A stretch of DNA of 64,000 nt from a virus. The stretch spans positions 1 through 64,000 of the IMG/VR virus record IMGVR_UViG_3300030329_003436; one strand, given 5' to 3'. Positions 1 to 64,000 of the stretch are shown here, piece after piece (positions within the stretch are counted from its first letter, which is position 1; the number at the start of each line of letters is the position of its first letter). Both the position numbers and the translations under genes were made by a program. The notes under the pieces are model-generated. The model was not told where the DNA came from and searched no databases. It saw only the letters and a list, made by a program, of their open reading frames with translations.

Positions 1-72
1 TTCAGCGAATTGTATGATGACATGGACAAGGCCATAGACAAATTTTTTGAAATTAAAAAGAGATTGAGATGA
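1..72 (+). CDS. 3' end of an upstream hypothetical protein (partial)
   Basis: Frame 1 reads FSELYDDMDKAIDKFFEIKKRLR* and its TGA overlaps the next ATG (ATGA). Confidence 0.6.
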   Translation, partial: FSELYDDMDKAIDKFFEIKKRLR

Positions 73-752
73 ACTATAAAGACATAATTGTTTTCGACTT
101 TGAAACTGGGTCAAGAAACCCTCACAAAACACAACCAGTGCAGATTGCTGCCGTTGCTATACACGGTAGAAAGCTAACGATCCAACCCGGAGGTTATTTT
201 GAAAGCTTAATACGTCCAGAGCTGGATGATGAAAAGGCTATAGAGATGGGGGTTGATCCAATAGAAGACGAAGCACTTGCTGTCAACGGCAAGACAAGAG
301 AAGAACTGGCTAAAGCCCCTTCTGCCAAAACGGTATGGAAAAAGTTTGCTAACTTTGTAAACAAATACAACTGGAAAAAGACACCTTACTTTGCCCCTAT
401 ACCTGCTGGTTATAACATTATAGGGTTTGATCTTCCTATCGTTCAGAGGTTGTGCGAGCAGCACGGCCCTGTTGACAAAAAGACCGGAAAGCAGACCCTG
501 TTTAATAAAATCCACAAGATTGACATGTTGGATACCGTTTGGATGTGGATGGAAAACAATCCAGATATTAAATCCTTAAGCATGGATTCAATGAGAGACC
601 TGTTGGGTATGAGCAAAGAGAACGCTCACGATGCCATGCAAGATGTTAAAGACACGGCAAATCTAATGATTGCGTTTATGAAACTGCATCGTCGTATAGC
701 TCCCAAGGTAAAATTTGAAAAGGCGTTCGCAGATGGAAACATCCACCTTTGA
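69..752 (+). CDS. DEDDh 3'-5' exonuclease (DNA polymerase III epsilon/DnaQ-like)
   Basis: ExoI VFDFETG, ExoII GYNIIGFD, ExoIII AHDAMQD; adjacent to dnaE. Confidence 0.92.
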   Translation: MNYKDIIVFDFETGSRNPHKTQPVQIAAVAIHGRKLTIQPGGYFESLIRPELDDEKAIEMGVDPIEDEALAVNGKTREELAKAPSAKTVWKKFANFVNKYNWKKTPYFAPIPAGYNIIGFDLPIVQRLCEQHGPVDKKTGKQTLFNKIHKIDMLDTVWMWMENNPDIKSLSMDSMRDLLGMSKENAHDAMQDVKDTANLMIAFMKLHRRIAPKVKFEKAFADGNIHL

Positions 753-2307
753 TCCTATTGAAATAGACTTCAACAACCAAGATGCTTGGGACTTAATCTG
801 TGACGGAAAAACCAAGGGGGTTTTCCAGCTAGAAAGTAGTTTGGGTAGAGCTTGGTCAAAAAGAGTCAAACCAAGAAACATAGAAGACTTGGCCGCTCTT
901 GTTTCTATTATTAGACCCGGATGTCTTAAGGCGATTGTAGACGGAAAGTCTATGACGCAGCATTACGTAGACCGAAAAAACGGGTCAGAAGAAATAGTCT
1001 ATATTCACGACTCTCTTGAGCCAATACTTAAAAATACACAAGGGGTTTTGGTTTATCAAGAACAGTCTATGGAGATAGCCCAAAAGATAGCTGGATTCAA
1101 TCTCCAGCAAGCTGATGACTTAAGGAAGGCTATCGGTAAGAAAAAAGCCGATTTGATGGCCAAGATTAAAAAGAGGTTTGTACAAGGTGCCATAGATGCG
1201 GCCATTGTTTCTAAAGAAGCAGCAGAAGAGATATTCTCATGGATCGAGAAGTCCTCTCGTTACGCTTTTAATAAGTCCCATGCTGTTAGCTACGCTATTT
1301 GTGGTTATTGGAGCGCTTACGCTAAGTCTCATCATCCATTGGAGTTTTACTGTAACTACCTATATTACGCACATGGTAAGCCAGACCCTCAAGAAGAAAT
1401 AAGAGAGCTTGTACGTGACGCAAAGTCTGTCGGTGTTTCAATACACCCTCCTTCATTAAAAAGCCTTAATGAGACGACCAGTATAATAGATGAGAAAATT
1501 CACTTCGGACTTTCTGATCTGAAGACTATCGGCAAGAAACAGATAGATAAATTCAAAGATATTTTGCCAGAAGCCGAAAATTTAATCGGCAAAAAAATTC
1601 ACGAGATGTCTTGGTACGAGACGCTGGTTTCAATAGGAGATCTACTGTACTCCCCTTTGGCGATAGCCATGATATCCACGGGTATGTTTTCGCACACAAA
1701 ACTGTCTAGGCTGAAAATGCTAGACGACTTTGATACATGGCAAAAACTAACGTCGAAAGAGGTTGTCTGGATCAAAGAAAACTATAAGAACCATGACAAC
1801 ATTCTTGACCTCCTAAAAGCAGCGTCTCCTGTAAAGAAGGAAGGGGGAGCGGCTCATAACAGCAAAAGAACAGAGGTTATACTTGACTTGGTTCTGCATT
1901 TGGAAAACCCACCGTCCTCTCTTGAAGACGACCCTCGGTGGGTAATAGGTACAGAAGAAAACTATCTTGGGGTGGCGGTAACATACTCAAAGATAGAATC
2001 TAGTGACATCAGCATGTCTGACACCACCTGTAGAGATTGTCTAGAAGGCAAGAAAGGGAAGATGAAAATAGCTGTAACCCTCAACGCCATAAGAAAATGG
2101 ACAACAAAAGGCGGTAAAAACCCCGGCCAAGAAATGGCCTTTCTCTCAGTAGAAGATAACACCGGAGAGCTTGATAATGTGGCAATATTTAGCGAATCAT
2201 GGAAAGAATATAAAAATATACTATATGAGGGAAATAATGTCCTATTATTTTGTAATGCCTCTAAGAATAGGGACGGTTTTGTAGTCGATAAAGTTGTTGA
2301 GATTTGA
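733..2307 (+). CDS. dnaE: DNA polymerase III alpha, C-terminal half of a split DnaE (fingers, HhH, OB fold)
   Basis: Motifs GVFQLES, IRPG, VYQEQ, LRKAIGKK, YAFNKSHAVSY and a C-terminal OB fold (EMAFLSVED). No PHP domain or palm aspartates. ATG at 733 preferred over TTG at 715. Confidence 0.92.
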   Translation: METSTFDPIEIDFNNQDAWDLICDGKTKGVFQLESSLGRAWSKRVKPRNIEDLAALVSIIRPGCLKAIVDGKSMTQHYVDRKNGSEEIVYIHDSLEPILKNTQGVLVYQEQSMEIAQKIAGFNLQQADDLRKAIGKKKADLMAKIKKRFVQGAIDAAIVSKEAAEEIFSWIEKSSRYAFNKSHAVSYAICGYWSAYAKSHHPLEFYCNYLYYAHGKPDPQEEIRELVRDAKSVGVSIHPPSLKSLNETTSIIDEKIHFGLSDLKTIGKKQIDKFKDILPEAENLIGKKIHEMSWYETLVSIGDLLYSPLAIAMISTGMFSHTKLSRLKMLDDFDTWQKLTSKEVVWIKENYKNHDNILDLLKAASPVKKEGGAAHNSKRTEVILDLVLHLENPPSSLEDDPRWVIGTEENYLGVAVTYSKIESSDISMSDTTCRDCLEGKKGKMKIAVTLNAIRKWTTKGGKNPGQEMAFLSVEDNTGELDNVAIFSESWKEYKNILYEGNNVLLFCNASKNRDGFVVDKVVEI

Positions 2308-2336
2308 TTGCAAAACATTGACTCTTTATGTATATT
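2308..2336 (+). promoter_or_regulatory. Sigma70-type promoter upstream of the ssb-sigma-glycan operon
   Basis: TTGCAA (2308-2313), 17-nt spacer, TATATT (2331-2336), in the intergenic gap. Confidence 0.6.
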
Positions 2337-2378
2337 AGATGTAGGAACTTTACAACACCCTGCACTGAAGGATCACGG

Positions 2379-2753
2379 ATGTCTGCCAGCTCAATTTCCA
2401 ACTACTGTCGTTTTATCGGCAGGCTTGTAAGAGACCCGAAACTCATAAAACTAGAAAATACCGAGCTTGTTACCTTTACCCTTGCAATAACAGAGTATCG
2501 CAAAGAAAAAGGTGGCGAAAAGAAGAAGACAACAAATTACTTTGATTTTGAAGCTTGGGATAGCGGAGCCTCTACCATCAATAGGTATTGCAAGCAGGGA
2601 GATATTGTAGATGTTGTAACCTCCGCAAGGAATAATCAATGGACAGACAAGGAAGGCAAACAGAAGTTTTCGACTCGTTTTAGGGTTAAAGAATTCAAGC
2701 TCTTCAACCCACCCCCGTCAGATAGAGAAAATTCTCAACAAGAAGATGAGTGA
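2379..2753 (+). CDS. ssb: Single-stranded DNA-binding protein
   Basis: N..FIGRLVRDP, FTLAI, FDFEAW, CKQGD, W.DKEG; AAGGA SD before ATG 2379. Confidence 0.9.
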   Translation: MSASSISNYCRFIGRLVRDPKLIKLENTELVTFTLAITEYRKEKGGEKKKTTNYFDFEAWDSGASTINRYCKQGDIVDVVTSARNNQWTDKEGKQKFSTRFRVKEFKLFNPPPSDRENSQQEDE

Positions 2754-3261
2754 TGAATTAGACAGAGTAACTCAAAAAAATCAAGAAGAGCTTGAAGAAC
2801 AACTGATCCGTAATAATTACGGGCTGGTAGTTTCTCAAGCTCTTTTATTTTTTAAAGACACGTCAAAACACTATACACTAGAAGATTGTATTCAGGTTGG
2901 CTTAGTAGGGTTATTAAAATCTATAAGAAAACATGATCCTAAAAAGTCTAAGTTTCCAGTGTACGCAACGGTGTGTATAAAAAATGCAATATCCAGCTTT
3001 GTAAAAAAACATAGTAAAAAGAACAAGGTTGTGTTTGATACAAAAGCACTTAATAGCTCATTAAATGGCAGACACTATCTTGACAAAGATAATATTGCAA
3101 GCTATCTGACTAAACTGAATGAGCAGGAATTGTTCATAATAACCAAGAAGATGGAAAACTACACTAACTCTGAGATATGCGAGATACTGTCTTGCACTAG
3201 AAACGCCTTAAAGAATAAAATTACAGATATAATTAATAAGCTTGAAGAACATAACAAATGA
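2746..3261 (+). CDS. Phage-encoded sigma70-family sigma factor (region 2 plus degenerate region 4)
   Basis: NYGLVVS, EDCIQVGLVGLLKSIRKHDP..SKFPVYATVCIKNAI; C-terminal HTH YTNSEICEIL. Confidence 0.85.
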   Translation: MSDELDRVTQKNQEELEEQLIRNNYGLVVSQALLFFKDTSKHYTLEDCIQVGLVGLLKSIRKHDPKKSKFPVYATVCIKNAISSFVKKHSKKNKVVFDTKALNSSLNGRHYLDKDNIASYLTKLNEQELFIITKKMENYTNSEICEILSCTRNALKNKITDIINKLEEHNK

Positions 3262-4895
3262 GAAAAAAGAGAGTTCTATTCTGCTCAGAGGCTACCTACT
3301 TAAACACTGGCTATGCAACATACGCCAGAGAGGTTTTAAGCAGGCTACATGCTTCTGGAAAATATGAAATTGCTGAATTTGCTAGCTATGGAAAAGATGG
3401 CGACCCTCGCAATAATGACATTCTGTGGAAATTCTACCCCAACCAGCCTCATGATAGTGATTTAGCAGGCAACCAAGAATACGCTTCAGTTCCAACCAAT
3501 CAGTTTGGAGAATGGAGATTTGAAAACGTTCTTTTGGATTTTCAGCCAGATTTCGTTTGTGACATAAGAGATTTCTGGATGATAGATTACCAAGAAAGGT
3601 CTCCTTTTAGACGGTTGTTCAATTGGGTTATAATGCCAACCGTAGACGCCTCACCACAAAACGAACAGTGGATAGCTACGTATTCTAATGCAGATGCCGT
3701 TTTTAGTTATTCGGACTGGGGAGGTTCGGTATTAAAGAATGAGTCCAATGGCAAGGTCAATTACTTAGGCACTGCATCTCCTTCTGCTCACGCTATCTAT
3801 AGTCCAGTTGAAGACAAGCAAGCCCATAAAGAAAGAATGGGGTTCGACGCAGACACTCTTATACTTGGAACAGTGATGCGCAATCAAAGAAGAAAGCTGT
3901 TCCCAGACCTGTTTGAAGCCTTTAGAAAATTCTTAGATATGTACGACAAGAACGACGTGTTTTTGTATTGTCATACTAGTTATCCAGATTTGGGATGGGA
4001 TCTGCCTAAGCTGATAAATCGTTACGGGCTATCAAGCAAAATCCTAGTGACATATTCTTGCCCACAATGCAATTACGCCTTTCCTATGTATTTTTGTGAC
4101 GCCAAAACAAAATGCCCTCGCTGCGGAGGAAAGTCTGCTGGCCTATCCAACGTACAAAATGGTGTTGAATATGATTTTCTATCTGAAATATTTAATACCT
4201 TTGATTTGTATATACAGTATGCAAACAGTGAGGGTTTTGGGATGCCGCAGGTTGAAGCCGCCGCCTGTGGAGTACCTGTTGCTAGCGTAGATTACTCGGC
4301 AATGAGTAGCGTAGTGAGAAAGCTTGAGGGCTACCCAATCAAACCCCAAGCCCTATATAACGAACTAGAAACCGGCTGCAATAGAGCAGTTCCAAATAAC
4401 GATGCAGCCGCCAAGGTTATATATGATTTTTTCAATTTGTCTGAAGAAGAACGAAAAGAAAAAAGCAAGCAAACAAGGTCTGCTTTTGAAAAGCACTACC
4501 AGTGGGATGCGACCGCCAAGATGTGGTCTGATTATTTTGACTCTGTAGAAATTAGACCTCGTGAAGAAACATGGCTATCACCACCAAGAATACATAAGTT
4601 TCCTAGAGACGTTCCCGAACATCTTGACACTAGACAATTAGCCCAGTGGCTCATAGTCAACGTCCTTGGCGAACCAGAACGATTGAACTCTTATTTTGAA
4701 TCTAGATTAATGAGAGATCTTAACTGGGGTATACACATCCAAGGAACTGGAGAAATGTATCTGAACGAAGATTCTTATGCTTTTGTAAAACCGGACTATC
4801 AAAAATTTACAATTGAAGAGGCTTTCAATATGATGGCTGGTCTTTGTGCTAGAAGAAATGAATGGGAAAAAACAAGGGTGGAAATTGTAAGATGA
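3258..4895 (+). CDS. GT-B glycosyltransferase (GT4-like) with Zn-ribbon insertion
   Basis: TGYA N-terminal motif, RNQRRK, SEGFGMPQVEAAACG; CPQC...CPRC insert. Confidence 0.88.
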   Translation: MRKKRVLFCSEATYLNTGYATYAREVLSRLHASGKYEIAEFASYGKDGDPRNNDILWKFYPNQPHDSDLAGNQEYASVPTNQFGEWRFENVLLDFQPDFVCDIRDFWMIDYQERSPFRRLFNWVIMPTVDASPQNEQWIATYSNADAVFSYSDWGGSVLKNESNGKVNYLGTASPSAHAIYSPVEDKQAHKERMGFDADTLILGTVMRNQRRKLFPDLFEAFRKFLDMYDKNDVFLYCHTSYPDLGWDLPKLINRYGLSSKILVTYSCPQCNYAFPMYFCDAKTKCPRCGGKSAGLSNVQNGVEYDFLSEIFNTFDLYIQYANSEGFGMPQVEAAACGVPVASVDYSAMSSVVRKLEGYPIKPQALYNELETGCNRAVPNNDAAAKVIYDFFNLSEEERKEKSKQTRSAFEKHYQWDATAKMWSDYFDSVEIRPREETWLSPPRIHKFPRDVPEHLDTRQLAQWLIVNVLGEPERLNSYFESRLMRDLNWGIHIQGTGEMYLNEDSYAFVKPDYQKFTIEEAFNMMAGLCARRNEWEKTRVEIVR

Positions 4896-6016
4896 AGGTT
4901 TTATACATAGGTCATTATAGAGAAGGTACGGGCTGGGGAAGAGCCGCTATAGACTACATACTGTCTATGGATGCCGCTGGCATCGAGGTTGTGCCTAGAG
5001 CCGTAAAACTTAACGACAGACAGCCGGAACTTCCTCGAAGGCTGTTGGAGTTAGAAAATCAGGAATCTTCCGGGTGCGATGTTTGCATACAGCATGTTCT
5101 TCCTCACTTAATGGATTTTCACCCAAAGTTCAAAAAGAACATAGCCTTGTATGCTACCGAAACAAGTAATTTCAAATATTCAACTTGGCCTAGAAAAATA
5201 AACCTGATGGACGAGGCTTGGGTTATCAATAATCAAATGGTTGAAGCTTCTGTTAATAGCGGGATCACAGTGCCTATAAAGGTAATTCCGCACGCGACAG
5301 ACTTTGAGAAATTTACACAGAGACATAAAAAGCTTGACCTTCCAATACCAGACGACAACTTTATATTTTATACGGTTGGCGAATTCAACAAGAGGAAAAA
5401 CTTAAGAGCTTTTGTTACGGCTTTTCATTTAGAGTTTGAGAGAAATGAACCGGTTTCAATTTTAATAAAGACAAACAAGGCTGGTCTAAGCGCAGACCAA
5501 TGCGCCGAACAAGTTCAGAGTCTTTGTAACGAAATTAAACAAGGGTTAAAACTGTACCCATCTTCCAATGACTACAAAGAGGATTTTATAATAACTGACT
5601 ATTTGTCCGAAAAAGATATAGAAAGGGTTCATCAGTCTTGTGACTGTTTTGTTATGCCAAGCCATGGGGAAGCATGGTGCATCCCTGCGTTTGACGCGAT
5701 GGGGTTTGGAAACACTCCTATATGCACTAATACTGGCGGTATGGCCGATTTTTTGCGGAAAAGCGCCAACATAGGAGCGGGCGGTGTTTTGGTGGATGCA
5801 AGATTAGAACCCGTCACAGGAGCATTAGATACGCTATCTGATATCTTCACAGGTAAGGAAGAGTGGGCGTCTATTGATATACAAAAACTTAGAAAAGCCA
5901 TGAGAGACATGTACGAGTCTGACAGAACAGACATGAAAACTCACGGTCTGGAACGAGCTATGAAATATTCCCATAGGGAGATTGGCAATGTAATAAAAGA
6001 GGCACTAAATGCTTAG
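4892..6016 (+). CDS. GT4-like glycosyltransferase
   Basis: TGWG, RKN, FVMPSHGEAWCIPAFDAMGFG; ATGA coupling to previous gene. Confidence 0.88.
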   Translation: MKVLYIGHYREGTGWGRAAIDYILSMDAAGIEVVPRAVKLNDRQPELPRRLLELENQESSGCDVCIQHVLPHLMDFHPKFKKNIALYATETSNFKYSTWPRKINLMDEAWVINNQMVEASVNSGITVPIKVIPHATDFEKFTQRHKKLDLPIPDDNFIFYTVGEFNKRKNLRAFVTAFHLEFERNEPVSILIKTNKAGLSADQCAEQVQSLCNEIKQGLKLYPSSNDYKEDFIITDYLSEKDIERVHQSCDCFVMPSHGEAWCIPAFDAMGFGNTPICTNTGGMADFLRKSANIGAGGVLVDARLEPVTGALDTLSDIFTGKEEWASIDIQKLRKAMRDMYESDRTDMKTHGLERAMKYSHREIGNVIKEALNA

Positions 6017-7019
6017 TCCGGTATCCTCCATAACCAGAGCGTCTGCTAGAAAAATAAATGACCCTCTGAATATACTGACCTTTCCTACACACGAAAGGTA
6101 CGAAACGCTTTTATGTAAAACGGGGCATAATTTCTATGCCTATAGAGCAGAAGGTATAAAAGATTGGAATACGAACAATGCCGCTATTCCAGAAAACTAT
6201 ACTCTTTTAGATCCCACGCTGGGAGATAAACAAATACCGGCCTATCTGGATTTTGATCTAGTTTTGTCTCAAAACAAGTTTGGTCAATTCCAACTGGCCG
6301 AACCAATAGCGAAACGGTTTCATCTTCCTTTGGTTAGTCTTGAGCATACGCTTCCAGTCCCCTATTGGCCTCCCGAAGTTTTAGAGCAAACCAGAACAAT
6401 GCAGGGTGACATCAACGTATTCATTTCAAAATATAGTATTGGCGCTTGGGGGTGGGATGCGCCAAATACTAGTGTCATTACTCATGGGGTAGATACAACA
6501 TTATTTAAGCCAGCAGAAAAAGAAAGAGAGAACCATGCTCTGTCAGTGGTAAATGATTGGATCAACAGGGATTGGTGCTGCGGTTTTAACATATGGCAAA
6601 ACGTATCAAAAAAATATCCAACAAGAGTGATAGGCGACACGCCGGGATTATCGAAACCAGCATCCAGTATAGAGGAATTGGTGGATGCCTACCAAACCAG
6701 TAGAATATTTCTGAACACTTCTACAATATCACCTATTCCAACTTCTTTACTTGAAGCTATGGCTTGCGGATGTGCTGTTGTGTCTACAGCTACCTGTATG
6801 ATACCAGAAGTAGTAGAGCATGGAGTTAACGGCTTTTTAGGGGAGACGGAAGAAGAATTAGAAGAATATTTAGTAGAACTTCTGAATGATGAGGATTTGG
6901 CCACGAAATTAGGAAATGAGGCTAGAAAGACTATAGAAAGCAGATTTTCAGAAGATCAATTTGTTGGCAGATGGGAACATCTGCTTTATGAAGCGTCAAA
7001 AGTATGTTTTAGAGGTTAA
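6009..7019 (+). CDS. GT4-like glycosyltransferase
   Basis: HGVDTTLF, FLNTS...SLLEAMACG, EVVEHGVNGFL. Confidence 0.88.
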   Translation: MLSPVSSITRASARKINDPLNILTFPTHERYETLLCKTGHNFYAYRAEGIKDWNTNNAAIPENYTLLDPTLGDKQIPAYLDFDLVLSQNKFGQFQLAEPIAKRFHLPLVSLEHTLPVPYWPPEVLEQTRTMQGDINVFISKYSIGAWGWDAPNTSVITHGVDTTLFKPAEKERENHALSVVNDWINRDWCCGFNIWQNVSKKYPTRVIGDTPGLSKPASSIEELVDAYQTSRIFLNTSTISPIPTSLLEAMACGCAVVSTATCMIPEVVEHGVNGFLGETEEELEEYLVELLNDEDLATKLGNEARKTIESRFSEDQFVGRWEHLLYEASKVCFRG

Positions 7020-7020
7020 G

Positions 7021-7485
7021 ATGAAAGTAAGCATAACTGTAGGTTCACCGTTCCGAAAAAATGGTTATCTAAATATAGACCCTATAACAAAACCGGATGG
7101 TCTAGATGTAGACATTAGAAATTTAGATGACGTAGTAGACGACGCAGAGTGTACCGAATTTATAGCCGAAGATGTTCTCGATTACCTTGAAAGCTCTGAA
7201 GCTGATAAGGTATTAAATCACTGGATAGGCAAGCTTAGAAGAGGTGGTAAGATTGTGATAGGAGGCACGGACGCATACGAAGCCTCTAAAATGTTTTATC
7301 AGCAAAAAATTGATTTAGAAGAGTTTAACAAATTAGTTCACGGGGCATTTTCTCAGCCGTGGGATGTAAGGTTACACAATGTAACGTTAGAATACATGCA
7401 ATCAAAGCTAGAAAATGCGGGATTAAAAGTAACAAAAAAAAGACTTGATGGTTATCGGATAGTCATAGAAGGAGAAAGAGAGTGA
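7021..7485 (+). CDS. Small class I SAM methyltransferase-like protein (degenerate motif I)
   Basis: ITVGS..KNGYLNID, DIRNL, EDVLDYL, W..KLRRGGKIVI pattern, as in glycan-cluster methyltransferases. Confidence 0.65.
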   Translation: MKVSITVGSPFRKNGYLNIDPITKPDGLDVDIRNLDDVVDDAECTEFIAEDVLDYLESSEADKVLNHWIGKLRRGGKIVIGGTDAYEASKMFYQQKIDLEEFNKLVHGAFSQPWDVRLHNVTLEYMQSKLENAGLKVTKKRLDGYRIVIEGERE

Positions 7486-8291
7486 CATTTCAACAAAACC
7501 AGCCGCAGGGCTTGACAACATCATGTAAAGACTGTGTATTCTCAGAAAAAGAAGAAAAAACACAAACCGGATGCTCTCTTAATAGAATTGAAAAATTCAA
7601 AGATAGGGGTGTGTTTGTTGTAGAAGCAGAAGATCTCGAAGAAAACGAATTCTATGTCATCGAATCTTGGTGCGCAGCATATAGAGAAGAGCCATGGAAA
7701 GAGGGTGTGGACGATATCCACACCAAGGTTAGAGAAGAATACCAAGTAAGAGTTGGCTATCTTGTCATTGCAGACGAGGAGTCCGCGACTGACTACTCTA
7801 GTAAACTGCAAAAAACCCTAGATTCTATTTTGGCTCAATCTATTTCGCCCAGCTACATGCTTATGATTAACAAAATTCCAGACGAGCATGTAAATATTAT
7901 ACAATCTACGGTAACAGTAATGGATGGCGTAGATTTTGAATATAAAATTACCTCTATGTATGAAAAAGGCGCAACAGACGATGAAGCCATAGACGAAGTT
8001 TTTAATAAGGTTAAAAACGGATTTTACATGGTGGTCAAGGTCGGTCATGAATTGAGACCAGATCTTACGAAAAAATTAAATCAGTCCATAAATGAAGAAC
8101 TTCATAAAGTTGCTTACATAGATGGCTACGACGGCGTTAATGGAAGAACTGCTCAGGCAGCTATACATAAACACTTAAACGGTAATGTTGTTAAACCGTT
8201 AAAAGAAAAACTGAAAGAAGTCTCCAGTTTTGAAGAAAAGTCTAGCCTCACCTATACATGGGAAGACATTGACCAGCTATGCATAGAGTAA
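7482..8291 (+). CDS. Hypothetical protein: N-terminal Cys cluster plus degenerate GT-A-like region
   Basis: CKDC..C..C at the N-terminus; LQKTLDSILAQ resembles a GT2 N-terminus, but there is no DxD. Confidence 0.5.
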   Translation: MTFQQNQPQGLTTSCKDCVFSEKEEKTQTGCSLNRIEKFKDRGVFVVEAEDLEENEFYVIESWCAAYREEPWKEGVDDIHTKVREEYQVRVGYLVIADEESATDYSSKLQKTLDSILAQSISPSYMLMINKIPDEHVNIIQSTVTVMDGVDFEYKITSMYEKGATDDEAIDEVFNKVKNGFYMVVKVGHELRPDLTKKLNQSINEELHKVAYIDGYDGVNGRTAQAAIHKHLNGNVVKPLKEKLKEVSSFEEKSSLTYTWEDIDQLCIE

Positions 8292-9055
8292 CAATCCTTA
8301 TAGCCTGCTATAACGACGAAGACTATATAGATAGTGCCATAGAAAGTGCCTTTAACCAAGATTACCAAGGCCCAATGACTATTTGTGTTATTGATGATGG
8401 TTCTACAGACAGGTCTCTGGAGATAGCCAAAGGCTATTTTAGCAAACCGCTTTCTGACAGCTACCGTGATAATGAAGTATGGTTTCAGGAAGACAGGGGA
8501 AGGTTTGGAAACACCAAATATGTTGTAATGACAAAGCCCAATGGTGGCCCCAGCGATGCAAGAAACTGGGGTATAGGCTATGCTTGGCCTCATACAGATA
8601 TCTATGCAGTACTCGACGCAGACGACCAGATGTACGAGAACAAAATATCTACATGTGAAAAAGTTATGTCTGAAGATATGGAAACGGTAGGAGTGGTATA
8701 TGCTGATTATGATACACACCATATCGACACAGACAAAATAATAAGAGAATTTAAAGAACCTTACAGCAGAAAAAGGCTAATAGAAGAATGCGTTGTTCAT
8801 AGCGGTTCTTTAATCAACAAAAAGGCTCTTGACAACACGCATGAAGACACGGGGTACTATGATTTTACCATGAGAACTTGCGAGGACTACGATCTGTGGA
8901 TGAGAATAAGTGAGAAGTTTATGCTGGTTCATGTTCCTCAGTCGCTAACGCTTGTTCGGGTAACTGGAGACAATTCCAGTTTTGTAGTTAATCAAGAAGT
9001 CTGGCAAAGAAACTGGTCTAGAGTAATGGAAAAAATGCAAGACAGGCTTCAATGA
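8279..9055 (+). CDS. GT2 glycosyltransferase
   Basis: ILIACYN, DDGSTD, NGGPSDARN, LDADD, EDYDLW. Confidence 0.93.
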   Translation: MHRVTILIACYNDEDYIDSAIESAFNQDYQGPMTICVIDDGSTDRSLEIAKGYFSKPLSDSYRDNEVWFQEDRGRFGNTKYVVMTKPNGGPSDARNWGIGYAWPHTDIYAVLDADDQMYENKISTCEKVMSEDMETVGVVYADYDTHHIDTDKIIREFKEPYSRKRLIEECVVHSGSLINKKALDNTHEDTGYYDFTMRTCEDYDLWMRISEKFMLVHVPQSLTLVRVTGDNSSFVVNQEVWQRNWSRVMEKMQDRLQ

Positions 9056-9768
9056 TAGTAAAAAATAGATTTGTAACTACAGCCCAGAAGAAGCTTTCTC
9101 CGGGTCAGGCTCAGGAAAGCCCTCTTACTGTAATCATCCCTATAGCGGGAGTTGGTCACAGAATGAAGTCTTATGGGCCTAAATGCCTTCTCCCGGCAAA
9201 CAAAAAAGAAAGCATAATACAAAAAAGCATATCTACAGTAAAAAAAGTTTTTCCATATGCAGAGATCATAGTGGTTGTTGGCTTTGAGGCCGACAAAGTA
9301 ATCAAATGCATACCGGAAGACGTTAGAATAGTAGAGAACCAATTTTATGAAACTACCAATGTGGTAGAAAGTTTGAGACTAGCATTAAACTGCTCAATCA
9401 ACACAAACATTTTAATATTGTATGGCGACTTAATTTATAACACACACACCATAAGCGATATATCAAAAGATGAATCCTGCATCGTTATAGACTCAAAAAA
9501 TCGTTTCAAGGCAGAAGAAGTTGGTGTAACGGTAGTCGAAGGATCTGTTACCAATTTTGCATACGGACTTCCAACTAAATGGTCTCACATTATATACATG
9601 GCCGAAAGAGAGTCTAGATTTTTTAAGAAGCTTTGTGGTGACAGAAAAAGAAACAAGATGTACCCCTTTGAGATATTTAATTATATGATATCCAAGGGGT
9701 TTAGTTTTAAAGCAGTAGAACCTAGCGGAATGAATATCCGAGAAATAGATTCTATGAAAGATTTGTAG
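9052..9768 (+). CDS. LicC-like nucleotidyltransferase (cytidylyltransferase-like)
   Basis: IAGVGHRM...PKCLL, YGDL, C-terminal EID..DL. Confidence 0.8.
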   Translation: MIVKNRFVTTAQKKLSPGQAQESPLTVIIPIAGVGHRMKSYGPKCLLPANKKESIIQKSISTVKKVFPYAEIIVVVGFEADKVIKCIPEDVRIVENQFYETTNVVESLRLALNCSINTNILILYGDLIYNTHTISDISKDESCIVIDSKNRFKAEEVGVTVVEGSVTNFAYGLPTKWSHIIYMAERESRFFKKLCGDRKRNKMYPFEIFNYMISKGFSFKAVEPSGMNIREIDSMKDL

Positions 9769-9769
9769 A

Positions 9770-10813
9770 ATGAAAATACTTATATCTAGCGATGGCCCCC
9801 ACGCACATTACTATATTCGACTAGGCTGGGCTAGAGCCTTAGAAGCCTGCGGTCACGATGTTTATATTTGGGATATAGAGAGTATTCCAACGTTTGATAT
9901 GTTTGATGACTTTGAGCCAGACATATTTATGGGGCAGACGTACAATCTCAATAAGTCCGTTTATAAATGCATAAAGGAAAGACCACATTTAAAGGTGGTT
10001 ATGCGAGGTTCTGACTGGGGCGATATACAAAAAGAAATCGACAAAGAAAAATATCCAATACTAACAGCAAGAGATGATGAAATAAAGCTGGTAGAACAGC
10101 TCAAAAAAGAGACCCAAAAACCCGACTTTATCCACAACCACTACCATGACAATTGGATAACCAAGACGCATAATAAGTGGAACGACATAGGTGTTAGGCC
10201 AGTATCATTGATTCATGCAGCAGACGTGTTTGAGTACTGGGGCGGTCAAATCGTAGAGCATCTCAAAAGTGACGTATCATTTATCGGGGGGTATTGGCCA
10301 TACAAAGCTAAGTGTCTGGATAAATACATGCTCAGGCTATGCCATCCTGTTGGAAAGTACAATATAAAGATATGGGGTTCCAACTGGCCGGTTGTTCAGT
10401 ACATGGGCAGGATTGCTGGCGATCAAGCTAGGCATGTTTTTCGTTCTGCAACAGTATGTCCTAATGTTAGTGAGCCTCACTCTCAAGATTTTGGCTACGA
10501 CATAATTGAAAGACCGTTCAAGGTGTTAATGAGTGGTGGCTTCTGCATTTCTGATTATGTTGAATCCATGTCAAAAGATGTATTTAATAATGACGAGATA
10601 ATTTTTGCGAAAACACCAGAAGAGTTTGAAACCCTTATTAAGTATTATGCAGCTCACCCGGAAGAAAGAGAGCCTTATATACAGAGGGGTCAAAAGTGCG
10701 TTCTGGAAAAACACACCTACTTCCACAGAATGGCAACAATGTTTCATGAACTAGGGTTGGAGAATGAAGCCGTTAAAACAATTCAGGTTCTGGAAGGGAT
10801 GATTTCTGCATGA
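9770..10813 (+). CDS. CgeB-like GT-B glycosyltransferase
   Basis: DVSFIG, ERPFKV...GGFCISD, HTYFHR. Confidence 0.82.
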   Translation: MKILISSDGPHAHYYIRLGWARALEACGHDVYIWDIESIPTFDMFDDFEPDIFMGQTYNLNKSVYKCIKERPHLKVVMRGSDWGDIQKEIDKEKYPILTARDDEIKLVEQLKKETQKPDFIHNHYHDNWITKTHNKWNDIGVRPVSLIHAADVFEYWGGQIVEHLKSDVSFIGGYWPYKAKCLDKYMLRLCHPVGKYNIKIWGSNWPVVQYMGRIAGDQARHVFRSATVCPNVSEPHSQDFGYDIIERPFKVLMSGGFCISDYVESMSKDVFNNDEIIFAKTPEEFETLIKYYAAHPEEREPYIQRGQKCVLEKHTYFHRMATMFHELGLENEAVKTIQVLEGMISA

Positions 10814-11754
10814 CCGTACTTATTACTGGCGCTCACGGATTTATAGGCAAGCATTTGGTCAAGAGACTGCAACACGAGCCTGATTTTGGAGATATTGTTT
10901 GCGTAGGAAGAAATCCGGTTTTCTCGAACGTTCTTGATCGCAACATAAAGCATTATGCTGTTGATTTAGGCGAAACCGATCCCGACGATTCAAACTTTCA
11001 TTTACTCTATGACATTTGTAAGACCCACAAGCCAAGCATAATTTTTCATTTGGCAAGCAAGGCTACGGTTAAAGAGTCTCATAACCCATACAGAATCATA
11101 CAAGACAATATAATTAGCACGCAGAAAGTTATCCATTCTGCTCCACGGGGCTGTAGAATAGTTTTGGCCTCTACGGTGATTGTGTACGGAGATTGGTGGG
11201 TTGATCGTCACCAGCAATGCAGAGAAAATCTAGCTACAATCCCAACATCCTCTTACGGGATAACAAAGAGAGCTTCAGAAAGTCTAATTGAAGCCCATAC
11301 TAACATGGGAGATGTGAACGGAGTTTCGGCTAGACTGTGCGCTACTGTCGGAGATGGTGTTACTCATGGCGTAATGAAGGACTTTATCCGTAAGCTTAAG
11401 AGTGACAATCCTAATCTAGAGGCGCTGGGGGCAGAGCCGGGGTCAACAAAGCCATATTGTCATATAAGCGATACAATATCTGCATTAGTTACCCTAGCAA
11501 AATCTGATGCCAACGGTGCATACAACGTCGCTCCTGATGATTCAATTAATATAGCGGAAGTTGCCAAGGCGGTTATGAACGGATGCGGCATACATAAGCC
11601 GATCAAATGGCTTGGTGAAGGTGCAAACTGGAAGGGTGACAATAGGGTGATATCTGTATCAAACATGAAGCTAAAAGATTTGGGATGGAAGCTTAAATTT
11701 CCTAAATCTTCGGACGCCATAGAAGATGCTGTTAAAAGGATAGAATCAAAATGA
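10810..11754 (+). CDS. NAD-dependent nucleotide-sugar epimerase/dehydratase (extended SDR)
   Basis: ITGAHGFIG, FHLAS, AST..VYG, YGITK. Confidence 0.92.
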   Translation: MTVLITGAHGFIGKHLVKRLQHEPDFGDIVCVGRNPVFSNVLDRNIKHYAVDLGETDPDDSNFHLLYDICKTHKPSIIFHLASKATVKESHNPYRIIQDNIISTQKVIHSAPRGCRIVLASTVIVYGDWWVDRHQQCRENLATIPTSSYGITKRASESLIEAHTNMGDVNGVSARLCATVGDGVTHGVMKDFIRKLKSDNPNLEALGAEPGSTKPYCHISDTISALVTLAKSDANGAYNVAPDDSINIAEVAKAVMNGCGIHKPIKWLGEGANWKGDNRVISVSNMKLKDLGWKLKFPKSSDAIEDAVKRIESK

Positions 11755-12830
11755 AAGTCTTATATTTTCCATTAATATACCAAGACAAAATTCATTCCGA
11801 CCAAGTTGGTGACTATCAGTGTGACACTCTATTTCACGGCTTAAGGTCTATCTTAGGCGACCAGCTAATAGATGCATACAGAATGTGGCATGTTTACGAC
11901 GACGCTGATCCAGAAAAACTAAAAAACACTTGGGGTAAAGGGTTTAGTAGTTATGGAATTTTGCCAAACATGGAGCTTCCTAGAGATGAGCATGGGTATT
12001 ATGACGACCTTGTTCGTCGCATAGAAAATAGATATTTTAATTTTATTATCTGCCCCATACACCACACTCTAAACGGTAGATACAGCGAAATTCATCACGC
12101 TCTAACGTCTCTCCTCAAGACGTATGAGCCACACAGGATAGTTTTAGTTGACGGATGGGACAAGTTTGACCTAAATAGAAAAATAGCCCAAAAAGTACCC
12201 TACTTTAAAATGCAGTTTGCTGATGAGGATGCTGATGTTGCCACACCAATATCATTTTCCATACCAAAGCAAAAAATTCGCGAGCCGTCAGAAAAGTCTT
12301 TTGATTTTGCTCCGTTAGTCCCCGCCTATATGCACTTTGATGACCCACATCAAAAATCATATATCTATGAAGACGAGGATAGCTATTATCAAGATTACCA
12401 AAAAAGCTACTTCGCTTATGTTTGCAAAAAGGCAAGAGAGGATGACGAGAGGGCGGGATGGGTCACAATGAGACATTTCGAGATTCTTGCCAACGGATGT
12501 GTTCCCTTCTTTACTGACGTTGAAAAGTGTCCAAAAAATGCACTGTTTAATTACCCAAAAGAGCTTTGTGTTAGAGCTAAAAAGCTCAAGGGCGTATACC
12601 CCGGCACAAAAGAACCCTATAACCCTCAAGAAGACACTTTTATAGGAACCTCAAAACAAATACTACCGGGAGAAGACAGAGGATATATAGATTTTGATGA
12701 GTTCGACCTGAATGAGTATAACAATTTAAGGGATGAGTTTATTGAGTACACGCGACTGCATCTAACCACAGAATCTATGGCTAAATATTTCTTTGATAAG
12801 GTATTGGATTATGGTGTTAGGAATAGATAA
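11751..12830 (+). CDS. Putative GT-B glycosyltransferase
   Basis: C-terminal GW.TMRHFEILANGCVPFF, resembling exostosin/CgeB-like donor-binding motifs; cluster context. Confidence 0.6.
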   Translation: MKVLYFPLIYQDKIHSDQVGDYQCDTLFHGLRSILGDQLIDAYRMWHVYDDADPEKLKNTWGKGFSSYGILPNMELPRDEHGYYDDLVRRIENRYFNFIICPIHHTLNGRYSEIHHALTSLLKTYEPHRIVLVDGWDKFDLNRKIAQKVPYFKMQFADEDADVATPISFSIPKQKIREPSEKSFDFAPLVPAYMHFDDPHQKSYIYEDEDSYYQDYQKSYFAYVCKKAREDDERAGWVTMRHFEILANGCVPFFTDVEKCPKNALFNYPKELCVRAKKLKGVYPGTKEPYNPQEDTFIGTSKQILPGEDRGYIDFDEFDLNEYNNLRDEFIEYTRLHLTTESMAKYFFDKVLDYGVRNR

Positions 12831-13515
12831 GGCCGTATGCCTCTGCTTAGATAAAAGGCATGAGGAGTGGCATGAACTATGGAAAGAGTGTGAAAAAAGA
12901 GGGATAGAGTTTGAACCTTTTCTGGTTGGTGATGGTCAGATGTTTTCCGTTGAAAAATACGGCAGGATTGATGAGAGATACCCACCGATTGAAAATTTTG
13001 GGTGGGGAAACCCTGTGTCGGCCAGAAATCACTGCAACGCTCTTTTGTCACATCAGTCAATCGCCAGAAAGCTTCTTGACGAAGGAGTGGAAAGAGTCTT
13101 ATTTCTTGAAGACGACGCATATTTTACCGACCGCTATGAAGACGTATTAGAAAAACTGTCCGACCAAATTAAAGAGCTAGACTACGATATGCTGTATTTG
13201 GGTTGGTGGGTAGGAGACGAAGATGATGAATGGAACGAAGAAGTTGAGCGTTCCTATAATGAAGACGGAACAGTCGGCATAGATTATGTCAGAGATGCTC
13301 CAGACAAAAGAGTGGGAGGACTTCATGGGGTAGTTATCCATAGGCGTATACTAGAAGTCATTGCTACGCTGCCACCTCATGGGCCAGTTGATTCTCAGCT
13401 TAATAGACATTTACATTGGCGGGCGCAAACATACTTTGTAAAACCTAAAATTATTCATGACAAAGGCATTTTCAGCAACTGTGAACAGAATACCATAGAA
13501 AGGAAAAAGCTATGA
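12811..13515 (+). CDS. GT25-like glycosyltransferase
   Basis: CLCLDKR..., LLSHQSI, VLFLEDDA, DMLYLG, PVD. Confidence 0.82.
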   Translation: MVLGIDKAVCLCLDKRHEEWHELWKECEKRGIEFEPFLVGDGQMFSVEKYGRIDERYPPIENFGWGNPVSARNHCNALLSHQSIARKLLDEGVERVLFLEDDAYFTDRYEDVLEKLSDQIKELDYDMLYLGWWVGDEDDEWNEEVERSYNEDGTVGIDYVRDAPDKRVGGLHGVVIHRRILEVIATLPPHGPVDSQLNRHLHWRAQTYFVKPKIIHDKGIFSNCEQNTIERKKL

Positions 13516-14894
13516 TAAGGCTGATAGTTTTTGATTTAGATGGTGTTCTTGTAGAGGCTCGTGACTTTCATTACGAAGCAATGAATAGGGCGCTATCCTC
13601 TATTGATGAAAAGTATGTTATTGGAAGAGAAGAACATCTAGCTAAATATGACGGACTAAGCACGCGAAAAAAGCTGGCAATTCTAACAAAAGAAAAAGGT
13701 CTTCCAGAGGAATACTACGACACTATATGGGAAACCAAACAGCGAAGCACTCACGATATAATTAAAGAGCAGATAACGCCAGAAGACCATGGAGGTGTTA
13801 TCGCCTGCCTGCATTCACTGAAGTCTATGGGATATACGGTTTATTGTGCGTCTAATTCCATTAGGTCAACCGTCAAGCTCATGCTCTTATATGCTGGCTA
13901 TATGGAATACATAGATGCGTTTTTTTCAAACCAAGATGTTCGCGTTCCAAAGCCGCACCCTGAAATCTACATGAAAGCCATGCTTCATGCCGGAGTAAGT
14001 CCAAAAGAAACTCTGGTCATAGAAGACTCCCATATTGGAAGAAAAGCAGCTCATGAGTCTGGTGCGTATGTGATGGGAGTCAAGAATCCCGACGACGTAA
14101 ACATGGGAAATATCACAAGAGCTATTAGCACTGCATCAGAACAAAACGAAACAAGTCTTTTCAAACCAAAATGGCAGGGTGGAGATATGAAGGTTTTAAT
14201 TCCCATGGCGGGTGCTGGGTCACGTTTTGAGAAAGCTGGCTACACCTTTCCCAAGCCATTAATCGAAGTCAATGGCAAGCCCATGATTCAGGTTGTTGTG
14301 GAAAACATCAATGTTGATGCCGAACACATTTTTATTGTCCAAAAGAAACATTACGAAAAATACAACTTATCGTATCTCTTAAATCTGATAGCTCCAAACT
14401 GCAAGATAGTTCAGGTGGATGGAATGACAGAAGGGGCAGCTTGTACCACCCTACTGGCCAAAGAATATATTAACGATAACTGTCCTCTTCTCTTAGCAAA
14501 CTCAGACCAGTATGTGGATTGGGACAGTAATCAATTCCTTTACTCCATGCAGGCAGACGGAGTAGACGGAGGAATCCTTACCTTCCCTTCGGTTCACCCA
14601 AAATGGAGCTTTGCAAAAACAAACGAGCAGGGTTTTGTGACAGAGGTTGCTGAAAAAAGGCCGATATCTGACAAAGCCACTGTAGGTATATATTACTGGG
14701 CTAAAGGAAGTGACTATGTAAAATACGCTGAACAAATGGTCGCAAATGACACCCGTGTTAATGGTGAGTTTTATGTCTGTCCCGTGTTTAACGAAGCTGT
14801 GGCAGATAAGAAAAAAATCAAAACGTTCCATGTAGATAAAATGTGGGGTCTTGGAACACCAGAAGACCTAAAAGTATTTTTAGATAAGCAATAG
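13512..14894 (+). CDS. Fusion of HAD phosphatase and sugar-phosphate nucleotidyltransferase
   Basis: N-terminal FDLDGVL, ASNS, KPHP, IEDS; C-terminal IPMAGAGSRF..PKPLI, NSDQ, VAEK, LGTPEDL. Confidence 0.92.
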   Translation: MIRLIVFDLDGVLVEARDFHYEAMNRALSSIDEKYVIGREEHLAKYDGLSTRKKLAILTKEKGLPEEYYDTIWETKQRSTHDIIKEQITPEDHGGVIACLHSLKSMGYTVYCASNSIRSTVKLMLLYAGYMEYIDAFFSNQDVRVPKPHPEIYMKAMLHAGVSPKETLVIEDSHIGRKAAHESGAYVMGVKNPDDVNMGNITRAISTASEQNETSLFKPKWQGGDMKVLIPMAGAGSRFEKAGYTFPKPLIEVNGKPMIQVVVENINVDAEHIFIVQKKHYEKYNLSYLLNLIAPNCKIVQVDGMTEGAACTTLLAKEYINDNCPLLLANSDQYVDWDSNQFLYSMQADGVDGGILTFPSVHPKWSFAKTNEQGFVTEVAEKRPISDKATVGIYYWAKGSDYVKYAEQMVANDTRVNGEFYVCPVFNEAVADKKKIKTFHVDKMWGLGTPEDLKVFLDKQ

Positions 14895-14895
14895 T

Positions 14896-14916
14896 TATAA
14901 TATTGGTGTACATATA
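14896..14916 (+). promoter_or_regulatory. Possible internal promoter of the glycan island
   Basis: The largest gap in the island contains TATAAT and TGGTGTACATATA, a variant of the TGGTGTATAATA motif seen before structural genes. Confidence 0.4.
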
Positions 14917-14956
14917 ACAAATCACTACAGTATAGGCATAGACACAAGGGAAGACT

Positions 14957-15628
14957 ATGACAGGTTCACCTCTAAATATCTTTGTGGGTTGGGACTCCCG
15001 CGAGACACAGGCTTATGATGTTTGTGTAAAATCTCTACTTGAACACTCTTCTGTAGAACTAAATATTCAGCCAATTATCCGAAGCGTCTTAATGGATGCT
15101 GGGAAATATTTTAGAAAACAGCCGGAGGCAGGATCTGTAGAATTTACCTATACCAGATTCCTTACACCATACCTATCTGGTTTTAAAGGATGGTCACTCT
15201 TTATAGACTGTGACTTCCTGTTTACGAGAGATGTGGCGGAGTTGTTTTCTCTTGCTGACGATAAATATGCGATCATGTGCGCCAAACATGACTACGTTCC
15301 TAAAAATGCGGTCAAGATGGATGGTCAAAAACAGGTGGCCTACCCAAGAAAGAACTGGTCTAGCTGTATACTATGGAACTGCGAGCATTCATCAAACCGT
15401 ATTTTAACCCCGTATACAGCCAGCACGCAAACCGGGGCGTACCTCCATAGGTTTAAATTTCTAAAAGACTATATGATTGGCGACATCCCAATAGAATGGA
15501 ATTGGCTGGAGGGCGAATACGAGAAGCCGGAAGTTCCCCCGGCGGCTATTCACTTTACCAATGGTGGTCCGTGGTTTGAAGATTGGCAGGATGTTGATTA
15601 TGCAGACTTGTGGAGAAGTTATCTGTGA
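14957..15628 (+). CDS. GT8-like GT-A glycosyltransferase
   Basis: FVGWDSRE, EFTYTRF, FIDCDFL, YPRKNWSS, WNWL, HFTNGGPW. Confidence 0.85.
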   Translation: MTGSPLNIFVGWDSRETQAYDVCVKSLLEHSSVELNIQPIIRSVLMDAGKYFRKQPEAGSVEFTYTRFLTPYLSGFKGWSLFIDCDFLFTRDVAELFSLADDKYAIMCAKHDYVPKNAVKMDGQKQVAYPRKNWSSCILWNCEHSSNRILTPYTASTQTGAYLHRFKFLKDYMIGDIPIEWNWLEGEYEKPEVPPAAIHFTNGGPWFEDWQDVDYADLWRSYL

Positions 15629-16602
15629 AAATAGCGGTCGGTTATACAAAAATAGAAGGCGATCATATTCTAGACAGCTTTGCTAAGGGTGTAATTCAAT
15701 CCGGTGACGAAGTAGTTAAAATAAGGTCTAGAGAGGATGTCTGCAAAATAGACCAGTGCGACGTTATGATTCAGCTTGCCGAGGCGGGCAGATATGAAAT
15801 ATTAGATTATTGTGCTGGTAGCGATATGGTAGATGATTACCATTATATCAAAGTCTTCATGAAGCTAAAACAAATAGAGCTAAACAAACCAAGATTAATA
15901 ATTGACTGTGGATTGATAGAAGATGACAGATTTAAAGAGGATGAAAATAGATACTTTTCCGTTGGATTAAATGGTGTTAAAGGAAGAGCCGAATACTTCA
16001 ATGAAAACTCCCCTTCCGACAGATGGAGCAAAAGAGGTATAAGATTCAAAAATCTAAGAAGTCCTGATGGGCATGTTTTAATTATTGGACAGTCAAAAAA
16101 AGGCGCAGGATTAATGCATGTAGGGTGCAAAACGGCAGACGATAGGGAGAAATACTGGAATACCCCAATGGAATATTATGAAGATCTTCCAAACAGAATA
16201 AGAAAGTTTGCCCCAAACAGAAAAATTGTTTTTAGAACCCATATAACAGGAGCTTCTATTACACCCCTCAAATGCTTACCCAATATGGAGGTTGTTAACA
16301 CAAAAGAAAGCTACAAACCAATAGAGAACGATCTAAAGAACGCTTGGTGCGCCGTTACAAGAACCTCGAACGGGGCAATAGACGCTTTGCTTGCCGGGGT
16401 TCCCGTCATGACCGAAGACTCCGTATGTCTGGCGCATTCTGTAGCAGAACATTCGATAAAAAAAATAGACAGGATAAAATACCCAGAAACCAAAGACCTT
16501 ATGCAATGGCTTTATAATTTGTCTTATTGCGAATGGTCATTGGACGAAATGAGAAAGGGGTTGCCTTGGCAGCACTTTAGAGAAAAATGCAAACCGATAT
16601 AA
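15625..16602 (+). CDS. KpsS/KpsC-like (Capsule_synth, beta-Kdo transferase-like) protein 1
   Basis: VLIIGQ, IVFRTH, TSNGAIDALLAGVPV, EWSLDEM; GTG start coupled to the previous stop. Confidence 0.65.
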   Translation: MKIAVGYTKIEGDHILDSFAKGVIQSGDEVVKIRSREDVCKIDQCDVMIQLAEAGRYEILDYCAGSDMVDDYHYIKVFMKLKQIELNKPRLIIDCGLIEDDRFKEDENRYFSVGLNGVKGRAEYFNENSPSDRWSKRGIRFKNLRSPDGHVLIIGQSKKGAGLMHVGCKTADDREKYWNTPMEYYEDLPNRIRKFAPNRKIVFRTHITGASITPLKCLPNMEVVNTKESYKPIENDLKNAWCAVTRTSNGAIDALLAGVPVMTEDSVCLAHSVAEHSIKKIDRIKYPETKDLMQWLYNLSYCEWSLDEMRKGLPWQHFREKCKPI

Positions 16603-17216
16603 AGCTCTCTAAGTGGATTGAAAATAATATTTTTATCACCACATTAGACCATGAAGACATAGAAAAAAAATATCTTCAAAATAACATTGTTGTTATAGAT
16701 GGCTTTGTTTCCGAAGAAGATGTAGGCATATTTAATGATTTACAAGTCATGAATGTTGGATGGAACCCCAAATCTTGTCAAAATGGAGTAATGAGAAAGA
16801 TATGGTACGATGACGCAATAAAAAAACCCAGAAGATACTCTAACCATCCACAATTTAAAGCTGCGCTAATAAGACTGGAAGAAAAAATAAAGTACTTTGC
16901 CAAGGGGTTTAGCTTTATCAACAACTCTCATTATCAAGACGGCTGGTTGGACTACGATGCAACACTTAGGGTTTCAGAAATTGCAAACGAGGAGATGCAT
17001 CTAGATCAGTACAAATTCAATCCTTTGCGGGTGTTTGTAAACATAGATAATACTCACAGGATATGGAAAACAACATCAAAGAATGAAGATTTTAAAAGTG
17101 GCGAAAAACACTTAATAGCATTTGCCCCCGGAACCCTGTGGTGCTGCAACACAAAAGAAGTTCCTCACCAAATCAGTTATGGCAAGAGGGCCGCACTGTT
17201 TACGTTTTATTTTTAA
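16587..17216 (+). CDS. Fe(II)/2-oxoglutarate dioxygenase, Kdo-hydroxylase (KdoO)-like
   Basis: MHLD...LRVFVNID..RIW...FAPGTLW....PHQISYG....F follows the KdoO motif order. Confidence 0.65.
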   Translation: MQTDIKLSKWIENNIFITTLDHEDIEKKYLQNNIVVIDGFVSEEDVGIFNDLQVMNVGWNPKSCQNGVMRKIWYDDAIKKPRRYSNHPQFKAALIRLEEKIKYFAKGFSFINNSHYQDGWLDYDATLRVSEIANEEMHLDQYKFNPLRVFVNIDNTHRIWKTTSKNEDFKSGEKHLIAFAPGTLWCCNTKEVPHQISYGKRAALFTFYF

Positions 17217-17220
17217 TGAC

Positions 17221-17985
17221 ATGAATATTTTATATACAACCACATTTAACGACAAGTTATTCAATGCCACTGGACGAGGCATGATTACATCCTTTGTTCG
17301 TTGTAAAACAGAGGGTGAAATGCTTATTGCCCACGAGGGGGTTGAGCTTCCCAAGCATAGAAAATTTATAGAATACGACCTGTCACAAGACGAGTTTCTT
17401 AATCGCTGGTTAAAAGAAAACGAAGACGTGATACCTGTAGACTTGGGTGGCAAGTTTGAAGGCGTATTTGAAAATAAGTTTAGATACAGGGCTAGTCAAT
17501 GGTTTAGAAAAATACCAACCCTTAAAAAGGCATTGGAACATGACTATGATGCCATAGTCTTTGTAGACTCTGATGTAATATTTAAGTTCGGGACATACAA
17601 AGAGAATAAATCCGCCCTCACCTCAAACATTATCTCAGAGGTTTTTGGAGACTGCGGGGTCTTTTGTCACTACGGAAAGGGAAGAAGGGCAAGAGGTCTC
17701 GGTGTAGAATGTGGCTTTGTTGGGTTTCATATGACCAATGGTGGTAGGGAGTTTCTTGAGATTGTAATAGACATATTCGACAGCGGAAAATTTCGAGAAT
17801 ATGAAAGATGGGACGATAGCTACATATTTGGAGAGGTTATAAAATCTCACCCGGAGATAAAAGTAAACGATTTGGTAGAAAACGAACTGGAGTGCGATGT
17901 GGTTGAAAGAGGGGTTTTTGATTCCTTTATCACCCACGACAAGGGAGTACACTGGAGAGAGCATGGTTTTGAAAGCCCCGGTTAG
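17221..17985 (+). CDS. GT-A glycosyltransferase-like protein
   Basis: VFVDSDV (DxD), ECGFVGF, WDDSYIF, HDKG. Confidence 0.7.
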   Translation: MNILYTTTFNDKLFNATGRGMITSFVRCKTEGEMLIAHEGVELPKHRKFIEYDLSQDEFLNRWLKENEDVIPVDLGGKFEGVFENKFRYRASQWFRKIPTLKKALEHDYDAIVFVDSDVIFKFGTYKENKSALTSNIISEVFGDCGVFCHYGKGRRARGLGVECGFVGFHMTNGGREFLEIVIDIFDSGKFREYERWDDSYIFGEVIKSHPEIKVNDLVENELECDVVERGVFDSFITHDKGVHWREHGFESPG

Positions 17986-18715
17986 CATAATAAACAAGAG
18001 CTACAATCAGCGCAGTTCTGTTGTTTGCGGGGCTTTTGCCAAAGGCTGTTGTGGATCAACCATGTCATTAAAGATGTGGTTTGATTTATGGATGAAGCGT
18101 CAAAACCCTCCGAGAATAGCCGCTTATGGAGTTCTGTATGGTGGAGAGACGGTAATTCAGAACACGCCAAAATACTGGCATATTGATCATGGATATTTTG
18201 GACGTTCTACAGACCCAGACTTATATGATGGATATTATAGAATAACCCACAATAATTTTTGGCACAACGGCTCTGGAGACCATACTTGGGATAGATTTAA
18301 CGGCCTAAATGTAGAGCTAAAAAACTGGAGGAAGTCTGGAAGTCATATTGTAATAGTTCCACCCTCAAAACACATGGCTTCAGTACTAAACTTACAGACA
18401 TGGCTAGAAGAAACGATTTTTAAAATTAAAAAACATACGGATCGAAAGATCTTGGTTTCCACAAAATATAAAAACCCGATGTCAAAGGTTATAAAAAACG
18501 CTTGGTGCGTCGTGGCGGATCATTCAAATTCCGCAATAGACGCTATGGTACAAGGCATTCCCGCAATTTTCACGAACCCAGCCAGAAAGCTAGGCTCAAT
18601 AGAGGGTATAGAAAATCCCCCTATGGACAGAGAGTTTTTTAAGAACCTAGCTCATCAGCAATGGACTCTGGATGAAATTAAATCAGGAAGAGCATGGGAG
18701 AATTTAAATGAGTAG
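17963..18715 (+). CDS. KpsS/KpsC-like protein 2
   Basis: IDHGYF, HIVIVPPS, HSNSAIDAMVQGIP, QWTLDEI; paralogous to 15625 and 19289. Confidence 0.6.
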   Translation: MVLKAPVSIINKSYNQRSSVVCGAFAKGCCGSTMSLKMWFDLWMKRQNPPRIAAYGVLYGGETVIQNTPKYWHIDHGYFGRSTDPDLYDGYYRITHNNFWHNGSGDHTWDRFNGLNVELKNWRKSGSHIVIVPPSKHMASVLNLQTWLEETIFKIKKHTDRKILVSTKYKNPMSKVIKNAWCVVADHSNSAIDAMVQGIPAIFTNPARKLGSIEGIENPPMDREFFKNLAHQQWTLDEIKSGRAWENLNE

Positions 18716-19292
18716 ACAAGATAGATACAATTATATAACAGAAGAAATACATAAATGCAAACCGTCAACAATACTGGAGATTGGAACTCATGTGGGTCTT
18801 ACGGCTAGAATAATGATAGAAGCCGCAATGGTTCATAAAGACGACGTTTTCTATTACGGGTTTGACATGTTCGATTTTATGACCGAAGAAATAGCTGTAG
18901 AAGAGTATCATGGCAAAAGCCTTCCTACGCTACAAACAGCGTCAAAAAGACTTCGTGGTTTTCCACATAAACTAAAAATGGGAAACACGCAGAAAACACT
19001 ACCTAAATTTAAACCAGACAGACCCATAGACTTTGTTTTTATTGACGGGGGACATTCTGTAGAAACAATCCAAAGCGACTGGGACAGCATAAAAAAATTG
19101 ATCCACAAAGATACAGTTGTTATATTTGACGATTATTATAATGAAACAGAAGAGGTAGGATGCAAACCTGTCGTAGATTGCTTGGGTGATGAATACGTTG
19201 TAGAAAAATTATACACTTGGGAGAGAACCGACGAAGAAAAGTTTACTAAGGAAGTTTTCGACCTTACTCTCATTAAAGTTACACTAAGATGA
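18708..19292 (+). CDS. Class I SAM methyltransferase (Methyltransf_24-like)
   Basis: ILEIGT, YGFDMF, DFVFIDGGHS, IFDDY. Confidence 0.88.
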   Translation: MSRQDRYNYITEEIHKCKPSTILEIGTHVGLTARIMIEAAMVHKDDVFYYGFDMFDFMTEEIAVEEYHGKSLPTLQTASKRLRGFPHKLKMGNTQKTLPKFKPDRPIDFVFIDGGHSVETIQSDWDSIKKLIHKDTVVIFDDYYNETEEVGCKPVVDCLGDEYVVEKLYTWERTDEEKFTKEVFDLTLIKVTLR

Positions 19293-20188
19293 TAGGAATA
19301 TTTCAGAACACGGGTAAAGACGCCCTACACAAACAGACCGTGACAATGGATGCCGTAAAAAACGGAATAAGAAATCTAGGGCATGAGTATTTTTCCACTA
19401 CCATCGAAGAGTACAGACGGTGTGATATTGCAATAGTTTGGGGTTCTCCCAAAAACATTAGAGCAGACTCCTACTTCTTAAAGAACATATACGATTGCCA
19501 AAAACGAAATGGCGGTAAAATTATTGTTCTTGAGAGAGGGTTTCTCAAAAGAGAGGATTACTATTTGATTGGGTGGGATTGTCCGGGGGGATGTGGAGAT
19601 TATAAAAACGATAACATGCCCTCCGACAGATTTGAAGAGCTTGACATTCAAGTAAAGCCTTGGAAACAAGAGCAGGGTGAAAATCTCAGCGTTCTTGTGT
19701 GCGGACAAATTCCTTGGGATCAAAATATACAAGACATAAGCCTAAGAAGCTGGTGCAGATTTGTTTCACACCAACTAAACACAAAGGTTGATAAAAATTG
19801 TAAAATTAGATATAAACCGCACCCAAAAATAATATCACATAAGGGGTATGGACGCCGTTACGACAAGGCAATAGACATGACTTCTTTTGGTATGGCGAAC
19901 GTAGAAGAAGAAAATCTATCAAAGGCAATAGAAGAAAAGAAGATTGATATTGTTATCTGTTATAGTTCAAATTCTGCTGTTGAGGCCGTGATCAATGGAA
20001 CGCCAGCCATTACCTTTAGTGAATCTTCCATGGCTTGGGATGTAACTTCTCATGAAATTAACCATCAAACTATAACAAACCCCTTTATGCCAGATAGAAC
20101 ACAATGGCTAAACAATCTGGCGTATACTCAATGGAATTTAGAAGAGATATCACAGGGTCTTCCGTTTAAACACTTAGGAATAATTTAG
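19289..20188 (+). CDS. KpsS/KpsC-like protein 3
   Basis: LERGFL, CGQIPWD (QxxxD), YKPHP, SSNSAVEAVING. Confidence 0.72.
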   Translation: MIGIFQNTGKDALHKQTVTMDAVKNGIRNLGHEYFSTTIEEYRRCDIAIVWGSPKNIRADSYFLKNIYDCQKRNGGKIIVLERGFLKREDYYLIGWDCPGGCGDYKNDNMPSDRFEELDIQVKPWKQEQGENLSVLVCGQIPWDQNIQDISLRSWCRFVSHQLNTKVDKNCKIRYKPHPKIISHKGYGRRYDKAIDMTSFGMANVEEENLSKAIEEKKIDIVICYSSNSAVEAVINGTPAITFSESSMAWDVTSHEINHQTITNPFMPDRTQWLNNLAYTQWNLEEISQGLPFKHLGII

Positions 20189-20200
20189 AGGAATTATGCA

Positions 20201-20578
20201 ATGGGTCATAAAACATTAACAGGTGCTATTCAGGGAAAATTTTGGGGTACAACACGCTGCTTTTTTGAGAACTGCACAAGCGAGGTGCATTACATCGAAG
20301 CGGTAAAGGGTGGATACTGCTCTCGACATCATCACGAGAATAAATGGAACCGTTTTATTGTGCTTGAAGGCGCTCTTAAGGTTATTATATATAAGCAGGA
20401 TAGTGAGGATGAGACAATTTTAACAGACGGGATGTTTTCGGATGTTCCGCCCGGAGTAGACCATCGTTTTGAGGCTTTAGAAGATACGAAAGCGTTAGAA
20501 GTTTATTGGATTGATGGACTAGACCCTTCAGATATAGTGAGAAAAGATACGGGTGGACTTAACAAGCCTGAAAATTGA
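20201..20578 (+). CDS. Cupin protein (sugar isomerase-like)
   Basis: SRHHH.NK...VLEG and VPPGVDHRFEA cupin motifs. Confidence 0.8.
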   Translation: MGHKTLTGAIQGKFWGTTRCFFENCTSEVHYIEAVKGGYCSRHHHENKWNRFIVLEGALKVIIYKQDSEDETILTDGMFSDVPPGVDHRFEALEDTKALEVYWIDGLDPSDIVRKDTGGLNKPEN

Positions 20579-21248
20579 TAAGCCTGTTCTTTTAATTGGT
20601 TCGTCAAACAGTATAGAAAAGTTTGATGGTTATCAGGACTACTTCACTTTGTCTACCGGAAAATCACTTTATGCCATCGACAAGGTTGACATTGTGGTTT
20701 CTTTGGATCTGATTCGGATTATACATAATATATCGAACTTTAGAAAAAGATGGCGACATCACCTAATTCCACATTGCATATCACATCACCTATGGGGGGA
20801 AAGGCAAAAGGAAACGGAGATACTAAACCCTTCTTTTGGTGTCTTTCTCTATACCAGAAGACCCGCATATTCAAATATGTTCTTCAATCTAGAGGACTTC
20901 TGTTCATTCAAAGAAAGCAAGGGTGTATATGAAGGACTGAACATATCCCATCCAATTGTATCCTTTGAAAAAGCAGACACAATTATTGACTTTCAAAGAT
21001 TCAATACTGTAAGATTTTTAAGAGAAGATGTTGATAACATTCAAGCAATGAAGAATAACGATGGCGTATTAAGAAATATGTCTAGTAGTTTACACTTTCT
21101 TATCAATCTTCTTTGGTTGAACGGCGTACAACAAATTAAAACAATAGGCATAACAGAAGAGCATAAAAGTTGGAAAGACACCGAAAGCATGTTCTCACTG
21201 TACAACATAAAATACGAAAGGCTCGAAGATGAAATTGATCTCTCATAG
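20553..21248 (+). CDS. Hypothetical protein with weak DUF115/sialyltransferase-like similarity
   Basis: VLLIGSSNS and SSLHFLINLLWLNGVQQIKTIG resemble the GxGPS and LAYYxGxxxIxLxG motifs. Confidence 0.4.
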   Translation: MDLTSLKIDKPVLLIGSSNSIEKFDGYQDYFTLSTGKSLYAIDKVDIVVSLDLIRIIHNISNFRKRWRHHLIPHCISHHLWGERQKETEILNPSFGVFLYTRRPAYSNMFFNLEDFCSFKESKGVYEGLNISHPIVSFEKADTIIDFQRFNTVRFLREDVDNIQAMKNNDGVLRNMSSSLHFLINLLWLNGVQQIKTIGITEEHKSWKDTESMFSLYNIKYERLEDEIDLS

Positions 21249-21699
21249 AGGTAACATTAGAGGCCGACACCCAGATTTAGAAAATGACCCCGCGTATATC
21301 AAGCAGGCTCTGTCTCTTGGGTATGACGTAGAGATTGACGTATGGAAAATAAATGGTAACTGGTTTTTAGGACATGACGATCCGTCTTATCCGATTTATC
21401 TTAACTTCCTAATGAACCCCAAGCTTCTCTGTCATGCAAAAAACCTATCCGCTTTAGATGGGATGTTAGTGCATACAAATATTCATTGCTTCTATCATGC
21501 GGACGACCCATATACGCTTACTAGTAATGGGTACATAGTTAGTTACCCCGGATACGAGGTTACAAACAGGACTATATGCATGAAACCAGAGTTGGCCAGA
21601 CCCAATTTAAACTGCTATGCAATTTGTTCTGATTATATTGAACTGTTTAAGAAAATGGATACGGGTTCTGTAAGCGTGGGCTTCAATGAAACACGATGA
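21229..21699 (+). CDS. Short glycerophosphodiester phosphodiesterase-like protein
   Basis: ISHRGN, EN, VEIDVW, LGHD, HAKN, ICSD. Confidence 0.8.
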   Translation: MKLISHRGNIRGRHPDLENDPAYIKQALSLGYDVEIDVWKINGNWFLGHDDPSYPIYLNFLMNPKLLCHAKNLSALDGMLVHTNIHCFYHADDPYTLTSNGYIVSYPGYEVTNRTICMKPELARPNLNCYAICSDYIELFKKMDTGSVSVGFNETR

Positions 21700-22360
21700 T
21701 GTAACAATAGTACTACAGGGGCCATTGCACACCAAAGGAGGGTCGTTGTGTCGGGGTATACATAACATACCCACGTACATGAAGTTTGTTGGCGCTTCAA
21801 TTATATCGACTTGGAAAAACGACGGCATTAAACCGACCAAAAGGTTTTTAGCCAGCAACAACACGACCTACATTGAAGATGACCCAGAAAAGTATTCCAA
21901 AGTTTTTAACTGGATGAACGTAAATTTTCAGGTGGCGTCTTCATTAAATGGAATGAGAAAAGTAAAAACAAAATATGTTATAAAAGTAAGGTGTGATGAA
22001 AAGTATGAAGACATGTCTGTTTTTATAAAAACGATGAAAGAAAATCCAGAAATGTTGACTACACAGGAACCATTTTATAGGGATGTTACGGAGAAGAAAT
22101 ACATTTCTGATCATGTTATGGGTGGATTGACAACAAAAATGACGGACATGTTTGAAGAAGCCTATGAGATATGCGAAAAGTTCGACGTTCCAAAAAAAGA
22201 TTACGCCCCCGAAAATATATTGAAAAAGAGTTTTGATGGCGATAATGTTTGGGTGTCAATATTTGATTTTGGCGACTTCTTATTCAAAATGAATACCGAG
22301 AGAATAACAAGAGCAGCGATTAAAAAAATGAAGGGAAATTTTAAATGGCAAAAATCCTAG
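21686..22360 (+). CDS. WavE-like lipopolysaccharide synthesis protein
   Basis: IVLQGP, ISTW, NVNFQ..S.LNG, YVIKVRCD, SDH. Confidence 0.75.
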   Translation: MKHDDVTIVLQGPLHTKGGSLCRGIHNIPTYMKFVGASIISTWKNDGIKPTKRFLASNNTTYIEDDPEKYSKVFNWMNVNFQVASSLNGMRKVKTKYVIKVRCDEKYEDMSVFIKTMKENPEMLTTQEPFYRDVTEKKYISDHVMGGLTTKMTDMFEEAYEICEKFDVPKKDYAPENILKKSFDGDNVWVSIFDFGDFLFKMNTERITRAAIKKMKGNFKWQKS

Positions 22361-23280
22361 TAACGGGCGGTGGCGGATATGTAGGCAATGTCTTGTGTCG
22401 CCATCTTCTCGATAAAGGGTATCGGGTAAAATGTGTTGACAATTTTCATAAGGGTCAATGCGATGCTATTATACCCCTAGCTACAAACCCCAATTTTGAG
22501 TTTGAGTATGGGGATGTTACAAGACTAGAACAAATGAAGGAGGCTATCCTTGGGTGTGACGCTGTTATTCACCTTGCTGCTATTGTTGGCTTTCCGGCTT
22601 GCAAATCCCAGCCCTCGCTCGCCACGGCGGTAAACATAGATGGCACAAAAAACATGCTGGAAGCCCGCAAATCCTATAATCCCAAAATGCCATTCGTTTA
22701 CGCCTCCACAGGCAGCGTCTACGGCAAAGTGGAGGGTATTTGCACAGAAGAGTCCCCACTAAATGCCGTGTCGCTCTACGGCGTAAATAAGCGTGTTGCA
22801 GAGGAAATGGTGGCCGCACAAGATAATACAGTCTCATTTAGGTTTGCTACAGGGTTTGGTGTTAGCCCATGTATGCGGGTGAACTTGCTCGTAAACGATT
22901 TTGTTTATCAGGCAATCACAAATAAGATACTTACTATTTTTCAAGCAGACTTCCGGCGAACTTTTATCCATGTAAGAGATATGGCAAAGGCTTTTACTAT
23001 GGGCGTTGAGCATATGGGTAACTGGAAACATAAGGTTTATAACTGCGGGGCAAACGACCTAAATTGGACAAAAAGGGAGCTTGCGGAATATGTCAAGGAA
23101 AAAACAGAATGCTTTGTACATTATGAAGAAATTGGAAAAGATGCTGACCAAAGAGACTACGAAGTGAGTTATGATAAGTTAGAAGCCGAGGGGTTTAACT
23201 GCGACGTAGACATGAAGACCGGCATCAACGAATTAATCAAAGTAGCACCAATATTACAGATTAGGCATCAGTATTCATGA
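22345..23280 (+). CDS. NAD-dependent nucleotide-sugar epimerase/dehydratase
   Basis: VTGGGGYVG, IHLAAIVG, ASTGSVYG, YGVNK. Confidence 0.92.
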   Translation: MAKILVTGGGGYVGNVLCRHLLDKGYRVKCVDNFHKGQCDAIIPLATNPNFEFEYGDVTRLEQMKEAILGCDAVIHLAAIVGFPACKSQPSLATAVNIDGTKNMLEARKSYNPKMPFVYASTGSVYGKVEGICTEESPLNAVSLYGVNKRVAEEMVAAQDNTVSFRFATGFGVSPCMRVNLLVNDFVYQAITNKILTIFQADFRRTFIHVRDMAKAFTMGVEHMGNWKHKVYNCGANDLNWTKRELAEYVKEKTECFVHYEEIGKDADQRDYEVSYDKLEAEGFNCDVDMKTGINELIKVAPILQIRHQYS

Positions 23281-24230
23281 TTGATATCAAAGACTCAAAA
23301 GTTTTAGTTACGGGCGGCGAAGGCTTTTTTGGTCGTGCTATTTGCGATCAGGTTCGACAAAGAGACGCAGAGCCTATAGTCTTAAGTCATAATAAAGTAA
23401 ATCTAACCGACTTAGAGCAGGCCATTCGTTTTCTAGACGAAACACGTCCAGACTACTGCATTCATGCCGCAGGATATAACGGGGGTATTGAATTTAATAG
23501 AATGTACCCCGCAGATATCCTGTATGCTAACGCGGTTATGGGGTTAAACATTCACCATGCTTGCGAATACATGCAGGTCAAGAAGCTTGTTTCTATAATG
23601 ACATCCTGTGCCTATCCAGATACCGGAATGGAAGTGCTGGAAGAAAACACTTTTTGGGACGGCCTTCCTAATGGAACAATACGCGCGCATGGTTTAGCCA
23701 AGCGAATGCTACAAGCTGCGGCAGAAGCCTATAACAAACAATATGATTTTAAAAGTGTGGCTGTCTGTGTCACAAATCTTTATGGAAGGTATGATACGTT
23801 TAATTTAACTCGCACAAAAGTCGTAGGTGCGCTTATTCGCAAATTCGTAGAAGCCAAACAGGACGAGCATGATTCTGTAGAATGCTGGGGAACCGGCGAT
23901 CCTATGAGAGAATTTATGTATGTCGATGACGCAGCAAACGCTGTTGTCCAAGCGTTAGAAAAATACGATGACGTTACCCTTCCATTAAATATAGGAACTG
24001 GCAGTGACATATCAATCAAACAACTGGTAGAATATATTGTAGCTATAGTAGGATATGAAGGTGAGGTAGTCTGGAATACAGACAAACCCGATGGACAAAT
24101 GAAAAAGCTCTTAAGTGTAGATAGGATGAAAGAGCTTATAGAATTAGATCCTATGAATATCCGAGATGGTCTTACTGCAACCATTAAATGGTATGTTGAC
24201 AATAAAGAAAAAGCTGATGCAAAAGCGTAA
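23277..24230 (+). CDS. GDP-fucose synthase (Fcl/WcaG)-family SDR with variant active site
   Basis: TGGEGFFG, GGI..N..YPAD, SCAYP, NLYG.YD.F, WGTG...REFMYVDD, KPDG. Confidence 0.85.
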   Translation: MIDIKDSKVLVTGGEGFFGRAICDQVRQRDAEPIVLSHNKVNLTDLEQAIRFLDETRPDYCIHAAGYNGGIEFNRMYPADILYANAVMGLNIHHACEYMQVKKLVSIMTSCAYPDTGMEVLEENTFWDGLPNGTIRAHGLAKRMLQAAAEAYNKQYDFKSVAVCVTNLYGRYDTFNLTRTKVVGALIRKFVEAKQDEHDSVECWGTGDPMREFMYVDDAANAVVQALEKYDDVTLPLNIGTGSDISIKQLVEYIVAIVGYEGEVVWNTDKPDGQMKKLLSVDRMKELIELDPMNIRDGLTATIKWYVDNKEKADAKA

Positions 24231-24693
24231 AAAAACAGGTATAATTTTAGAAGACCTGAATGCCAGTCAGGTTTCTTATTACGCCATAAAGAATATAAAT
24301 AAATATTTAGAAGATAGCTTAGATGATTTTGTATTGTTCTTTGAGAGCGCTGGGAACTCAGTTATACAACCCCAATGCTCTTCTATGGGAATAAATGAGT
24401 TGTGGAGCTTTGACGGTACTGCAATAGCAACTACTGTATCAACCTGCCTTTCTCTAGCACAAAGTCATTCGACATTAGACAAATATTTTTATGTATGGGA
24501 CTTAGAATGGTCTAGACCTCGTGGTGTAGACTATGATTACATAGTGACGGCTTTTAACAATCCTGAAATCAAGCTAATAGCAAGAAGCAAGGATCATGCG
24601 AAAGCCATAAAAAACTATTGTAATAGAGATGTTTGCGGAGTGGTTCCAAACTTTTGTGTAGAAAATTTAATGAAAGTAATTAATAATGAGTAG
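24217..24693 (+). CDS. Hypothetical protein resembling a GT-B N-terminal lobe (WsaF_N-like)
   Basis: IATTVST...KYFYVWDLEW...LIARS...VVPN pattern. Confidence 0.45.
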   Translation: MQKRKKTGIILEDLNASQVSYYAIKNINKYLEDSLDDFVLFFESAGNSVIQPQCSSMGINELWSFDGTAIATTVSTCLSLAQSHSTLDKYFYVWDLEWSRPRGVDYDYIVTAFNNPEIKLIARSKDHAKAIKNYCNRDVCGVVPNFCVENLMKVINNE

Positions 24694-25474
24694 TCAATTC
24701 CTGCAAAAACATAAAGAGTTTATTATAGACCAATATATGAATAAGAATAAGAGTACATATGAGATCGCTCAAGAACTCAAAACGTACCCTAACAAGATTC
24801 GGCGGGCTTTAAAAACTTTGGGGGTTGATCTCAGAGACAGAAGCACTGCCCAAACGGTCGCTATTGCCAGCGGTAGGCACGAGCATCCCACAAAAGGAAA
24901 GAAAAGAACAGAAGCGGAAAAGATCGCTATTAGTGACGGCATGTCAAAGTTCTGGGATGACATGGAAGATGCGGAACGAGACCGTCGATCAAAGCTTTCA
25001 AAGAAGCAGTGGGACGAAATGCCAGAAGAGGAAAAGGCCAACCTACGAAAACTTGCAGCGGCTGCTGTAAGGAAGGCTAGTAAGGAAGGCTCGAAAATTG
25101 AAAAATTTATTCACGAAGGCTTGACCGCCGCTGGCTATGAGGTTATATTCCATAAGCGTGGTCTTATTGCCAACGACAAAATGGAAGTAGATTTGTTCCT
25201 TCCGGCTTTGAAAACTGCAATCGAGATAGATGGCCCCGCTCATTTCCTCCCTATTTGGGGAGAGGCGAACTTACAAAAGCATATTAGGGCAGATGCACAG
25301 AAAGCTGGTCTTCTTATCAACAGAGGGTATGCAGTCTTACGAGTCAAAAATATAATTAGAAATCTTTCTTCTAAAAATATGCGAGATGCTCTAAATGCGG
25401 TTATTGTAGAATTACAAAAGATAGAAAAGAAATTTCCAGCCCCGTCTAAAAGACTTATTGAAATTGAGACATAA
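24686..25474 (+). CDS. HTH + NUMOD3-like repeats + DUF559/Vsr-like endonuclease
   Basis: KSTYEIAQEL HTH, KGKKRTEAEKIAIS, SKIE...EVDLF...AIEIDGPAH...VLRV. Confidence 0.8.
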   Translation: MSSQFLQKHKEFIIDQYMNKNKSTYEIAQELKTYPNKIRRALKTLGVDLRDRSTAQTVAIASGRHEHPTKGKKRTEAEKIAISDGMSKFWDDMEDAERDRRSKLSKKQWDEMPEEEKANLRKLAAAAVRKASKEGSKIEKFIHEGLTAAGYEVIFHKRGLIANDKMEVDLFLPALKTAIEIDGPAHFLPIWGEANLQKHIRADAQKAGLLINRGYAVLRVKNIIRNLSSKNMRDALNAVIVELQKIEKKFPAPSKRLIEIET

Positions 25475-26295
25475 TGGAACCTGCGACAAAAATTGAATCA
25501 AGTGAAGGACAATTGGAATTATTTGATATGGCAGAAGAAGAAGAATTTTTTGAAGAAGAAAAAGACGACGGCGTAATGGGTGCTTCCGGCGAAGGCGCTA
25601 TTTATGATAGCGAAGCCCCAAGCATGTTTTCCCCAGAATGGCATGACTATGCAATGTCACACTTTGAGGATAACGAGCTTATTGATGGCAACCCTATTTG
25701 TGCTGGACTAAGAAGGGTGTCTGAGCTTCTTCTTGGAACCATTATAGAGAGTGGCCCATGTGATGTGTTCCCGTCTACTGACGGTAATGGGCCGGGAAGA
25801 GCCACTGTCGTGTATAAGGTTGTGTTCGACTGGAAGAACAGTGGGTATATAAAAACATTTAAAGAGGTGGCCGATGTATGGCATGGCAATACTGACGACC
25901 TCTTTTGCGCTCATCCTGTCGCTACTGCGTCTACACGGGCTGAAGGACGAGCCTTAAGAAAGGCGCTTAAGATTAGAGCTTTGGCCGCAGAAGAACTGGC
26001 AAGAAAAGATATTGTAGAAATAGTACAGAAAAGTGTATCAAAGTCTACTGATGGAGAGTATGATCCTGACGATAGGATTACACCTCAGCAAATTCAGTTC
26101 ATTGACAAACGATGCTCTCTTTTGGATGTTAACGTAATGAACTTTATAAACTGTGGTGAAAATACCTATAGGAGCATAAACGATGTAAAGAGAGATCGTG
26201 CAAAGAGTATGATAAAATTATTGAATCAATATCAAAATGAAACTAAGTCAGTACCAGAATCTCTTGCTGGATACAATGAAGATTGGAGAAATTAA
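25474..26295 (+). CDS. Putative Rad52/Sak-like single-strand annealing protein
   Basis: ASTRAEGRALRKAL core and ITPQQIQFI C-terminal module. Confidence 0.55.
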   Translation: MEPATKIESSEGQLELFDMAEEEEFFEEEKDDGVMGASGEGAIYDSEAPSMFSPEWHDYAMSHFEDNELIDGNPICAGLRRVSELLLGTIIESGPCDVFPSTDGNGPGRATVVYKVVFDWKNSGYIKTFKEVADVWHGNTDDLFCAHPVATASTRAEGRALRKALKIRALAAEELARKDIVEIVQKSVSKSTDGEYDPDDRITPQQIQFIDKRCSLLDVNVMNFINCGENTYRSINDVKRDRAKSMIKLLNQYQNETKSVPESLAGYNEDWRN

Positions 26296-26297
26296 TC

Positions 26298-26633
26298 ATG
26301 AGACTTAACTACACCACTAACAATGGCCGCATTTCTGTAGAGCTTGAGGGCGAAACACAGGTTGATCTTTTTGCTCAACTTGGCGCTTTTCAAGAGGTTT
26401 TTGATGAAACCGAATGTGGCAAATGTCAGAGCGAGAACTTGCGGTTTCAAGTTCGCAATGTAGATGACAATCTGTACTACGAATTAAAGTGTATGGATTG
26501 TGGCGCACGACTTTCCTTTGGTGTCATGAAGAAGGGTGGAAGACTCTTCCCAAGACGGAAGGATAAGGAAGGCAACTGGCTACCGGATCGTGGCTGGGTT
26601 AAATGGAACCCTGATACGAAACAAGAAGAATAA
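26298..26633 (+). CDS. Zn-ribbon hypothetical protein
   Basis: CGKC...CMDC; GGAG SD upstream. Confidence 0.7.
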   Translation: MRLNYTTNNGRISVELEGETQVDLFAQLGAFQEVFDETECGKCQSENLRFQVRNVDDNLYYELKCMDCGARLSFGVMKKGGRLFPRRKDKEGNWLPDRGWVKWNPDTKQEE

Positions 26634-26655
26634 ATCTTCTTATAAGTCAGTGGAC

Positions 26656-26694
26656 AAAAAAACCCCCGTTTCAGTGATGAGGCGGGGGTTTTTT
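26656..26694. terminator. Bidirectional intrinsic terminator between the convergent blocks
   Basis: A7-CCCCCGTTTCA-GTGA-TGAGGCGGGGG-T6. Confidence 0.9.
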
Positions 26695-26737
26695 ATTGCG
26701 TGGCATGAGCTAAACCACTTAACTTGAACACCAATGA

Positions 26738-27451
26738 TTACAGATATTCAAGCTCCACATAAAGGCCGTACTGTGTCTTGCTACCCACACTATCAGGTGA
26801 AGCACTAATACCAACATACCAGTCATGCTGAGTGTATTGGCCAGTATTGGTATTGCCTCCACCAGCATAGAAACCGCTAGGTCCGGGTGATTGCGCAAGC
26901 GGCACAATGATACCACTACCACCTACGGTATTTACACCAGCAGCAAGTCTTGCGCTTGGATTGGGAGACCCTTGCATACTTGAGAATACATCTGTTCCAT
27001 CATGAGTAGAACTACCCCACCATTTGGCATCTCCAGAACCTTCTACAGTACCATAAGTTAATCGTGGGTTAAGTAATTCAAACACCCTTGTAATCACACC
27101 ACTTGCGGGGTGGTTCTTATTAGCACGATCAAAGACTCTCAAACGAACGTTCTGTGTCTTTACCGCTGTAGCGTTTGTGAAACGAACATTGCAAGTAGCA
27201 TACTTATTTGGTATATATTTAAGACCCGTAGCTGGAGTTACACCCACGGCATACGCAGTAGTGTCACTAGCATACTTTACATTGTTAGCAGTTCCACCGT
27301 TGGTACTACCAGTACCATTAGTGATAAAAGTGCTACCCTGCCAAGAGTTTATCTCTACAGACTGACCAAACGACCCGCCAAAAAAGCCCAAGCCTGAGCC
27401 TGACAAGTTGTTGATAGCAGTCGTGCCTGCATAAAATGAGATTGTTGCCAT
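26738..27451 (-). CDS. Putative virion structural protein (G/S/T-rich, beta-rich)
   Basis: Strong AAGGAG SD, its own promoter motif, and composition typical of decoration/tail proteins. Confidence 0.65.
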   Translation of the reverse strand: MATISFYAGTTAINNLSGSGLGFFGGSFGQSVEINSWQGSTFITNGTGSTNGGTANNVKYASDTTAYAVGVTPATGLKYIPNKYATCNVRFTNATAVKTQNVRLRVFDRANKNHPASGVITRVFELLNPRLTYGTVEGSGDAKWWGSSTHDGTDVFSSMQGSPNPSARLAAGVNTVGGSGIIVPLAQSPGPSGFYAGGGNTNTGQYTQHDWYVGISASPDSVGSKTQYGLYVELEYL

Positions 27452-27473
27452 AATTATCTCCTTAAAACCATAT

Positions 27474-27485
27474 TATTATACACCA
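27474..27485 (-). promoter_or_regulatory. Putative late promoter motif TGGTGTATAATA
   Basis: Identical 12-mer upstream of the tail tube gene (61459-61470); no -35 consensus. Confidence 0.65.
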
Positions 27486-28028
27486 TTATTCAAAAAAGCC
27501 TTTGGTTTTCTTTGGTTGACCACCGTATGGGAGAAACCTATTTAAAGCTGCCTGTCTCTCTGAGCAGCCGCAATTTTCCCCTACTACTTTTTTGACTAAT
27601 TTTTTTATTCCAGTAACCTTAGTAAATTTAGCTAAGGTATCTCCCAGACCCCTAGACTTCTTGGGTATTTCTTTATCCCCCATAAAATACTCACCATCTT
27701 CAAAAAATCCTTTTTCTGGTTCCGGTTGATCTTCCTCCTCAAAAAACCCCGTCATATTATTTCCGGCTTCATTGCTTAGAAGATTTGCCGTAGGCATGGT
27801 AACTTTTCTGTCGTCCTTGACTGTTAATGCCGGATGGTTTTGGTTTGGCCCTTCACCCCTTTCCCACAAGGCAAAATATTTTGGATTTCTTTGACACAAG
27901 GAGTGCATGTGCTTGCTTTTTAAGCATTTATGCCTATCGCAAAATACGGAGGCTTCTCCATCAGAAATAGAACATTGACATCCAGTGTTACTATTTGGCT
28001 CAAAAAAGCCTTTAGTTTGTGCTGACAT
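27486..28028 (-). CDS. Small Cys-containing protein with GLGD...CGC..R..LN motif and four GFFE repeats
   Basis: CQC, CDRHKC, GLGDTLAKFT..TGIK...NCGCSERQAALN. Confidence 0.75.
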   Translation of the reverse strand: MSAQTKGFFEPNSNTGCQCSISDGEASVFCDRHKCLKSKHMHSLCQRNPKYFALWERGEGPNQNHPALTVKDDRKVTMPTANLLSNEAGNNMTGFFEEEDQPEPEKGFFEDGEYFMGDKEIPKKSRGLGDTLAKFTKVTGIKKLVKKVVGENCGCSERQAALNRFLPYGGQPKKTKGFFE

Positions 28029-28046
28029 TACTTTATTCCTTCCAAA

Positions 28047-31000
28047 TTATTCCTCGTATGAAGACCCTGAAGACTCTGTTACTGTAATCTTAAACACAGC
28101 CCCTTCTTCGTCGTAGGGTAGTCCTCTCCAAGGCCCATATCCTTCATAACAACCACTCTGGCATTCATAAAGAACTGTGGGTTGGAAAATATTACAACAA
28201 GACTCATGTGCAGTAACATAATACGTCAAATTAACTGGGGTTGTGCTATTCATTTGATGTGCGTTATTCGTTGGTTCTTTTGACCCTACTGTTATATCAA
28301 ATAACCCGCCATGACGACTCCATATAGCCTCGTTTTCATTATCACTAAACTTATGATAGGTTTCAGAACAACCCAAACCCTCAATTGCCTCGCAGTCATC
28401 AATGATTTTTCCGTATATATTCCTGTCATCTACATTCTTGTTGTAAAGAATATCCTTATATAAATCCTTTGCTGGACCAATGGCTATTTCATGACCAAAA
28501 TTCCTAGCCATAATATTGTCTTCAAAAGCCCCTCCTCCAGCAGATGTGGTTGTGCTTTGTGGATATCTTCCAAGACAATCACCGCTGGTAGTTTGACCAG
28601 TACTAATATAGCAAAACTCGTTGTCGGTACACACGCTTTCAATTCTTGAACAGGTGGAACCGTCCCATTCGCATCCATTTAACCCATGCACCTTACCAGC
28701 TTCTATACAGTCTTCTTCTAGTCTTTGCACATCACAATTTAAATCGTTGTACTTTTGACATGTCTTATAGTTTTCATCAAGCATGGGGTCAAAGGTTTCT
28801 ACGGATTCGCTATGAGCGCTTCCAGTCCCGGTGCCTATCGTGGAATCGTAAGGTGTTTTTGCGGCGGTCGATCCCGAAACGCCATGAGGAGTTCTTTTTG
28901 TGTTCTCAAGATCTTCAAAATGTATTGTTGACTCGTAATGAATACTAAACGTTGTTGAGCTATGAGTTTTGGCTACATGCTCATTATCAAATATGGATTC
29001 AGCTATCTTATACTCTGGGTCGTTCCCCTCGCCCTTGTCAATAAAGAGAGTTTCTTGGCAGTGACCTCCTTCGTCGCCTCCCATTGGAGTACAATTCAAG
29101 CCGCTCTTGTCTGTAAAACTGCTTAAACGACAATGTGCTGAACAACCCTCGTTGAACTCATGCCACTTACTCTTTGTTAGAAATTTACCTTGATAATCAT
29201 TCTCACAAATATGCTCATCAACTTTTACTCCTTCTGGTAGTCTGGAATCCCATACACCTCTTGGGCCGCACCATTTTCCTCCCATACCTTGACAATCGGT
29301 TGGGTCAGTAACAGTATCATCCCTAGACCCGTTTACTATGCAAAACTCAGATTCGCATTGTAATTTTGTCATACCTTCGATGACCGGCCCTTTAACCTCA
29401 CCCGTTGCATCAATACCAACACATTCGCCCGGAGGAGCGTCTTCGTCAAACTGATCAACACACTCTGCTTCATAAGTGACAGCTCCACTAATAACTATTT
29501 TTTCACCGTCTTGTAAGTCGTGTGGGTGTGTCGTTGTAAACAATGTGTGAAGAAAGTTTCCTTCTTGATCATATTCGTTTTCAATGGAACTAATAGCGAG
29601 TCTTCTTTTGTATAAATGCTCTAAAGTATCTGAGTCATACATTGTAGATGGTATCTTACCAATCACAACGGTTTCAGGAATTTCAGGGATGCTTTCGGTT
29701 TCTGTTCCTGTGTCATCAACTATACCACTAGATCCATCGTCACTTTGGCCACCGCCACTATCATCTTGTGGTGGGTCTTCTGAAGGAATTTGGCTAGCCA
29801 GTGCCTCGTCAGCTATTTCCTGCATTGTTTCCGCGTTAGGTATTAATCCAATTCTTCCGGGCGCGATATACCCAGTAACCCAAAGATCGGTCTTAAAAGG
29901 CTCTCTTAAGCTTTCAAGCCTATAGCCTGAGCTTTGGTGAGCCACCGGCCAAGGATTCAATCCGTATGGCGAAGGCTCATTTCTAACAAATCCTCCGTCC
30001 ATATACCGAAATCTGTTATTGGAAAAGACATCGTGCATCCATACGTTATTTTCGTTTCTTGTTCTTCTTTGTAGTTTCCTATCTAGTGCAGCATTTCCGG
30101 TTCTTAGTAACGTAGCGTCTTCTACACGAATTTCTATAAAACCACTATGATGCCTGTCTCCTCCCATGGGAATGGCTTCAGTAAGACTTGTGTACCCAAG
30201 ACCCATGGCCGGATTCTTGGATGTGTTATTTCTGGGGTAGTCACCAAGATTTCCTAATTCCGCCTCTATTCTATCAGCCCTACCTGTCGTGACTTTAGTT
30301 GGATACCATACGGCTCCTTGGTATGCTTCACAGTCATCCTTTGTATCAAAACGATTATTGCTACAATAACCTGTGGGCCAGTCTGGTGGGCCTCCAGCAC
30401 AACATTTTGTATTGCTAGTTCTTACTGTTAAAATGTCGTAACCACGCTCTCTCTTCCATTCGCCTCCCGCAGATTTTGCATCCCAATACTCTGCGTCCAT
30501 ATCTACATGATAAACGGTCATTTTTTCACCGTTGTACCACCAGTCTGGGAGCAGATCTTCTAGGCTTTGCGCCGTACCCCAGCATGTCGGAAAAGTATCG
30601 CTTCTGTGTGGCGGAACACCTTGAATAGGACATGTGGCGTAGCCATCTGTATTAATCCTACAGCAGGATACGCATGGCGGTGTGCCATCGCAATCTACCG
30701 TTGGTATACTAGAGCATTTCCCACATTCGGTTTCGCCGCAGCCACCATGCTTGTTGACACAATCATTGGAGTCTGTACATCCCGTACAACCAAAGTCCCA
30801 ATCATAAGGAGTCTTAGTAAGGCGTGTAGTCCAAGTACCATCGGCTGCTTCACAAGATTCTTGGTTAGGTTGGTCAATTGTTTCACCGTCTTCTCGGACA
30901 CATACTTCCTCTTGTACATTTTCGCGTGGACAGGGTGGTTTATAAGCATCGTCTCCACATGCGGGGAATGAACAAGTGGTAATTTCCCAAGCTAAACCTA

Positions 31001-34000
31001 GCTGATTATTATGATAATAATCTCCGGTTAGATTAAATTTAGCGCTACCGGAAGCAGCCATGCCATCGCCCGGAATTGGAGCGCCGTTGGAACATGCCAA
31101 ATTCATTCTTATCCAATGTCCATCTTGTGCTGGTTTAGGGAGAGGCGCTCTGGACGACCCAACACCAAAATCTCTTACGTCGTTCTTTGTTTCGCAAGCA
31201 CCGCAATCACATTCGTAACAAGTTTGAGACTTCCTATCTTTCTTGAAAGTCCATCCCTGTTCAGTACACCAATCCTTATATGATTGAAGCATCTGGGTAG
31301 CGTTGTGGGGATGTCTCAATACACCACAGTCATCAATACATTTACCTCCACCAAGACAGCAGCTTGGCCACTCATGGTGACTGCAAGAATATCCCCAACC
31401 AACACAGCCGTTACAACTCACACCCCCAACATAACGTTTGCTTGTATCAAAAGGACTGTATACACTGTCACTAAGAATTGCTGGATGACCCATAAACAGC
31501 CAGTCGGAAGCCCAGTAACCACCGTTATAAACAAGTGGTATATCTATCGGTTGGTCCAGTCCGGGGCAACCATCTCTTACGTCGTAATGTGTTTTGTAAC
31601 AATTTATGCCAGTTGCGGTGCTTGGTGGAAATTCTGCGCCGCCTTCGTTTTCGCATTTATGTGCTATACAGGTAGCCGACGTATCATCCCAAATACACTT
31701 ATTCGTCGCATTACAGTCTTGATTATTAGTTTTCTGTGCGCATATGGCGCTAGTTTTATTGTCCCTTCCCCATACTCCATTTCTGAAAGAACCATTAGGT
31801 GAACGCTCACAAGCGTCTCCACACCACGCGCCGTCACCCAGATTGGTAAACTGCTGATCACAAGTTATAAAATCTGTTTCACATAGGTCATCTCTTCCTT
31901 TTGGGTAGCCGGTACATGGCTCACATTCGCAATGTCCAGCCATAGGTGTTGGTTCACAATCAGCAATCGCCTGACCCCCGTTATCTTGACATTCATCGGG
32001 AAAGCCATCACCATCCGTATCAACCGGTGTCGCGTTTGCGGGATCGGCGCAGGTCGCGATAACAGCGAAGTCCGTACTACTGCCTGTGTAAGAACACTGA
32101 TATACGTCGGCCACCATGCGACACTTCATGTGATCACACCCCTTCGTCGGATGACACTGCCAGCTACCATCCGTTCCGCAGCCTCCACATTTTTGCACAA
32201 ATTCCTCAATTGTGGGGTTTTCTGGACAGCCGGAATCACACGCTCTTCCAGCAGCATTTTTGTCCATGCTCGTACATTCACAGTTACAGCATGGGTCAGT
32301 TAGTTTACCATGAGTTTGAAGCCAATCAATTGGGAGGCGGTCGTCATCAATGTAACTTTTTCTTGCATCAATCGGATGGAAAGCGCAATCGTCACAACAC
32401 TGTTTATTACAATGTTCTGTAAGACAAACACCAGAAGGAAGCGTGTCTGGATCGGTATCTTCCATGCAATCTGCTAAACAGGCTCCGTGTGTTTTGCCAC
32501 AGTGTTCGTTCTGCATAACGCTACAAGTCTTACCGTCAGCATACGGTTTTAAATGCCCAGTCCATACGCCATCCTCTGTGTAATCACGATTACATCGACT
32601 ATAACCAGCTTTTAACAGTCTAAATATAGAAGTATCTTGTGGGTGTACAGTGGCAACCAAATTTTCAGGCATAAAATGGTCAGCGCAAACAGGACAGTTC
32701 TCTTTTTGTTCTATTTGCACATAGTAATTGTCTGACATATTGGGCAAATCATACCTTGCCATGCCAGTGCCGTCCCAACCATCTCTATACTCATTTGAAA
32801 AATGATCGTAAGGTGTTGAGCTTTGGGTTTCAGGAGATATGTACCACATACCGGTATAAGGACATGTTTTATACGCTTCGACTCCCGATGTTCCTGTTGC
32901 TGGGTCGCCTATATCACCAACTATGAAATCATGGGGATTATCCCATGAAAACTGCTGCCAACACCCTGTTCCGTCAATGTCGCCAAAGATGTTTAACTCT
33001 GCGCACGGGGCAATTTGACCAGCAACAGCGTCTGCATATTTATGACCATTATCTTCATCGTATGAAACATAGACCTCCGCCAATTTACGACAATCCTCCA
33101 AGCTCATTATCGCTTCCGGCTGGGTTCCGGGCGGGTTTCCTCCAGCAACAATTTCACATCCACCATACGTAATACATGACTCTTCGCTTTCGAGAAAAAC
33201 TTCAGGGCTTGAAATAACAGTCGTGCTTAGTCCAGTTCCATCAACTGTTTGGCATGGGCATGCGGGTCTCAACCCATTGTGAGTAGCTACATAGCTTCCG
33301 CAAACCTTTTTTGTGCCATCAGTGAGGTCGCAAGATGTAAATCCTGTTGCAGTAACTTTGCCGTCTAAAGGCTCTCCATCACATGTAAATAGCTTGAAAT
33401 AATTTTCATCGTATTTTTCTACAACAACCCATGGGGCCGGAAGCGGATTCCCCTCGTCATCTTTGCCGCTGTAACAAGTGTCTATAGAAGTGCCATCCGA
33501 AAATGTTACTTGATAATTACAAGTACCATCGTCTTCTGGAGGGCATTTTGCTTCTGGCCATGCTTGTTTGTCACAATGTTCGCCCTTGCATTTTCCACCG
33601 TCTTTGTCTTCCCATACGGTTTCATTCCATTCCCTATTGGTCATTCTGTTTGCTTTAAAATTACCCAATACACCATTTATCTCAATCTGATCACCATTCT
33701 TAAGCAGGTGATTTCTTGACTTGATAATAACAGGACTGGTATTGCTTGCTATTTCAACCCTGCCAGATCTGGTTGTGCCTACGCAACTGTCTGCTACATA
33801 ACTAATTCCTTCTTCATCTGGGTTTGGGTAAAGACCAGTTCTTCCCCAATAATCTAAACTGTCTCCAGCGCTATTAGGCTGTATTAATTTAGTTCCGTTA
33901 TGACTGTACCCATAAACTAAATCTTTTAGTTCCGAGGGTATTTCTACTGTACTCTTGCAGCCAACACAATTACTAGAACCACACATGCCTAGCTCCTGAC

Positions 34001-37000
34001 AGGAGCCTTGAATCCACTCAAGAACCGGCCCCACACAGTCTGCTTCCGAATGACTTGTTGTTGTCTGGTCACTCGTTGTTCTACAGTAGCCTCCTTCGTT
34101 AATATCCCACTTACACTGTTCACTGTTACACTCTCCCGGCGTTTTGTTGCCTTCGCATGGGCAATTACTTCCGGGCAGATTCAGAGAATTCCATGAAAAA
34201 TCTGCGGCCAAGCAGTCTGCTTCATTATCATAAGGTTGCGGATTACCGTCCACGTCTACACATTCTGTAAGGTCACATCCAAGCTCTGATTTCCCCCATC
34301 CACAACCTATCCAATAACCACCAAGGACCAATTCACAATCGTCCCTGCCAGTGTCTCTACCTATGATATTAGGAGAGGGCAGTCCTGATGCGGGCGGTCT
34401 AGATGACAAACATACGCCTCTTCCTTCGCATTCACTTGGAGTAACCAGAATAGGCTCCTGCATCGCGTCTAATTCCATACATTCTGGATCTTCACAGGGG
34501 AACCAAGTTTTCCAGTTTGGCCCAACCTCTCCCGGCATACCAGTGCCGTTACATCTGCCGCCACACTGTGTTTCGCCGTAATGAGCAATTGTCCAATCGA
34601 GAACCTGTCTACCAATAGTTCGACACGGACCTCCAGCGGCGTGCATATTGTCAGCGGCGGTATAGGCAAAATCATTCTTAAACCAGAAATCATAACCCTG
34701 TGTCATGTCCCAGTTACAAAAAGCACCGCCCATCCCTGCGCCACAATCTTGATCACAATTTTCATGCGTGTCGCCTTCAGCTATGCATCCGTCATAGCAT
34801 CGCCAATAACTCACTCCAGAATCTATACAGGCGCTAAACATAGCAGCGTCTGTAACCGCTTCATCATATGTCTTATGCTTTTTCTGTTCTTGCTCTGTAG
34901 CCTTGAATGGCTGTGGGTGTATATTTAAAGCCCTTAACTTATAATGCCCTTTGGGATTGTCAATGCGGGCAAAACCGTTGGTATAACTGCTTTCGTAGTA
35001 GACATATTTACCACACCAACTTATCACGTCGCCTTCATGATTGTGTTCGTAATCTGGATCTCCGTCTAGATCTTCATCCCATATTGAACACCAAGATTTA
35101 TAGTCTCTAGAGCTATAATTATATGTTCCGGGGTAGAATCCTGCCGGATTACCATCTATATCCCCTCTACTATCTAACCATCTTGCCTGACCCCATTTTC
35201 CATCTTCACTGCCTTTAGCTCCAGCTATTGGGGTTTTTACGGTTAGGTCAAAGTTGGAACAATTGAGCATTTGATCAACAGGTATAAACAATACTGTTTC
35301 AAGACCCGGAGCGCCCTGTTTATGAGAAAGTTTTTCTAATTCTGCCGCCCATTGGTTTTGAGTCCATGTATGTATCGGATTACCATTATCATCTTTATAT
35401 GACAAACAGTCTTCTTGCGTAACATAGCCAGTATCTTGACCCTCTTTGTCTATACAAGCACCATCAGCAATACAGTCTTCACGATTATCATGTGTTGTTT
35501 CTTCAGGAGGAGTTGTTTGCTTCTGACAAACAGACGCCGGTCTTGATGAACAATCACCGTAGTAGTCACAACCCCTCAATATCAATGTAAAGTAATTGCC
35601 TCCGGTCATAGCGTCACCGGCTAAGGAGGTTCGCATGTGTGCGTTTTGTATTGAAGAGCAGGAGCTTGACGCGCCTAACATTGCTCCTCCCGACGCAATA
35701 TTTTCAGCGCCGGGGATAAGAATGGCTTCTCTATATGGGGTTATACAGGTGCCTTGGAGTCTTTCCTTGGTTAGCCCCGGTCCTCCAGCATTCATTTGTG
35801 ATGGCCCAGTTAGGTTGGGTTGGTGATTAGGCCCATCGTCTGAAATAGCATACCCACTACAACAGGCCGAAGGGTTGAAGCCACGATCCACCCACTTAGG
35901 ATACCAATCTCCACCGCAAGCCATACACTGCAATTCACCAACATTCCTACCCTCACCGTAGCATGTTCCGGTACTTGAATTCCACATACAGCCTTCTACA
36001 CCCAAGCAAGCGACTGGATCTGTGGTTGCTGCGCAGATATCGTCACAATCAGAGTGTAGTGGTATTTCATCACCGTTTTCGTCTAACTGTTCGCTACAAG
36101 TGGCCGCAGCTAAACATTCACTCTCTGTACATCCTTTTTCTGGAATCCAATCAAAACCGTTGTTGGTACACGTCTGTTCATCTTTAATTTGTGTATTTGT
36201 ACATACTCCACCACAATCTTTAAAAGCAGTCCCGTCTTTGTTTAAGCATCTACCAGACAATTGCGGAGCGATTTCACCATCTCTAAGACATCCAGTACGT
36301 ATAACATTGCTATCTTCGTTCCTACCTCCATAAACAGGAACGTCATTAAAATCTCCATAAATATTAGAGGAGTTTATTCTCCGGCCATCTGGACCTTGCG
36401 CCAAACTATCAATAGAGTCATAGACACCCTTAATACCGGAATAATTACAGTTAGATCGTTTTGAAATGGATTTTCCCGGCCATGGGTATGGTCTCCATTC
36501 TATTATTTTTTCGCCCCGCTGCATTGCTTCTAGAGCGCGAATCGACCGTTCGTTGAGTTCGTTTTTACCTCCAAAGTATGCATGTAGCGTATCTCGACAC
36601 GTTTCAGTGGTAGGGAGTATCGCGCTAATTGCAGGGCCAACCAGTGGAATCCTGCTGATGACAGCACCAGTGACCCACCCACATAATTCATATAGATTCT
36701 CTGCATGGTTTGCCGCTTCAATAAGCCTGTCTCTTACGTCATCGCAGTCTGTTTTTGTGGTGTAATTTGTCATCTCCTTATTTTCAAGAAGAAGCATGCA
36801 CTTTCCGTTAGTTTCTTCCCACGCTACTCTAGCCTGACTATCCGAAGTGTCTATAACGTCAATCGTAGTTACATCACATGGGTCGCAGTTAGGGTATAGA
36901 AGAACATCTTCATATTCATTGCCATTATAAATCTGTCCTCTACTCTTGGATGTTCCACCATCACAACATTTTCTACCACGCCAAGCGCCGTTATGATATC

Positions 37001-37337
37001 GCAAAAAGAACGTGTCGTTACCGTGTTCTTTCTCGTCACCAATAACTTCTCTAGCATACCAACGACCTTGTTTGTCTTGAACCACGCTTATAAGAAGTTC
37101 CTCTGGAAGATAGCATGGTCTACCTTCGGTTTCGGGAGTGGCAAATTCCGAACAAACACTATGACACCCACACCCTACGTTACAAGGATGGCCACCATTA
37201 TAGAAATAATTGAGGACACTTTGTTCATGATAGCCGTCTTCATAAAACGAAGCTCCGGCGACCTTGCCCGAATACCGGCCAGTCTTCTGGTTTTGTAGTC
37301 CCCCAGAGGAGGTGTCAAAATTGTCCCCAATTCCCAT
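28047..37337 (-). CDS. Giant cysteine-rich putative tail-tip/fibre protein (3096 aa)
   Basis: Uninterrupted ORF in the tail module; roughly 185-190 Cys by hand count; two FCCH-like tail modules; DxDGD loops. Confidence 0.75.
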   Translation of the reverse strand: MGIGDNFDTSSGGLQNQKTGRYSGKVAGASFYEDGYHEQSVLNYFYNGGHPCNVGCGCHSVCSEFATPETEGRPCYLPEELLISVVQDKQGRWYAREVIGDEKEHGNDTFFLRYHNGAWRGRKCCDGGTSKSRGQIYNGNEYEDVLLYPNCDPCDVTTIDVIDTSDSQARVAWEETNGKCMLLLENKEMTNYTTKTDCDDVRDRLIEAANHAENLYELCGWVTGAVISRIPLVGPAISAILPTTETCRDTLHAYFGGKNELNERSIRALEAMQRGEKIIEWRPYPWPGKSISKRSNCNYSGIKGVYDSIDSLAQGPDGRRINSSNIYGDFNDVPVYGGRNEDSNVIRTGCLRDGEIAPQLSGRCLNKDGTAFKDCGGVCTNTQIKDEQTCTNNGFDWIPEKGCTESECLAAATCSEQLDENGDEIPLHSDCDDICAATTDPVACLGVEGCMWNSSTGTCYGEGRNVGELQCMACGGDWYPKWVDRGFNPSACCSGYAISDDGPNHQPNLTGPSQMNAGGPGLTKERLQGTCITPYREAILIPGAENIASGGAMLGASSSCSSIQNAHMRTSLAGDAMTGGNYFTLILRGCDYYGDCSSRPASVCQKQTTPPEETTHDNREDCIADGACIDKEGQDTGYVTQEDCLSYKDDNGNPIHTWTQNQWAAELEKLSHKQGAPGLETVLFIPVDQMLNCSNFDLTVKTPIAGAKGSEDGKWGQARWLDSRGDIDGNPAGFYPGTYNYSSRDYKSWCSIWDEDLDGDPDYEHNHEGDVISWCGKYVYYESSYTNGFARIDNPKGHYKLRALNIHPQPFKATEQEQKKHKTYDEAVTDAAMFSACIDSGVSYWRCYDGCIAEGDTHENCDQDCGAGMGGAFCNWDMTQGYDFWFKNDFAYTAADNMHAAGGPCRTIGRQVLDWTIAHYGETQCGGRCNGTGMPGEVGPNWKTWFPCEDPECMELDAMQEPILVTPSECEGRGVCLSSRPPASGLPSPNIIGRDTGRDDCELVLGGYWIGCGWGKSELGCDLTECVDVDGNPQPYDNEADCLAADFSWNSLNLPGSNCPCEGNKTPGECNSEQCKWDINEGGYCRTTSDQTTTSHSEADCVGPVLEWIQGSCQELGMCGSSNCVGCKSTVEIPSELKDLVYGYSHNGTKLIQPNSAGDSLDYWGRTGLYPNPDEEGISYVADSCVGTTRSGRVEIASNTSPVIIKSRNHLLKNGDQIEINGVLGNFKANRMTNREWNETVWEDKDGGKCKGEHCDKQAWPEAKCPPEDDGTCNYQVTFSDGTSIDTCYSGKDDEGNPLPAPWVVVEKYDENYFKLFTCDGEPLDGKVTATGFTSCDLTDGTKKVCGSYVATHNGLRPACPCQTVDGTGLSTTVISSPEVFLESEESCITYGGCEIVAGGNPPGTQPEAIMSLEDCRKLAEVYVSYDEDNGHKYADAVAGQIAPCAELNIFGDIDGTGCWQQFSWDNPHDFIVGDIGDPATGTSGVEAYKTCPYTGMWYISPETQSSTPYDHFSNEYRDGWDGTGMARYDLPNMSDNYYVQIEQKENCPVCADHFMPENLVATVHPQDTSIFRLLKAGYSRCNRDYTEDGVWTGHLKPYADGKTCSVMQNEHCGKTHGACLADCMEDTDPDTLPSGVCLTEHCNKQCCDDCAFHPIDARKSYIDDDRLPIDWLQTHGKLTDPCCNCECTSMDKNAAGRACDSGCPENPTIEEFVQKCGGCGTDGSWQCHPTKGCDHMKCRMVADVYQCSYTGSSTDFAVIATCADPANATPVDTDGDGFPDECQDNGGQAIADCEPTPMAGHCECEPCTGYPKGRDDLCETDFITCDQQFTNLGDGAWCGDACERSPNGSFRNGVWGRDNKTSAICAQKTNNQDCNATNKCIWDDTSATCIAHKCENEGGAEFPPSTATGINCYKTHYDVRDGCPGLDQPIDIPLVYNGGYWASDWLFMGHPAILSDSVYSPFDTSKRYVGGVSCNGCVGWGYSCSHHEWPSCCLGGGKCIDDCGVLRHPHNATQMLQSYKDWCTEQGWTFKKDRKSQTCYECDCGACETKNDVRDFGVGSSRAPLPKPAQDGHWIRMNLACSNGAPIPGDGMAASGSAKFNLTGDYYHNNQLGLAWEITTCSFPACGDDAYKPPCPRENVQEEVCVREDGETIDQPNQESCEAADGTWTTRLTKTPYDWDFGCTGCTDSNDCVNKHGGCGETECGKCSSIPTVDCDGTPPCVSCCRINTDGYATCPIQGVPPHRSDTFPTCWGTAQSLEDLLPDWWYNGEKMTVYHVDMDAEYWDAKSAGGEWKRERGYDILTVRTSNTKCCAGGPPDWPTGYCSNNRFDTKDDCEAYQGAVWYPTKVTTGRADRIEAELGNLGDYPRNNTSKNPAMGLGYTSLTEAIPMGGDRHHSGFIEIRVEDATLLRTGNAALDRKLQRRTRNENNVWMHDVFSNNRFRYMDGGFVRNEPSPYGLNPWPVAHQSSGYRLESLREPFKTDLWVTGYIAPGRIGLIPNAETMQEIADEALASQIPSEDPPQDDSGGGQSDDGSSGIVDDTGTETESIPEIPETVVIGKIPSTMYDSDTLEHLYKRRLAISSIENEYDQEGNFLHTLFTTTHPHDLQDGEKIVISGAVTYEAECVDQFDEDAPPGECVGIDATGEVKGPVIEGMTKLQCESEFCIVNGSRDDTVTDPTDCQGMGGKWCGPRGVWDSRLPEGVKVDEHICENDYQGKFLTKSKWHEFNEGCSAHCRLSSFTDKSGLNCTPMGGDEGGHCQETLFIDKGEGNDPEYKIAESIFDNEHVAKTHSSTTFSIHYESTIHFEDLENTKRTPHGVSGSTAAKTPYDSTIGTGTGSAHSESVETFDPMLDENYKTCQKYNDLNCDVQRLEEDCIEAGKVHGLNGCEWDGSTCSRIESVCTDNEFCYISTGQTTSGDCLGRYPQSTTTSAGGGAFEDNIMARNFGHEIAIGPAKDLYKDILYNKNVDDRNIYGKIIDDCEAIEGLGCSETYHKFSDNENEAIWSRHGGLFDITVGSKEPTNNAHQMNSTTPVNLTYYVTAHESCCNIFQPTVLYECQSGCYEGYGPWRGLPYDEEGAVFKITVTESSGSSYEE

Positions 37338-37345
37338 GTCTGTTC

Positions 37346-39172
37346 CTACCTAATTGCGGTCAGCGGGTAATCATCGTCTGGCCCGCAGTCTTCTCCAGTA
37401 ACAAAACCTTGAGCAAAAAACTTTCTTGTACAAGATGACATTTCACCCTGTTCGCAACCGGCATGGCTTACTATTTCCATCCCAAAGAATTCAGCTTGTA
37501 GTATTATATGAATAGGTATAACTTCTTTAACTGATATTGCTTCCTGATCAGTTACCGTACAAACCGTATCGCTTTTAGATCTACTATATTCGACTACAAT
37601 TCTTCTACCTGTATCATAACTTAAAAAGTTATCTCCTAGCATAAGTCCTTGATTTAATGGATTTTCAATAATTATTTTTTGGTATAAAAGCGGGAGGGCT
37701 GTTTCGCTGAAGGTTGGTTCGGATTTTGTGCCATCATCTTTTTGTTTTCCAAGAACCTTATCAACTAATTTTTCACCTTCTGTTTCGTAATCTTTTGTAG
37801 AACCCCATCCATGACACGGATCTCCTAATCTACGAGCATAAGGATTTCCACCAGCAGCTTTATAAAATTTGTCTCCACAGTTAATTCTTGAATTTTTTCC
37901 ATCTACTACATGATCTGTAGACCTTAGTATAACTGCATCATAAAAAGGGACGCACGCTCTTACAAATTCATTACAGTTTGCGTACAAGTTGTCGTTAGAA
38001 TCTTTTTTGGCCAGACATTGACCACACCAGTTTTCATCTTCTGGGTCGTAAATTTCTATGTCTGGGTATAAAGAGCTTTTAGGAAAGTACATAAAATAGT
38101 CACATTCATCCGATGGACAAGGGTTTCTATAAAGTCTACCCAAAGAAGCTATATTATTATTTATACCAAAATTAAAACTATTACTTCCATCTATTCCAGC
38201 TTTCGGTAGTATACACTTAGTTGCTTTGCATAAATAAATTCCATTATGTCTACCGCCAACCCATACTTTTCTATCTCTATCCCATCTTAGGTCAATGGGA
38301 CCGCTTTTCCATTGATCAGTTCTTTGCAGATGATGAGGGAGAAAGTGTATTTTGGGATTTTTCTGCGCGTAGTTAGCCGGTTCGTTTCTGGGAGATCCCC
38401 AAAAATCTGATTCTCTATCACCAACTCTTTGCACTGCATCATATTTAGCATTTGGGACGGGCATACCATGCGTGTCATACCCCCATCCCGTAAGAACAGC
38501 CGGTCCTCTTAGTCCAACAGGTCTTCCGGCTCCTCCCAACGCTTGATTCTCAGCGGTTATTCCTCCCAGTTTAGGATATGCAGTGCCTTCACCACCGTGC
38601 GTAAACTTAAGCTGACCCTTAACATCTTCTGTGCTTTCTCCACGAACCATGTAATTGACATTATGTCCCGATGGATATGGATATAAGGTTGATGAATTAA
38701 CCGTGCCAGAACCAATATGCCCCCAATCGGAAAGAACGATTTCTTCACCCTTTTCGTCTACAAAACTATAGGGCTTCTCAAAATGAGGCATCGCCTTTTG
38801 GCCGTCTACAATAAACCCTGTGGATGTAGCTGATTCACCCGCCGCGTTTCTTTTTGCAAAAGCGGCACTATAAGGAATAAAAAGACCATCAAGACTCATC
38901 CCCGACTGACTCTTCCAATGGTCGGCAGACTTATCATGATGCTTGTCTAAAAACTTGGTCTTAAAGTTGTTCTGTGTTGTGTATACAACTTGTGCAGTGA
39001 CATCCAAGTTGTCTATTGTCTCACCATCGTGACCTATCAAAGGAGACCCTGTTGGGTCAAGACTTGCTCCCCCTAAGTTCCTGTACAGAGTGCCGCCGAT
39101 CATATTGATAGATATGTCAGGGTTGTGTTTTTTACTGACATTTACGTCAGGATCTTTTCTTGGTTCTACCAT
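37346..39172 (-). CDS. Putative tail protein, Cys-rich C-terminal half
   Basis: Position; GLRGPAVLTGWGYD..G.PVP and GPIDLRWD motifs. Confidence 0.6.
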   Translation of the reverse strand: MVEPRKDPDVNVSKKHNPDISINMIGGTLYRNLGGASLDPTGSPLIGHDGETIDNLDVTAQVVYTTQNNFKTKFLDKHHDKSADHWKSQSGMSLDGLFIPYSAAFAKRNAAGESATSTGFIVDGQKAMPHFEKPYSFVDEKGEEIVLSDWGHIGSGTVNSSTLYPYPSGHNVNYMVRGESTEDVKGQLKFTHGGEGTAYPKLGGITAENQALGGAGRPVGLRGPAVLTGWGYDTHGMPVPNAKYDAVQRVGDRESDFWGSPRNEPANYAQKNPKIHFLPHHLQRTDQWKSGPIDLRWDRDRKVWVGGRHNGIYLCKATKCILPKAGIDGSNSFNFGINNNIASLGRLYRNPCPSDECDYFMYFPKSSLYPDIEIYDPEDENWCGQCLAKKDSNDNLYANCNEFVRACVPFYDAVILRSTDHVVDGKNSRINCGDKFYKAAGGNPYARRLGDPCHGWGSTKDYETEGEKLVDKVLGKQKDDGTKSEPTFSETALPLLYQKIIIENPLNQGLMLGDNFLSYDTGRRIVVEYSRSKSDTVCTVTDQEAISVKEVIPIHIILQAEFFGMEIVSHAGCEQGEMSSCTRKFFAQGFVTGEDCGPDDDYPLTAIR

Positions 39173-39173
39173 G

Positions 39174-42100
39174 TTATCCTCTGTAGTTACTACGGAACTG
39201 TTGTGGGTCTGGAAGTCTGCTTCTTCTCAGGTCTTCCTCCTGTTTTGTACGAATATCCCTTATCTGCTTTGCTTGTTCTCGAATACGTTGCTCTTGTATT
39301 TCTTGCAGATTTCCAAACTTTGGTTGTAGCTGCATGTTATAAGTTGTACTCATTCCATCCGGCCCTACATCAACCGACATATCTGTGATTATCGGACCAA
39401 AATACGGAGTCGCAGGTGGCCCAACAGCGTATAACGCTTGTAAATGTGGTGGGATTCTCGCCGGAATAGGTAAAGTACCAAAAGAAACATGGGTTCCTAA
39501 ATCATAAAAAGGTGGACCATCTAGCGTTACACTTCCCCTTTCGGTCTCTTGATTGATTTTAAATTGGTCTACATCTGCCAAGCATTTAGCTCTCGCAGCA
39601 AAAGCCATTTCGCTTTCTGCACCAAAGATTCCGGGGTGATAAGATGAGTCGTTAATATATAAAATCTTGCCCCAGTCTTTACCCTTAGACCACGGACCCC
39701 AATAGTAAATCCGACTCTCCATAGGAACCCCGGCATAGTAAGGCTTAAACGCAGCAGAAACCATAGGGGCTTTATTTATATCGGCACCCATTCTCATATG
39801 AACTGGATGATGGAAATAGTTGTTCAAAGCAGCCTTTAGATAAGCGTCTGCTGTTCTTGAGTCGCCAACCTTTGTAAGAGGGATGCATAGACTCGTTCCT
39901 TGAACCAGTTTTCGCCCAGACGTATCAACCCAATTATGCATCGGTATTGCTTCACACGCCGCTTTATCTAATATCGGCACGCTCGTGGCTGGATGAACTC
40001 TAACAACTCTTCCAGTAACTAAATCTTCACAATAACCACTACCTGCGGGGGTTACATTGTCAGCAGTGCATCTACCACCACTTATCCATGCAAATAATGG
40101 AGCTAAACATTCATCTTTTGGCCTGTCAACAACCTTGTCGGTGGATCTTTCTATACAAACCGCTGTCTCCCAGTGGCATCCTTCAGAATCGGGACCGGTC
40201 TGACATTCGTGTCTCGCAACCTTGTCAACCCATGTTCCACCATTGTCTAAACATAGTTCAGGCGTTCCCCATGTGGGATCGTTGTGGTCACGTTTGGCTA
40301 TACCGGCGCCTGTATCACAGTAAGGTATTCTATCACCAGCATCACAGTTATCATCAAACTCTTCTCCATCAGGAAACAGTTGGGCGCGTTTGTCATTGTA
40401 GGTATCAGGTAGGTCATATCTCGCGGCTCCACCTTCTATACTTATGAGAGCGTAAGGTTTTAAGAATGAACTTCGGACACTTCTCCCTTTCCATTCATGA
40501 TTAGCAGACCCTACAGTATTGAGAGCTAAACATTCCGCCTTGCTTTTTGGTGGTGGGTCGATAGCGTAATAAGGATCAGCCATTGGCTCGCCATCTTTAA
40601 AGCATTCTTTTTTTTCCGACTCATTGGTAAGAGTTTCTATATAACTAATCTCTGGCAACCAGTATATCTTAGGATCTACGCTAGCCTTAACAAATACGGT
40701 TCCATCTTGAGAAGCATCGCCAGCTATATCGGAATAGAATTGTTCTATATAGGTCTCAGGGTTAAATTCCCTAAAACTTAATTTGTGCGGCTGGTGGCTT
40801 AGTCTTTGAATTTCTGTATTAGGAAATGCTACAAAAGCTTCTAAATTACCATCAGAATTCCAGAAGTTTTGATTAGCGGGATATCTTAGGTTTTCTTTGC
40901 TATTTATTCTTGGTTCATCTTCTATCCATTCCACGGTGACATTATTATCAATACCATAAATATAACAATCGTTAAGCCTTCTAATTTCTATGAGTTCTTG
41001 TAAGTTGGTTGTATCTACGCATACCCCCACATCGTTAAATGGCCATCCGGCACTTGCTATGTCCCACCTATTGTCTACAATAATAACTTCGCCGTCCTTT
41101 TTAGAGACAACAGCCTGCCATTCACTTTGTATTCCGTAAGTAGACCACTTATGACCGTCATCTTCGCAGTCGGATATACTGTTATATTTATTCCAAGTGG
41201 CAGTAAAATTGACACAGTCTGTTTCGTTATCAATGGGCTTCCCGCCGTCTTCGCATGGAGATTCAAAGATGGCTGTTACCGACTTAGCCTTTTCCTCGCA
41301 TCCCGCTCTGGTCGATACGTCCACGGAATTGCCAGCAACGGTGATCAGGCCAGTATGTAGATTGCCATTTTCGTCTTTGCAGCATTGACATGTAGGACTT
41401 GCCGAGCATCCAACCTCAAGAGGTGGAGCAAACGGAAGCTGCATCAAATAAGTTCTTCCGTAATACTTGGTAGCTACTTCGTTGACAACTCTCCAAGAGA
41501 AATTCTTCTCCATCTTCTTGTGTTCTTCTGGAGTTAAATCAGCCCTTGTTCCCTTGCAGAGAAATGGAACACCTTCGTTATGCTCATCAACAGAAGTGTC
41601 GCCACTTTCGGATGGTTTTAGTACAGGGGGAATCGCCGGATACTCTGGACGGCCAACACCAAAGAATGCCTCCATAGCATGTTTCAAACCACCCTGCGTA
41701 CTATCGTTCATTATGCACTCTTTCCATTCCATCTTGCATGGAAGCCAAGAGTCATAATTTCTCATATATTTAAACCACGCATCCTGACTGGTAGCAGCGT
41801 GTCGCAATTCGGTAACTGTCGCTAGATAGTGGTTTTCAGCCACCCCGTCTACTAAAATGTCTTCGCCGCTAGGTCCATGAATAAACCCAGCCAAATGGAG
41901 ATTGATAGGAATTGTAGCGGTGTCAGGACGAACCAAATCTCCGGTGCCGGGATTCCAACCAGTCCACTTATGAGGCTCCCATCGTGTTTTACAGGTATTG
42001 TCACCAGCATGCTCCCTGCAACAATAGTCCCTACATCCTTGTTCGTCGCCTGCGGTTACTTCGCTTTCAACGTCAGCACCTGTAGACGGATCTACCTCAA

Positions 42101-45100
42101 TTTTTACACAAGTCCCTTCGTTTGCACATTCGCCAGCGGTCAGCCCTGATACTCCAGCGGGTGCAGCAGTACTCGGATCAACATGGTAAGGTTCACATTT
42201 TGCGTTTTCGTCACAGTCCTGTTTGTTATTATGATCCGTGTTTATACACCCACCCTCTTGAGCTTGTCTCATTCCGGTGATAAAATTATAAGGATCTGGT
42301 TCGTCGTGGAATGTGCATCTTGAAAATGTAACATCAACCTCTTCTGCTGTTACAATAGCGTTCCCCGTTCTTACCCAGCTACCACCCAATTTTTCGCAAC
42401 ATAGTTTGCTTTCTGGGTCACATTCAGGATCGGTGTCAGGACAGGTCATTCCCGTACAAGATCCTTCTTGCGAGCTTGTCATGACAACTTCTTTTCTTCC
42501 GTAAGGATCATGGCAAAACAATGTATAACTGTATCCAGTAGCTACTTTCTTTTTCCTCTTCTCTCCATTCTCTACTATAGTTACAGTATCATAGAGACAT
42601 GTGTCCATCTCGTGGCGTGAATCTTTATAACCAATGTTATGAAAGTTAAGATTGGAGGGTGATGGAATATGGACCGAACTACATTTTCCTTCGTATCTGT
42701 CGAAAAATTCCTTATTGCTATAAATTCCGTCTTCTGAATCAAAATCTCTGTATGGGTCGTCATCATTAAATGCGCCTTTGATCGGGTTTCCTCTAGTTGT
42801 ATTTTTTACAAACCCATCAGAAGGAGTATTGATTAGCTGCTGATCGCTTATTGACCACCCCCACATCGGATACAGATCTATGTAACCATCCCCTTCTTCA
42901 AAAGAATTGGACAACCAAACCGCTCCACGGTTGCCGCTAGAGTCTGTCCATGCAGCACAGTTTACTCTACTCGATTCGTCAATCTTAGTCCAAGTACCAA
43001 GAGGGGAAGCTGGAGGTGTATCACAACTAACCTTACTGCTTCTTCCGGCTATAACATCACCAGCACCATCAAGGCACGCATAACAATTTCCACCAAAATC
43101 TATTCCTTCACAGGACTCATCGCCGTTGTGGTTATTTTCGTCAGATTCTTCCGAAGCATCAGCGTGCGGAGTACAATTGCCTCTTGCGGCCTCATTAAGC
43201 CTGCCCATGTCAGCCTTTATAATGCCTTCATCATCGTCAAAAGGATGAAAATGATTTTGCCAAGCTCGATATTCATCGCTTGACCAGCCAAGAGTGTATG
43301 TCCACTTCTCCCATTTTTTACCAGCGGCAATACAAGCAGCTTCTGTTGTGTGTGCCGGATCGTCACATTGTCCTGTGCATGTAGCAGGATACCCTCTTTG
43401 AGTCCCCGGAGCCTCATGACCTTCTGGGGTTAGACATATACCACCCCTAGCTCTCGCTTTGCCTCTTTCATCGTAAGTGTCTATAGGTTGACTTCCAGTA
43501 ACATAACCCAGACTTGCTCCATCTAATTCTGTACTGGGTAAGTATTCCATAGGCCATTCGTCGGGAATACCATCGCCATCCTTATCAACATATTCGTCGT
43601 ATCTGGGTTTTCGCTTACCTAATGGAGTTACGCCAACAACTCTTGTTCTTGGCCCTCCAAGCATAAATACGCCAGTATAAACATCGTTGTATTCATAGCC
43701 GACATTTGTATTGCGGATGATAGGTTCAGAGTAGCCTAATGATGTACCATCCCACTTGAACTGTTCTTCCGTCCACCATGCGGTTGGGCTTCTTTTTACC
43801 AAAGCGTCATCAATACTGTCTGAAACAATATGAGGAACAATCTTATCTGCTTGGTTTCTTGGAATTGCCCATACTTTAATAATTCCAGCATAGGTACTAT
43901 CTTGAACAGTGGGTGCAGCAACACGCGAGGGTCCATACCAATTATTATATGCAATCCCGGCAAACGGGGTTACGCTTCCGGGTTCTGGGTCACGAATTAA
44001 CTCAACAAAAAAATCTGCTCCGGCGGCTTCACAAATGGTTTGGATAAGAGAAAGTAGACTGACATGATTTTCGTTTATACGAAGACTCGAATCTAGATTT
44101 CCTCCCCCCCAAGGACGTTGACTACCCGGAATTTTAGAAGGGGGATTTTTAACCTTATGAAGATTATATAAATCAGTCAGATCTACTTTATATCTATACG
44201 GGCCTTCTTTTCTGTCAGAAGTCCTGCCTCTACCAGCGATAACCACGGGTTCATCGTCTGGACTAAAAGTATTTCTGTTGTCTGTGACATAATACGATGG
44301 GCCACCCATAGGCTCATTTGCTCTTTTATAACATTCGTCTCCACCCATGAGCATAAAATTAAGAGCTGGTAGAATACCAAATTCCTGTTTTTCAAAAGGC
44401 GTGCCGCTAAGTCCTAGTGCGGCACCACCCCAAGTGCCACCGGGATCACACCCAAAAGGAGGATCAATTTTGACATCGGGATCGTACCATACCATCCCAG
44501 CTTCTTTCATTTCAGCGTTTCCAAACCTTCCGTTTGGATTGGCTCCGCTATTACCCAACTCTTCAAAAATACCGCCGGGAGGAGCAAGGTAATCAGATGC
44601 GGTAGGTGTTAAATCTGCAAACCCGTCAATATCCGGTCTAAACTGAGAGAACTCATAGTACCCAAACACGTTCAATATATTATAATAGCCGCTATACCCT
44701 TTTTCCATAGCCCTCATGTTGGGGATATCTCTGGTGTTTGCTGGTTCCGTCCCAGAATAGCCACTGATTAAATCATTACCGTCATAGAACCCTTCTACCG
44801 CATCTGGGTAATCAATATCTGCTGGCGCCACGGGGTTTATAAATCTTTCCCCTAACAACACTATGGTGTCTTCCAGAACAACTCTTGGGTCTACTACCTC
44901 TACCTGATAGGTTATTCCACGTTCGCTATAGTCTTTTTTTACATTTTTGATAATACCATTAAATTCAAAAATAGAGCTATCTTGGTAATCATATTGATCT
45001 GCACCAGTAGCCGGTGGTGGTTTATGATTAGGATGCGTTACCCCCCACTCGCGTAATCTATAATTAAAATAGACCGGCGCGCCAGCCCTTGGTTTAAAAA

Positions 45101-45509
45101 AGTAATCGCCGTTCTGTAAGTAGTCTGGTACTTCGTCAACAACTCTCCTGCTACTTGCATTAATAGCGGCACAGTCGCAGTTTTCCCAAGGTCGGATATC
45201 AGTTACGCAATTGGGCGCGCAAGGCTGTCCAACTTTAACACCAGTAGAACGTTCTGCATCATAAAGTTCTAGTGGAAATGCCTGAGTATCCCAAGGATGA
45301 TATCCTTCCTTAACAGCGTTTGGATTTCTTAGAAACTTATCATCTTCCACTAAAGACACATTTAGCGTAGAGGGCTGGCTATTTAGCCCTAAATTAACGC
45401 TAAAGTTTGTAATAGACGCACCAAGAAAAGACTGTTGAAATATTTCTTGGTTAATTTTATTTTTTGCGTTACTGGGAAGAGTAACTGGATTGTTTTGTGG
45501 TTTAGGCAT
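39174..45509 (-). CDS. Putative tail hub/tip protein with Cys-rich insertions (2111 aa)
   Basis: Hub-like N-terminus (FLGASI..F..NLG..STL.V.LVED, FNGII, VVDPR) and C-terminus (ERGSVTLDG, ITDMSVDVG); about 60 Cys in the inserts. Confidence 0.65.
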   Translation of the reverse strand: MPKPQNNPVTLPSNAKNKINQEIFQQSFLGASITNFSVNLGLNSQPSTLNVSLVEDDKFLRNPNAVKEGYHPWDTQAFPLELYDAERSTGVKVGQPCAPNCVTDIRPWENCDCAAINASSRRVVDEVPDYLQNGDYFFKPRAGAPVYFNYRLREWGVTHPNHKPPPATGADQYDYQDSSIFEFNGIIKNVKKDYSERGITYQVEVVDPRVVLEDTIVLLGERFINPVAPADIDYPDAVEGFYDGNDLISGYSGTEPANTRDIPNMRAMEKGYSGYYNILNVFGYYEFSQFRPDIDGFADLTPTASDYLAPPGGIFEELGNSGANPNGRFGNAEMKEAGMVWYDPDVKIDPPFGCDPGGTWGGAALGLSGTPFEKQEFGILPALNFMLMGGDECYKRANEPMGGPSYYVTDNRNTFSPDDEPVVIAGRGRTSDRKEGPYRYKVDLTDLYNLHKVKNPPSKIPGSQRPWGGGNLDSSLRINENHVSLLSLIQTICEAAGADFFVELIRDPEPGSVTPFAGIAYNNWYGPSRVAAPTVQDSTYAGIIKVWAIPRNQADKIVPHIVSDSIDDALVKRSPTAWWTEEQFKWDGTSLGYSEPIIRNTNVGYEYNDVYTGVFMLGGPRTRVVGVTPLGKRKPRYDEYVDKDGDGIPDEWPMEYLPSTELDGASLGYVTGSQPIDTYDERGKARARGGICLTPEGHEAPGTQRGYPATCTGQCDDPAHTTEAACIAAGKKWEKWTYTLGWSSDEYRAWQNHFHPFDDDEGIIKADMGRLNEAARGNCTPHADASEESDENNHNGDESCEGIDFGGNCYACLDGAGDVIAGRSSKVSCDTPPASPLGTWTKIDESSRVNCAAWTDSSGNRGAVWLSNSFEEGDGYIDLYPMWGWSISDQQLINTPSDGFVKNTTRGNPIKGAFNDDDPYRDFDSEDGIYSNKEFFDRYEGKCSSVHIPSPSNLNFHNIGYKDSRHEMDTCLYDTVTIVENGEKRKKKVATGYSYTLFCHDPYGRKEVVMTSSQEGSCTGMTCPDTDPECDPESKLCCEKLGGSWVRTGNAIVTAEEVDVTFSRCTFHDEPDPYNFITGMRQAQEGGCINTDHNNKQDCDENAKCEPYHVDPSTAAPAGVSGLTAGECANEGTCVKIEVDPSTGADVESEVTAGDEQGCRDYCCREHAGDNTCKTRWEPHKWTGWNPGTGDLVRPDTATIPINLHLAGFIHGPSGEDILVDGVAENHYLATVTELRHAATSQDAWFKYMRNYDSWLPCKMEWKECIMNDSTQGGLKHAMEAFFGVGRPEYPAIPPVLKPSESGDTSVDEHNEGVPFLCKGTRADLTPEEHKKMEKNFSWRVVNEVATKYYGRTYLMQLPFAPPLEVGCSASPTCQCCKDENGNLHTGLITVAGNSVDVSTRAGCEEKAKSVTAIFESPCEDGGKPIDNETDCVNFTATWNKYNSISDCEDDGHKWSTYGIQSEWQAVVSKKDGEVIIVDNRWDIASAGWPFNDVGVCVDTTNLQELIEIRRLNDCYIYGIDNNVTVEWIEDEPRINSKENLRYPANQNFWNSDGNLEAFVAFPNTEIQRLSHQPHKLSFREFNPETYIEQFYSDIAGDASQDGTVFVKASVDPKIYWLPEISYIETLTNESEKKECFKDGEPMADPYYAIDPPPKSKAECLALNTVGSANHEWKGRSVRSSFLKPYALISIEGGAARYDLPDTYNDKRAQLFPDGEEFDDNCDAGDRIPYCDTGAGIAKRDHNDPTWGTPELCLDNGGTWVDKVARHECQTGPDSEGCHWETAVCIERSTDKVVDRPKDECLAPLFAWISGGRCTADNVTPAGSGYCEDLVTGRVVRVHPATSVPILDKAACEAIPMHNWVDTSGRKLVQGTSLCIPLTKVGDSRTADAYLKAALNNYFHHPVHMRMGADINKAPMVSAAFKPYYAGVPMESRIYYWGPWSKGKDWGKILYINDSSYHPGIFGAESEMAFAARAKCLADVDQFKINQETERGSVTLDGPPFYDLGTHVSFGTLPIPARIPPHLQALYAVGPPATPYFGPIITDMSVDVGPDGMSTTYNMQLQPKFGNLQEIQEQRIREQAKQIRDIRTKQEEDLRRSRLPDPQQFRSNYRG

Positions 45510-45528
45510 TTTTATCCTGTGTCCATTT

Positions 45529-48027
45529 TTATGGCGTATCTACTCTAGTGTTGTTAGCATCAATTACATTTCCAAATGGGTATCTCAATGGAACGGTAGG
45601 ACTAGATATTCCATTAGTGGTATTAAACCATGTAGGATTATTTGTTTGAGTAGGCGCAGCGGCAGGCCAAACCCCTGCACCACCTACAGGCGGAACCCCA
45701 CCATTGGTTGCTTGAGTATAAGGCTCTTCAATCTCATAAACCCAAGATATGTCAAGCGTATAAGCTCCAGTTCTTGGATTCCAAGACTCCGTAGGGGAGT
45801 TCATGAATACTTTTGTCACGCCGTCTATTCCGGGTATTGGTCTAAACATATTCACCACCCTCATTAATGAGGTTTTCTGGCCAATGCTATTAGATGGCTT
45901 CTCTTTCATTGCATCAAGATATCCTACTTTGTACTTTTCTCCTGTAACTGGATGCACCTTTTCTGAAAAGCGAGGAACTCTAAGCTCTCCAGCTAGTTGT
46001 TCTTCACCCCATAAGTTTGTATCTCCAATCCTTGTCTTATCAAGACCTTCAACTTGGTTCGGGTTTGCGCTTCTAACAATTGAGATGTCATCATGTTGTC
46101 TGTCATCAAAAACAAATTCACTTATAGTATCTACTATACAGCTTATACTTAACCTTCTTTCCCATTGTGTTTGAGTATTTATATTTTGGAAAACCGGACC
46201 TCTTGTTCTACCGAGAACTAGATGGCTACCATAAACCTCTCCCGGCATCGTGTCGTTTACACTGATGTCCTCCGATAAGGCAAACGGTAAATATGTTTCG
46301 GGACCATTATTAAATGAGAACCCGTATGTTATAACACCCGTCAGTGGACTTAGACTGTTGCTAACGCTGGTCGGTTTTGGGTTAATTTTAACATCATATC
46401 TTCCAAGCCTATTAACAGAAGATTGTACAGTTTGATATAATGTTCTTTGGTAAAAGTTAAATCTTGCTTCTGCCGCTTGATATTTAGACTGGAATGTTGG
46501 TGCTAATGCAATTGTGGTTTGATTTCCGGGGTTTGTTGTTTTTGGAGCATCTGTATGGTCTCCTGTTGCACCCAAGTTATAATCAACATCGTCATCAGCC
46601 TCATAGTTCCAGTATATATCTTGTCTGTTTCCGTAGCTATCAATCCAAGAGGCGTTGTCAACAAGTCCTTCAATAGTGCCATTTATTGACACTTCAATAA
46701 TTGGACTGTCGCCTGACTCGTTTACAGACATTTCCATTGTTTCTAAAGCTATACTGTCTGCGGGTGCAACTATCCAATTTTCTGTTACAGTGAAACCACC
46801 TCCTAATTTGTCTACCTGTTGACTTCTTGTATAATTAAATCCTTTAAACGCATCTATACCTAGACCGTCTAAATTAATACCGCCTTTATCAAGGTCGTCA
46901 TTATCAAGGGTCATTAAACCAGACCCAAAACCCGGACCAAAAGACGTAGTATTTCCTTCTATCTGATTCATGCCTTTCAAGAACCAGTCTCCATACCTTA
47001 ATGTATCATACACAAAACCCCTAGCTTGTTGCCAAGCTTCTCTATTATATGTATCGTTTGGATTATAAGCCTTCCAAAAATGTACAGGTGTTGCAACAGT
47101 TGGATTATCTCCTCTAGAGACATCAGTATAATAGTCTGATGCGACTGCGGGTGTAACAGCCTCGGAAGCAAATTGTCCCTTGCCTACCGCACTAACAGTT
47201 CTAGTCATTTGATAAACTTTATGTGTTTTAAATATAGACTCCTCTAAGACATCTCCAAATGTACCTGAAGAAAATCCTGTTTCAAAGTCAACTACATTTC
47301 CATCCGCGTCTGTGTTTACAGCAGCGCTAGCAGTTCCGTCGCCAGCACCCCTCTCTGGATTGTCGGACCTTCTAATGGTTCTGCTTTCTGTTTCTTGTAT
47401 ATCCCAGCTTTCTTGAGCGTCTGATATCATCCAAGCAACTTCTTTGGCAGTGGCATGTCTCTGACCATTAATAAAACTGTCGTAATCACGCCAGTGCTGA
47501 TATAACAGTGTTTCCGCTGGCCCCCAGATAGTATCTGCTTCTAACTGAATGGTATACTGTGATATGTTTGGATTACCGGGATCATGAGAGGGAAAATCTA
47601 GACTCACAAATCTGGGATAGATAATCATCCCGTCAAAGCTTTGATTGTTGGGTGGGATTATATGTAATAAGCCACCCTCATTTCTTTTGGAGAAGAGATT
47701 CATTAAAAGCTTTTGCTTCGCCTGTATTGCTCTATACTCCCTTCCTTCTAGTTTGCCCCACGTAATTCTGTCATCACCCTTATCTCCGGTATCTAGAGAA
47801 CTTTTATCATCACTAAAAATTGCTCGCATCTCGCCTGTTGCGTCATCAAACGCAATATAGGGCGACCCCATGCCCGCCATGAGAGTTCCTTCAAGAGTAA
47901 TGCTGTAAGTTACTCCTAGTATTTCTCCACTACCTGATTTCGCAAAGTTTTTTGTTATATTTACAAATGGGGTGGGATGTATGAAATGCACCTCTGATGA
48001 ATTTGGATTTTGATATGATAGTGGCAT
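45529..48027 (-). CDS. Putative distal-tail/baseplate-like protein
   Basis: Second gene after the tape measure protein; beta-rich with repeated ESW/ENW strands. Confidence 0.55.
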   Translation of the reverse strand: MPLSYQNPNSSEVHFIHPTPFVNITKNFAKSGSGEILGVTYSITLEGTLMAGMGSPYIAFDDATGEMRAIFSDDKSSLDTGDKGDDRITWGKLEGREYRAIQAKQKLLMNLFSKRNEGGLLHIIPPNNQSFDGMIIYPRFVSLDFPSHDPGNPNISQYTIQLEADTIWGPAETLLYQHWRDYDSFINGQRHATAKEVAWMISDAQESWDIQETESRTIRRSDNPERGAGDGTASAAVNTDADGNVVDFETGFSSGTFGDVLEESIFKTHKVYQMTRTVSAVGKGQFASEAVTPAVASDYYTDVSRGDNPTVATPVHFWKAYNPNDTYNREAWQQARGFVYDTLRYGDWFLKGMNQIEGNTTSFGPGFGSGLMTLDNDDLDKGGINLDGLGIDAFKGFNYTRSQQVDKLGGGFTVTENWIVAPADSIALETMEMSVNESGDSPIIEVSINGTIEGLVDNASWIDSYGNRQDIYWNYEADDDVDYNLGATGDHTDAPKTTNPGNQTTIALAPTFQSKYQAAEARFNFYQRTLYQTVQSSVNRLGRYDVKINPKPTSVSNSLSPLTGVITYGFSFNNGPETYLPFALSEDISVNDTMPGEVYGSHLVLGRTRGPVFQNINTQTQWERRLSISCIVDTISEFVFDDRQHDDISIVRSANPNQVEGLDKTRIGDTNLWGEEQLAGELRVPRFSEKVHPVTGEKYKVGYLDAMKEKPSNSIGQKTSLMRVVNMFRPIPGIDGVTKVFMNSPTESWNPRTGAYTLDISWVYEIEEPYTQATNGGVPPVGGAGVWPAAAPTQTNNPTWFNTTNGISSPTVPLRYPFGNVIDANNTRVDTP

Positions 48028-48028
48028 T

Positions 48029-50569
48029 TTAATCCCCTTTGATTAATATTTTTAATATACCGCTTGGAGAAGCGATTGTATTTGGTATTGACAAATTCAT
48101 TGTTCCTGACGGTCTTGCAAGTCCAGTGGTAAATAGATTCATGCTATCGTTTGTGGTAATTGCGGGTAGTCCAGCAACAGAACCTATACCAGCCAAATCT
48201 CTTTGGTTCAAATATAGATTCATTATACCACTTGCATTTTGTCTAATTGGAGAATCAATAAAGAGTTTTATACTATTGTTTATAGCTGTAGTACTTTGTT
48301 GTGCAAAAAGATTAAGTGTGGCAGTTGGTTTTGTACCTTCCGTATACAGCAGTCTTCTATTATTTATAGTTCCAATACCAACGTTAGGCATAGCTAATAT
48401 CATTGTCCCGCTAGGAGTGCCTCTTCCGGGCGGTCCTAGTATATACAGATCTCTTGTGCTATTTAGGAATGGGTAGGATACAGTTGCGCCTAAAGTGTAT
48501 AAATCTGCCGTGCGTCTTGTTGATGTAAAATCGTCAACTTTTGCATACAGATTCATAGCGGCGGCACTCATACCACCCTTGGAGAACAAGTTCATTGTTC
48601 TATTTGTAATTACAGACGCGCCAGCCGTGATAAAACCATGGCCAGTATCTCCTAATGCCGAAGATGATTCCTTCTTCACAAAGAGGTTCATACTTGCGGC
48701 GGCAACATCGGCGTCTACAAATAGATTCATATCACTGTTGATTGCCGTGACAGTTGTACCTCTAGTAAATAGATTCGGGCCATTTAGACTTAAACTATTA
48801 AAAGTTTCAAAACTACTGTATTTTACTCTTGTTGAATATATCTTAAATTCGCCGTCATATGGAAAATCAGCTTTTGGGTATACTACAGTAAGGTTTAGTT
48901 TATGATTTGCAAAAGCGTTAAAGAAAGATAAACCATCTTTACCATATATAACGTCAGGCATATCAGCGCTAAACGTAAGCTTGGTCTTTCCTCCAGAAGG
49001 AACATACTTATAGCCGCCAGCCCAATTAACGTTAAGACCAGACGCTGCTGTAGCTGTTTTGTTTGTTATTGATGCGTAAATATCCGCACCACTTGGATGA
49101 TTAGTTGAGTTCTCTACCCAAGCCTCTACGGTTAAACCGGTAAGCTGGAAAAAATTTGTTGGAGGATTAACAAGATCAAAACTGAGTACGGAAGATACGG
49201 CGTTCTTGGTAGGTGTTCTTACAAGACTGCCACAGTCACCACTTGCCTTATTGTAGTTATATAGAGCAAAAGCACCGCCTTTGGTATTGGTGCCATCTAC
49301 TCCAGACTCCACAGAGAGTTCAATATACTCAGTATCTAAAGCGTCAAATGCGCCCGTTCCTGTCTCGGTGGTTGGCCAGAAATCGTCACTTCCACCAAAA
49401 GCCTGACCGTCAAATGCCCCACCTGTTGGCGAACCAAGTTCCTCAACAAAGTTTCCAAGACGATAGATAGAGTTATAGAAGTTCTTAATGTCTTTATCTT
49501 TTAGGCCACTACCCATGACAGCAAGTTCGTCAAACCATCCACGGAAACCCTGCTCCAAGAAGGGGCGATGTTTCTTGCCTACCATAATCTCAGTATGGGC
49601 GCACGAGGAAGTGTCTCTGGAAAAACTCCCTGATGAACCTTCCAGATTGCCATTAACATAGATCCTCAGTTGTCCTTCGTCATATTTTCCTATGACATGG
49701 GTTGGGAACCTGTAGGAATCAAACCTATTAAGGGTTCTGGCATATCTTGCGGTGTTTACCCCGGACACGCTTTGATCCGCGCGAATATAATACCTTCCGT
49801 CGTAATCACACCCCATTATAATGTTGGCTGGGTCTTCTTTGTGTTGCGACATGAAGATGGAGTTAGTGGGTTCGCCACTGGGGAGAATCTTTGCGTAAGC
49901 TGTGTAATCACCACAAAGGTTAACACCACTACCGAGATTAAGGTGGGCATCTTTAGAAAGGTACAAGGCTCTTGCGGGGATTGCATCTCTACCCACTTCA
50001 CATCTTAAAGCACCGCCTTCGTACCATTGGGCATGTCCACCCGTGGTGGTATACTGGATTGTGGTAGCCGACCCTACGCATGTTCCTGCGTCCGTATCCG
50101 AGTCTGACTCCCCGATACGTGTTGGAGCAACCGGATTACATCCTACCGCTGCCGAACATTCACTTGTTAGCGCGGACCATTCTCCCGACCATGTTCCACC
50201 ACAAGCGTCACACTCTGTTTTTGTGGTTTCTGACCCCATACAGGTTCCACCTGAACAAGAACTGCCTGTCCATTGCCAATCGCCATCCTTACCAGAGCAG
50301 TCGTCACCTTCTGATGCAGTTCCACTACCCGGAATACTGACAACAGGACTTCCGCCATAGACACCACTACCTTCTAGCGGTAAAAACCTTCCACCAGCTT
50401 CACTAAACTTAGACTTTATTTCTTTGTAATAATTGCCTCGCCAGTAACCATAGTCGCGGTTTTTCTCACCGGCATCATTAATAGTTCCGCTAGGTGCGAG
50501 CGCCTTCTCACCGGCGTTTGACACACCGGCTAGAATGACTAATCCTACATTACCATTTATTGATGCCAT
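48029..50569 (-). CDS. Tail protein with LamG/concanavalin-like domain and C-terminal MNL[FY] repeats
   Basis: HVIGKYD..QLRIYVNG...FRGWFDELAV LamG motif; about 15 MNLF-type repeats; one Cys module. Confidence 0.72.
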   Translation of the reverse strand: MASINGNVGLVILAGVSNAGEKALAPSGTINDAGEKNRDYGYWRGNYYKEIKSKFSEAGGRFLPLEGSGVYGGSPVVSIPGSGTASEGDDCSGKDGDWQWTGSSCSGGTCMGSETTKTECDACGGTWSGEWSALTSECSAAVGCNPVAPTRIGESDSDTDAGTCVGSATTIQYTTTGGHAQWYEGGALRCEVGRDAIPARALYLSKDAHLNLGSGVNLCGDYTAYAKILPSGEPTNSIFMSQHKEDPANIIMGCDYDGRYYIRADQSVSGVNTARYARTLNRFDSYRFPTHVIGKYDEGQLRIYVNGNLEGSSGSFSRDTSSCAHTEIMVGKKHRPFLEQGFRGWFDELAVMGSGLKDKDIKNFYNSIYRLGNFVEELGSPTGGAFDGQAFGGSDDFWPTTETGTGAFDALDTEYIELSVESGVDGTNTKGGAFALYNYNKASGDCGSLVRTPTKNAVSSVLSFDLVNPPTNFFQLTGLTVEAWVENSTNHPSGADIYASITNKTATAASGLNVNWAGGYKYVPSGGKTKLTFSADMPDVIYGKDGLSFFNAFANHKLNLTVVYPKADFPYDGEFKIYSTRVKYSSFETFNSLSLNGPNLFTRGTTVTAINSDMNLFVDADVAAASMNLFVKKESSSALGDTGHGFITAGASVITNRTMNLFSKGGMSAAAMNLYAKVDDFTSTRRTADLYTLGATVSYPFLNSTRDLYILGPPGRGTPSGTMILAMPNVGIGTINNRRLLYTEGTKPTATLNLFAQQSTTAINNSIKLFIDSPIRQNASGIMNLYLNQRDLAGIGSVAGLPAITTNDSMNLFTTGLARPSGTMNLSIPNTIASPSGILKILIKGD
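48035..48785 (-). repeat. Degenerate protein-level tandem repeat x-M-N-L-[FY]
   Basis: DMNLF, SMNLF, TMNLF, AMNLY, TADLY, TRDLY, TLNLF, IMNLY, SMNLF, TMNLS and others. Confidence 0.75.
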
Positions 50570-50584
50570 TTAATGATCCTGCTA

Positions 50585-53500
50585 TTATTGCCCCATTGGT
50601 CCCAAGGGGGTTTTAGTGAACGTGCTTTGTCTTCCTATTTGGGGGAAGTGTTTTGCGAGCATGTCATTGATACCCTTTGTAATCTGATTATCTACCATGT
50701 TCCCAACACTGCCTTTTATATTGGCGAGTGTTTCTGCGGCAGGTATATGTACAACAACATCAACTTTTCCTCCTACCTGTACACTAAACCCTTTGCCTAA
50801 TACTTCGCCCAGTCTATCTATGTGTCCAGAAAATCTGTTTACACTTGCATCAAAAGCGCTACTATCAAGAGACACACCCATGCCTCCATTTGCAAGATAT
50901 GCAGTCCCACCCTTACTAAAACCTTTTGCCATGCCTTTTGCACCTTGAGAATTTAAAGCCTTCAAGAATGGAATACCGACAGACTTAACTGCTTGTCTCC
51001 TTACAACAAACTCTCCCGGTGTTAACATGGCAGGAACCGTGTCAGTTCCTCGTGGTATAAATCTTCCGCCGCTTGCATATACTACACCGCCACTAGCCTT
51101 GTTTTGCGTAAATTTCTCGGCTCTCTGTTCAGCTTGTTTTGCGGTTTCTTTACTTTTGTTAATATTTTGCGTAGCCTCTTCTATCCTCTCTGCCGCATCT
51201 TCAACGGACTCTTTCAATTTTCCAAAACTATCATTCATGGATATTTTTTCTAAATCTTCATATATGTCGGCTGCAAATTTTTCATTTCTAAATTTCGCCA
51301 TTTCTCCCCGTTTGAAACCAGCATCTCCCATGTCGCGTTGAAAATTTTCCTTCGCCGTTTCTAATTCTTCCTTAACATCAGTAGCTCTCCCCGCCATAAA
51401 TGTTTCAAAGTGTTCAAAAATTTCATCCATTTCTTCATTCATGCTTGCCAGCCCTTGCGCGCCGCCAACACCAGTTGTTTTCCATTTCTCGAAGCCTGCC
51501 ATAACTTCATCAACTACCTTCTGCTGCTCGTCTCCAGTAGTACCCTGCGCAGATAACCTATTTCTAGTTTGAAGTTCTAAATCTTTCTCCATAGTTTCTA
51601 AGAATCTACTAGCTTCGGAAATGTCACCGATGTTGTTGTCATCCATCCAGCCGAAACCGAAAGCACCTTGATTGTCACCATAAGCGTCCTTTGTATAATC
51701 AAAGAAGTTTTTGCCGCCCTTAACAACTTCAGCCGCTCCCTCAGCAGTCCGAATCCGTTCTGATGCATTGGCAAACATGTCAATATTTTCCTGTTGACCT
51801 TTCATCGCCTTTATTGCAGCAGTTCTATCTGCGTCACTCATTGCATCGAACCTGTCTTTTCCAACGACCTTTTTGAGGGTTTCTGACATACGCTCCATTC
51901 TGTCGTTTGCGTCACCCATCGCTGCTTCTTGCGAAGCCTTCTCTTTTTGCTCTCTTGTTTGGAATTTCTCTTCAAGTATTTTTTGGAATTTTACAAGGAA
52001 GTTTTCGTGTATAGTAGTTAAAACTTTATTTAACTCATCACGATCTTGCTTAAGAGGTTCAATAAGCGCATCAGCAGCAGTTTCACCCTCTCGCATGATA
52101 CCTTTAGCCTCCTCAATTTTGTCCTTTTCTTCTTGTGTGGCCTCAAGACCCATCCTACCTCTGGCTTGTGAAGTTCCCCATGAAGGTCCACCAACGCCTG
52201 TAGCAAAGTTTCCTAATAATTGCTCCATCATCTGTTGTCTAGTTTGACCGGTAGCAGCAAAGATTTGGTTTTCATTCATAGAATTTAATAACTGCTGCAC
52301 TCCACGCCTATCTTCTCCAGATAGGGCTTCTAGTCCTCTAGGATCAGATAATGCTCTTTGCAGATTATTAACACTGTCTGCCCACTTTTCACGGTCTTCA
52401 TCAGTACCAAAAGCAAGATCTTCCATGGTCTTTTCTTTAGAAGCTCGTATTTCTTGAAGTCGAGTAAGTTCCTCTGTTACTGCACTAAGCCGTTCTTGAA
52501 TATTGGTATAGCTTTTAAGCGCGCCTTCTACCTGCTTGTATTGCTTTTTAAGGTTATCATTTTCTTTTTGTGCTTCAGCAAACTTGTCACCAAGCTTCTC
52601 AGTCTCTTCCCCTGTTGAGCCTGTTGTAGCACCAAAGTTTGAAAGTCTATTATTAGATTCATTTATACGCTGTTTTAATGATAGCAACTCTTGACCTAGA
52701 TCATCAGCCCCAACCAATCCTGTTCCGCCTTTAGCTTTAGCTATATCAGTTCCGCCAAGCTGAATCTGCTGTTTTCTAATTTCGACAGCTCGGAAGTCTG
52801 CTTGCGTGATATCTCTGCCCTCCATTTTGGCGAGCCTTTTTTCGTTAGACCACTGCATGCTTACAACGCCCTTTTGGGCTTCGATGATATCCATTTCAAC
52901 TTTTCTACGTTCTGCATAAGCTTGGGCTAATTGCGTATTAAACGTATCAAATAACTTGGCCGTCTCTTCAAAAGCCTGTCGCATTGGTTCAAAACCACTA
53001 GCCAGATCCTCTTGTATTGAGGCACCAGCCTCCTCAAAAGCTTCATTGAAGTCTTTACCACCTTCAACCTCTGCTGTAGCAGCGTCCAGTCTAGCCTTAA
53101 TTTTCTTCTTGAGGTGTTGCGGAAGTTCGTCAAACGTACCTCCTCCAAATTGTAGATCAATATCGTCTTTAAGCCTGTCCATGACCCGCTTGCCCATAGA
53201 TTGGCCTTCAATCTTTCCACGGTCTTTTTCAGCCCCCAAAGCGCCGGTTATATTACTCATTATTTTTTGCGCGCCAAGCATGTCTGTTGCCATGGCCCCG
53301 CCACCGGTTCCCATTTCACCAGCGATATTCTTGACCCTTTCCTCAAAAGCTGCTTGTTCACTTTTTGTGCTAATAGCGGCAACTTCAGCGGAAGAGAACC
53401 TACCTCCCATCTTTCCAGCGGTAACAGCTCCGTCCATGTTAGAAGACAGGTTAGCCATTCTGTTATCAACAGCTTCAACAGAAGCTCCCATGCTCGTAAC

Positions 53501-56500
53501 GGCATCAGAAACCTCAATGGATTTCATAAGATTTTCAGTAGACGCTTTAACAGCCTCGTCAAATTCCTTCATAGCCTGAGTGACTTTATAGTGAGCTTCA
53601 GCCTCTGCCATTACCTGAGACCTAAGTTCAGCCGTGGTTTTGCCTTGCATCCTTGCGTGGTCACTGAGAGTTGTTCCGCTCTTTTCAAGATTGCTTTCAA
53701 AGTCTTTAAAACTTTGCTGTGCAAATCTTACTGAAGCAGCATCTTCTCCTTCTACTTCTTCCTGAATAACCCTGCCTGTTGCTGTTGTTTTTACTCTTAT
53801 TGCCGTTCCTTCTTCACTTCTTTTAATTTCCGCATCTTGTTTTTCAAAAGCGGCAGCTTGTGCAAATGCTACAATCTGAGGGCTGGCTTCTTTTAAAGCA
53901 ATTTTAAATTCTTCAAGAGCCTGAACAGATTCCTCAGAAGCATGTTTATCCCAGAACCAACCATTCTGCACAAGCTCCCCAGCTCTTTTAGAGGCAGCAT
54001 CATTGGCTCTACTATAATCCCTAAGAACCGATTCTGTAGTCTTCAAGCCTTTTTCATGATCGGTTAATGATTTTTCCCAAGCTGTGGCTGCGGCGTTAAA
54101 TTCTAGTCTTGAAATGTCTTCTAGCGCTTGCGAAGTTCCATTTATTGCACTTGTGAACCAACCGAATGCTCCGCCCACCGCTGAACCAACAGCAGCGCCA
54201 ACCGCTGCCCCAAGGGGGCCACCAATCATCCCTACAAGACCACCAACAATCCCTCCAACTGTCGATCCAGTAGAAGCATCGCTTACCTTCTCCTGTGTTA
54301 TTAGAGCCTGCTGCTCACCTGCGGTTAAAGCCCTACCACTCTCCTCTGCCTGTGTCATCATTGCTTGCGCTTGATTTTTTAGCGATCCAGCGTAGCTTGC
54401 TAAAGCAATATCTGCTATAGCAGCCGCCGCTCCTAATGCGCTTAAAGCTTTTGCCGCTTTTGGCCCCACGTTGGCCATTGTACGAGCAAATTTACCCATG
54501 CCCTGAGCGGTTTTTTGTGTTGCTGTATTTAATCCGTGTAATATTTTGCTACTACCCCTTGTGTGGCCAAGTCTTCCGGCCTCAGAAGCGGCAAAGCCTG
54601 CCCGCCCCGAAACTGATTTTATATTTGGGCCGAACCTGCCGTACAACTTCCTCGCTTCACCTCGTCGAACGATCTTTCCGGGCGAGTCGCCCATACCCAT
54701 AGCAATATTAGGACCGCCGCTTCTACCGGCACGGAAAGATTCTAGGGTTCCTCTTCCATAACCACCAATCCTTTGTCCAAACCCAGTCATTGCACCTCTG
54801 GCTTTTTTTGCAGCAACTCCAGCTCCACCCACTCCAGCACCAGTAAGTAGAGCTTTACCCCAACCAAAAGTTCCTGCTGCTATGTCAGCCAGTTTGCCAC
54901 CAAACATTTTAAGACCGCTCATGAGACCCGCCATGTCCATTTCCCGCACAATGCTAAACATCTGCATCGCGGTAGCGGCCATAACGGTTGAGTCAATTAA
55001 AAAATGCATAGAATCTGAGGCGCCAAATACACTGTCGGCAAATTGAGTGGCTATTCCACCAAGAACAGACCATTTCGTATAAACCATCAGTCCTGTTTGA
55101 GCTATATTGCCCAATACGGGTAGCATTTCTCCCATAGCATGTTTTATGCCACCAGCAGAATCTTTAACACCGTCTAAAGCTTCAGTACCCTCTTTAGCCG
55201 TGCCACTAAATCCCCCCATCACCCCTTGGAGCATAGCAAACTGCATTATAATGCTAGTTAGGTCTAAACCACCGCCGCCACCTCCGACTTCTAGGAATCC
55301 ACCACCACCAACAACGCCGCCATCGGCCATCTTGTTCATACTATATAGATTGCCGTAGCCTATACTTTGGGCTGACTTCTTATTGATTACAAACTCGCCG
55401 GGAGTTAGAAGAGAAGGAACGGTGTCTGTGCCATGACCAGTTATCCCACCCGCAGCGTTATGTTGAGTGCCTCGCACGCCGCCGGTTGTTTTCGGCTGCA
55501 CCGTAAAAGCGTCTATATGTCTTAATGTTGCAGCAGTAGGAATAAATTCAGCAACTGAGCCGATTCTAAAATGATCGTCTCCATGAGTGGCTTTTTTACC
55601 TGTAAGAAAGCCTTCCTCGTTTAAAAATCTATGTCTGTATAGCTTATTGGCCATAAGAGAATCGCTGTGAGACTTCGCACTAATTGCTGCGTCTCCAATT
55701 GCACCACCAAGAGTGCCATCCAAAGGAGGACTTGATCCTTTGAATTTGGTTAGTTTTTTCGACCCAGCTAACAGGGCTTCCCAAGCTCGACCCTGTTCCG
55801 TTAGGTCTCCCGTCTTTCTTGCTTGTTTATAGCGAGTTGCAAGAGCTGGATATTTCTGCAATGTTGAGGCATGAAAACCGACAGGTTTGTGAGTGTTCTG
55901 TGCGGTAAAAGTATCATCAAGACCAAATTGATTAATTAGATCACCGCTTTTTTTCCAAGGCACCCCTCTTTCTTTATCCCAATCTCTACCAGCTTTACGG
56001 TTGAATAAGTCTCCAACACCTCTACGATAAGGACGAAGATCGCTTCCCTTAGCGGTTACAGAACCGCCTTTGGCATACCTATTCATGCTAGCAAGTCTGC
56101 CAGCACCAATACTATTAACAGCACTTTTACGAAGAACAAACTCACCACTTTCTAATAGCGCCGGAACCGTATCGCCATTACCCTTGCCCGGAACCAATCC
56201 ACCACTAGAAAAACGACTAACCCTACCGCCAAATTGTTTACCGGCAGCTCCATCGCCGCCGCCAAAAATCCTCCCAAAGCCAAATTTAGCTATCTTAACC
56301 GCGCCCAATGTAGCAAGCATGGGAAGGATGGGGGCGAGCGTGTCTCCGATTTTAACCAACGCATCAGCTAACTTAAGAGCGCCGCTAGCAAGAACCTGAA
56401 AAGCTTTGGATTCAACGATGCTACGGAATAGTTCTTTTACGTCTTCAGTGAGTTTTTGAATTTGTATCGCTAATGAGGCTTGGGCGGTAATAGCGTCCCT

Positions 56501-57598
56501 ACTTAAACTACCGCTCTCTTTTTGGGCAACATTAAGCGCAGCTTGGGCCGTGCTAAATTGCTGGATTAATGGAATTACCTTAGAAACCTGTCTAAAACCA
56601 CCAAGCTGTTCAACAATTTGAGAATAGCGAACATCTCTAGGGTCTAAACCAGCAAGCGCTTTATTAAGCCTGTTAACGGCTTCATATGGACCAACAAACT
56701 TTCCTTCTAAATCTTGCAACTCAATACCAAAGGTTCTTAAGAACTCAATTGTTTCAGGTCTTTGCATACGTGTAAAGATAGTACGAAAACCGGTAGCAAT
56801 AGTTTCAGCAGTTTCACGAGTCGTACTACGTACAGAAGTGAACAACGCAATAAGTTCTTCTAATTCACCACCAGCAGATTTAAACGCGCCACCAGCACGT
56901 CTAATGGCTACACCAATATCACCGGCTTCAACAGCAAATTTTCCAGCAACAGAGTTGATTTGGCCAAGAACTCTATCTAGATCTTTGGCTTCCAATTTGA
57001 ACTGCCGCATAGCAGCAATAGCGGTTTCCGTGGTATCTGTAATGTCATCAAAAGTAGGAGCTAGACTGGTTTTAGCCAAGGACTCTAATGCAATTTTAAC
57101 ATCCTTAGCACTTAAACCTGTCTGTGCTAAAACACGAGATGTTTTAACTAAAGAGGCTGACGAAACACCCAAGTTGGTAGACAGTCTTGATATTTCGTTC
57201 TGAAGGTCTTTAAGAGCGCTCATGCTCTGGTTAGTAACCTGAGCAACTTTGATCATTTCTCGCTCAAAATCTATAGCAGCTCTTACATTGTCCTCAAGAG
57301 TGCGACGAAAAGTATTTAAAATGGCTCTAGCAATATCATATCTAAACACTTGTTTAAGAGCCTTACCAAGAGCAAGGTCCATTTTTCTTACGCCACCAGC
57401 AGACTTTTCCATCTCCTTGCCCATCTGCTTAGTGGCATCTGCTGCTGCCTTGATATCTTTTTGAGCTTTTGCAGCACCTTTAACATCAATATCTACATGC
57501 ACGCCCTTCAGTTGTTTATTGATGTCACGAACAACAGATCGAACGTTTTTGGGTGCTTGCAGTTGAAGCTGGGCGGTTAATACGAATTTTTGTGCCAT
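50585..57598 (-). CDS. Tail tape measure protein (TP901-type core) with internal modules
   Basis: Core LAQTG.., RSTTRETAETIATGFRTIFTR, LGGFRQVSK; coiled coils; glycine zipper; three DTVP..L..GEFV modules. Confidence 0.92.
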   Translation of the reverse strand: MAQKFVLTAQLQLQAPKNVRSVVRDINKQLKGVHVDIDVKGAAKAQKDIKAAADATKQMGKEMEKSAGGVRKMDLALGKALKQVFRYDIARAILNTFRRTLEDNVRAAIDFEREMIKVAQVTNQSMSALKDLQNEISRLSTNLGVSSASLVKTSRVLAQTGLSAKDVKIALESLAKTSLAPTFDDITDTTETAIAAMRQFKLEAKDLDRVLGQINSVAGKFAVEAGDIGVAIRRAGGAFKSAGGELEELIALFTSVRSTTRETAETIATGFRTIFTRMQRPETIEFLRTFGIELQDLEGKFVGPYEAVNRLNKALAGLDPRDVRYSQIVEQLGGFRQVSKVIPLIQQFSTAQAALNVAQKESGSLSRDAITAQASLAIQIQKLTEDVKELFRSIVESKAFQVLASGALKLADALVKIGDTLAPILPMLATLGAVKIAKFGFGRIFGGGDGAAGKQFGGRVSRFSSGGLVPGKGNGDTVPALLESGEFVLRKSAVNSIGAGRLASMNRYAKGGSVTAKGSDLRPYRRGVGDLFNRKAGRDWDKERGVPWKKSGDLINQFGLDDTFTAQNTHKPVGFHASTLQKYPALATRYKQARKTGDLTEQGRAWEALLAGSKKLTKFKGSSPPLDGTLGGAIGDAAISAKSHSDSLMANKLYRHRFLNEEGFLTGKKATHGDDHFRIGSVAEFIPTAATLRHIDAFTVQPKTTGGVRGTQHNAAGGITGHGTDTVPSLLTPGEFVINKKSAQSIGYGNLYSMNKMADGGVVGGGGFLEVGGGGGGLDLTSIIMQFAMLQGVMGGFSGTAKEGTEALDGVKDSAGGIKHAMGEMLPVLGNIAQTGLMVYTKWSVLGGIATQFADSVFGASDSMHFLIDSTVMAATAMQMFSIVREMDMAGLMSGLKMFGGKLADIAAGTFGWGKALLTGAGVGGAGVAAKKARGAMTGFGQRIGGYGRGTLESFRAGRSGGPNIAMGMGDSPGKIVRRGEARKLYGRFGPNIKSVSGRAGFAASEAGRLGHTRGSSKILHGLNTATQKTAQGMGKFARTMANVGPKAAKALSALGAAAAIADIALASYAGSLKNQAQAMMTQAEESGRALTAGEQQALITQEKVSDASTGSTVGGIVGGLVGMIGGPLGAAVGAAVGSAVGGAFGWFTSAINGTSQALEDISRLEFNAAATAWEKSLTDHEKGLKTTESVLRDYSRANDAASKRAGELVQNGWFWDKHASEESVQALEEFKIALKEASPQIVAFAQAAAFEKQDAEIKRSEEGTAIRVKTTATGRVIQEEVEGEDAASVRFAQQSFKDFESNLEKSGTTLSDHARMQGKTTAELRSQVMAEAEAHYKVTQAMKEFDEAVKASTENLMKSIEVSDAVTSMGASVEAVDNRMANLSSNMDGAVTAGKMGGRFSSAEVAAISTKSEQAAFEERVKNIAGEMGTGGGAMATDMLGAQKIMSNITGALGAEKDRGKIEGQSMGKRVMDRLKDDIDLQFGGGTFDELPQHLKKKIKARLDAATAEVEGGKDFNEAFEEAGASIQEDLASGFEPMRQAFEETAKLFDTFNTQLAQAYAERRKVEMDIIEAQKGVVSMQWSNEKRLAKMEGRDITQADFRAVEIRKQQIQLGGTDIAKAKGGTGLVGADDLGQELLSLKQRINESNNRLSNFGATTGSTGEETEKLGDKFAEAQKENDNLKKQYKQVEGALKSYTNIQERLSAVTEELTRLQEIRASKEKTMEDLAFGTDEDREKWADSVNNLQRALSDPRGLEALSGEDRRGVQQLLNSMNENQIFAATGQTRQQMMEQLLGNFATGVGGPSWGTSQARGRMGLEATQEEKDKIEEAKGIMREGETAADALIEPLKQDRDELNKVLTTIHENFLVKFQKILEEKFQTREQKEKASQEAAMGDANDRMERMSETLKKVVGKDRFDAMSDADRTAAIKAMKGQQENIDMFANASERIRTAEGAAEVVKGGKNFFDYTKDAYGDNQGAFGFGWMDDNNIGDISEASRFLETMEKDLELQTRNRLSAQGTTGDEQQKVVDEVMAGFEKWKTTGVGGAQGLASMNEEMDEIFEHFETFMAGRATDVKEELETAKENFQRDMGDAGFKRGEMAKFRNEKFAADIYEDLEKISMNDSFGKLKESVEDAAERIEEATQNINKSKETAKQAEQRAEKFTQNKASGGVVYASGGRFIPRGTDTVPAMLTPGEFVVRRQAVKSVGIPFLKALNSQGAKGMAKGFSKGGTAYLANGGMGVSLDSSAFDASVNRFSGHIDRLGEVLGKGFSVQVGGKVDVVVHIPAAETLANIKGSVGNMVDNQITKGINDMLAKHFPQIGRQSTFTKTPLGPMGQ

Positions 57599-57610
57599 GT
57601 TGGGAACCCC

Positions 57611-57656
57611 AAAAAAAATGGGCATACCGATAGCGCAGAGCTACGCGATACACCCA
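57611..57656 (-). terminator. Terminator-like hairpin directly upstream of the tape measure start
   Basis: TGGGTGTATCG pairs with CGGTATGCCCA and is followed by T8, ending 12 nt before the ATG. Confidence 0.65.
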
Positions 57657-57670
57657 CTATCTTTTATAAA

Positions 57671-58603
57671 CTAACCTTGGGAGACTTCTTTTTCCGTGGT
57701 GGCCTTCTTAGTAGTCCTTTTCCTTGTAGTGGTCTTTTTTCTTGCAACAGTTTTCTTCTTGGGGGCTTCTGCTTCCGGTTTCTTGCCCGGAATTGGAATT
57801 GGGTTGCCGTCATCGTCTAAAAATACCGCTTCTTCATCACCAATATAGTTTCCTTCTTCGTCAACTTTTCTTCCTTCATAGTCAACAAAGTATTGGGCGC
57901 CATCTTCGTCAAATTCAATAAACCTACCGCTATCATCTACATATCTTCCAGAAGCGTCAACTTTTCTGCCTTCATCATCCACTAAATGAAAGTCTTCATC
58001 GACCAACTCATACTTTTTCAAAAATGTGTTTTCTGGAAGATTTTTATCATAATCTGGATCTAATCCATAAAGCCTTTTGGCTAAAGCAGAGGCTGCATCA
58101 ACAACATACGGTTGAGCATCTGCATTTTCATATTCGTCAAAAGTTTCAAAAATTCTTTCTCCATTTTCATCTCTTAGACATGCAAAAACTAAAAAAGCAA
58201 ATCTGGCATTGTCAGCCTGACCCTCTACGGTGTTTGCATCCATAGATGTTTTTTGAGCAACCAAACTTCTAAAACTAACCCTAGCCCTTCTCATCCTGAT
58301 TGCAATTTGTTTGGCTTCCTCCAGTTTGATGCCGCCGGTAGCAAGCTGTCTCTCCCATTCAGTAATGTTCGTTATAAGGTCATAGTGGAGAGCTTCTTTA
58401 TCGCTATCCCACAAGCCCTGTTCTTCCATTACATCACCGAGTTTTTGTCTAAGGATGGCGCCGGAATCGAGCGCGTCTCTAAAAGCCCTATTGTAAACCA
58501 ACTGAGCCTCTTTATTAATTTGCGCGTCAGGCAAAACCAAAAACGCAATCTTTTCTTTGCCGTCGTTGTCCTTACCTTTAATTTCAATCCTATTCGTTGC
58601 CAT
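57671..58603 (-). CDS. Putative tail assembly chaperone with D-x-x-G repeats and a basic tail
   Basis: Immediately upstream of the tape measure gene; GGAG SD; DDEGRKVD-type repeats; K/R/T-rich C-terminus. Confidence 0.55.
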   Translation of the reverse strand: MATNRIEIKGKDNDGKEKIAFLVLPDAQINKEAQLVYNRAFRDALDSGAILRQKLGDVMEEQGLWDSDKEALHYDLITNITEWERQLATGGIKLEEAKQIAIRMRRARVSFRSLVAQKTSMDANTVEGQADNARFAFLVFACLRDENGERIFETFDEYENADAQPYVVDAASALAKRLYGLDPDYDKNLPENTFLKKYELVDEDFHLVDDEGRKVDASGRYVDDSGRFIEFDEDGAQYFVDYEGRKVDEEGNYIGDEEAVFLDDDGNPIPIPGKKPEAEAPKKKTVARKKTTTRKRTTKKATTEKEVSQG

Positions 58604-58985
58604 CTTCATCTCCTTGGGTATTAATGTCGTCTAATTTCTTGACGGGTAATTCCATCTTATATCTATTCCAGCTTATATCGTAACTAGCAAACTCCGCTTC
58701 AAGATTTCTACTCTGAGCATTCCCTCTGTCTAAAATCTCAGAGCGAACCTCGTCATATAGGTCTCTTAAGTGTTGCTGTTCTGGTGTAAGCTGTTCCTCT
58801 GTACCATGACCCCACAAAAAACCAAATTGTTTTTCAATAGTGCTTAATGCACCAATCATAGTCGTTTGTATTTTCTTCTTTGATATTTTTAATAGTCTAT
58901 CTTTTGAAACATCTTTGTACTTGGCGTCTTTTGCCGCCTTGAACTGTTCATGTTTCCTGACTAGTTCTTCGTAAGATTCTTCCAT
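58590..58985 (-). CDS. Hypothetical protein (tail morphogenesis region)
   Basis: Helical ORF with AAAGGA SD, overlapping the next gene. Confidence 0.65.
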   Translation of the reverse strand: MEESYEELVRKHEQFKAAKDAKYKDVSKDRLLKISKKKIQTTMIGALSTIEKQFGFLWGHGTEEQLTPEQQHLRDLYDEVRSEILDRGNAQSRNLEAEFASYDISWNRYKMELPVKKLDDINTQGDEDGNE

Positions 58986-58998
58986 TTTCATGTCCTTT

Positions 58999-60015
58999 TT
59001 AGTTTGCCATTCTTTCACTATTAACACGCATTTTCACGTCAGAAAACTGTGAATAGTTAAGTTCTTTTATCTTTTCTAGAGACTTTATTCTGCTTTTCCT
59101 GATCATTTCACCTCCGCCATCATTTAATTCATACACCCTTTTGGCGTCTTCAGAAGTTTCAGCGGGTATGAATACTTCTTGAGCGCCCGGATGTACGTTC
59201 ATTAATTCGTCTGCGGCTTTTTGACCTCTTTGTTTGTCTCGTTTTCTTCTTTGGTCTATCAAATAACCATCACAAGCATCATCATCATTAATCACGTCAT
59301 CAGGAGGTGCTTCGTATGATTCCCTTATACTATCATATATAGATGACCACGCCATTAGCACTTGTTGTTCTCTCGTTAACGAAAAAGTTTCCTCTCTAAA
59401 TAAAATGCCTGTTTTTTTACTCGTAGCCCAAATGTTTGTCCAAGGTGATTCTCTTGCTATATCTCTTATCTTTTTTTCACTTAACTGCATACGATCTTTT
59501 TTTTGTAGTATCTCATGAGAAGTAAAATGCGAAAAGTCATAAGGACTACCGTCTTTCAGTTTTGTGGACTTTTCAATTATCCAATTTAGTTTTGCGTAAT
59601 TGGCTACTCCCTCGGCATCCACATGATCATATGTGTGTTTTTTGCTTAGTAAATCAGAATACTCTCGTTCCTGTAATCTTAAATCTTGTCTCGCTTTTTC
59701 TCTACTAACCGACTTGAAATAAAGACTGTATATATCAATCTTATACTGCTCCATGTCTTTTTCAAGCTGTTTGACTCTTGCTTCTTCTTCTGTACTCCAA
59801 ACTCCTGTTTCCAGCATTTTTTCATAAGACTCTTTTCGGCTCATGACGCCTGTGTCTAGAGCCTCCATCAAAGCCTCCTGAAAAATTTCAGTCGCTTCAA
59901 ACGCCTCGTCCCGTGTCAACGGATTCACATACACAACAACATCAGGGCTAACCTTGATCTTGTAATATCCTGTGCTTATCCTAGCTATAAAAAATTCCCG
60001 CTCATGCAGTTCCAT
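58999..60015 (-). CDS. Hypothetical protein, possible tail assembly chaperone
   Basis: Lies between tube and tape measure genes; helical and charged. Confidence 0.55.
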   Translation of the reverse strand: MELHEREFFIARISTGYYKIKVSPDVVVYVNPLTRDEAFEATEIFQEALMEALDTGVMSRKESYEKMLETGVWSTEEEARVKQLEKDMEQYKIDIYSLYFKSVSREKARQDLRLQEREYSDLLSKKHTYDHVDAEGVANYAKLNWIIEKSTKLKDGSPYDFSHFTSHEILQKKDRMQLSEKKIRDIARESPWTNIWATSKKTGILFREETFSLTREQQVLMAWSSIYDSIRESYEAPPDDVINDDDACDGYLIDQRRKRDKQRGQKAADELMNVHPGAQEVFIPAETSEDAKRVYELNDGGGEMIRKSRIKSLEKIKELNYSQFSDVKMRVNSERMAN

Positions 60016-60071
60016 AGAACTTTACCAACGGGAAAATTGAATTGTGTACCATAAACTATCCTTTATAAGGG

Positions 60072-60154
60072 GTCAGCACGTTCACTCGCCATCTATCCTT
60101 CTCAATCCTACGGCAAATATATAGACAAATCTGGCTATCGCAACACGTACTGAC
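60072..60154 (-). ncRNA. Putative long structured RNA element
   Basis: GTCAGTACGT pairs with ACGTGCTGAC, GCCA with TGGC, TTTGTCT with GGATAGA, giving an ~83-nt rod. Confidence 0.4.
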
Positions 60155-60182
60155 AAAACGGGGGCCGGGAATCCGACCCCCG
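60155..60182 (-). terminator. Intrinsic terminator after the tail tube gene
   Basis: CGGGGGTCGG-ATTC-CCGGCCCCCG followed by TTTTGT. Confidence 0.75.
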
Positions 60183-60211
60183 CAATTATCAGTTAATCAT
60201 TAACTATTATC

Positions 60212-61414
60212 CTACGGCTGGTTCATTTCCATATCAGTGTCAGGAAGCATCGGCATTTTCGACTTAACTGTCAAATCGTTAAAGTTACGATATGAATAAG
60301 TGACAGTCGAGTTAGCACCACCAGTATCACCACCACCCCAAGTTACCGAAGTAAGCTTGTTTTTGACACCAAGGTCAAAGTGGGCAACCGCGTTGGTGGA
60401 TTCCGTGTTGCCACCAGCACTGTTGTCATAAGTTGCAATTGGTGTCTTCAACTCATCAGTCGGCTCAATAAAGAACTCAATCCGTCTTTCGTTAACATTG
60501 TCTGCTTCTGGAAGGGCGTCAACATTATCTCCACCACGAGCCAAGACTTCAATTTCACACGTTACTTCAACTGGGAAGGTAACATATCTGAAGTATGGAA
60601 GCTTCTGACCAAGAACGTTAATTTGTTCACGACCAAAGTCAACACTAATGGTTGCGCTTGTGATCTTGGCTTCATTGTCCGCAGTCGGTTGACCATCAAC
60701 ATCACTCCATGCGGTGGTATAGCCGGAAATATCTCTATGGACATTGGTTAAGTTATTCGCATCCGTATCTTGTGTATAAAGACGAACATTTTGGCGTCTT
60801 TGAACACGACCAGAGTGTAATCCCTGCTTTGAACCCGTAGTGGTAGTCTTGTCTTTACTAGGCACGCCATGGATGTGTTTGGCGGGCGTTGCATACCATT
60901 TTTTGTGGTTTCCAACAAGCGTGATGGATTCAGTCAGGTTTCCGTCTGTTGACAGACTAAATGAGGCGGAAGACATGTACAACCCCGACATCCATACGGC
61001 GGTTGTGGGTTCAGCGTCACCAGCATTATTATGCGCATCGCTTGTTAAACTAAACCAAGCATCAACTTTGTTGTTTTGCATCTGCGGAATTGTTTTTGCA
61101 GCATCGGCATCATTGAAATCTGCACATCTACTGTATAGAAGCTTGTGACTATCAATAACGCGCTCAATAGAAACTTCCACGTCGGGAACTTCTTCTACGT
61201 CTTGATAGATAGAAAGTTGACCCATTTCAAATACCTGTTCTAGGTTGAAAGTGGTCGTAATACCAACGCTCTGAACGCCGGGAACATAGACGGCATTCAT
61301 TATGTTTTGACCGCCGTTGGGGTCAGCGATACGCGCACCAGCGCCGTCTACGCTGCCTTCTCGCCCGATTCCAAGAGCCTGAATCGCCCAATAAATTCTA
61401 TTATAATCAGCCAT
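60212..61414 (-). CDS. Probable major tail (tube) protein
   Basis: GVQSVGITTTFNLEQVFEMGQ, GREQINVLGQKLPYFRYVTFPVEVTCEIE; own promoter, AGGAG SD and terminator; no sheath gene nearby. Confidence 0.72.
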   Translation of the reverse strand: MADYNRIYWAIQALGIGREGSVDGAGARIADPNGGQNIMNAVYVPGVQSVGITTTFNLEQVFEMGQLSIYQDVEEVPDVEVSIERVIDSHKLLYSRCADFNDADAAKTIPQMQNNKVDAWFSLTSDAHNNAGDAEPTTAVWMSGLYMSSASFSLSTDGNLTESITLVGNHKKWYATPAKHIHGVPSKDKTTTTGSKQGLHSGRVQRRQNVRLYTQDTDANNLTNVHRDISGYTTAWSDVDGQPTADNEAKITSATISVDFGREQINVLGQKLPYFRYVTFPVEVTCEIEVLARGGDNVDALPEADNVNERRIEFFIEPTDELKTPIATYDNSAGGNTESTNAVAHFDLGVKNKLTSVTWGGGDTGGANSTVTYSYRNFNDLTVKSKMPMLPDTDMEMNQP

Positions 61415-61458
61415 GTAATTTCTCTCCTATGGGATTTAGGTAAGTTATTTTACCAATG

Positions 61459-61470
61459 TATTATACACCA
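61459..61470 (-). promoter_or_regulatory. Putative late promoter motif TGGTGTATAATA
   Basis: Exact match to 27474-27485; intergenic, about 45 nt before the ATG. Confidence 0.65.
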
Positions 61471-61484
61471 ATTGTTATTTTTTT

Positions 61485-62543
61485 TTACTTAACTACCTCA
61501 GCAGTTAAGCGTACTGTTCCATGATATAGATTATGACTAATAGTTTCATGCTGCTGTATTTTTGCATCTTTTAGCAAGATACTGCCATCATAATAGTTAT
61601 GCCTATATCCACCATCCCCGCTTGGCTGAACCAATTCTGGGTATCTTATGGAATTGACAATATTTCCATCCTTATCTGTATTTTTAGTAGATCCACGATA
61701 ATCCAAGGGAAAAACACCACTTCTCCCGATCCTGTCGCTGTCAAACATACGGATTGTTTTTTCATCTTGGTATGAAATAATGTCCAGAAGCTTGTCTCTT
61801 GTGTAGTCATCTTCGGCCAAGACATGAAATAAAAGATCACTTTGTATGTAATGCCCCCCACCAAGCTGGTAAGGCTCTAAAGTTCTTCTATTTACAAATT
61901 CAACAGCAATAGCGGGAAGTTGAAGTCTAGTTTCTCCTAATTGCGTGTAATCTCCAGATCCTGTCAAATTAAAATCTTGTGGAGCTTCCTCTACCCTATA
62001 CTGTATTTCTCTGAAAAATCTACTGTCCGCAGGCACAACGTTAACATTTTTAAAGCTATACGAACTGGTGACATCGCTGGTTGTACTAATCGCAGTATCA
62101 AAAACAACGCGACCGTTTGGGTAATCAATGTAGTGAGCGTAGGTTCCATCACCGGACGTGGGCTGAAATACGTTATTAACATATACGCCGGAAATTCCGG
62201 GTAGCCTTCTTTGGTTTGGATAGTTAGTGTGGTCTGGTCTAAGGTTGGTCATAACCAATGGCTGATGTGTTGTCCCTAAACCGCTTTGCCACACCCAGTT
62301 AGAATGAAATGCCTCCCACACCTGCCCACTGTTAAAGTTGGGGTCGTTGACCGGACGTAAGTTTGCCCTGTAGTCACCGTATATACCGGAGCCAGCATGA
62401 ATAGAGTTTGTTACATTTGTATAGCCACCGGCTTCAAGAAAGGCCCAATCAAAGAACTCAATAATGTTGTCCCTCAGAAGTGGGCCAACGGTACTATTTC
62501 CGATGTTGGTTATTTTGTTAAATGTTGTATATGAGTATGACAT
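61485..62543 (-). CDS. Putative tail terminator/completion protein
   Basis: Immediately before the tube gene; LPAIAVE..., DLLFHVLAEDDYTRDKLLDII pattern. Confidence 0.55.
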   Translation of the reverse strand: MSYSYTTFNKITNIGNSTVGPLLRDNIIEFFDWAFLEAGGYTNVTNSIHAGSGIYGDYRANLRPVNDPNFNSGQVWEAFHSNWVWQSGLGTTHQPLVMTNLRPDHTNYPNQRRLPGISGVYVNNVFQPTSGDGTYAHYIDYPNGRVVFDTAISTTSDVTSSYSFKNVNVVPADSRFFREIQYRVEEAPQDFNLTGSGDYTQLGETRLQLPAIAVEFVNRRTLEPYQLGGGHYIQSDLLFHVLAEDDYTRDKLLDIISYQDEKTIRMFDSDRIGRSGVFPLDYRGSTKNTDKDGNIVNSIRYPELVQPSGDGGYRHNYYDGSILLKDAKIQQHETISHNLYHGTVRLTAEVVK

Positions 62544-62546
62544 TTT

Positions 62547-63215
62547 TTATCCCCAGAACTTTTTCATGCTTTGTTCTAGTATTGAATTTATTCTGGTTTT
62601 TACCTTATCGTCGAATGCTCTAGTAATAAAGTTATCTTCTATGGTTCCAGAAATACTTGGTGGAACTCTCCACCCACCTACCGCCTTTTTCATTCTCCCC
62701 TGACCGCTTCTACCTCTTCCCGGCTCAACAGCAAACTCAAATTTTCCCACAATAATTGAATCGCCTTTTGTTAAAAGCCACTCAAGCCAATCTAATTTTA
62801 CAGAAGTTTTATATGTTGAAGATTTATAACTAAGCTCTCCCGAAGACAAAGATAAAACGTTCCTCAGTTGTGCCGGTTGTACATTTACAGTAATTCCTCC
62901 GGTAATTTTTGTACCCGATTTCTTAAATTTTTTAACCACAATTTCAGTTGATTCTGAGATTGACGCGGCAATGTCATTAATGGCACTGTTCAGCATCGAC
63001 TCTTTTAAGCCCAACTCCCCTCTTATGTTACCCCTCTTCAAGGTTTGTATTTCGGAGCTTTGTTTGATTGTTTCTTCAATCAAGCCAACAATTTTATCTC
63101 TGGCATCAGCAGATACGTCAGATACAATACTGTTTAGCTCTTTGATTAAAAGACCATCAACAACTCTTTGTATATCTTTTGGGTTGTCTTTAAGCTCCAA
63201 AGTCACCTTTAGCAT
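62547..63215 (-). CDS. Putative neck/tail completion protein (HK97 gp10 position)
   Basis: Synteny; WLEWLL..G, NFITRA; TAATG coupling. Confidence 0.5.
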   Translation of the reverse strand: MLKVTLELKDNPKDIQRVVDGLLIKELNSIVSDVSADARDKIVGLIEETIKQSSEIQTLKRGNIRGELGLKESMLNSAINDIAASISESTEIVVKKFKKSGTKITGGITVNVQPAQLRNVLSLSSGELSYKSSTYKTSVKLDWLEWLLTKGDSIIVGKFEFAVEPGRGRSGQGRMKKAVGGWRVPPSISGTIEDNFITRAFDDKVKTRINSILEQSMKKFWG

Positions 63216-63706
63216 TAGACCCTCTCCCAAAATATGACCATATACTGGGTGGGATTTTGCTTAAATCCTTGAACAAAAGGTTCGGTAAGCCTCTTATACC
63301 TAAGCTGATTATGCTTGCCAACATCGACAAGTATCTCTTTTGCTTTGGCTATCTTCTCGTAATCATCCATGTAACAAACTGTCTGAATGGTTCCTTGCGG
63401 GATATCAACCTGAAGACCAATATCCACAAATTCCTTTCTATTATGGTAAACCCTCATTTGCACCGTCTCTTTCGATTCGGTGTATTTGAAACCGTCGCCC
63501 CCACAATATGGACATAGAGAACCTCGCCTAAAAGGTATTGGTCCACCAGTCTTATAAAAATTGACCCCTCTTCCACCTATAGTGTTTTGGAAACAGTTAG
63601 GACACTTTTCCTTCTTCTCTGGATATACCAGAGTAACAGTCTTATTAAATAATAAGATAGCTTCGTTAAGAAGCGTAAATACGTCTGATGGAATTTTAAG
63701 AGCCAT
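63215..63706 (-). CDS. Putative head-closure/neck protein with Zn finger
   Basis: CPNC...CPYC.GDG; synteny. Confidence 0.5.
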   Translation of the reverse strand: MALKIPSDVFTLLNEAILLFNKTVTLVYPEKKEKCPNCFQNTIGGRGVNFYKTGGPIPFRRGSLCPYCGGDGFKYTESKETVQMRVYHNRKEFVDIGLQVDIPQGTIQTVCYMDDYEKIAKAKEILVDVGKHNQLRYKRLTEPFVQGFKQNPTQYMVIFWERV

Positions 63707-63716
63707 TAGTCACCCC

Positions 63717-63911
63717 TTAACCTACGGCGTCACCTGCATAATAACGAGGATCATCGAATCTGTTTGTATACTTTGTTTCTAAAGCGGCAGCATCTTGAGC
63801 GTCGTTTTGTACTGCATCAATAGTTTTATAGTTACCATGAACGTCAACCGCAGTTACTATGGTGCCGTTCTTTTCTGTGGTGCCTTTTGCATTTGTAGCT
63901 ACATCGGCCAT
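63717..63911 (-). CDS. Small hypothetical protein
   Basis: AAGGAG SD; fills the gap between flanking genes. Confidence 0.7.
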   Translation of the reverse strand: MADVATNAKGTTEKNGTIVTAVDVHGNYKTIDAVQNDAQDAAALETKYTNRFDDPRYYAGDAVG

Positions 63912-63922
63912 TGTTTATCTCC

Positions 63923-64000
63923 TTATGAAGATTCTAAATCTGAAATTCTAGTTAAAGCTGCATCAAGTTGTGTTTTTAGTTCTTGCACAGCGGCAACTAA
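63923..64000 (-). CDS. 3' end of a tail fibre/spike gene with an intramolecular chaperone (peptidase S74-like) coiled coil (partial)
   Basis: Reads LVAAVQELKTQLDAALTRISDLESS*. Confidence 0.65.
   Translation of the reverse strand, partial: LVAAVQELKTQLDAALTRISDLESS

Follow-up and report, generated by a model that had tools for sequence, protein, structure and literature searches.

About one quarter of a 97.6-kb contig from an abundant uncultured marine phage is devoted to soluble sugar-activating and sugar-joining enzymes, and the glycan-building locus that we describe here is real, lineage-wide and entirely cytoplasmic. Its product is probably a complex, tailored sugar chain that coats the phage's own particle. 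The source virus is a tailed phage of an abundant uncultured marine lineage, roughly 150–160 kb in size. ORF calling across the window (the whole stretch of 64,000 nucleotides that was analysed) placed 26 co-oriented + strand ORFs (g005–g030) at positions 3258–24693 (21,436 bp). Gene junctions overlap or abut throughout, bar three looser ones, with a largest gap of 62 nt (14895–14956), in agreement with the preliminary description of a 26-gene, 21-kb cluster. Directly 5′ of it lies g004 (2746..3261, +), encoding a sigma-70-like factor (Sigma70_r2, E = 1.6e−11) that the conservation table lists as missing from the distant relatives L012–L015. The main cluster comes after dnaE-ssb-sigma on the replication strand, with exonuclease, DnaE piece and SSB genes directly upstream, and is free of the TGGTGTATAAT promoter-like motifs found ahead of virion genes.

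The conserved core (g005–g013, all +) opens with g005 (3258..4895), a GT4 retaining glycosyltransferase (Glycos_transf_1) whose alignment and AF2 model (pLDDT 88.5) display an E325-x7-E333 motif, a Cys4 zinc-ribbon-like insert (about residues 258–292) and an extra C-terminal helical domain. The best fold match in the PDB was 3oy2, chlorovirus NY-2A B736L (E = 1.2e−17, TMt 0.79), at a sequence identity of only 17%; B736L binds GDP-sugars (PMC4691112). More than 4188 homologues of g005 were present in marine metagenomes, and its conservation was the widest within the locus. Searches by tblastn against 50,697 phage records returned only six weak matches for g005 and none for g012. Matches in cultured phages were weak (about 21% identity); the nearest of them, weak as well, come from cyanophage S-CBS4 and Microcystis phage Mae-JY09, where they lie within head modules, and one of the four cultured-phage matches, in S-EIVl, adjoins primase.

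Two further GT4 enzymes follow, g006 (4862..6016; Glycos_transf_1, E = 2e−14) and g007 (6009..7019; E = 2.7e−19), and then g008 (6961..7485), a small methyltransferase-like protein matched weakly by profile to the PDB methyltransferase 3hnr (E = 0.014), for which M21, near 7021, is the probable true start. Alignment of g009 (7482..8291) revealed four conserved N-terminal cysteines; it is possibly a divergent GT-A enzyme (profile match to the GT2 g010 at E = 0.0024; atlas GT2 lead, 0.88), and its C-terminal part varies among near-identical strains ('same length, diverged' at 7785–8232, run X11). The core is completed by g010 (8279..9055), a GT2 (Glycos_transf_2, E = 6.4e−21); g011 (9052..9768), a sugar-1-phosphate nucleotidyltransferase of the GlmU N-domain/MobA-like type (NTP_transf_3, E = 1.1e−9; GlmU-type models); g012 (9770..10813), a CgeB-like GT-B glycosyltransferase (Glyco_trans_1_2, E = 3.1e−26) to which a 371-nt metatranscriptome contig mapped weakly; and g013 (10810..11754), an NDP-sugar epimerase/dehydratase SDR (Epimerase, E = 2.2e−30).

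The variable part, also on the + strand, begins with g014 (11751..12830), a probable second CgeB-like glycosyltransferase according to atlas Glyco_trans_1_2 clusters (0.94, 193 shared features), with no match in the Pfam search. Next come g015 (12793..13515), GT25-like (Glyco_transf_25, E = 2.9e−6, 27.7 bits, cut-off 24), g016 (13512..14894), a fusion of a beta-phosphoglucomutase-type HAD with a sugar-1-phosphate nucleotidyltransferase (HAD_2, E = 5.3e−26; NTP_transf_3; bPGM and RmlA/GlmU-type models), and g017 (14957..15628), GT8-like, with PF01501 in many close homologues. Three mutual paralogues (E = 1e−38 to 1e−81 by profile search) resemble retaining Kdo transferases: g018 (15610..16602), g021 (17897..18715; hmmsearch E = 3.6e−62 to g018) and g023 (19289..20188; Capsule_synth, E = 4.9e−4; E = 1.4e−81 to g018). 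Fold comparison of the AF2 model of g018 (pLDDT 68.5) gave the retaining beta-Kdo transferases KpsC, WbbB and KrkA as its nearest neighbours (6mgb, Z 12.0; 6mgd, 10.8; 5fa0, 10.3; 9yfx, 9.5), with 6mgd as the best Foldseek match. Between the first two paralogues, g019 (16587..17216) fills a tailoring slot with a weakly Kdo-hydroxylase-like ORF (partial Kdo_hydroxy match, 22.8 bits, under the 25-bit cut-off); relatives carry an unrelated ORF of similar size there, and the positional equivalent in L018 has no similarity to g019. Its neighbour g020 (17122..17985), whose true start is probably near 17221, aligns with an unnamed family of 116 proteins; no Pfam domain was found in its homologues, and a D-S-D triplet conserved in the alignment consensus makes it possibly a GT-A.

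Further along the strand lie g022 (18708..19292), an O-methyltransferase (Methyltransf_24, E = 7.1e−15) with paralogues in the virion operon by profile search (g057, E = 5.8e−10; g059, E = 1.8e−4); g024 (20201..20578), a WbuC-type cupin (Cupin_2; TIGR04366); g025 and g026 (together 20553..21699), two conserved ORFs with homologues in relatives and no family match; and g027 (21686..22360), a WavE-like, LPS-core-type glycosyltransferase (WavE, E = 1.2e−10). The conserved 3′ end comprises g028 (22345..23280), a GalE-like NDP-sugar epimerase/dehydratase (Epimerase, E = 1.6e−40; 77–95% identity among relatives), g029 (23277..24230), a GDP-L-fucose-synthase-like SDR for which NF047922 was the best match by far at 264 bits, yet below its 500-bit cut-off, and g030 (24166..24693), conserved in the alignment and without a PDB or Pfam match.

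Most of the enzymes listed in the preliminary description were recovered in this census. Its count of at least 12 glycosyltransferase-like genes from many families was reproduced, with evidence for 12 (three GT4, one GT2, two CgeB-like, one GT25-like, one GT8-like, three KpsC/WbbB-like and one WavE-like) that is solid for 10; together these roughly 12 soluble enzymes span at least seven families, and g009 and g020 are possible additions. The three SDRs (10810, 22345 and the GDP-L-fucose-synthase-like 23277), two nucleotidyltransferases (9052 and the HAD-fused 13512) and cupin (20201) were likewise found. The two proposed methyltransferases fared unequally, the one at 18708 being solid and the one at 6961 weak, the putative dioxygenase at 16587 was also weak, and no phosphodiesterase family occurred among any of the 26 proteins.

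The cluster had also been described as a soluble factory without export machinery, which agrees with our findings over a much larger sequence space. A Kyte–Doolittle scan (19 residues) of the 26 proteins revealed no transmembrane protein: the only peaks, one each in g007 (residues 247–265) and g028 (residues 68–86), fall within the Rossmann cores of a GT1 and an SDR domain, respectively, and none of the 26 had a visible N-terminal hydrophobic segment. No multi-pass membrane protein was detected in the whole 97.6-kb contig or a complete (CheckV-100%) 161-kb relative, nor did the coding strand of any of 27 related loci encode one; neither a Bac_transf priming transferase nor an ABC ATPase was found in the contig or the complete relative. 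Nowhere in the phage were proteins found that would prime a lipid carrier or flip, polymerise, ligate or export a glycan.

Comparison with relatives, in which the cluster spans 11–27.5 kb, demonstrated a modular locus: the 5′ core (g005–g013) and 3′ end (g028–g030) are kept, and the middle cassette is swapped between strains. Core identity was 50–75% in all close relatives, comparable to that of replication genes, and g005 was retained at the same site even where the relatives' DnaE piece was only 44% identical. The variable parts encode aminotransferases, formyl- and acetyltransferases, FkbM and C-methyltransferases, and GT29/GT47/RXYLT1-like enzymes; the Kdo-transferase-like paralogues sit in this cassette, and some relatives have fewer of them or none. 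This architecture resembles that of an O-antigen or capsule locus.

Two further sugar loci sit beyond the window, in the virion operon. At the head of the operon, ahead of terminase, is a Gmd gene (genome positions 89823–90884; 366 bits), with a second sigma factor on one side and HNH/terminase genes on the other; Gmd and the Fcl-like SDR g029 form a pair for GDP-fucose or a related 6-deoxyhexose. The second is an island of a GT34 (E = 8.6e−20), two Methyltransf_24 enzymes and a sulfotransferase (E = 5.4e−10), flanked by fibre-like proteins with 22–28% Ser+Thr. It is conserved in relative G003, whereas in G001 and G004 its place is taken by other ORFs.

We consider glycosylation of the virion the best reading of these data, on a circumstantial basis and at about an even chance. 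The earlier proposal that virion proteins are the acceptor draws circumstantial support from the virion-operon sugar genes, the conserved core, the B736L fold and the head-module homologues of g005. Against it, the main cluster is transcribed together with replication and not virion genes, the GT25, WavE, WbuC and KpsC-like families take their names from LPS or capsule studies, and Ser/Thr-richness in fibre proteins is common and unspecific. Peripheral LPS and capsule enzymes normally lack transmembrane segments and work on lipid-linked intermediates. The Kdo-transferase triplet also counts against virion acceptors and favours remodelling of the host envelope, which we nevertheless regard as the less likely reading. 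Phage glycosyltransferases would then act peripherally on host lipid-linked intermediates (Und-PP-sugar, or a (lyso)phosphatidylglycerol-Kdo linker), with export via a host ABC/KpsMT-type exporter, and the altered capsule or LPS of the infected cell might, for example, block superinfection or keep progeny from sticking to debris. The three single-domain paralogues share the fold of the group 2 capsule linker enzymes KpsS/KpsC and the WbbB Kdo cap (6mgb, 6mgd, 6mgc, 5fa0; Z 9.5–12, at 11–15% sequence identity to the KpsC/WbbB structures), and their number equals KpsS plus the two KpsC domains (KpsC-N and KpsC-C), builders of a lipid-anchored linker handled by a host KpsMT exporter. The LPS/capsule-type families, including the weak Kdo-hydroxylase match, the orientation shared with early/replication genes, and the conserved flanks around a variable middle point the same way, and host remodelling has been proposed for cyanomyovirus clusters (PMC12801897). 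However, the phage itself provides neither a priming transferase nor a flippase, polymerase, ligase or exporter. KpsM, T, E and D are likewise missing, and genes for CMP-Kdo synthesis were not observed. All membrane steps would have to be borrowed and to tolerate many different strain-specific glycans. Moreover, the core is kept like an essential gene set, unlike a sporadic accessory island, the virion operon holds extra tailoring genes, WbbB (8csf, 8cse) uses the same fold on glycan, non-lipid acceptors, and a non-systematic look revealed no lysogeny genes.

Less probable still is another cytoplasmic target, such as a non-structural phage or host protein, a free oligosaccharide or a glycoconjugate, serving counter-defence, metabolic takeover or a storage/osmolyte role. 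Every enzyme is soluble, the PDB relatives of g005 include the small-molecule transferases MshA, BshA, sucrose-phosphate synthase and GlgM, and g005 weakly matches the defence-associated GT4-conflict Pfam (E = 0.0015, below cut-off). Nevertheless, at least 12 glycosyltransferases and strain-specific cassettes argue against a metabolite and for a glycan that is long, exposed and diversifying, and the virion-operon link would be left unexplained. We deem it highly improbable that the enzymes decorate modified bases, as in T4 and phages with glycosylated hydroxymethyl-pyrimidines, even though the cluster lies directly downstream of exonuclease, DnaE and SSB genes and virus glycosyltransferases building diverse DNA glycans are known (Pyle et al. 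2024, as cited in PMC12619734). This alternative is weakened because no ThyA-type hydroxymethylase was found in the contig or the complete 161-kb relative; furthermore, 12 glycosyltransferases, Kdo-transferase-like enzymes, a sulfotransferase and GDP-fucose synthesis far exceed any known DNA glycan, and a variable cassette would be unexpected for a DNA mark.

Similar clusters have already been published for cyanomyoviruses and giant viruses. Like chlorovirus PBCV-1/NY-2A and Megavirinae, this phage combines its own nucleotide-sugar synthesis, including a Gmd and epimerase/reductase pair, with methyltransferases and many soluble glycosyltransferases lacking transmembrane domains (PMC4691112; PMC10117803), and Megavirinae carry clade-specific clusters of 6–33 genes for fibril glycans (PMC10117803). 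In contrast to those nucleocytoplasmic large DNA viruses, it is a tailed prokaryote virus whose glycan is predicted and whose genes form a single locus in which an exchangeable middle lies between conserved flanks. The 'LPS'/cell-wall gene sets of the cyanomyoviruses P-SSM2, S-SCSM1 and S-SCSM2R, also large marine phages, share about 13 glycosyltransferases, NDP-sugar epimerases and Kdo-related genes with it, and their function (host surface, DNA or virion) is debated (PMC12801897). Our phage is of another type, its long tape-measure protein pointing to a non-T4 tailed phage; no homology was detectable at the tblastn level tested, and its genes form one contiguous lineage-core locus, not scattered accessory genes. 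For mycobacteriophages Che8, Corndog and Myrna, virion O-glycosylation is described by Freeman et al. 2023, as cited in PMC12619734 and PMC12801897; according to these citing accounts, soluble phage glycosyltransferases, sometimes with a methyltransferase, modify capsid and tail-tube proteins of the same phage. Those systems, as summarised there, comprise 2–4 genes by structural genes, whereas here a 26-gene main locus with its own sugar nucleotides lies by replication genes; part of our enzyme set is likewise within the structural operon, and a C-terminal acceptor tail was not identified in this phage. In the Bacillus spore crust and coat, CgeB-type glycosyltransferases act in the cytoplasm on proteins of a particle assembled within the cell. 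The resemblance of g012, and probably g014, to Bacillus CgeB is at family level only (PF13524), and the phage has no other spore-coat genes.

The phage thus encodes enzymes for activated sugars (Gmd and the Fcl-like g029, the two nucleotidyltransferases and the two remaining SDRs) and for tailoring (the O-methyltransferase, the cupin and the hydroxylase-like ORF). If the virion is indeed the target, a phage structural protein would carry the chain, which would grow step by step in the cytoplasm; the Ser/Thr-rich fibre-like proteins around the GT34 island are the best acceptor candidates. As the most conserved enzyme, g005 may, at a guess, catalyse the first or an early acceptor-proximal step. 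Virion glycans made in this way would differ between strains and be methylated and possibly sulfated, comparable to those with which chloroviruses and Megavirinae coat their capsids and fibrils.

The window covers bases 1–64000 of an IMG/VR virus record of 97,582 bp, which is 64% complete by CheckV. Its plus-strand block at 69–26633 encodes a DEDDh exonuclease, a DnaE finger-domain piece, SSB and a sigma-70-like factor, followed by the 26 tightly packed cluster genes g005–g030 (window 3258–24693) and, 3′ of g030, three small genes. Twelve cluster genes have glycosyltransferase evidence, spread over at least seven families, in agreement with a preliminary description that had listed at least 12 such genes; the three SDRs, two nucleotidyltransferases and cupin listed with them have solid family support. 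One of the two methyltransferases claimed is equally solid, whereas the second and the dioxygenase each correspond to a sub-threshold match, and no phosphodiesterase was found. A GT8 domain is present in many close homologues of g017, a gene whose own sequence has no Pfam match. NCBIfam searches with cluster ORFs lacking a named family returned nothing usable, and profile and sequence searches of the PDB with g009, g014, the g018 family, g017, g020, g030, g019 and g025 gave nothing significant; a weak methyltransferase match for g008 was the sole match among PDB searches of unnamed ORFs. Pairwise hhalign comparisons among the cluster families gave low probabilities throughout.

The first cluster gene, g005, encodes a retaining GT4 enzyme. 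Both glutamates of its E-x7-E motif (E325 and E333) are invariant in 21 sequences, and its structural model (pLDDT 88.5) shows a GT-B fold with an additional helical domain at the C terminus; GT4 structures head the Foldseek ranking. A Cys4 zinc-ribbon-like insert (about residues 258–292; window 4029–4133) is retained in most relatives, and one sub-clade (e.g. P0093, P0111 and P0113) has lost three of the four insert cysteines. The best solved structural match was chlorovirus NY-2A B736L (E 1.2e-17, TMt 0.79), followed by MshA, BshA and PimB'; B736L prefers GDP-mannose in binding, and the sugar that it transfers is presumed to be a GDP-borne 6-deoxyhexose (PMC4691112). By tblastn, g005 gave weak matches in four cultured phages only: between the portal and head-protease genes of Synechococcus siphovirus S-CBS4, with a galactosyltransferase and a methyltransferase nearby; directly after the capsid gene of Microcystis phage Mae-JY09; just upstream of the terminase genes of Tetrasphaera phage TJE1, with an epimerase, a nucleotidyltransferase and a methyltransferase nearby; and adjoining a primase gene in S-EIVl.

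Three further cluster genes, g018, g021 and g023, are paralogues of one another. The g018 model is of moderate confidence (pLDDT 68.5) and ranks four solved retaining Kdo-transferase families first: KpsC 2,4 (6mgb; Z 12.0 over 259 aligned residues), KpsC 2,7 (6mgd; Z 10.8, also the top Foldseek match), WbbB (5fa0; Z 10.3) and KrkA (9yfx; Z 9.5), with generic Rossmann matches at Z ≤9. As modelled, g018 has the retaining Kdo-transferase fold seen in KpsS/KpsC (GT107) and WbbB (GT99). In contrast to the KpsS/KpsC capsule-linker system, the phage genomes contain neither an ABC ATPase nor a multi-TM permease, and thus no KpsMTED partner.

The reported lack of transmembrane proteins in the cluster was borne out by a hydropathy scan, which found none among the 26 genes; the same scan found no multi-pass protein in the whole contig. 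Since the contig is incomplete, we also examined a relative, G001, of 161,265 bp (CheckV 100%) whose genome layout is the same as that of this contig. It contains no ORF with four or more hydrophobic segments, its tape-measure protein giving three peaks. Among ORFs of at least 40–70 residues in the contig and its relatives, four or more such segments occur only in the tape-measure homologue of one relative (G002), and across 27 related loci hydrophobic ORFs were solely short antisense frames. The priming transferase family PF02397 (Bac_transf) has no member in our contig or in four relatives, one of them the complete 161-kb genome; a WecA-like multi-TM candidate was found in neither the contig nor the complete relative, and the ABC ATPase family PF00005 is missing from five relatives as well as from our contig. 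The preliminary description had named genes for export or ligation in other parts of the genome as grounds for refuting its reading; these were therefore looked for and not found. Small hydrophobic ORFs beside Gmd (GDP-mannose 4,6-dehydratase) in the complete relative were suspected of encoding a PglC-type priming transferase and proved to be MotA/ExbB-like or unnamed, with PF02397 absent. There, a MotA/ExbB/TolQ-like protein and an ornithine cyclodeaminase/mu-crystallin gene (232 bits) adjoin Gmd (L031:11191-11739 and L031:14009-14926, between sigma factor and terminase); both are missing from this contig. Unlike Wzx/Wzy or ABC-transporter surface polysaccharide loci, the phage has no initiating phosphoglycosyltransferase and no flippase, polymerase, ligase or ABC exporter. 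It also differs from GtrABC serotype conversion: in its sole GT2 protein (g010, 258 residues) KD19 peaks at 0.78, and multi-TM partners are absent.

Two more sugar loci lie in the minus-strand virion operon, outside the window. Gmd (genome 89823–90884, minus strand, 366 bits) has a second sigma factor on one side and HNH, ERCC4-like and large-terminase genes on the other. The encoded nucleotide-sugar pathway comprises Gmd, the Fcl-like g029 (264 bits), two nucleotidyltransferases and two further SDRs; Gmd and g029 together are predicted from sequence to complete a GDP-fucose-type pathway, and chlorovirus PBCV-1 encodes the same Gmd and Fcl-type pair for its capsid glycan (PMC4691112). The other locus is an enzyme island (genome 69371–73451, L002:6371-10451, minus strand) with a GT34-type glycosyltransferase (E 8.6e-20), two Methyltransf_24 proteins, both paralogous to the cluster O-methyltransferase g022, a sulfotransferase (E 5.4e-10) and two ORFs without assigned function. 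It lies downstream of g065, whose match is the phage G major head protein, and is flanked by large Ser/Thr-rich proteins, namely g061 (1876 residues, 25% S+T), g064 (26%), g054 (22%) and g053 (28%), after which the operon continues with a BppU_N protein and a fibre with an endosialidase-type chaperone domain. One relative (G003) keeps the island at 35–85% identity; two others (G001 and G004) have other ORFs at this site, G001 retaining a methyltransferase-like ORF there. About 31 of the 91 contig ORFs are therefore sugar-related. No pure Ser/Thr acceptor tail was seen in the scanned virion proteins, the richest 20-residue windows (11 S/T) lying in g053 and g061; g065 is 9% Ser+Thr, with no S/T tract.

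We compared 27 IMG/VR loci and five whole records. All close relatives carry genes g005–g013 at 50–75% amino-acid identity, a level similar to that of the DnaE piece (55–68%), and g028–g030 end the locus in each close relative whose locus or record extends that far. The genes in between are present, absent or replaced depending on the relative. Some genomes have a cluster of 11–12 kb, made up of the core, the 3′ end and no more than a few cassette genes, and in others it measures 25–27.5 kb. In more distant relatives, with a DnaE piece 44% identical, the cluster site retains a g005 homologue (34–47%) together with about six other genes. For 69 ORFs confined to relatives, a Pfam census matched 47 families; the 25 listed include sugar aminotransferases, formyl- and acetyltransferases, FkbM and C-methyltransferases, a cytidylyltransferase, and GT29-, GT47- and RXYLT1-like enzymes, and none of these 25 is for export. 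Between g018 and g020, the slot held here by g019, a weakly Kdo-hydroxylase-like ORF (window 16587–17216), is filled in relatives by an unrelated ORF of similar size (L018:17480-18148), whose weak alignment includes a 'VDVGAN' segment that we read as putatively FkbM-methyltransferase-like. In run X11, the otherwise near-identical strain 'organism A' has a g009 C-terminal part (window 7785–8232) of the same length but diverged, and almost no cover over the g023 region (window 19266–19932), which points to strain-level swapping inside single cluster genes. This conserved-flank, variable-middle layout is that of an O-antigen or capsule locus, and resembles what was reported for the fibril-glycan clusters of Megavirinae, which are clade-specific and contain 6–33 genes (PMC10117803). 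Additional GT4-like and SDR genes occur in the replication/early region of four relatives (G001, G002, G004 and G005; e.g. L037:4911-5999 and L036:12724-13716), beyond the end of this contig, and the full genome therefore probably has further sugar genes.

The plus-strand block converges on the long virion operon, and between the two lies a G+C-rich hairpin with A and T runs on both sides (window about 26655–26695), likely a bidirectional intrinsic terminator. A comparable hairpin is found near genome 80520–80560, ahead of a promoter-like motif at g064. This motif, TGGTGTATAAT, has exactly four copies in the 97.6-kb genome (its count within the window alone is not above chance), all intergenic and on the minus strand, at window 27475–27485 and 61460–61470 and, outside the window, genome 80500 and 85987; they lie 24–49 nt upstream of the portal gene, g064, g045 and g034. 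It is conserved at homologous sites in five relatives, where it occurs in the replication block too and never in the glycan cluster. Its placement makes TGGTGTATAAT a probable promoter of the phage, the -10 box being perfect. A late-promoter link of the cluster was considered and dropped: the gap at 14895–14956 contains TGGTGTACATA, which was not counted as a copy because it has three mismatches from TGGTGTATAAT. Two sigma-70-like factors each head a block that starts with sugar genes, g004 (window 2746–3261) before the main cluster and g077 (genome 92418–92948, minus strand, outside the window) before Gmd and the virion operon; distant relatives L012–L015 lack a g004 homologue and keep the cluster. 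In one metatranscriptome, from a sample also containing this DNA, a 371-nt contig matched the CgeB-like gene g012 and a few shorter pieces were also seen, for all of which DNA carry-over is possible and timing is not readable. Evidence on the timing of the cluster is, overall, neutral.

Neither megablast of the cluster nor tblastn of g012 gave a match among 50,697 phage records, and the terminase is only 24% identical to that of Bacillus phage Basilisk; judged by these comparisons, no cultured phage is close. More than 4188 relatives of g005 occur in marine metagenomes, the longest of their contigs reaching 177 kb, and DNA near-identical to this record is present in marine metagenomes of at least six studies. 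A scan of genome contigs with Gmd for a host returned only two weak, irrelevant matches, and no tRNA genes were found in the window.

Virion glycosylation is established in giant viruses and mycobacteriophages. The phage resembles the autonomous giant-virus systems in its virus-encoded nucleotide-sugar pathway, its roughly 12 glycosyltransferases without transmembrane segments and its cluster of 11–27.5 kb with a variable middle in relatives. Set against mycobacteriophage O-glycosylation, whose glycosyltransferase genes lie within or beside structural genes, gene placement is mixed: the GT34/methyltransferase/sulfotransferase island and Gmd are in the virion operon, and the 21-kb main cluster comes after replication genes. 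The major head protein g065 has no Ser/Thr-rich C-terminal tail of the mycobacteriophage type. The enzymes themselves, the missing membrane steps, the variability of the modules and the islands in the virion operon are observed directly; for the glycan acceptor we infer, at about an even chance, structural proteins of the phage itself, the most plausible being the Ser/Thr-rich, fibre-like ones that surround the enzyme island.

The main rival, which we hold to be doubtful, has the phage enzymes feeding host lipid-linked intermediates and host exporters. Peripheral LPS and capsule glycosyltransferases lack transmembrane segments as well, and several cluster families are of LPS/capsule type, but all membrane steps would have to be borrowed, each tolerating many different glycans. 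The three Kdo-transferase paralogues recall KpsS plus the two KpsC domains, yet WbbB shows that the same fold serves glycan acceptors also. The placement of the main cluster with replication genes speaks for this rival; that the core is conserved in the manner of an essential function speaks against it. Glycosylation of the phage DNA is unlikely, a ThyA-type hydroxymethylase (PF00303) being absent from our contig and from relatives, the complete genome among them, and the cluster chemistry being far too rich. For the structural-protein acceptor, we tentatively propose a more specific form, 'virion serotypes' in an abundant ocean lineage: an O-antigen-like core locus with a swappable middle cassette would coat head-/neck-proximal Ser/Thr-rich fibres with strain-specific, fucose- and Kdo-containing, methylated and sulfated glycans without any membrane step, tailoring slots being swapped between near-identical strains (hydroxylase-like g019 versus an unrelated ORF; the C-terminal part of g009).

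Marine phages with many sugar genes have been published before: S-SCSM2R carries 22 sugar genes including 13 glycosyltransferases, described there as possibly the highest number in a marine phage, for which host-surface and DNA roles were proposed, untested (PMC12801897). New here are the expanded 21-kb locus, its conserved-flank/variable-middle architecture, the Kdo-transferase triplet with fold support and the two virion-operon sugar loci. Should the virion carry the glycan, complex particle glycans made by viruses would not be limited to giant viruses and a few actinophages, and a very common lineage of marine phages, whose lead enzyme has more than 4000 relatives in ocean metagenomes, would have them as a core trait; this would bear on the decay resistance of marine viruses, particle sticking and host recognition, and soluble enzymes for rare sugars could be drawn from the locus. 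Should the host envelope be the target instead, the phage would rewrite a capsule with the cytoplasmic half of the pathway only. In both cases the modular locus gives a concrete means of testing what marine phage 'LPS genes' do, a question of long standing.

What the first reader, a model, noticed from the sequence alone, without database searches (positions are those of the whole stretch)
28047..45509. About 5800 aa of cysteine-rich, eukaryote-extracellular-like tail proteins in a bacteriophage
Seen: three consecutive tail-module ORFs (3096, 608 and 2111 aa) rich in C/D/G/W, with roughly 185-190 Cys (~6%) in the largest and ~60 in the hub-like one. I saw no Cys in the ~2340-aa tape measure protein and no signal peptides. 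Known: phage tails fold in a reducing cytoplasm and are normally Cys-poor. Inference: either disulfides form after lysis or through a dedicated oxidase, or the proteins bind many metal ions; either would be an unusual receptor-binding apparatus.
Basis: partly seen in the sequence, partly recalled or inferred. Interest (0 to 1): 0.85.

Follow-up and report, generated by a model that had tools for sequence, protein, structure and literature searches.

The report
Giant cysteine-rich marine phage tail proteins
An uncultured marine long-tailed phage builds the tip of its tail from a hub protein and a 3096-residue giant that carry about 250 strictly conserved cysteines, most likely disulfide-locked mini-domains, which raises the open question of how a virus assembled in a reducing cell makes so many disulfides.

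Summary
The three ORFs after a Cys-free 2346-aa tape measure have 187 (6.0%), 14 and 62 (2.9%) cysteines. Other structural genes have 0-0.5%. There are no signal peptides.

The cysteines are the most conserved residues: 98% are kept in homologs that are 60-75% identical overall. At least 12 related marine viral contigs share the gene order and the Cys richness.

The 2111-aa protein starts with a gp27/VgrG-like baseplate hub fold. Its Cys-rich segments are inserts that shorter orthologs lack. No Pfam, PHROG or PDB sequence match exists, so "eukaryote-extracellular-like" is a resemblance in composition only.

CxxC spacing is not enriched and His is not specially conserved. Cys gains and losses among close homologs mostly come in twos or fours. 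I therefore favour disulfide-closed mini-modules, plus Ca-binding-like loops and a few metal sites.

No Erv, DsbA, DsbB or VKOR gene is present. Relatives carry a signal-less thioredoxin with a DsbA-type WCPHC site, which is a candidate folding catalyst. It lies near a ribonucleotide reductase and beyond the end of this record.

Cultured cyanophage P-SS2 has an unrelated analogue: gp084, 10.8% Cys, detected in virions. The scan has also noted similar giant Cys-rich tail proteins on other DNA.

The parts
28047..37337 (-). Giant 3096-aa Cys-rich distal tail protein (A). Probably the central fibre or adhesin downstream of the hub. It is very acidic (478 D+E against 240 K+R).
   Evidence: 187 Cys. 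98% of Cys are kept at 60-75% identity. Orthologs of 2195 to more than 3330 aa have 3.9-6.65% Cys in the same position in at least 10 contigs. No Pfam, PHROG or PDB sequence hit. Enriched C..[TSDN]xxxC..W hairpin motif: 7 seen against 2.0 expected.
37346..39172 (-). Conserved 608-aa tail-tip protein (B). All 14 Cys lie in the C-terminal half.
   Evidence: 11 Cys are invariant in orthologs at 46-51% identity. Orthologs of 596-683 aa carry 13-14 Cys in every relative.
39174..45509 (-). 2111-aa baseplate hub / Tal-like protein (C) with Cys-rich inserts.
   Evidence: 62 Cys. 62/62 are conserved at about 70% identity. Orthologs of 1238-1471 aa lack the Cys-rich segments at about 700-900, 1000-1200, 1300-1500 and 1700-1900.
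43440..45509 (-). N-terminal 690 residues of C: a gp27/VgrG-like hub fold.
   Evidence: AF2 pLDDT 51, pTM 0.57. About 45 of the top 50 PDB matches are hub or spike proteins, Z 5-8.1, with 170-220 residues aligned.
27486..28028 (-). Small 180-aa protein directly after the giant gene, with conserved CxC, C-DRHK-C and CGC cysteines and a KKTKGFF(E) tail. Candidate assembly or folding factor, or a tip protein.
   Evidence: 7 Cys in 180 aa, all 7 invariant in the two orthologs aligned; the same position holds a protein of 166-194 aa with 9 Cys in both relatives. Only a weak PHROG hit of unknown function. No Pfam hit.
48029..50569 (-). 846-aa protein next to the tape measure, with a Laminin_G_3 domain and an N-terminal Cys module that carries the same C..GGxW motif.
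   Evidence: PF13385 at 5e-11. 8 Cys in residues 101-200. Three motif hits against 0.08 expected.
45529..48027 (-). 832-aa tail protein between the LamG protein and the hub. Nearly Cys-free.
   Evidence: 1 Cys. Syntenic in relatives.
50585..57625 (-). Tape measure protein, 2346 aa, Cys-free. It anchors the module as a siphovirus-type tail.
   Evidence: PF10145 at 2.9e-31. 0 Cys.

Best explanation
These are the distal tail (baseplate hub and downstream fibre or adhesin) proteins of a clade of large marine siphovirus-like phages.

A conserved, Cys-poor structural scaffold carries many small inserted modules. These are two-Cys hairpins of the form C..[T/S/D/N]xxxC..G.W, denser cystine knots, and acidic DxDG-type loops. 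In the mature virion in oxic, Ca-rich seawater they are held together mainly by intramolecular disulfides (up to about 90 per chain of the giant), helped by Ca2+ and a few local metal sites. They give a rigid, protease-resistant and fast-evolving surface for binding the host or particles.

Shown: the counts, the conservation, the clade-wide synteny, the hub fold, the absence of export signals and the absence of classical oxidases.

Inferred: that the cysteines are disulfide-bonded; that oxidation happens at or after lysis, or late in infection, rather than by a classical oxidase; and that the giant protein is an adhesin or fibre.
For: - Counts and contrast with the Cys-free tape measure and other structural proteins.
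- Cys is the most conserved residue at every distance: 0.98 at 60-75% identity and 0.65-0.76 at about 30%. His is average.
- C keeps 62/62 Cys at 70% identity.
- CxxC and zinc-ribbon-like arrays are not enriched: 14 against 11.8, and 2 against 0.6.
- Cys differences among close homologs of A mostly come in twos or fours. Pairs C124/C151, C1728/C1734 and C1975/C1978 are lost together. C1085/C1101 and C2146/C2162 disappear as whole hairpin modules.
- Cys-rich segments of C are inserts that shorter orthologs lack.
- Hub fold of the C N-terminus.
- Same layout in at least 12 related contigs.
- Marine or seawater metagenomes in several studies, and Tara sources.
- No signal peptide or TM segment.
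- Analogue: P-SS2 gp084, 282 Cys in 2612 aa, detected in purified virions (PMC2784084 Table 2).
- Disulfides in phage tails are documented on a small scale: Pam3 (PMC9942802), and NBD2 gp39, Milano and Qbeta (PMC13576161).
Against: - No structure-level evidence.
- The Cys total is odd (187).
- The pairing test is informal: 16 of 24 clusters are even in A, and only 7 of 17 in the hub family, where alignments are poorer.
- Some invariant clusters look like metal sites: HPCNVGCGCHxVC near residue 50, and CPVCxDH at 1548-1554.
- Modules that need disulfides to fold would be unfolded during cytoplasmic assembly unless something oxidises them. No oxidase was found.
- Virion presence of these particular proteins is untested.
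Confidence: 0.6

Rival explanations
1. Phage-run cytoplasmic oxidative folding. The clade's own signal-less thioredoxin-fold protein with a DsbA-type WCPHC active site, often paired with a canonical WCGPC thioredoxin, forms or shuffles the disulfides of the tail proteins inside the infected cell. This would be analogous in logic to the poxvirus E10R-A2.5L-G4L pathway. It concerns when and how oxidation happens, and is compatible with the disulfide reading above.
For: - The WCPHC thioredoxin is above the Pfam cut-off in relatives.
- The motif is kept in 40 of 41 IMG/VR loci, and 26 of 41 have an upstream WCGPC partner.
- It is a tight family of about 96 clusters with a sharp E-value gap. Where a sample name is given it is Tara Oceans, and the longest contigs reach 138 kb.
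- It co-occurs with the A or B family on 9 contigs.
- By synteny it should lie about 19 kb beyond the left end of this record.
- A cytoplasmic CPHC thioredoxin, Patrx2, has a potential of -170 mV and disulfide isomerase/oxidase activity in vitro (PMC12830090).
- CPHC-thioredoxin helps cytoplasmic oxidative folding in E. coli (PMC3526497).
Against: - It is not in this window or record.
- In G010 it sits in the replication and nucleotide-metabolism block, about 4 kb from a class II ribonucleotide reductase. An RNR-reductant role is the ordinary explanation.
- P-SS2, whose protein is even more Cys-rich, has only CGFC and CRPC thioredoxin-like genes next to its RNR.
- No terminal oxidase (Erv, DsbB, VKOR) is present to recycle it.
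- Co-occurrence is within one clade, so it is not independent evidence.
Confidence: 0.2
2. The cysteines mainly bind metals (Zn, Fe-S or Cu), giving metal-stabilised knuckles that can fold in a reducing cytoplasm.
For: - It removes the need for oxidation in the cytoplasm.
- A few invariant clusters resemble metal sites: H50-P-C-N-x-G-C-G-C...C62, C1548-P-V-C-x-D-H1554, and in B C352-x4-C357 with C383-x2-C386.
- From my own knowledge, not checked here: lambda-type tail tips are known to hold an Fe-S cluster.
Against: - CxxC is seen 14 times against 11.8 expected. CxxC..CxxC arrays are seen 2 times against 0.6.
- His is 2.5% and of average conservation.
- Most modules contain only two Cys, which are gained or lost as pairs.
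- No zinc-finger or Fe-S Pfam family was hit.
Confidence: 0.12
3. The ORFs are not virion tail components, or the cysteines are free reactive thiols, for example for covalent capture of host surface molecules or for redox sensing.
For: No direct proteomic evidence exists for this phage. The Cys total is odd, which leaves at least one unpaired Cys.
Against: - Position between the tape measure and fibre-accessory-like small genes, and the hub fold of C.
- The P-SS2 analogue is found in virions.
- 187 free thiols in oxic seawater would oxidise anyway.
Confidence: 0.05

Closest known systems
Cyanophage P-SS2 gp084 (ORF084; Sullivan et al. 2009, PMC2784084; NC_013021)
   Same: - A marine siphovirus with a very long tail and a Cys-free tape measure.
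- A giant tail-module protein (2612 aa) packed with Cys: 282, or 10.8%.
- No known domains.
- Detected in purified virions, 43 peptides.
   Different: - No detectable sequence similarity to A or C (BLASTP E above 0.07).
- A different motif style: dense CxxxC/CxC knots, few Trp, and no C..G.W hairpins.
- Different genome backbone: only one weak shared gene.
- The paper does not mention the cysteines.
gp27/VgrG/Mu gp44-type baseplate hub and siphophage Tal proteins (e.g. 1K28, 4MTK, 1WRU, 6V8I, 9H4P)
   Same: - The gene lies downstream of the tape measure.
- The N-terminal ~610 residues of the 2111-aa protein give structural matches almost only to hubs and spikes (Z 5-8.1).
   Different: - No sequence-profile match to any hub family.
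- The protein is three to six times longer.
- It carries Cys-rich inserts that are unknown in solved hubs.
Disulfide-crosslinked phage tails: Pam3 wedge-fibre bonds (PMC9942802); NBD2 gp39 tube, Milano sheath and baseplate (PMC13576161)
   Same: Disulfides exist in tails of phages assembled in the cytoplasm. In Pam3 they are needed for fibre attachment and are DTT-sensitive.
   Different: Those cases involve 1-6 cysteines per subunit, used as inter-subunit staples. Here hundreds of conserved Cys appear to build the domains themselves.
Poxvirus / NCLDV cytoplasmic disulfide pathway (Erv-family oxidase plus thioredoxin-like carriers; from my own knowledge, plus PMC3509050 for the mimivirus Erv)
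   Same: A virus that assembles in the cytoplasm needs disulfide-bonded structural proteins. The clade encodes a thioredoxin-fold protein with an oxidising-type active site.
   Different: No Erv/ALR oxidase is present in this record or in complete relatives. The link between the thioredoxin and the tail proteins is untested.
Pseudomonas aeruginosa Patrx2, a cytoplasmic CPHC thioredoxin (PMC12830090)
   Same: A small signal-less thioredoxin fold with a CPHC active site. Patrx2 is PDI-like: -170 mV, with isomerase activity.
   Different: The phage protein belongs to a separate, tight family known only from metagenomes. Its redox properties have not been measured. It is not encoded in this window.

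Membership tests
Siphovirus tail module (tape measure followed by distal tail proteins) | Tape measure protein with a PhageMin_Tail domain immediately upstream on the same strand | tested here: met
   PF10145 at 2.9e-31 in 50585-57625(-). Five large ORFs follow on the same strand with gaps of 1-19 nt between them.
gp27/VgrG-like baseplate hub (Tal) | Hub fold in the N-terminal region | tested here: met
   About 45 of the top 50 VIA rows are hub or spike chains, Z 5-8.1, 170-220 residues aligned over model residues 20-612. Foldseek's top rows are also hubs, but with E of 1.8e-3 or weaker. The model has moderate confidence (pLDDT 51, pTM 0.57), so this is a fold-level match only.
gp27/VgrG-like baseplate hub (Tal) | Sequence-profile match to a hub family (Pfam) or to solved hub sequences | tested here: not met
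   No Pfam family for any of 12 family members. The profile search against PDB sequences gave nothing at E up to 1.
Eukaryotic extracellular Cys-rich domains (EGF, TSP1, PSI, TSP type 3 and others) | Pfam domain match | tested here: not met
   0 Pfam families at E up to 0.01 for all three proteins. Only single DxDGDGxPD motifs occur, at residue 1774 of A and residue 642 of C.
Zinc-ribbon / zinc-knuckle arrays | Excess of CxxC and of paired CxxC..CxxC, with conserved His | tested here: not met
   CxxC 14 against 11.8 expected, and arrays 2 against 0.6. His conservation is average.
Disulfide-rich modular proteins (functional class, not a homology family) | Cys far more conserved than other residues, and gained or lost in pairs | tested here: inconclusive
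   The conservation criterion is clearly met. Pairing holds in most events in A (16 of 24 clusters are even, with clear pair losses) but not in the hub family (7 of 17).
Disulfide-rich modular proteins (functional class) | Cys sulfurs at disulfide geometry in a structure | not testable with these tools
   The AF2 model of residues 1590-2350 has pLDDT 36, and coordinates are not returned.
Viral Erv/ALR or bacterial DsbA/DsbB/VKOR oxidative pathway | Gene for the oxidase in the genome | tested here: not met
   - PF04777 and PF01323: no match in this record or in relatives that are 90% and 100% complete.
- PF02600: no match in those records or in two further partial relatives.
- PF07884: only one sub-threshold match of 15.7 bits, in a 39-aa frame.
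Thioredoxin family, DsbA-type CPHC subgroup (relatives' gene) | Thioredoxin fold with a WCPHC site and no signal peptide; present in this record | tested here: not met
   It is present and above the cut-off in relatives. It is absent from this 64%-complete record. Synteny places it about 19 kb beyond the record's left end.
P-SS2 gp084 family | Sequence homology | tested here: not met
   Best BLASTP E is 0.077 to C and 0.86 to A. tblastn of A and C against 50,697 phage records gave no match.

The most novel reading that the evidence does not exclude
A widespread clade of marine siphoviruses runs its own cytoplasmic oxidative-folding system. A PDI-like WCPHC thioredoxin is partnered with a WCGPC thioredoxin, and possibly with the small CxC/CGC protein encoded right after the giant gene. 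Together they would install about 90 disulfides per chain in a giant tail adhesin before lysis. This would be a prokaryotic-virus counterpart of the poxvirus pathway, but without an Erv oxidase.
Probability: 0.15. Interest if true: 0.85.

Novelty: new variant of a known kind. Interest (0 to 1): 0.6.

Why it matters
Phage host-recognition machines are the main determinant of who infects whom in the ocean. Here, and independently in cultured cyanophage P-SS2, the tail tip is dominated by thousands of residues of conserved, cysteine-packed sequence with no known family.

If these are cystine-stabilised mini-domains, marine phages have evolved their own "extracellular matrix-like" building blocks for oxic, Ca-rich seawater. 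They must also solve an oxidative-folding problem that textbooks treat as absent from bacterial cytoplasm.

This gives a concrete, testable question. P-SS2 can be grown. It also gives a source of new small disulfide scaffolds and a candidate oxidising thioredoxin family.

Tried and rejected
- **Family and sequence searches, all blank.** Pfam and PHROG scans of the three proteins; PDB sequence searches, single and profile; Pfam scan of 12 hub-family members.
- **Phage record searches.** megablast and tblastn against 50,697 phage records gave no match for A or C. The tape measure gave only distant hits.
- **ESM Atlas.** One call failed and one gave no usable hit.
- **AF2 of the densest Cys region** (residues 1590-2350, 7-sequence alignment): pLDDT 36, unusable. 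It was not searched further.
- **BLASTP self-comparison.** No internal repeats were detectable; the modules are too short and divergent.
I could not fetch the 148-kb ENA contig carrying a 99%-identical copy, so I could not confirm the thioredoxin pair for this exact phage.
- **Genome-contig scan with the 608-aa family.** No bacterial or archaeal genome holds it, so there is no host clue. The host remains unknown.
- **Sequencing runs.** No RNA holder is listed.
- **BFVD fold search of the hub model.** Only weak, mostly unnamed phage tail proteins.
- **P-SS2 as a relative.** Rejected: only one weak shared gene.
- **Thioredoxin as proof of a dedicated oxidase.** Rejected as proof because it lies close to an RNR and because P-SS2 lacks the WCPHC type.


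Full report
**What is there.**

The window is the first 64 kb of a 97.6-kb IMG/VR viral record that is linear and about 64% complete. On the minus strand sits a 2346-aa tape measure protein at 50585-57625, with PF10145 at 2.9e-31. Tightly packed ORFs of 846, 832, 2111, 608, 3096, 180 and 237 aa follow it.

Exact cysteine counts are 187 in the 3096-aa protein (6.04%), 14 in the 608-aa protein (2.3%) and 62 in the 2111-aa protein (2.94%). The tape measure has none. Head, neck and tube-region ORFs have 0-0.5% Cys, and the record without the three proteins averages about 1.1%.

None of the three has a hydrophobic N-terminus or a TM segment. The one nuance is that the 608-aa protein is only mildly enriched.

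**The genes are real, and the cysteines are under selection.**

Homologs of the giant were found at 99, 70, 56, 54 and 46% BLAST identity. In the alignments, Cys is conserved at 98%, 98% and 94% where overall identity is 75%, 63% and 59%. It is still 65-76% conserved at about 30% identity. It is the most conserved residue type at every distance, whereas His is average.

The hub-like protein keeps 62 of 62 Cys at about 70% identity and 59-60 of 62 at 57%. Eleven of the 14 Cys in the 608-aa protein are invariant at 46-51% identity.

Ten IMG/VR loci found through the 608-aa family show the same gene order. Two further contig ends also carry the C-terminus of a giant-family protein. The ortholog of the giant is 2195 to more than 3330 aa, with 3.9-6.65% Cys. 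Four more contigs are collinear with the window's left arm at 60-90% amino-acid identity.

The DNA recurs in marine and seawater metagenomes from several studies, and some homologs come from Tara Oceans. No bacterial or archaeal genome in the GTDB set holds the family. The host is unknown.

**What the proteins are.**

Nothing matches by sequence. There is no Pfam or PHROG family, no PDB sequence match even with a profile, and no hit in 50,697 phage records. An exhaustive phmmer search with residues 1201-2400 of the giant against 1.84 billion representatives returned only 15 proteins. So "eukaryote-extracellular-like" describes composition, not ancestry.

A model of the first 690 residues of the 2111-aa protein was built from a 16-sequence alignment (pLDDT 51, pTM 0.57). 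Its structural matches are almost exclusively baseplate hub or spike proteins. They include the HFTV1 tail, PVC Pvc8, VgrG1, the cyanophage A-1(L) baseplate, Mu gp44, T4 gp27 and the 80alpha and NF5 Tal proteins. Z is 5-8.1 with 170-220 residues aligned. Each Z alone is middling, but the uniformity of the list and the gene's position make a hub/Tal assignment sound at fold level.

Orthologs of only 1238-1471 aa keep the scaffold but lack the segments at about 700-900, 1000-1200, 1300-1500 and 1700-1900. Most of the cysteines sit in those segments. The Cys-rich parts are therefore inserts in a Cys-poor hub.

The giant follows the conserved 608-aa protein. It has a conserved N-terminus, conserved Cys-free stretches (for example 2350-2600) and a conserved C-terminal domain. 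That fits a central fibre or adhesin, but this is inference from position.

**Disulfides or metals?**

Cys spacing is broad. CxxC occurs 14 times against 11.8 expected from shuffles. CxxC..CxxC arrays occur 2 times against 0.6. H..C and C..H are only slightly raised. His is not specially conserved. This argues against arrays of zinc knuckles.

A short module of the form C-x(5-16)-[TSDN]-x3-C-x(2-8)-W recurs. It appears 7 times in the giant against 2.0 expected (0 of 300 shuffles reach this). It appears 3 times in the hub. The related C..GGxW form appears 3 times in the 846-aa protein against 0.08 expected. Acidic D-x-G-[NDE]-P loops occur 5 times against 0.02, and each large protein has one DxDGDGxPD motif. 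These suggest Ca2+ binding.

Among close homologs of the giant, differences in Cys come mostly in twos or fours:
- C124/C151, C1728/C1734 and C1975/C1978 are substituted together.
- C1085/C1101 and C2146/C2162 vanish as whole hairpin modules.
- Inserted segments bring 2 or 4 Cys.

A crude parity count gives 16 of 24 even clusters. Several of the "odd" ones are pairs that the clustering rule split. The hub family, with poorer alignments, gives 7 of 17. I read this as moderate support for cystine pairs, not proof.

A few invariant clusters look like genuine metal sites, so a mixture is likely. They are HPCNVGCGCHxVC near residue 50, CPVCxDH at 1548-1554, and Cx4C...Cx2C in the 608-aa protein.

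**How could they be oxidised?**

No Erv/ALR, DsbA, DsbB or VKOR gene exists in this record or in relatives judged 90% and 100% complete.

The relatives do encode a 99-108-aa thioredoxin-fold protein without a signal peptide. Its active site is WCPHC, the DsbA-type dipeptide. The motif is kept in 40 of 41 IMG/VR loci. In 26 of them a canonical WCGPC thioredoxin lies immediately upstream.

The family is tight: about 96 clusters, followed by a gap from E 5e-17 to 1e-6. Its members come from metagenome sources, and the only sample names given are Tara Oceans. It co-occurs with the giant or 608-aa families on nine contigs. By synteny with two collinear contigs it should lie about 19 kb beyond the left end of this record, so its absence here reflects truncation.

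A cytoplasmic CPHC thioredoxin from Pseudomonas, Patrx2, has a PDI-like potential of -170 mV and forms and isomerises disulfides in vitro (PMC12830090). CPHC-thioredoxin has also been used to aid cytoplasmic oxidative folding (PMC3526497). This makes the phage protein a fair candidate.

The evidence is circumstantial, however:
- The gene sits in the nucleotide-metabolism block, about 4 kb from a class II ribonucleotide reductase.
- No terminal oxidase is present.
- The co-occurrence is within a single clade.

The 180-aa protein encoded right after the giant has conserved CxC, C-DRHK-C and CGC cysteines in all orthologs. It belongs to no known family, and its role is open.

My preferred reading is that most oxidation, and Ca2+-dependent folding of the decorative modules, is completed late in infection or after release into oxic, Ca-rich seawater. 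A phage-encoded catalyst is a live alternative.

**Precedent.**

Its gp084, just downstream of the tape measure genes, has 282 Cys in 2612 aa (10.8%), while its tape measure has none. Sullivan et al. list ORF084 as an "unknown structural protein" with 43 peptides detected in purified virions. They never mention cysteine (PMC2784084).

It shows no sequence similarity to the proteins here and uses different motifs. The genomes share only one weak gene. P-SS2's thioredoxin-like genes are of CGFC and CRPC type and lie next to its RNR.

Giant hyper-Cys-rich tail proteins therefore exist in virions of at least one cultured marine siphovirus, apparently undiscussed, and have arisen more than once. 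Documented phage-tail disulfides involve only a few Cys per subunit: Pam3, NBD2 gp39 and Milano. The scan has also flagged similar giants on other DNA.

**Verdict.**

This is a new, dark protein family set on a known kind of machine, a siphovirus tail tip. Most probably it is decorated with cystine-locked, Ca-binding mini-modules. The unusual scale, about 250 conserved Cys across the hub and fibre, poses a concrete oxidative-folding question. It is not unique: P-SS2 is a cultured analogue, and the mechanism remains inferred.

Interest is 0.6. Confidence in the disulfide-module reading is about 0.6. A dedicated phage oxidative-folding system is at about 0.15-0.2.

Noticed in passing
window 3258-26633 (+): A block of about 23 kb of sugar-nucleotide and glycosyltransferase genes. 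It includes GT1 x3, GT2, GT25, GT34, four GDP-mannose-dehydratase/epimerase-like proteins, three methyltransferases, a sulfotransferase, HAD, a cupin, WavE-like and two nucleotidyltransferases. It is conserved and collinear in relatives. It may glycosylate virion proteins or remodel the host surface.
   Followed up: partly
window 69-3261 (+): A DEDDh exonuclease (RNase_T), the C-terminal (finger) part of DnaE as a separate ORF, SSB and a sigma-70 region 2 protein. In relative G010 the PHP/NTPase half of DnaE is a separate gene upstream.
   Followed up: no
relatives: L018 1483-2089, L020 1495-2094, L019 1158-1740, L021 1152-1731: Tandem thioredoxin pair: WCGPC followed by WCPHC. Most WCPHC copies also keep a third Cys (V/I-x-C-[SND]-[KR]-P). 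In two relatives the pair is flanked by a trypsin-like peptidase and an NAD-epimerase.
   Followed up: partly
window 37346-39172 (-), residues 352-386: The 608-aa protein has invariant C352-x4-C357 and C383-x2-C386 next to an invariant YPDIEIYDPED motif. This is a possible single metal or Fe-S site, as known in lambda-type tail tips (the comparison is from memory).
   Followed up: no
genome 73453-79083 (-), outside the window (L002 9453-15083): A second giant ORF (1876 aa, only 5 Cys) in the head-proximal structural block. It has a weak match (E 4e-11) to P-SS2 virion protein gp074.
   Followed up: no
relative G010 1-42000 (L079-L081): The part missing from this record encodes PhoH, DUF1501, Peptidase_M19, a matrixin-like M10 peptidase, ClpP, RecA, DnaB, dUTPase, dCMP deaminase, PAP2 and a class II RNR. 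M19, M10 and DUF1501 are unusual phage cargo.
   Followed up: no
window 27486-28028 (-): The C-terminal GLGDTxAKxTKxTGIK...CGC..RQ..LN...KKTKGFFE region is invariant across orthologs at 46-53% identity. [KT]GFFE recurs inside the protein.
   Followed up: partly
NC_013021 (P-SS2) 64657-72495: gp084 of the cultured cyanophage P-SS2 is 10.8% Cys (282 of 2612). It is a virion protein, but it is annotated only as hypothetical, and the original paper does not mention its cysteine content.
   Followed up: yes

What the first reader, a model, noticed from the sequence alone, without database searches (positions are those of the whole stretch)
29180..42255. Nested (matryoshka) architecture of a small C...[TN]xxxCxxxGxxW module
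Seen: simple copies (CTNTQIKDEQTCTNNGFDW; CSNNRFDTKDDCEAYQGAVW; CDDPAHTTEAACIAAGKKW) and places where several N-halves come first and the Trp ends are stacked afterwards. Examples: ~41950-42255 (CINTDHNNKQDC..TAGEC..DEQGC..TRW-EPHKW-TGW), ~35350-35535 (NREDC..TQEDC..HTW-TQNQW) and ~29180-29470 (TKLQC..DPTDCQGMGGKW-CGPRGVW). The module also occurs in the 846-aa LamG protein. Inference: the module inserts into its own loop, building hairpin-like stalks or branches rather than linear tandem arrays, and has spread across several tail genes.
Basis: partly seen in the sequence, partly recalled or inferred. Interest (0 to 1): 0.75.

Follow-up and report, generated by a model that had tools for sequence, protein, structure and literature searches.

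The report
Self-nesting cysteine-tryptophan module in phage tail
Two giant tail-tip proteins of an uncultured marine phage are studded with a roughly 20-residue cysteine/tryptophan building block that is repeatedly inserted into copies of itself, probably making disulfide-stapled fingers that differ between related phages and may touch the host.

Summary
The module (C1, 4-20 residues, N-cap, xxx, C2, xxx, G, x, x, W) occurs far above chance in three minus-strand tail genes after the tape measure gene: the 3096-aa, 2111-aa and 846-aa LamG proteins. All three quoted "heads first, Trp tails later" stretches are at the stated places.

Sequence evidence supports the nesting reading:
- Between orthologues, whole modules come and go inside the loops of other modules.
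- One orthologue lacks a whole composite, cut exactly from its outer Cys to its last Trp.
- In 110 unrelated carrier proteins, a module preceded by an open head is followed by an extra Trp tail in 9 of 12 cases, against 37 of 426 otherwise (p = 1e-7).
- Other proteins show 5 heads with 5 tails, and 4 heads with 5 Trp ends.

The three-dimensional pairing is not shown. Both AlphaFold runs were poor and the tool gives no coordinates.

The unit matches no Pfam, NCBIfam or PHROG family. A single copy sits in T4 baseplate protein gp8, whose structure is solved (1N7Z). Linear arrays occur in type IV pilins, PilY1 and other phage tail proteins.

This scan has already noted the same nested layout on other DNA.

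I did not test function. I infer a loop-inserted structural or adhesive finger.

The parts
28047..37337 (-). Gene for the 3096-aa Cys-rich tail-tip protein (P0001), the main carrier of modules and nests
   Evidence: ORF; 6.0% Cys. Orthologues at 54-70% identity, plus one distant relative (46% over 5% of the query). Syntenic homologues in IMG/VR loci L001 and L002.
39174..45509 (-). Gene for the 2111-aa tail-tip protein (P0002). Its Cys/Trp clusters at aa 672-867, 935-1194, 1367-1453 and 1630-1855 are insertions into a conserved core.
   Evidence: BLASTP against the 1238-aa and 1471-aa homologues of L002 and L001, which lack these clusters.
48029..50569 (-). Gene for the 846-aa LamG-domain protein just after the tape measure gene; one module at aa 105-131 (window 50177-50257)
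   Evidence: Pfam Laminin_G_3, E = 5e-11. Regex match. Profile match of 32.7 bits.
41955..42248 (-). Three-level nest in P0002 (aa 1088-1185): three heads, then three Trp ends. The innermost unit has a long hairpin loop.
   Evidence: Layout kept in orthologues P0005-P0009, with the first W replaced by F in two of them. AlphaFold gives hairpin, helix and strand for the innermost unit at pLDDT 68-78; the outer parts fall below 50.
35349..35528 (-). Two-level nest in P0001 (aa 604-663): a head, a complete inner module, then the tail TQNQW
   Evidence: P0017 lacks exactly this block, from the outer C1 to the last W. P0016 and P0015 carry a further complete module inside loop 1 of the inner unit.
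29250..29423 (-). Two-level nest in P0001 (aa 2639-2696): a head, a complete module, then a tail CGPRGVW
   Evidence: Kept in P0015 and P0016. The distant relative P0018 has a canonical inner module plus an extra W tail at the aligned place.
43302..43436 (-). Two-level nest in P0002 (aa 692-736).
   Evidence: Orthologues P0005-P0008 show an open head, a closed module and one or more extra W.
42915..43175 (-). Composite in P0002 (aa 779-865) with 6 Cys and 3 Trp. I read it as a three-level nest that uses both insertion sites; this parse is by hand.
   Evidence: The Cys:Trp ratio is 2:1. The parse is not independently tested.
34296..34481 (-). Two-level nest in P0001 (aa 953-1014): a head, a module, then the tail IGCGW. 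In orthologue P0015 a canonical 19-aa module is added inside loop 1 of this module.
   Evidence: Pairwise alignment shows a 23-aa insert in P0015 at position 1029.
33999..34130 (-). P0001 aa 1070-1113: a module (aa 1085-1108) inserted into a C-x-W...C motif. It is absent from P0016 and P0017.
   Evidence: HMM score 14.9 bits.
34191..34262 (-). Simple long-form module, P0001 aa 1026-1049
   Evidence: HMM 26.8 bits; 51.8 bits with profile A5.
36147..36248 (-). P0001 aa 364-397: an open head plus the simple copy CTNTQIKDEQTCTNNGFDW, with no extra tail. Orthologue P0015 has a 30-aa unit inserted between the G and the xxW of this module.
35892..36131 (-). Irregular cluster in P0001 (aa 403-482) with 10 Cys and 3 Trp, ending in GGDW-YPKW. 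It includes a C-x-W-N...C variant.
   Evidence: A tail-only profile match at 35892-35927.
30831..30902 (-). Simple module, P0001 aa 2146-2169; present here, absent from P0015, P0016 and P0017
   Evidence: HMM 23.3 bits.
30306..30365 (-). Simple short-form module CSNNRFDTKDDCEAYQGAVW, P0001 aa 2325-2344
   Evidence: HMM 22.2 bits. Conserved in P0015-P0017.
41145..41381 (-). Module cluster in P0002 (aa 1377-1455), lying within an insertion that the L002 homologue lacks entirely
   Evidence: AlphaFold gives strands, a helix and a strand at pLDDT 63-75 for its first unit.
39930..40604 (-). Further modules in P0002 (aa 1636-1673 and 1722-1860), a mix of tandem and nested units
   Evidence: The parse is by hand.
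50585..57625 (-). Tape measure protein gene (2346 aa). It fixes the block as a long-tailed phage tail module and carries no Cys module.
   Evidence: PHROG tape measure families, E down to 1.5e-30. It has 0% Cys.

Best explanation
The unit is a small loop-insertable domain of about 19-27 residues. It runs: a short strand starting at C1, a variable loop 1, an N-capped helix carrying C2, a G-G turn, then a short strand ending in an invariant Trp. C2 is presumed to form a disulfide with C1.

Because its two ends lie side by side, the unit can be spliced into a surface loop of a host protein. It can also be spliced into either of two places in another copy of itself: loop 1, or the G-G turn. Repeated insertion at the G-G turn gives the order head, head, head, then tail, tail, tail, in which each outer head is closed by a later Trp tail. 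The expected result is a disulfide-stapled finger with the innermost unit and its variable hairpin at the tip.

In this phage such fingers and single units are insertions into the conserved cores of the tail-tip proteins encoded downstream of the tape measure gene. They are the parts that change most between related phages. I therefore infer that they act as rigid projections that present variable loops to the host surface, or that brace the tail tip outside the cell.

Shown here: the motif, its excess over chance, gain and loss of whole units inside units, head/tail balance in unrelated proteins, and the module's distribution.

Inferred: the fold, the disulfides, head-tail pairing and function.
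For: Excess over chance:
- Regex counts of 7, 5 and 2 against shuffle means of 0.88, 0.12 and 0.00.
- HMM domains up to 26.8 bits against 4.4 bits for the best shuffled protein.

Units inside units, from orthologue comparison:
- P0015 has a canonical 19-aa module within a 23-aa insert in loop 1 of the P0001 976-1009 module.
- P0015 has a 30-aa unit between the G and the xxW of the 379-397 module. The head and tail on either side are the orthologous ones.
- P0016 and P0015 carry an extra module in loop 1 of the inner unit at 604-663.
- P0017 lacks that whole composite, from the outer C1 to the last W.
- Most indels of 12 aa or more between P0001 and P0015 or P0016 are whole modules.

Balance of heads and tails in 110 non-redundant unrelated carriers:
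- An extra W follows within 6 aa in 9 of 12 modules preceded by an open head, against 37 of 426 without one. Fisher p = 1.3e-7, odds ratio 31.
- The junction is always C2-xxxG-x followed directly by the inner C1.

Deeper nests elsewhere:
- P0024 has 4 heads and then 5 Trp ends.
- An IMG/VR protein family has 5 heads and then 5 Trp ends; most of these ends keep the T-W-T signature of the module's C-half.

Loop insertion into host proteins:
- The P0002 clusters are missing from the 1238-aa homologue, with 0-18 aa in their place at two of the sites.
- In P0021 the array follows the part that matches the T5 distal tail protein (pb9), matched at aa 34-140.

Secondary structure:
- AlphaFold gives strand(s), then helix over C2, then strand at three units, at pLDDT 56-78.

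Solved relative:
- T4 gp8 aa 139-162 scores 15.2 bits with an HMM built from 248 unrelated instances. The segment is conserved in four gp8 homologues of 41-63% identity.
Against: - There is no three-dimensional evidence for head-tail pairing. Both predictions had mean pLDDT of 42 and 38, the outer heads of the P0002 nest were below 50, and no coordinates are returned.
- The balance is not strict. P0001 364-397 has a head and no tail. P0015 has 3 heads and 2 W at one site. P0024 has one W too many. About 9% of plain modules also carry an extra W.
- Several window clusters hold extra cysteines and could only be parsed by hand.
- The record shows no thiol oxidase, DsbA or thioredoxin, so how disulfides would form is open; the record is only 64% complete.
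- Function rests on context alone.
Confidence: 0.7

Rival explanations
1. The heads are decayed copies in an ordinary linear array that have lost their Trp. The run of Trp ends is a separate short Trp repeat, for example a sugar-binding aromatic strip, that merely tends to lie downstream. Nothing is nested.
For: Linear arrays are the commonest form of this module elsewhere. About 9% of plain modules carry an extra W such as TW or NxGLPW with no open head before them. The head/tail counts are not always equal. No structure shows pairing.
Against: An extra W is about eight times more frequent after an open head (75% against 8.7%, p = 1.3e-7). The counts match at depths 1, 2 and 4 open heads. Most tails of the 5:5 family keep the T-W-T or AG-x-TW signature of the module's own C-half. 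P0017 lacks the 604-663 composite as one block bounded by the outer C1 and the last W. In P0015 the orthologous head and the orthologous tail are separated by the insert.
Confidence: 0.17
2. The 'nested' stretches are larger, unrelated cysteine-rich extracellular domains (PSI-, EGF- or thrombospondin-like) that only resemble split modules.
For: P0001 holds other Cys motifs: four C-x-W-[DN]-x(4-6)-C motifs that recall PSI domains, and a DTDGDG calcium-type motif with a weak TSP3_bac match at E = 0.11. The P0002 nest is conserved as a block in five orthologues.
Against: No PSI, EGF or TSP1 match appears in Pfam even at E = 10 on ten sub-fragments. Profile searches match the heads as head-only partial hits of the module model. 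Nests built from fully canonical heads exist in other proteins.
Confidence: 0.06
3. The paired cysteines bind a metal or are enzymatically cross-linked rather than forming simple disulfides. The layout would then reflect a maturation substrate, not a fold made by self-insertion.
For: The phage proteins are made in a reducing cytoplasm, and no oxidase was found in the record. A small conserved Cys-rich protein follows the 3096-aa gene in the window and in L001 and L002.
Against: There are only two Cys per unit, and no His or further Cys is conserved (consensus from 248 instances). The same unit sits in secreted pilins and PilY1, where disulfides are usual. No radical-SAM or similar gene was seen next to the genes; I did not search for one systematically.
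Confidence: 0.05

Closest known systems
Single C-x10-C-x3-G-G-x-W-T segment of T4 baseplate wedge protein gp8 (PDB 1N7Z, 1N80, 1N8B, 5IV5 and others)
   Same: It has the same spacing and signature, G-x-C-S-x8-[DE]-C-xxx-G-G-x-W-T. It scores 15.2 bits with an HMM built from 248 instances in unrelated proteins. It is conserved across gp8 homologues of 41-63% identity. It sits in a phage tail-tip (baseplate) protein.
   Different: There is one copy only, with no nesting and no array. The family has no name in Pfam, NCBIfam or PHROGs. I could not read the coordinates, so its fold, the Cys-Cys distance and the closeness of its ends are not checked here.
Linear tandem arrays of the same module in type IV (pseudo)pilins, PilC/PilY1 adhesins and other phages' distal tail, fibre and tail-tip proteins (uncurated)
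   Same: The consensus is the same, G-x-C-S-D-P-x-Y-T-T-x-x-x-C-E-A-A-G-G-T-W-T. These proteins were retrieved with a profile made from the window's own modules: 111 proteins at E <= 1e-3 among 1.84 billion. The setting is likewise extracellular or virion.
   Different: Most are beads on a string with 3-5-residue linkers. The window phage has no canonical linear array; its copies are diverged, single or nested, and inserted into large conserved cores.
Heads-then-tails nests in other proteins: a 5:5 nest in an IMG/VR giant virion-protein family (L008, L010 and others) and 4 heads with 5 Trp ends in bacterial protein P0024
   Same: The grammar and the junction (C2-xAAG-x then C1) are the same. 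Earlier notes of this scan describe the 5:5 family.
   Different: Those nests are built from near-canonical short-form units. The window's nests are shallower (2-3 levels), more diverged, use loop 1 as well, and carry extra cysteines.
'Evolved' distal tail (Dit) and Tal proteins of lactococcal and Lactobacillus siphophages, with carbohydrate-binding modules inserted into loops (own knowledge)
   Same: Extra domains are spliced into loops of conserved tail-tip proteins encoded after the tape measure gene, and they vary between strains. The window shows the same logic.
   Different: Those inserts are 100-200-residue lectin-type folds without disulfide ladders or self-insertion. Sugar binding is not shown here.
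Small disulfide-rich extracellular modules of eukaryotes (PSI, EGF, thrombospondin type 1 repeat; own knowledge)
   Same: Small size, paired cysteines, conserved Trp, and use in extracellular adhesion proteins.
   Different: No Pfam match at E up to 10. There are only two Cys per unit. The Trp ladder lies C-terminal to the cysteines, whereas in TSR it comes first.

Membership tests
gp8-type Cys/Trp mini-module (uncurated; C1-loop-Ncap-xxx-C2-xxx-G-G-x-W) | Two Cys 10-22 residues apart, with a T/S/D/N cap four residues before C2 | tested here: met
   The 14 regex matches of the window correspond to 10 distinct modules. 40 instances from the window proteins and their homologues align on C1, the cap, C2 and W.
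gp8-type Cys/Trp mini-module (uncurated; C1-loop-Ncap-xxx-C2-xxx-G-G-x-W) | G(G)xW closing 6-7 residues after C2, with Trp invariant | tested here: met
   W is invariant in alignments A4 and A5. The C2-to-W spacer is 6 residues in 327 of 392 simple units of unrelated carriers. In nests the W is displaced beyond the inner unit.
gp8-type Cys/Trp mini-module (uncurated; C1-loop-Ncap-xxx-C2-xxx-G-G-x-W) | Profile-level similarity to carriers outside this phage lineage, including the solved T4 gp8 segment | tested here: met
   The window-derived profile A5 finds 111 proteins at E <= 1e-3. An HMM built from those proteins scores T4 gp8 aa 139-162 at 15.2 bits. A5 itself did not reach gp8 in the PDB search at E <= 10.
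gp8-type Cys/Trp mini-module (uncurated; C1-loop-Ncap-xxx-C2-xxx-G-G-x-W) | Strand, helix (over C2), strand fold with adjacent ends | tested here: inconclusive
   DSSP of the AlphaFold model gives this pattern at three units, but only at pLDDT 56-78. No coordinates are available. Adjacency of the ends is inferred from loop insertion.
gp8-type Cys/Trp mini-module (uncurated; C1-loop-Ncap-xxx-C2-xxx-G-G-x-W) | C1-C2 disulfide | not testable with these tools
   This needs coordinates of 1N7Z or disulfide mapping. The Cys:Trp ratio is 2:1 (or 5:2 where a tail carries a Cys) in most window nests; the 9:3 three-level nest is the exception. That is only consistent with a disulfide.
Recursive self-insertion (nested domain) architecture | Complete units lie inside the loops of host units, with the host's own parts kept on both sides | tested here: met
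   Orthologue comparisons at P0001 379-397, 604-663 and 976-1009.
Recursive self-insertion (nested domain) architecture | The number of open heads is matched by the number of later Trp tails (bracket order) | tested here: met
   9 of 12 against 37 of 426, p = 1.3e-7. Head:tail counts of 5:5, 4:5, 3:3 and many 2:2. Exceptions exist.
Recursive self-insertion (nested domain) architecture | Physical pairing of each outer head with its distal tail | tested here: inconclusive
   The AlphaFold models have mean pLDDT 42 and 38, and contacts cannot be read.
PSI domain (PF01437), EGF and TSP1 repeats | A match to the curated family profile | tested here: not met
   No hit for the whole proteins at E <= 0.1, nor for ten Cys-rich sub-fragments at E <= 10.
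Evolved Dit/Tal-type decoration of siphophage tail-tip proteins | Extra domains inserted into loops of a conserved tail-tip protein core downstream of the tape measure gene | tested here: met
   The tape measure gene is identified. Four P0002 clusters are absent from the shorter syntenic homologues.
Evolved Dit/Tal-type decoration of siphophage tail-tip proteins | The host protein is a recognisable Dit or Tal, and the insert is a carbohydrate-binding fold | tested here: not met
   P0001, P0002 and P0003 have no Pfam, PHROG or PDB-sequence match. The insert matches no CBM family.

The most novel reading that the evidence does not exclude
A roughly 20-residue domain that follows a recursive grammar. 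It can be spliced into itself at two fixed points, so phages and pilus adhesins could grow disulfide-laddered fingers of adjustable length, with a variable hairpin at the tip. In this phage lineage such self-insertion would then be a main source of strain-to-strain change in more than 5000 residues of tail-tip protein. That would make it a compact way of evolving host-contact surfaces that has no named family and, as far as I could find, no description in papers.
Probability: 0.55. Interest if true: 0.8.

Novelty: new variant of a known kind. Interest (0 to 1): 0.68.

Why it matters
If the heads and tails pair as the sequence grammar implies, this is a rare natural case of a domain that nests recursively inside itself. 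It would be a simple rule for building rigid protein projections of adjustable length. It would also give a name and a fold to a widespread unannotated element of phage tail tips, type IV pilins and PilY1 adhesins, which are the parts that decide what a phage or pilus sticks to. One copy is already present in the solved T4 gp8 structure, so the basic geometry can be checked at once. The nested forms are small enough for NMR or crystallography. For annotating marine phage genomes, the module marks the exposed, fast-changing parts of otherwise unrecognisable giant tail proteins.

Tried and rejected
Structure prediction:
- Job 1 was P0002 aa 1005-1480 with a 7-sequence alignment. Mean pLDDT was 42, and only three single units reached 56-78.
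- Job 2 was the bacterial protein P0024 (4 heads, 5 Trp ends), run as a single sequence. Mean pLDDT was 38.
- No coordinates are returned, so head-tail contacts cannot be read. I did not run fold search on such poor models.

Family and structure libraries with no usable hit for the module or for P0001, P0002 and P0003:
- Pfam, PHROGs and NCBIfam
- PDB sequence search with profile A5, P0020, P0021, A1 and A2
- ESM Atlas: no usable lead in either call

Other searches:
- tblastn of P0002 and P0003 against 50,697 phage records found no match.
- A search for shorter homologues to deepen the alignment added one sequence.
- Three full-text queries on nested or cysteine-rich repeats in tail fibres and pilins found nothing relevant. 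The T4 tail review gives no detail on the gp8 segment.
- Erv1/Alr, DsbA and thioredoxin were not found in the 97.6-kb record.

Analyses dropped:
- A strict Cys/Trp prefix test on whole clusters, because core tryptophans and extra cysteines confound it.
- The first version of the head-counting script, which miscounted open heads. It was corrected.

Full report
**Setting**

The window is part of a 97.6-kb IMG/VR virus record, estimated 64% complete. On the minus strand lies a long-tailed phage tail block:
- a 2346-aa tape measure protein (PHROG tape measure families, E down to 1.5e-30)
- an 846-aa protein with a LamG-type domain (Pfam PF13385, E = 5e-11)
- proteins of 832, 2111 (P0002), 608 (P0003) and 3096 (P0001) residues
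- two small proteins

P0001 has 6.0% Cys and P0002 has 2.9%. The tape measure protein has none. P0001, P0002 and P0003 match no family in Pfam or PHROGs, no PDB sequence and no cultured phage record.

They are real genes. Metagenomes hold orthologues of P0002 at 39-69% identity plus more distant ones, and of P0001 at 54-70%. Two IMG/VR contigs keep the same gene order.

**The observation**

One simple copy, P0002 aa 715-733, lies at 43311-43367, just beyond the finding's end.

The full motif (C, 4-14 residues, [TSDN], xxx, C, 3-5 residues, [GAN], 1-2 residues, W) occurs 7, 5 and 2 times in P0001, P0002 and the LamG protein. Shuffles give means of 0.88, 0.12 and 0.00, and 0 of 500 shuffles reach the observed value in each case.

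I built a profile HMM from 40 instances in these proteins and their homologues. It gives 7 and 3 domains of at least 8 bits in P0001 and P0002. The best score among 60 shuffled proteins is 4.4 bits. The HMM and a second profile also report partial hits: heads without tails at P0001 625-649 and P0002 1085-1103, and a tail without a head at 35892-35927. In the rest of the record the module occurs nowhere else.

**What the unit looks like**

From 248 short-form instances in unrelated proteins the consensus is G-x-C-S-D-P-x-Y-T-T-x-x-x-C-E-A-A-G-G-T-W-T. A long form has 14-20 residues between C1 and the cap.

AlphaFold on P0002 aa 1005-1480 was poor overall (mean pLDDT 42). Three single units did reach pLDDT 56-78, each with the pattern of strand or hairpin, helix over C2, then strand through the aromatic end. 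The fold is therefore suggested, not shown.

**Evidence that units sit inside units**

1. Orthologue comparison.
   - At P0001 976-1009 all orthologues have a module that starts C-L-S or C-V-D and ends GG(Y/H)W, or F in P0017. P0015 has in addition a canonical unit, CSDPTYTNKEECEDNGGYW, between that module's C1 and its helix.
   - At P0001 379-397, P0015 has 30 extra residues between the G and the xxW. These are a C...C unit ending in F. The head before the insert resembles the P0016 head, and the tail after it aligns with the tails of the others.
   - At P0001 604-663 the layout is head, complete module, then TQNQW. P0016 and P0015 each carry a further complete module inside loop 1 of the inner unit. 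P0017 lacks the entire block, cut from the outer C1 to just after the last W.
   - Most indels of at least 12 residues between P0001 and P0015 or P0016 are whole modules.

2. The P0002 clusters at aa 672-867, 935-1194, 1367-1453 and 1630-1855 are absent from the 1238-aa homologue in L002. At two of the sites 0-18 residues stand in their place. The units therefore behave as loop inserts into a conserved core, which requires that their ends lie close together.

**The bracket test**

A profile of 12 modules from the window and from L001 and L002 was searched against 1.84 billion representative proteins. It found 111 proteins at E <= 1e-3, many with 5-17 matched stretches. They include:
- prepilin-type proteins (N_methyl motif; a Methylococcaceae MAG)
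- a PilC/PilY1 protein (Desulfurivibrionaceae)
- a T5 pb9-like distal tail protein
- proteins with T7 fibre N-terminal and lambda-type tail-tip domains
- a Listeria-Bacteroides-repeat surface protein
- hypothetical proteins of Caldilineaceae, Acidimicrobiaceae and Acidobacteria

No Pfam or NCBIfam model covers the repeat in them.

Most of these arrays are linear. In these 110 non-redundant proteins, a closed module with no open head before it is followed by another W within 6 residues in 37 of 426 cases. A closed module preceded by an open head (C2, 2-6 residues, then the next C1, with no W) is followed by one in 9 of 12 cases, and a tenth has the W seven residues on. Fisher p = 1.3e-7, odds ratio 31. 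The junction is nearly always C2-x-A-A-G-x followed at once by the inner C1. The tail is 3-5 residues plus W.

P0024 has four canonical heads in a row, then AVW and four more W ends.

I then scanned IMG/VR for the DNA pattern of the junction C-x-AAG-x-C-[ST]-D-P. This found eight contigs of one giant-protein family with five heads followed by five Trp ends. In L010 the last four are TPTHTW, TPVNTW, TNAGHTW and TSAGHTW; in some members one W is Y. Most of these tails keep the T-W-T or AG-x-TW signature of the module's own C-half.

In the window, head:tail counts are:
- 3:3 at P0002 1088-1185
- 2:2 at P0002 692-736
- 2:2 at P0001 604-663, 953-1014 and 2639-2696
- 6 Cys: 3 Trp at P0002 779-865

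Exceptions exist. P0001 364-397 has a head and no tail. P0015 has three heads and two W at the 604-663 site.

**What could not be shown**

Neither AlphaFold run gave a usable model of a nest, and the tool returns no coordinates. Disulfides are inferred from the two-Cys unit and its extracellular carriers. No Erv1, DsbA or thioredoxin gene is recognisable in the incomplete record.

**Comparison with what is known**

I tested this. T4 gp8 aa 139-162, TGMCSIASLTDKDECLKLGGKWTP, scores 15.2 bits with the HMM from unrelated carriers. The segment is conserved in the gp8 of phages VH7D, vB_VmeM-32, RB43 and vB_AsM_ZHF. gp8 is solved as 1N7Z and ten further entries.

The unit therefore exists in a known structure but has no family name. 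PSI, EGF and TSP1 profiles do not match.

In working logic the closest analogue is the decoration of siphophage Dit and Tal proteins by loop-inserted binding modules (own knowledge). Those inserts are large lectin folds and do not nest in themselves. Three full-text searches found no description of the repeat or of its nesting, which is weak evidence of absence.

The same heads-then-tails layout was already noted by this scan on other DNA. My DNA scan reached that family independently.

**Verdict**

The self-insertion reading is well supported by sequence grammar and by orthologue indels. It needs refining: there are two insertion sites, and the balance is not strict. It remains unproven in three dimensions. 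I put the nested finger model at about 0.7. A role in host contact or in bracing the tail tip is inferred from position and variability only.

Noticed in passing
window 27486-28028 (-): A 180-aa protein with 3.9% Cys directly follows the 3096-aa gene. Cys-rich proteins of 194 and 166 aa hold the same position in L001 and L002. It matches only PHROG 32048, of unknown function (E = 8e-5). It could be a folding or assembly helper for the Cys-rich giant protein.
   Followed up: partly
window 28650-28736, 34107-34130, 35982-36020 and about 31660-31700 (-), all within P0001: A second recurring motif: a helix Cys, about 5 residues, then C-x-W-[DN]-x(4-6)-C. Examples are GCMWNSSTGTC, QCKWDINEGGYC, KCIWDDTSATC and GCEWDGSTC. 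It recalls the C-G-W-C core of PSI domains but has no Pfam match. It may be a variant of the module with an extra disulfide after the Trp.
   Followed up: partly
window about 31990-32020 (-), P0001 aa about 1773-1782; also P0002 aa about 641-650: Calcium-binding-type DxDGDGxPDE motifs (DTDGDGFPDEC and DKDGDGIPDEW). The first gives a weak partial Pfam TSP3_bac match (E = 0.11).
   Followed up: no
window about 36480-36850 (-), P0001 aa 163-286: A 124-aa block with four Cys and a hydrophobic stretch is present in P0001 but absent from orthologues P0016 and P0017. It is a different kind of insert from the module.
   Followed up: no
L001:1791-3725 (+), against window 45529-48027 (-): The 645-aa protein that holds the position of the window's 832-aa gene in L001 carries one good module (23.3 bits, aa 514-542). 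The window's 832-aa protein has almost no cysteine (0.1%). The module is gained and lost gene by gene among relatives.
   Followed up: partly
L001:3738-8150 and L002:4411-8124: The homologues of the 2111-aa protein in two distant relatives are only 1471 and 1238 aa, with about 1% Cys. This gives a natural 'undecorated' core for comparison.
   Followed up: yes
P0017 against P0001 aa 2470-3096 (window 28047-29928): Orthologue P0017 (2256 aa) ends where P0001 still has 627 residues to go. This could be a split gene, a shorter variant or the end of an assembly.
   Followed up: no
window 1-26600 (+): A long run of plus-strand genes of about 200-550 aa faces the tail block. Earlier notes of this scan read part of it as sugar (Kdo-type) biosynthesis and transfer genes. 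If the fingers are glycosylated, these would be candidates. I did not examine this.
   Followed up: no
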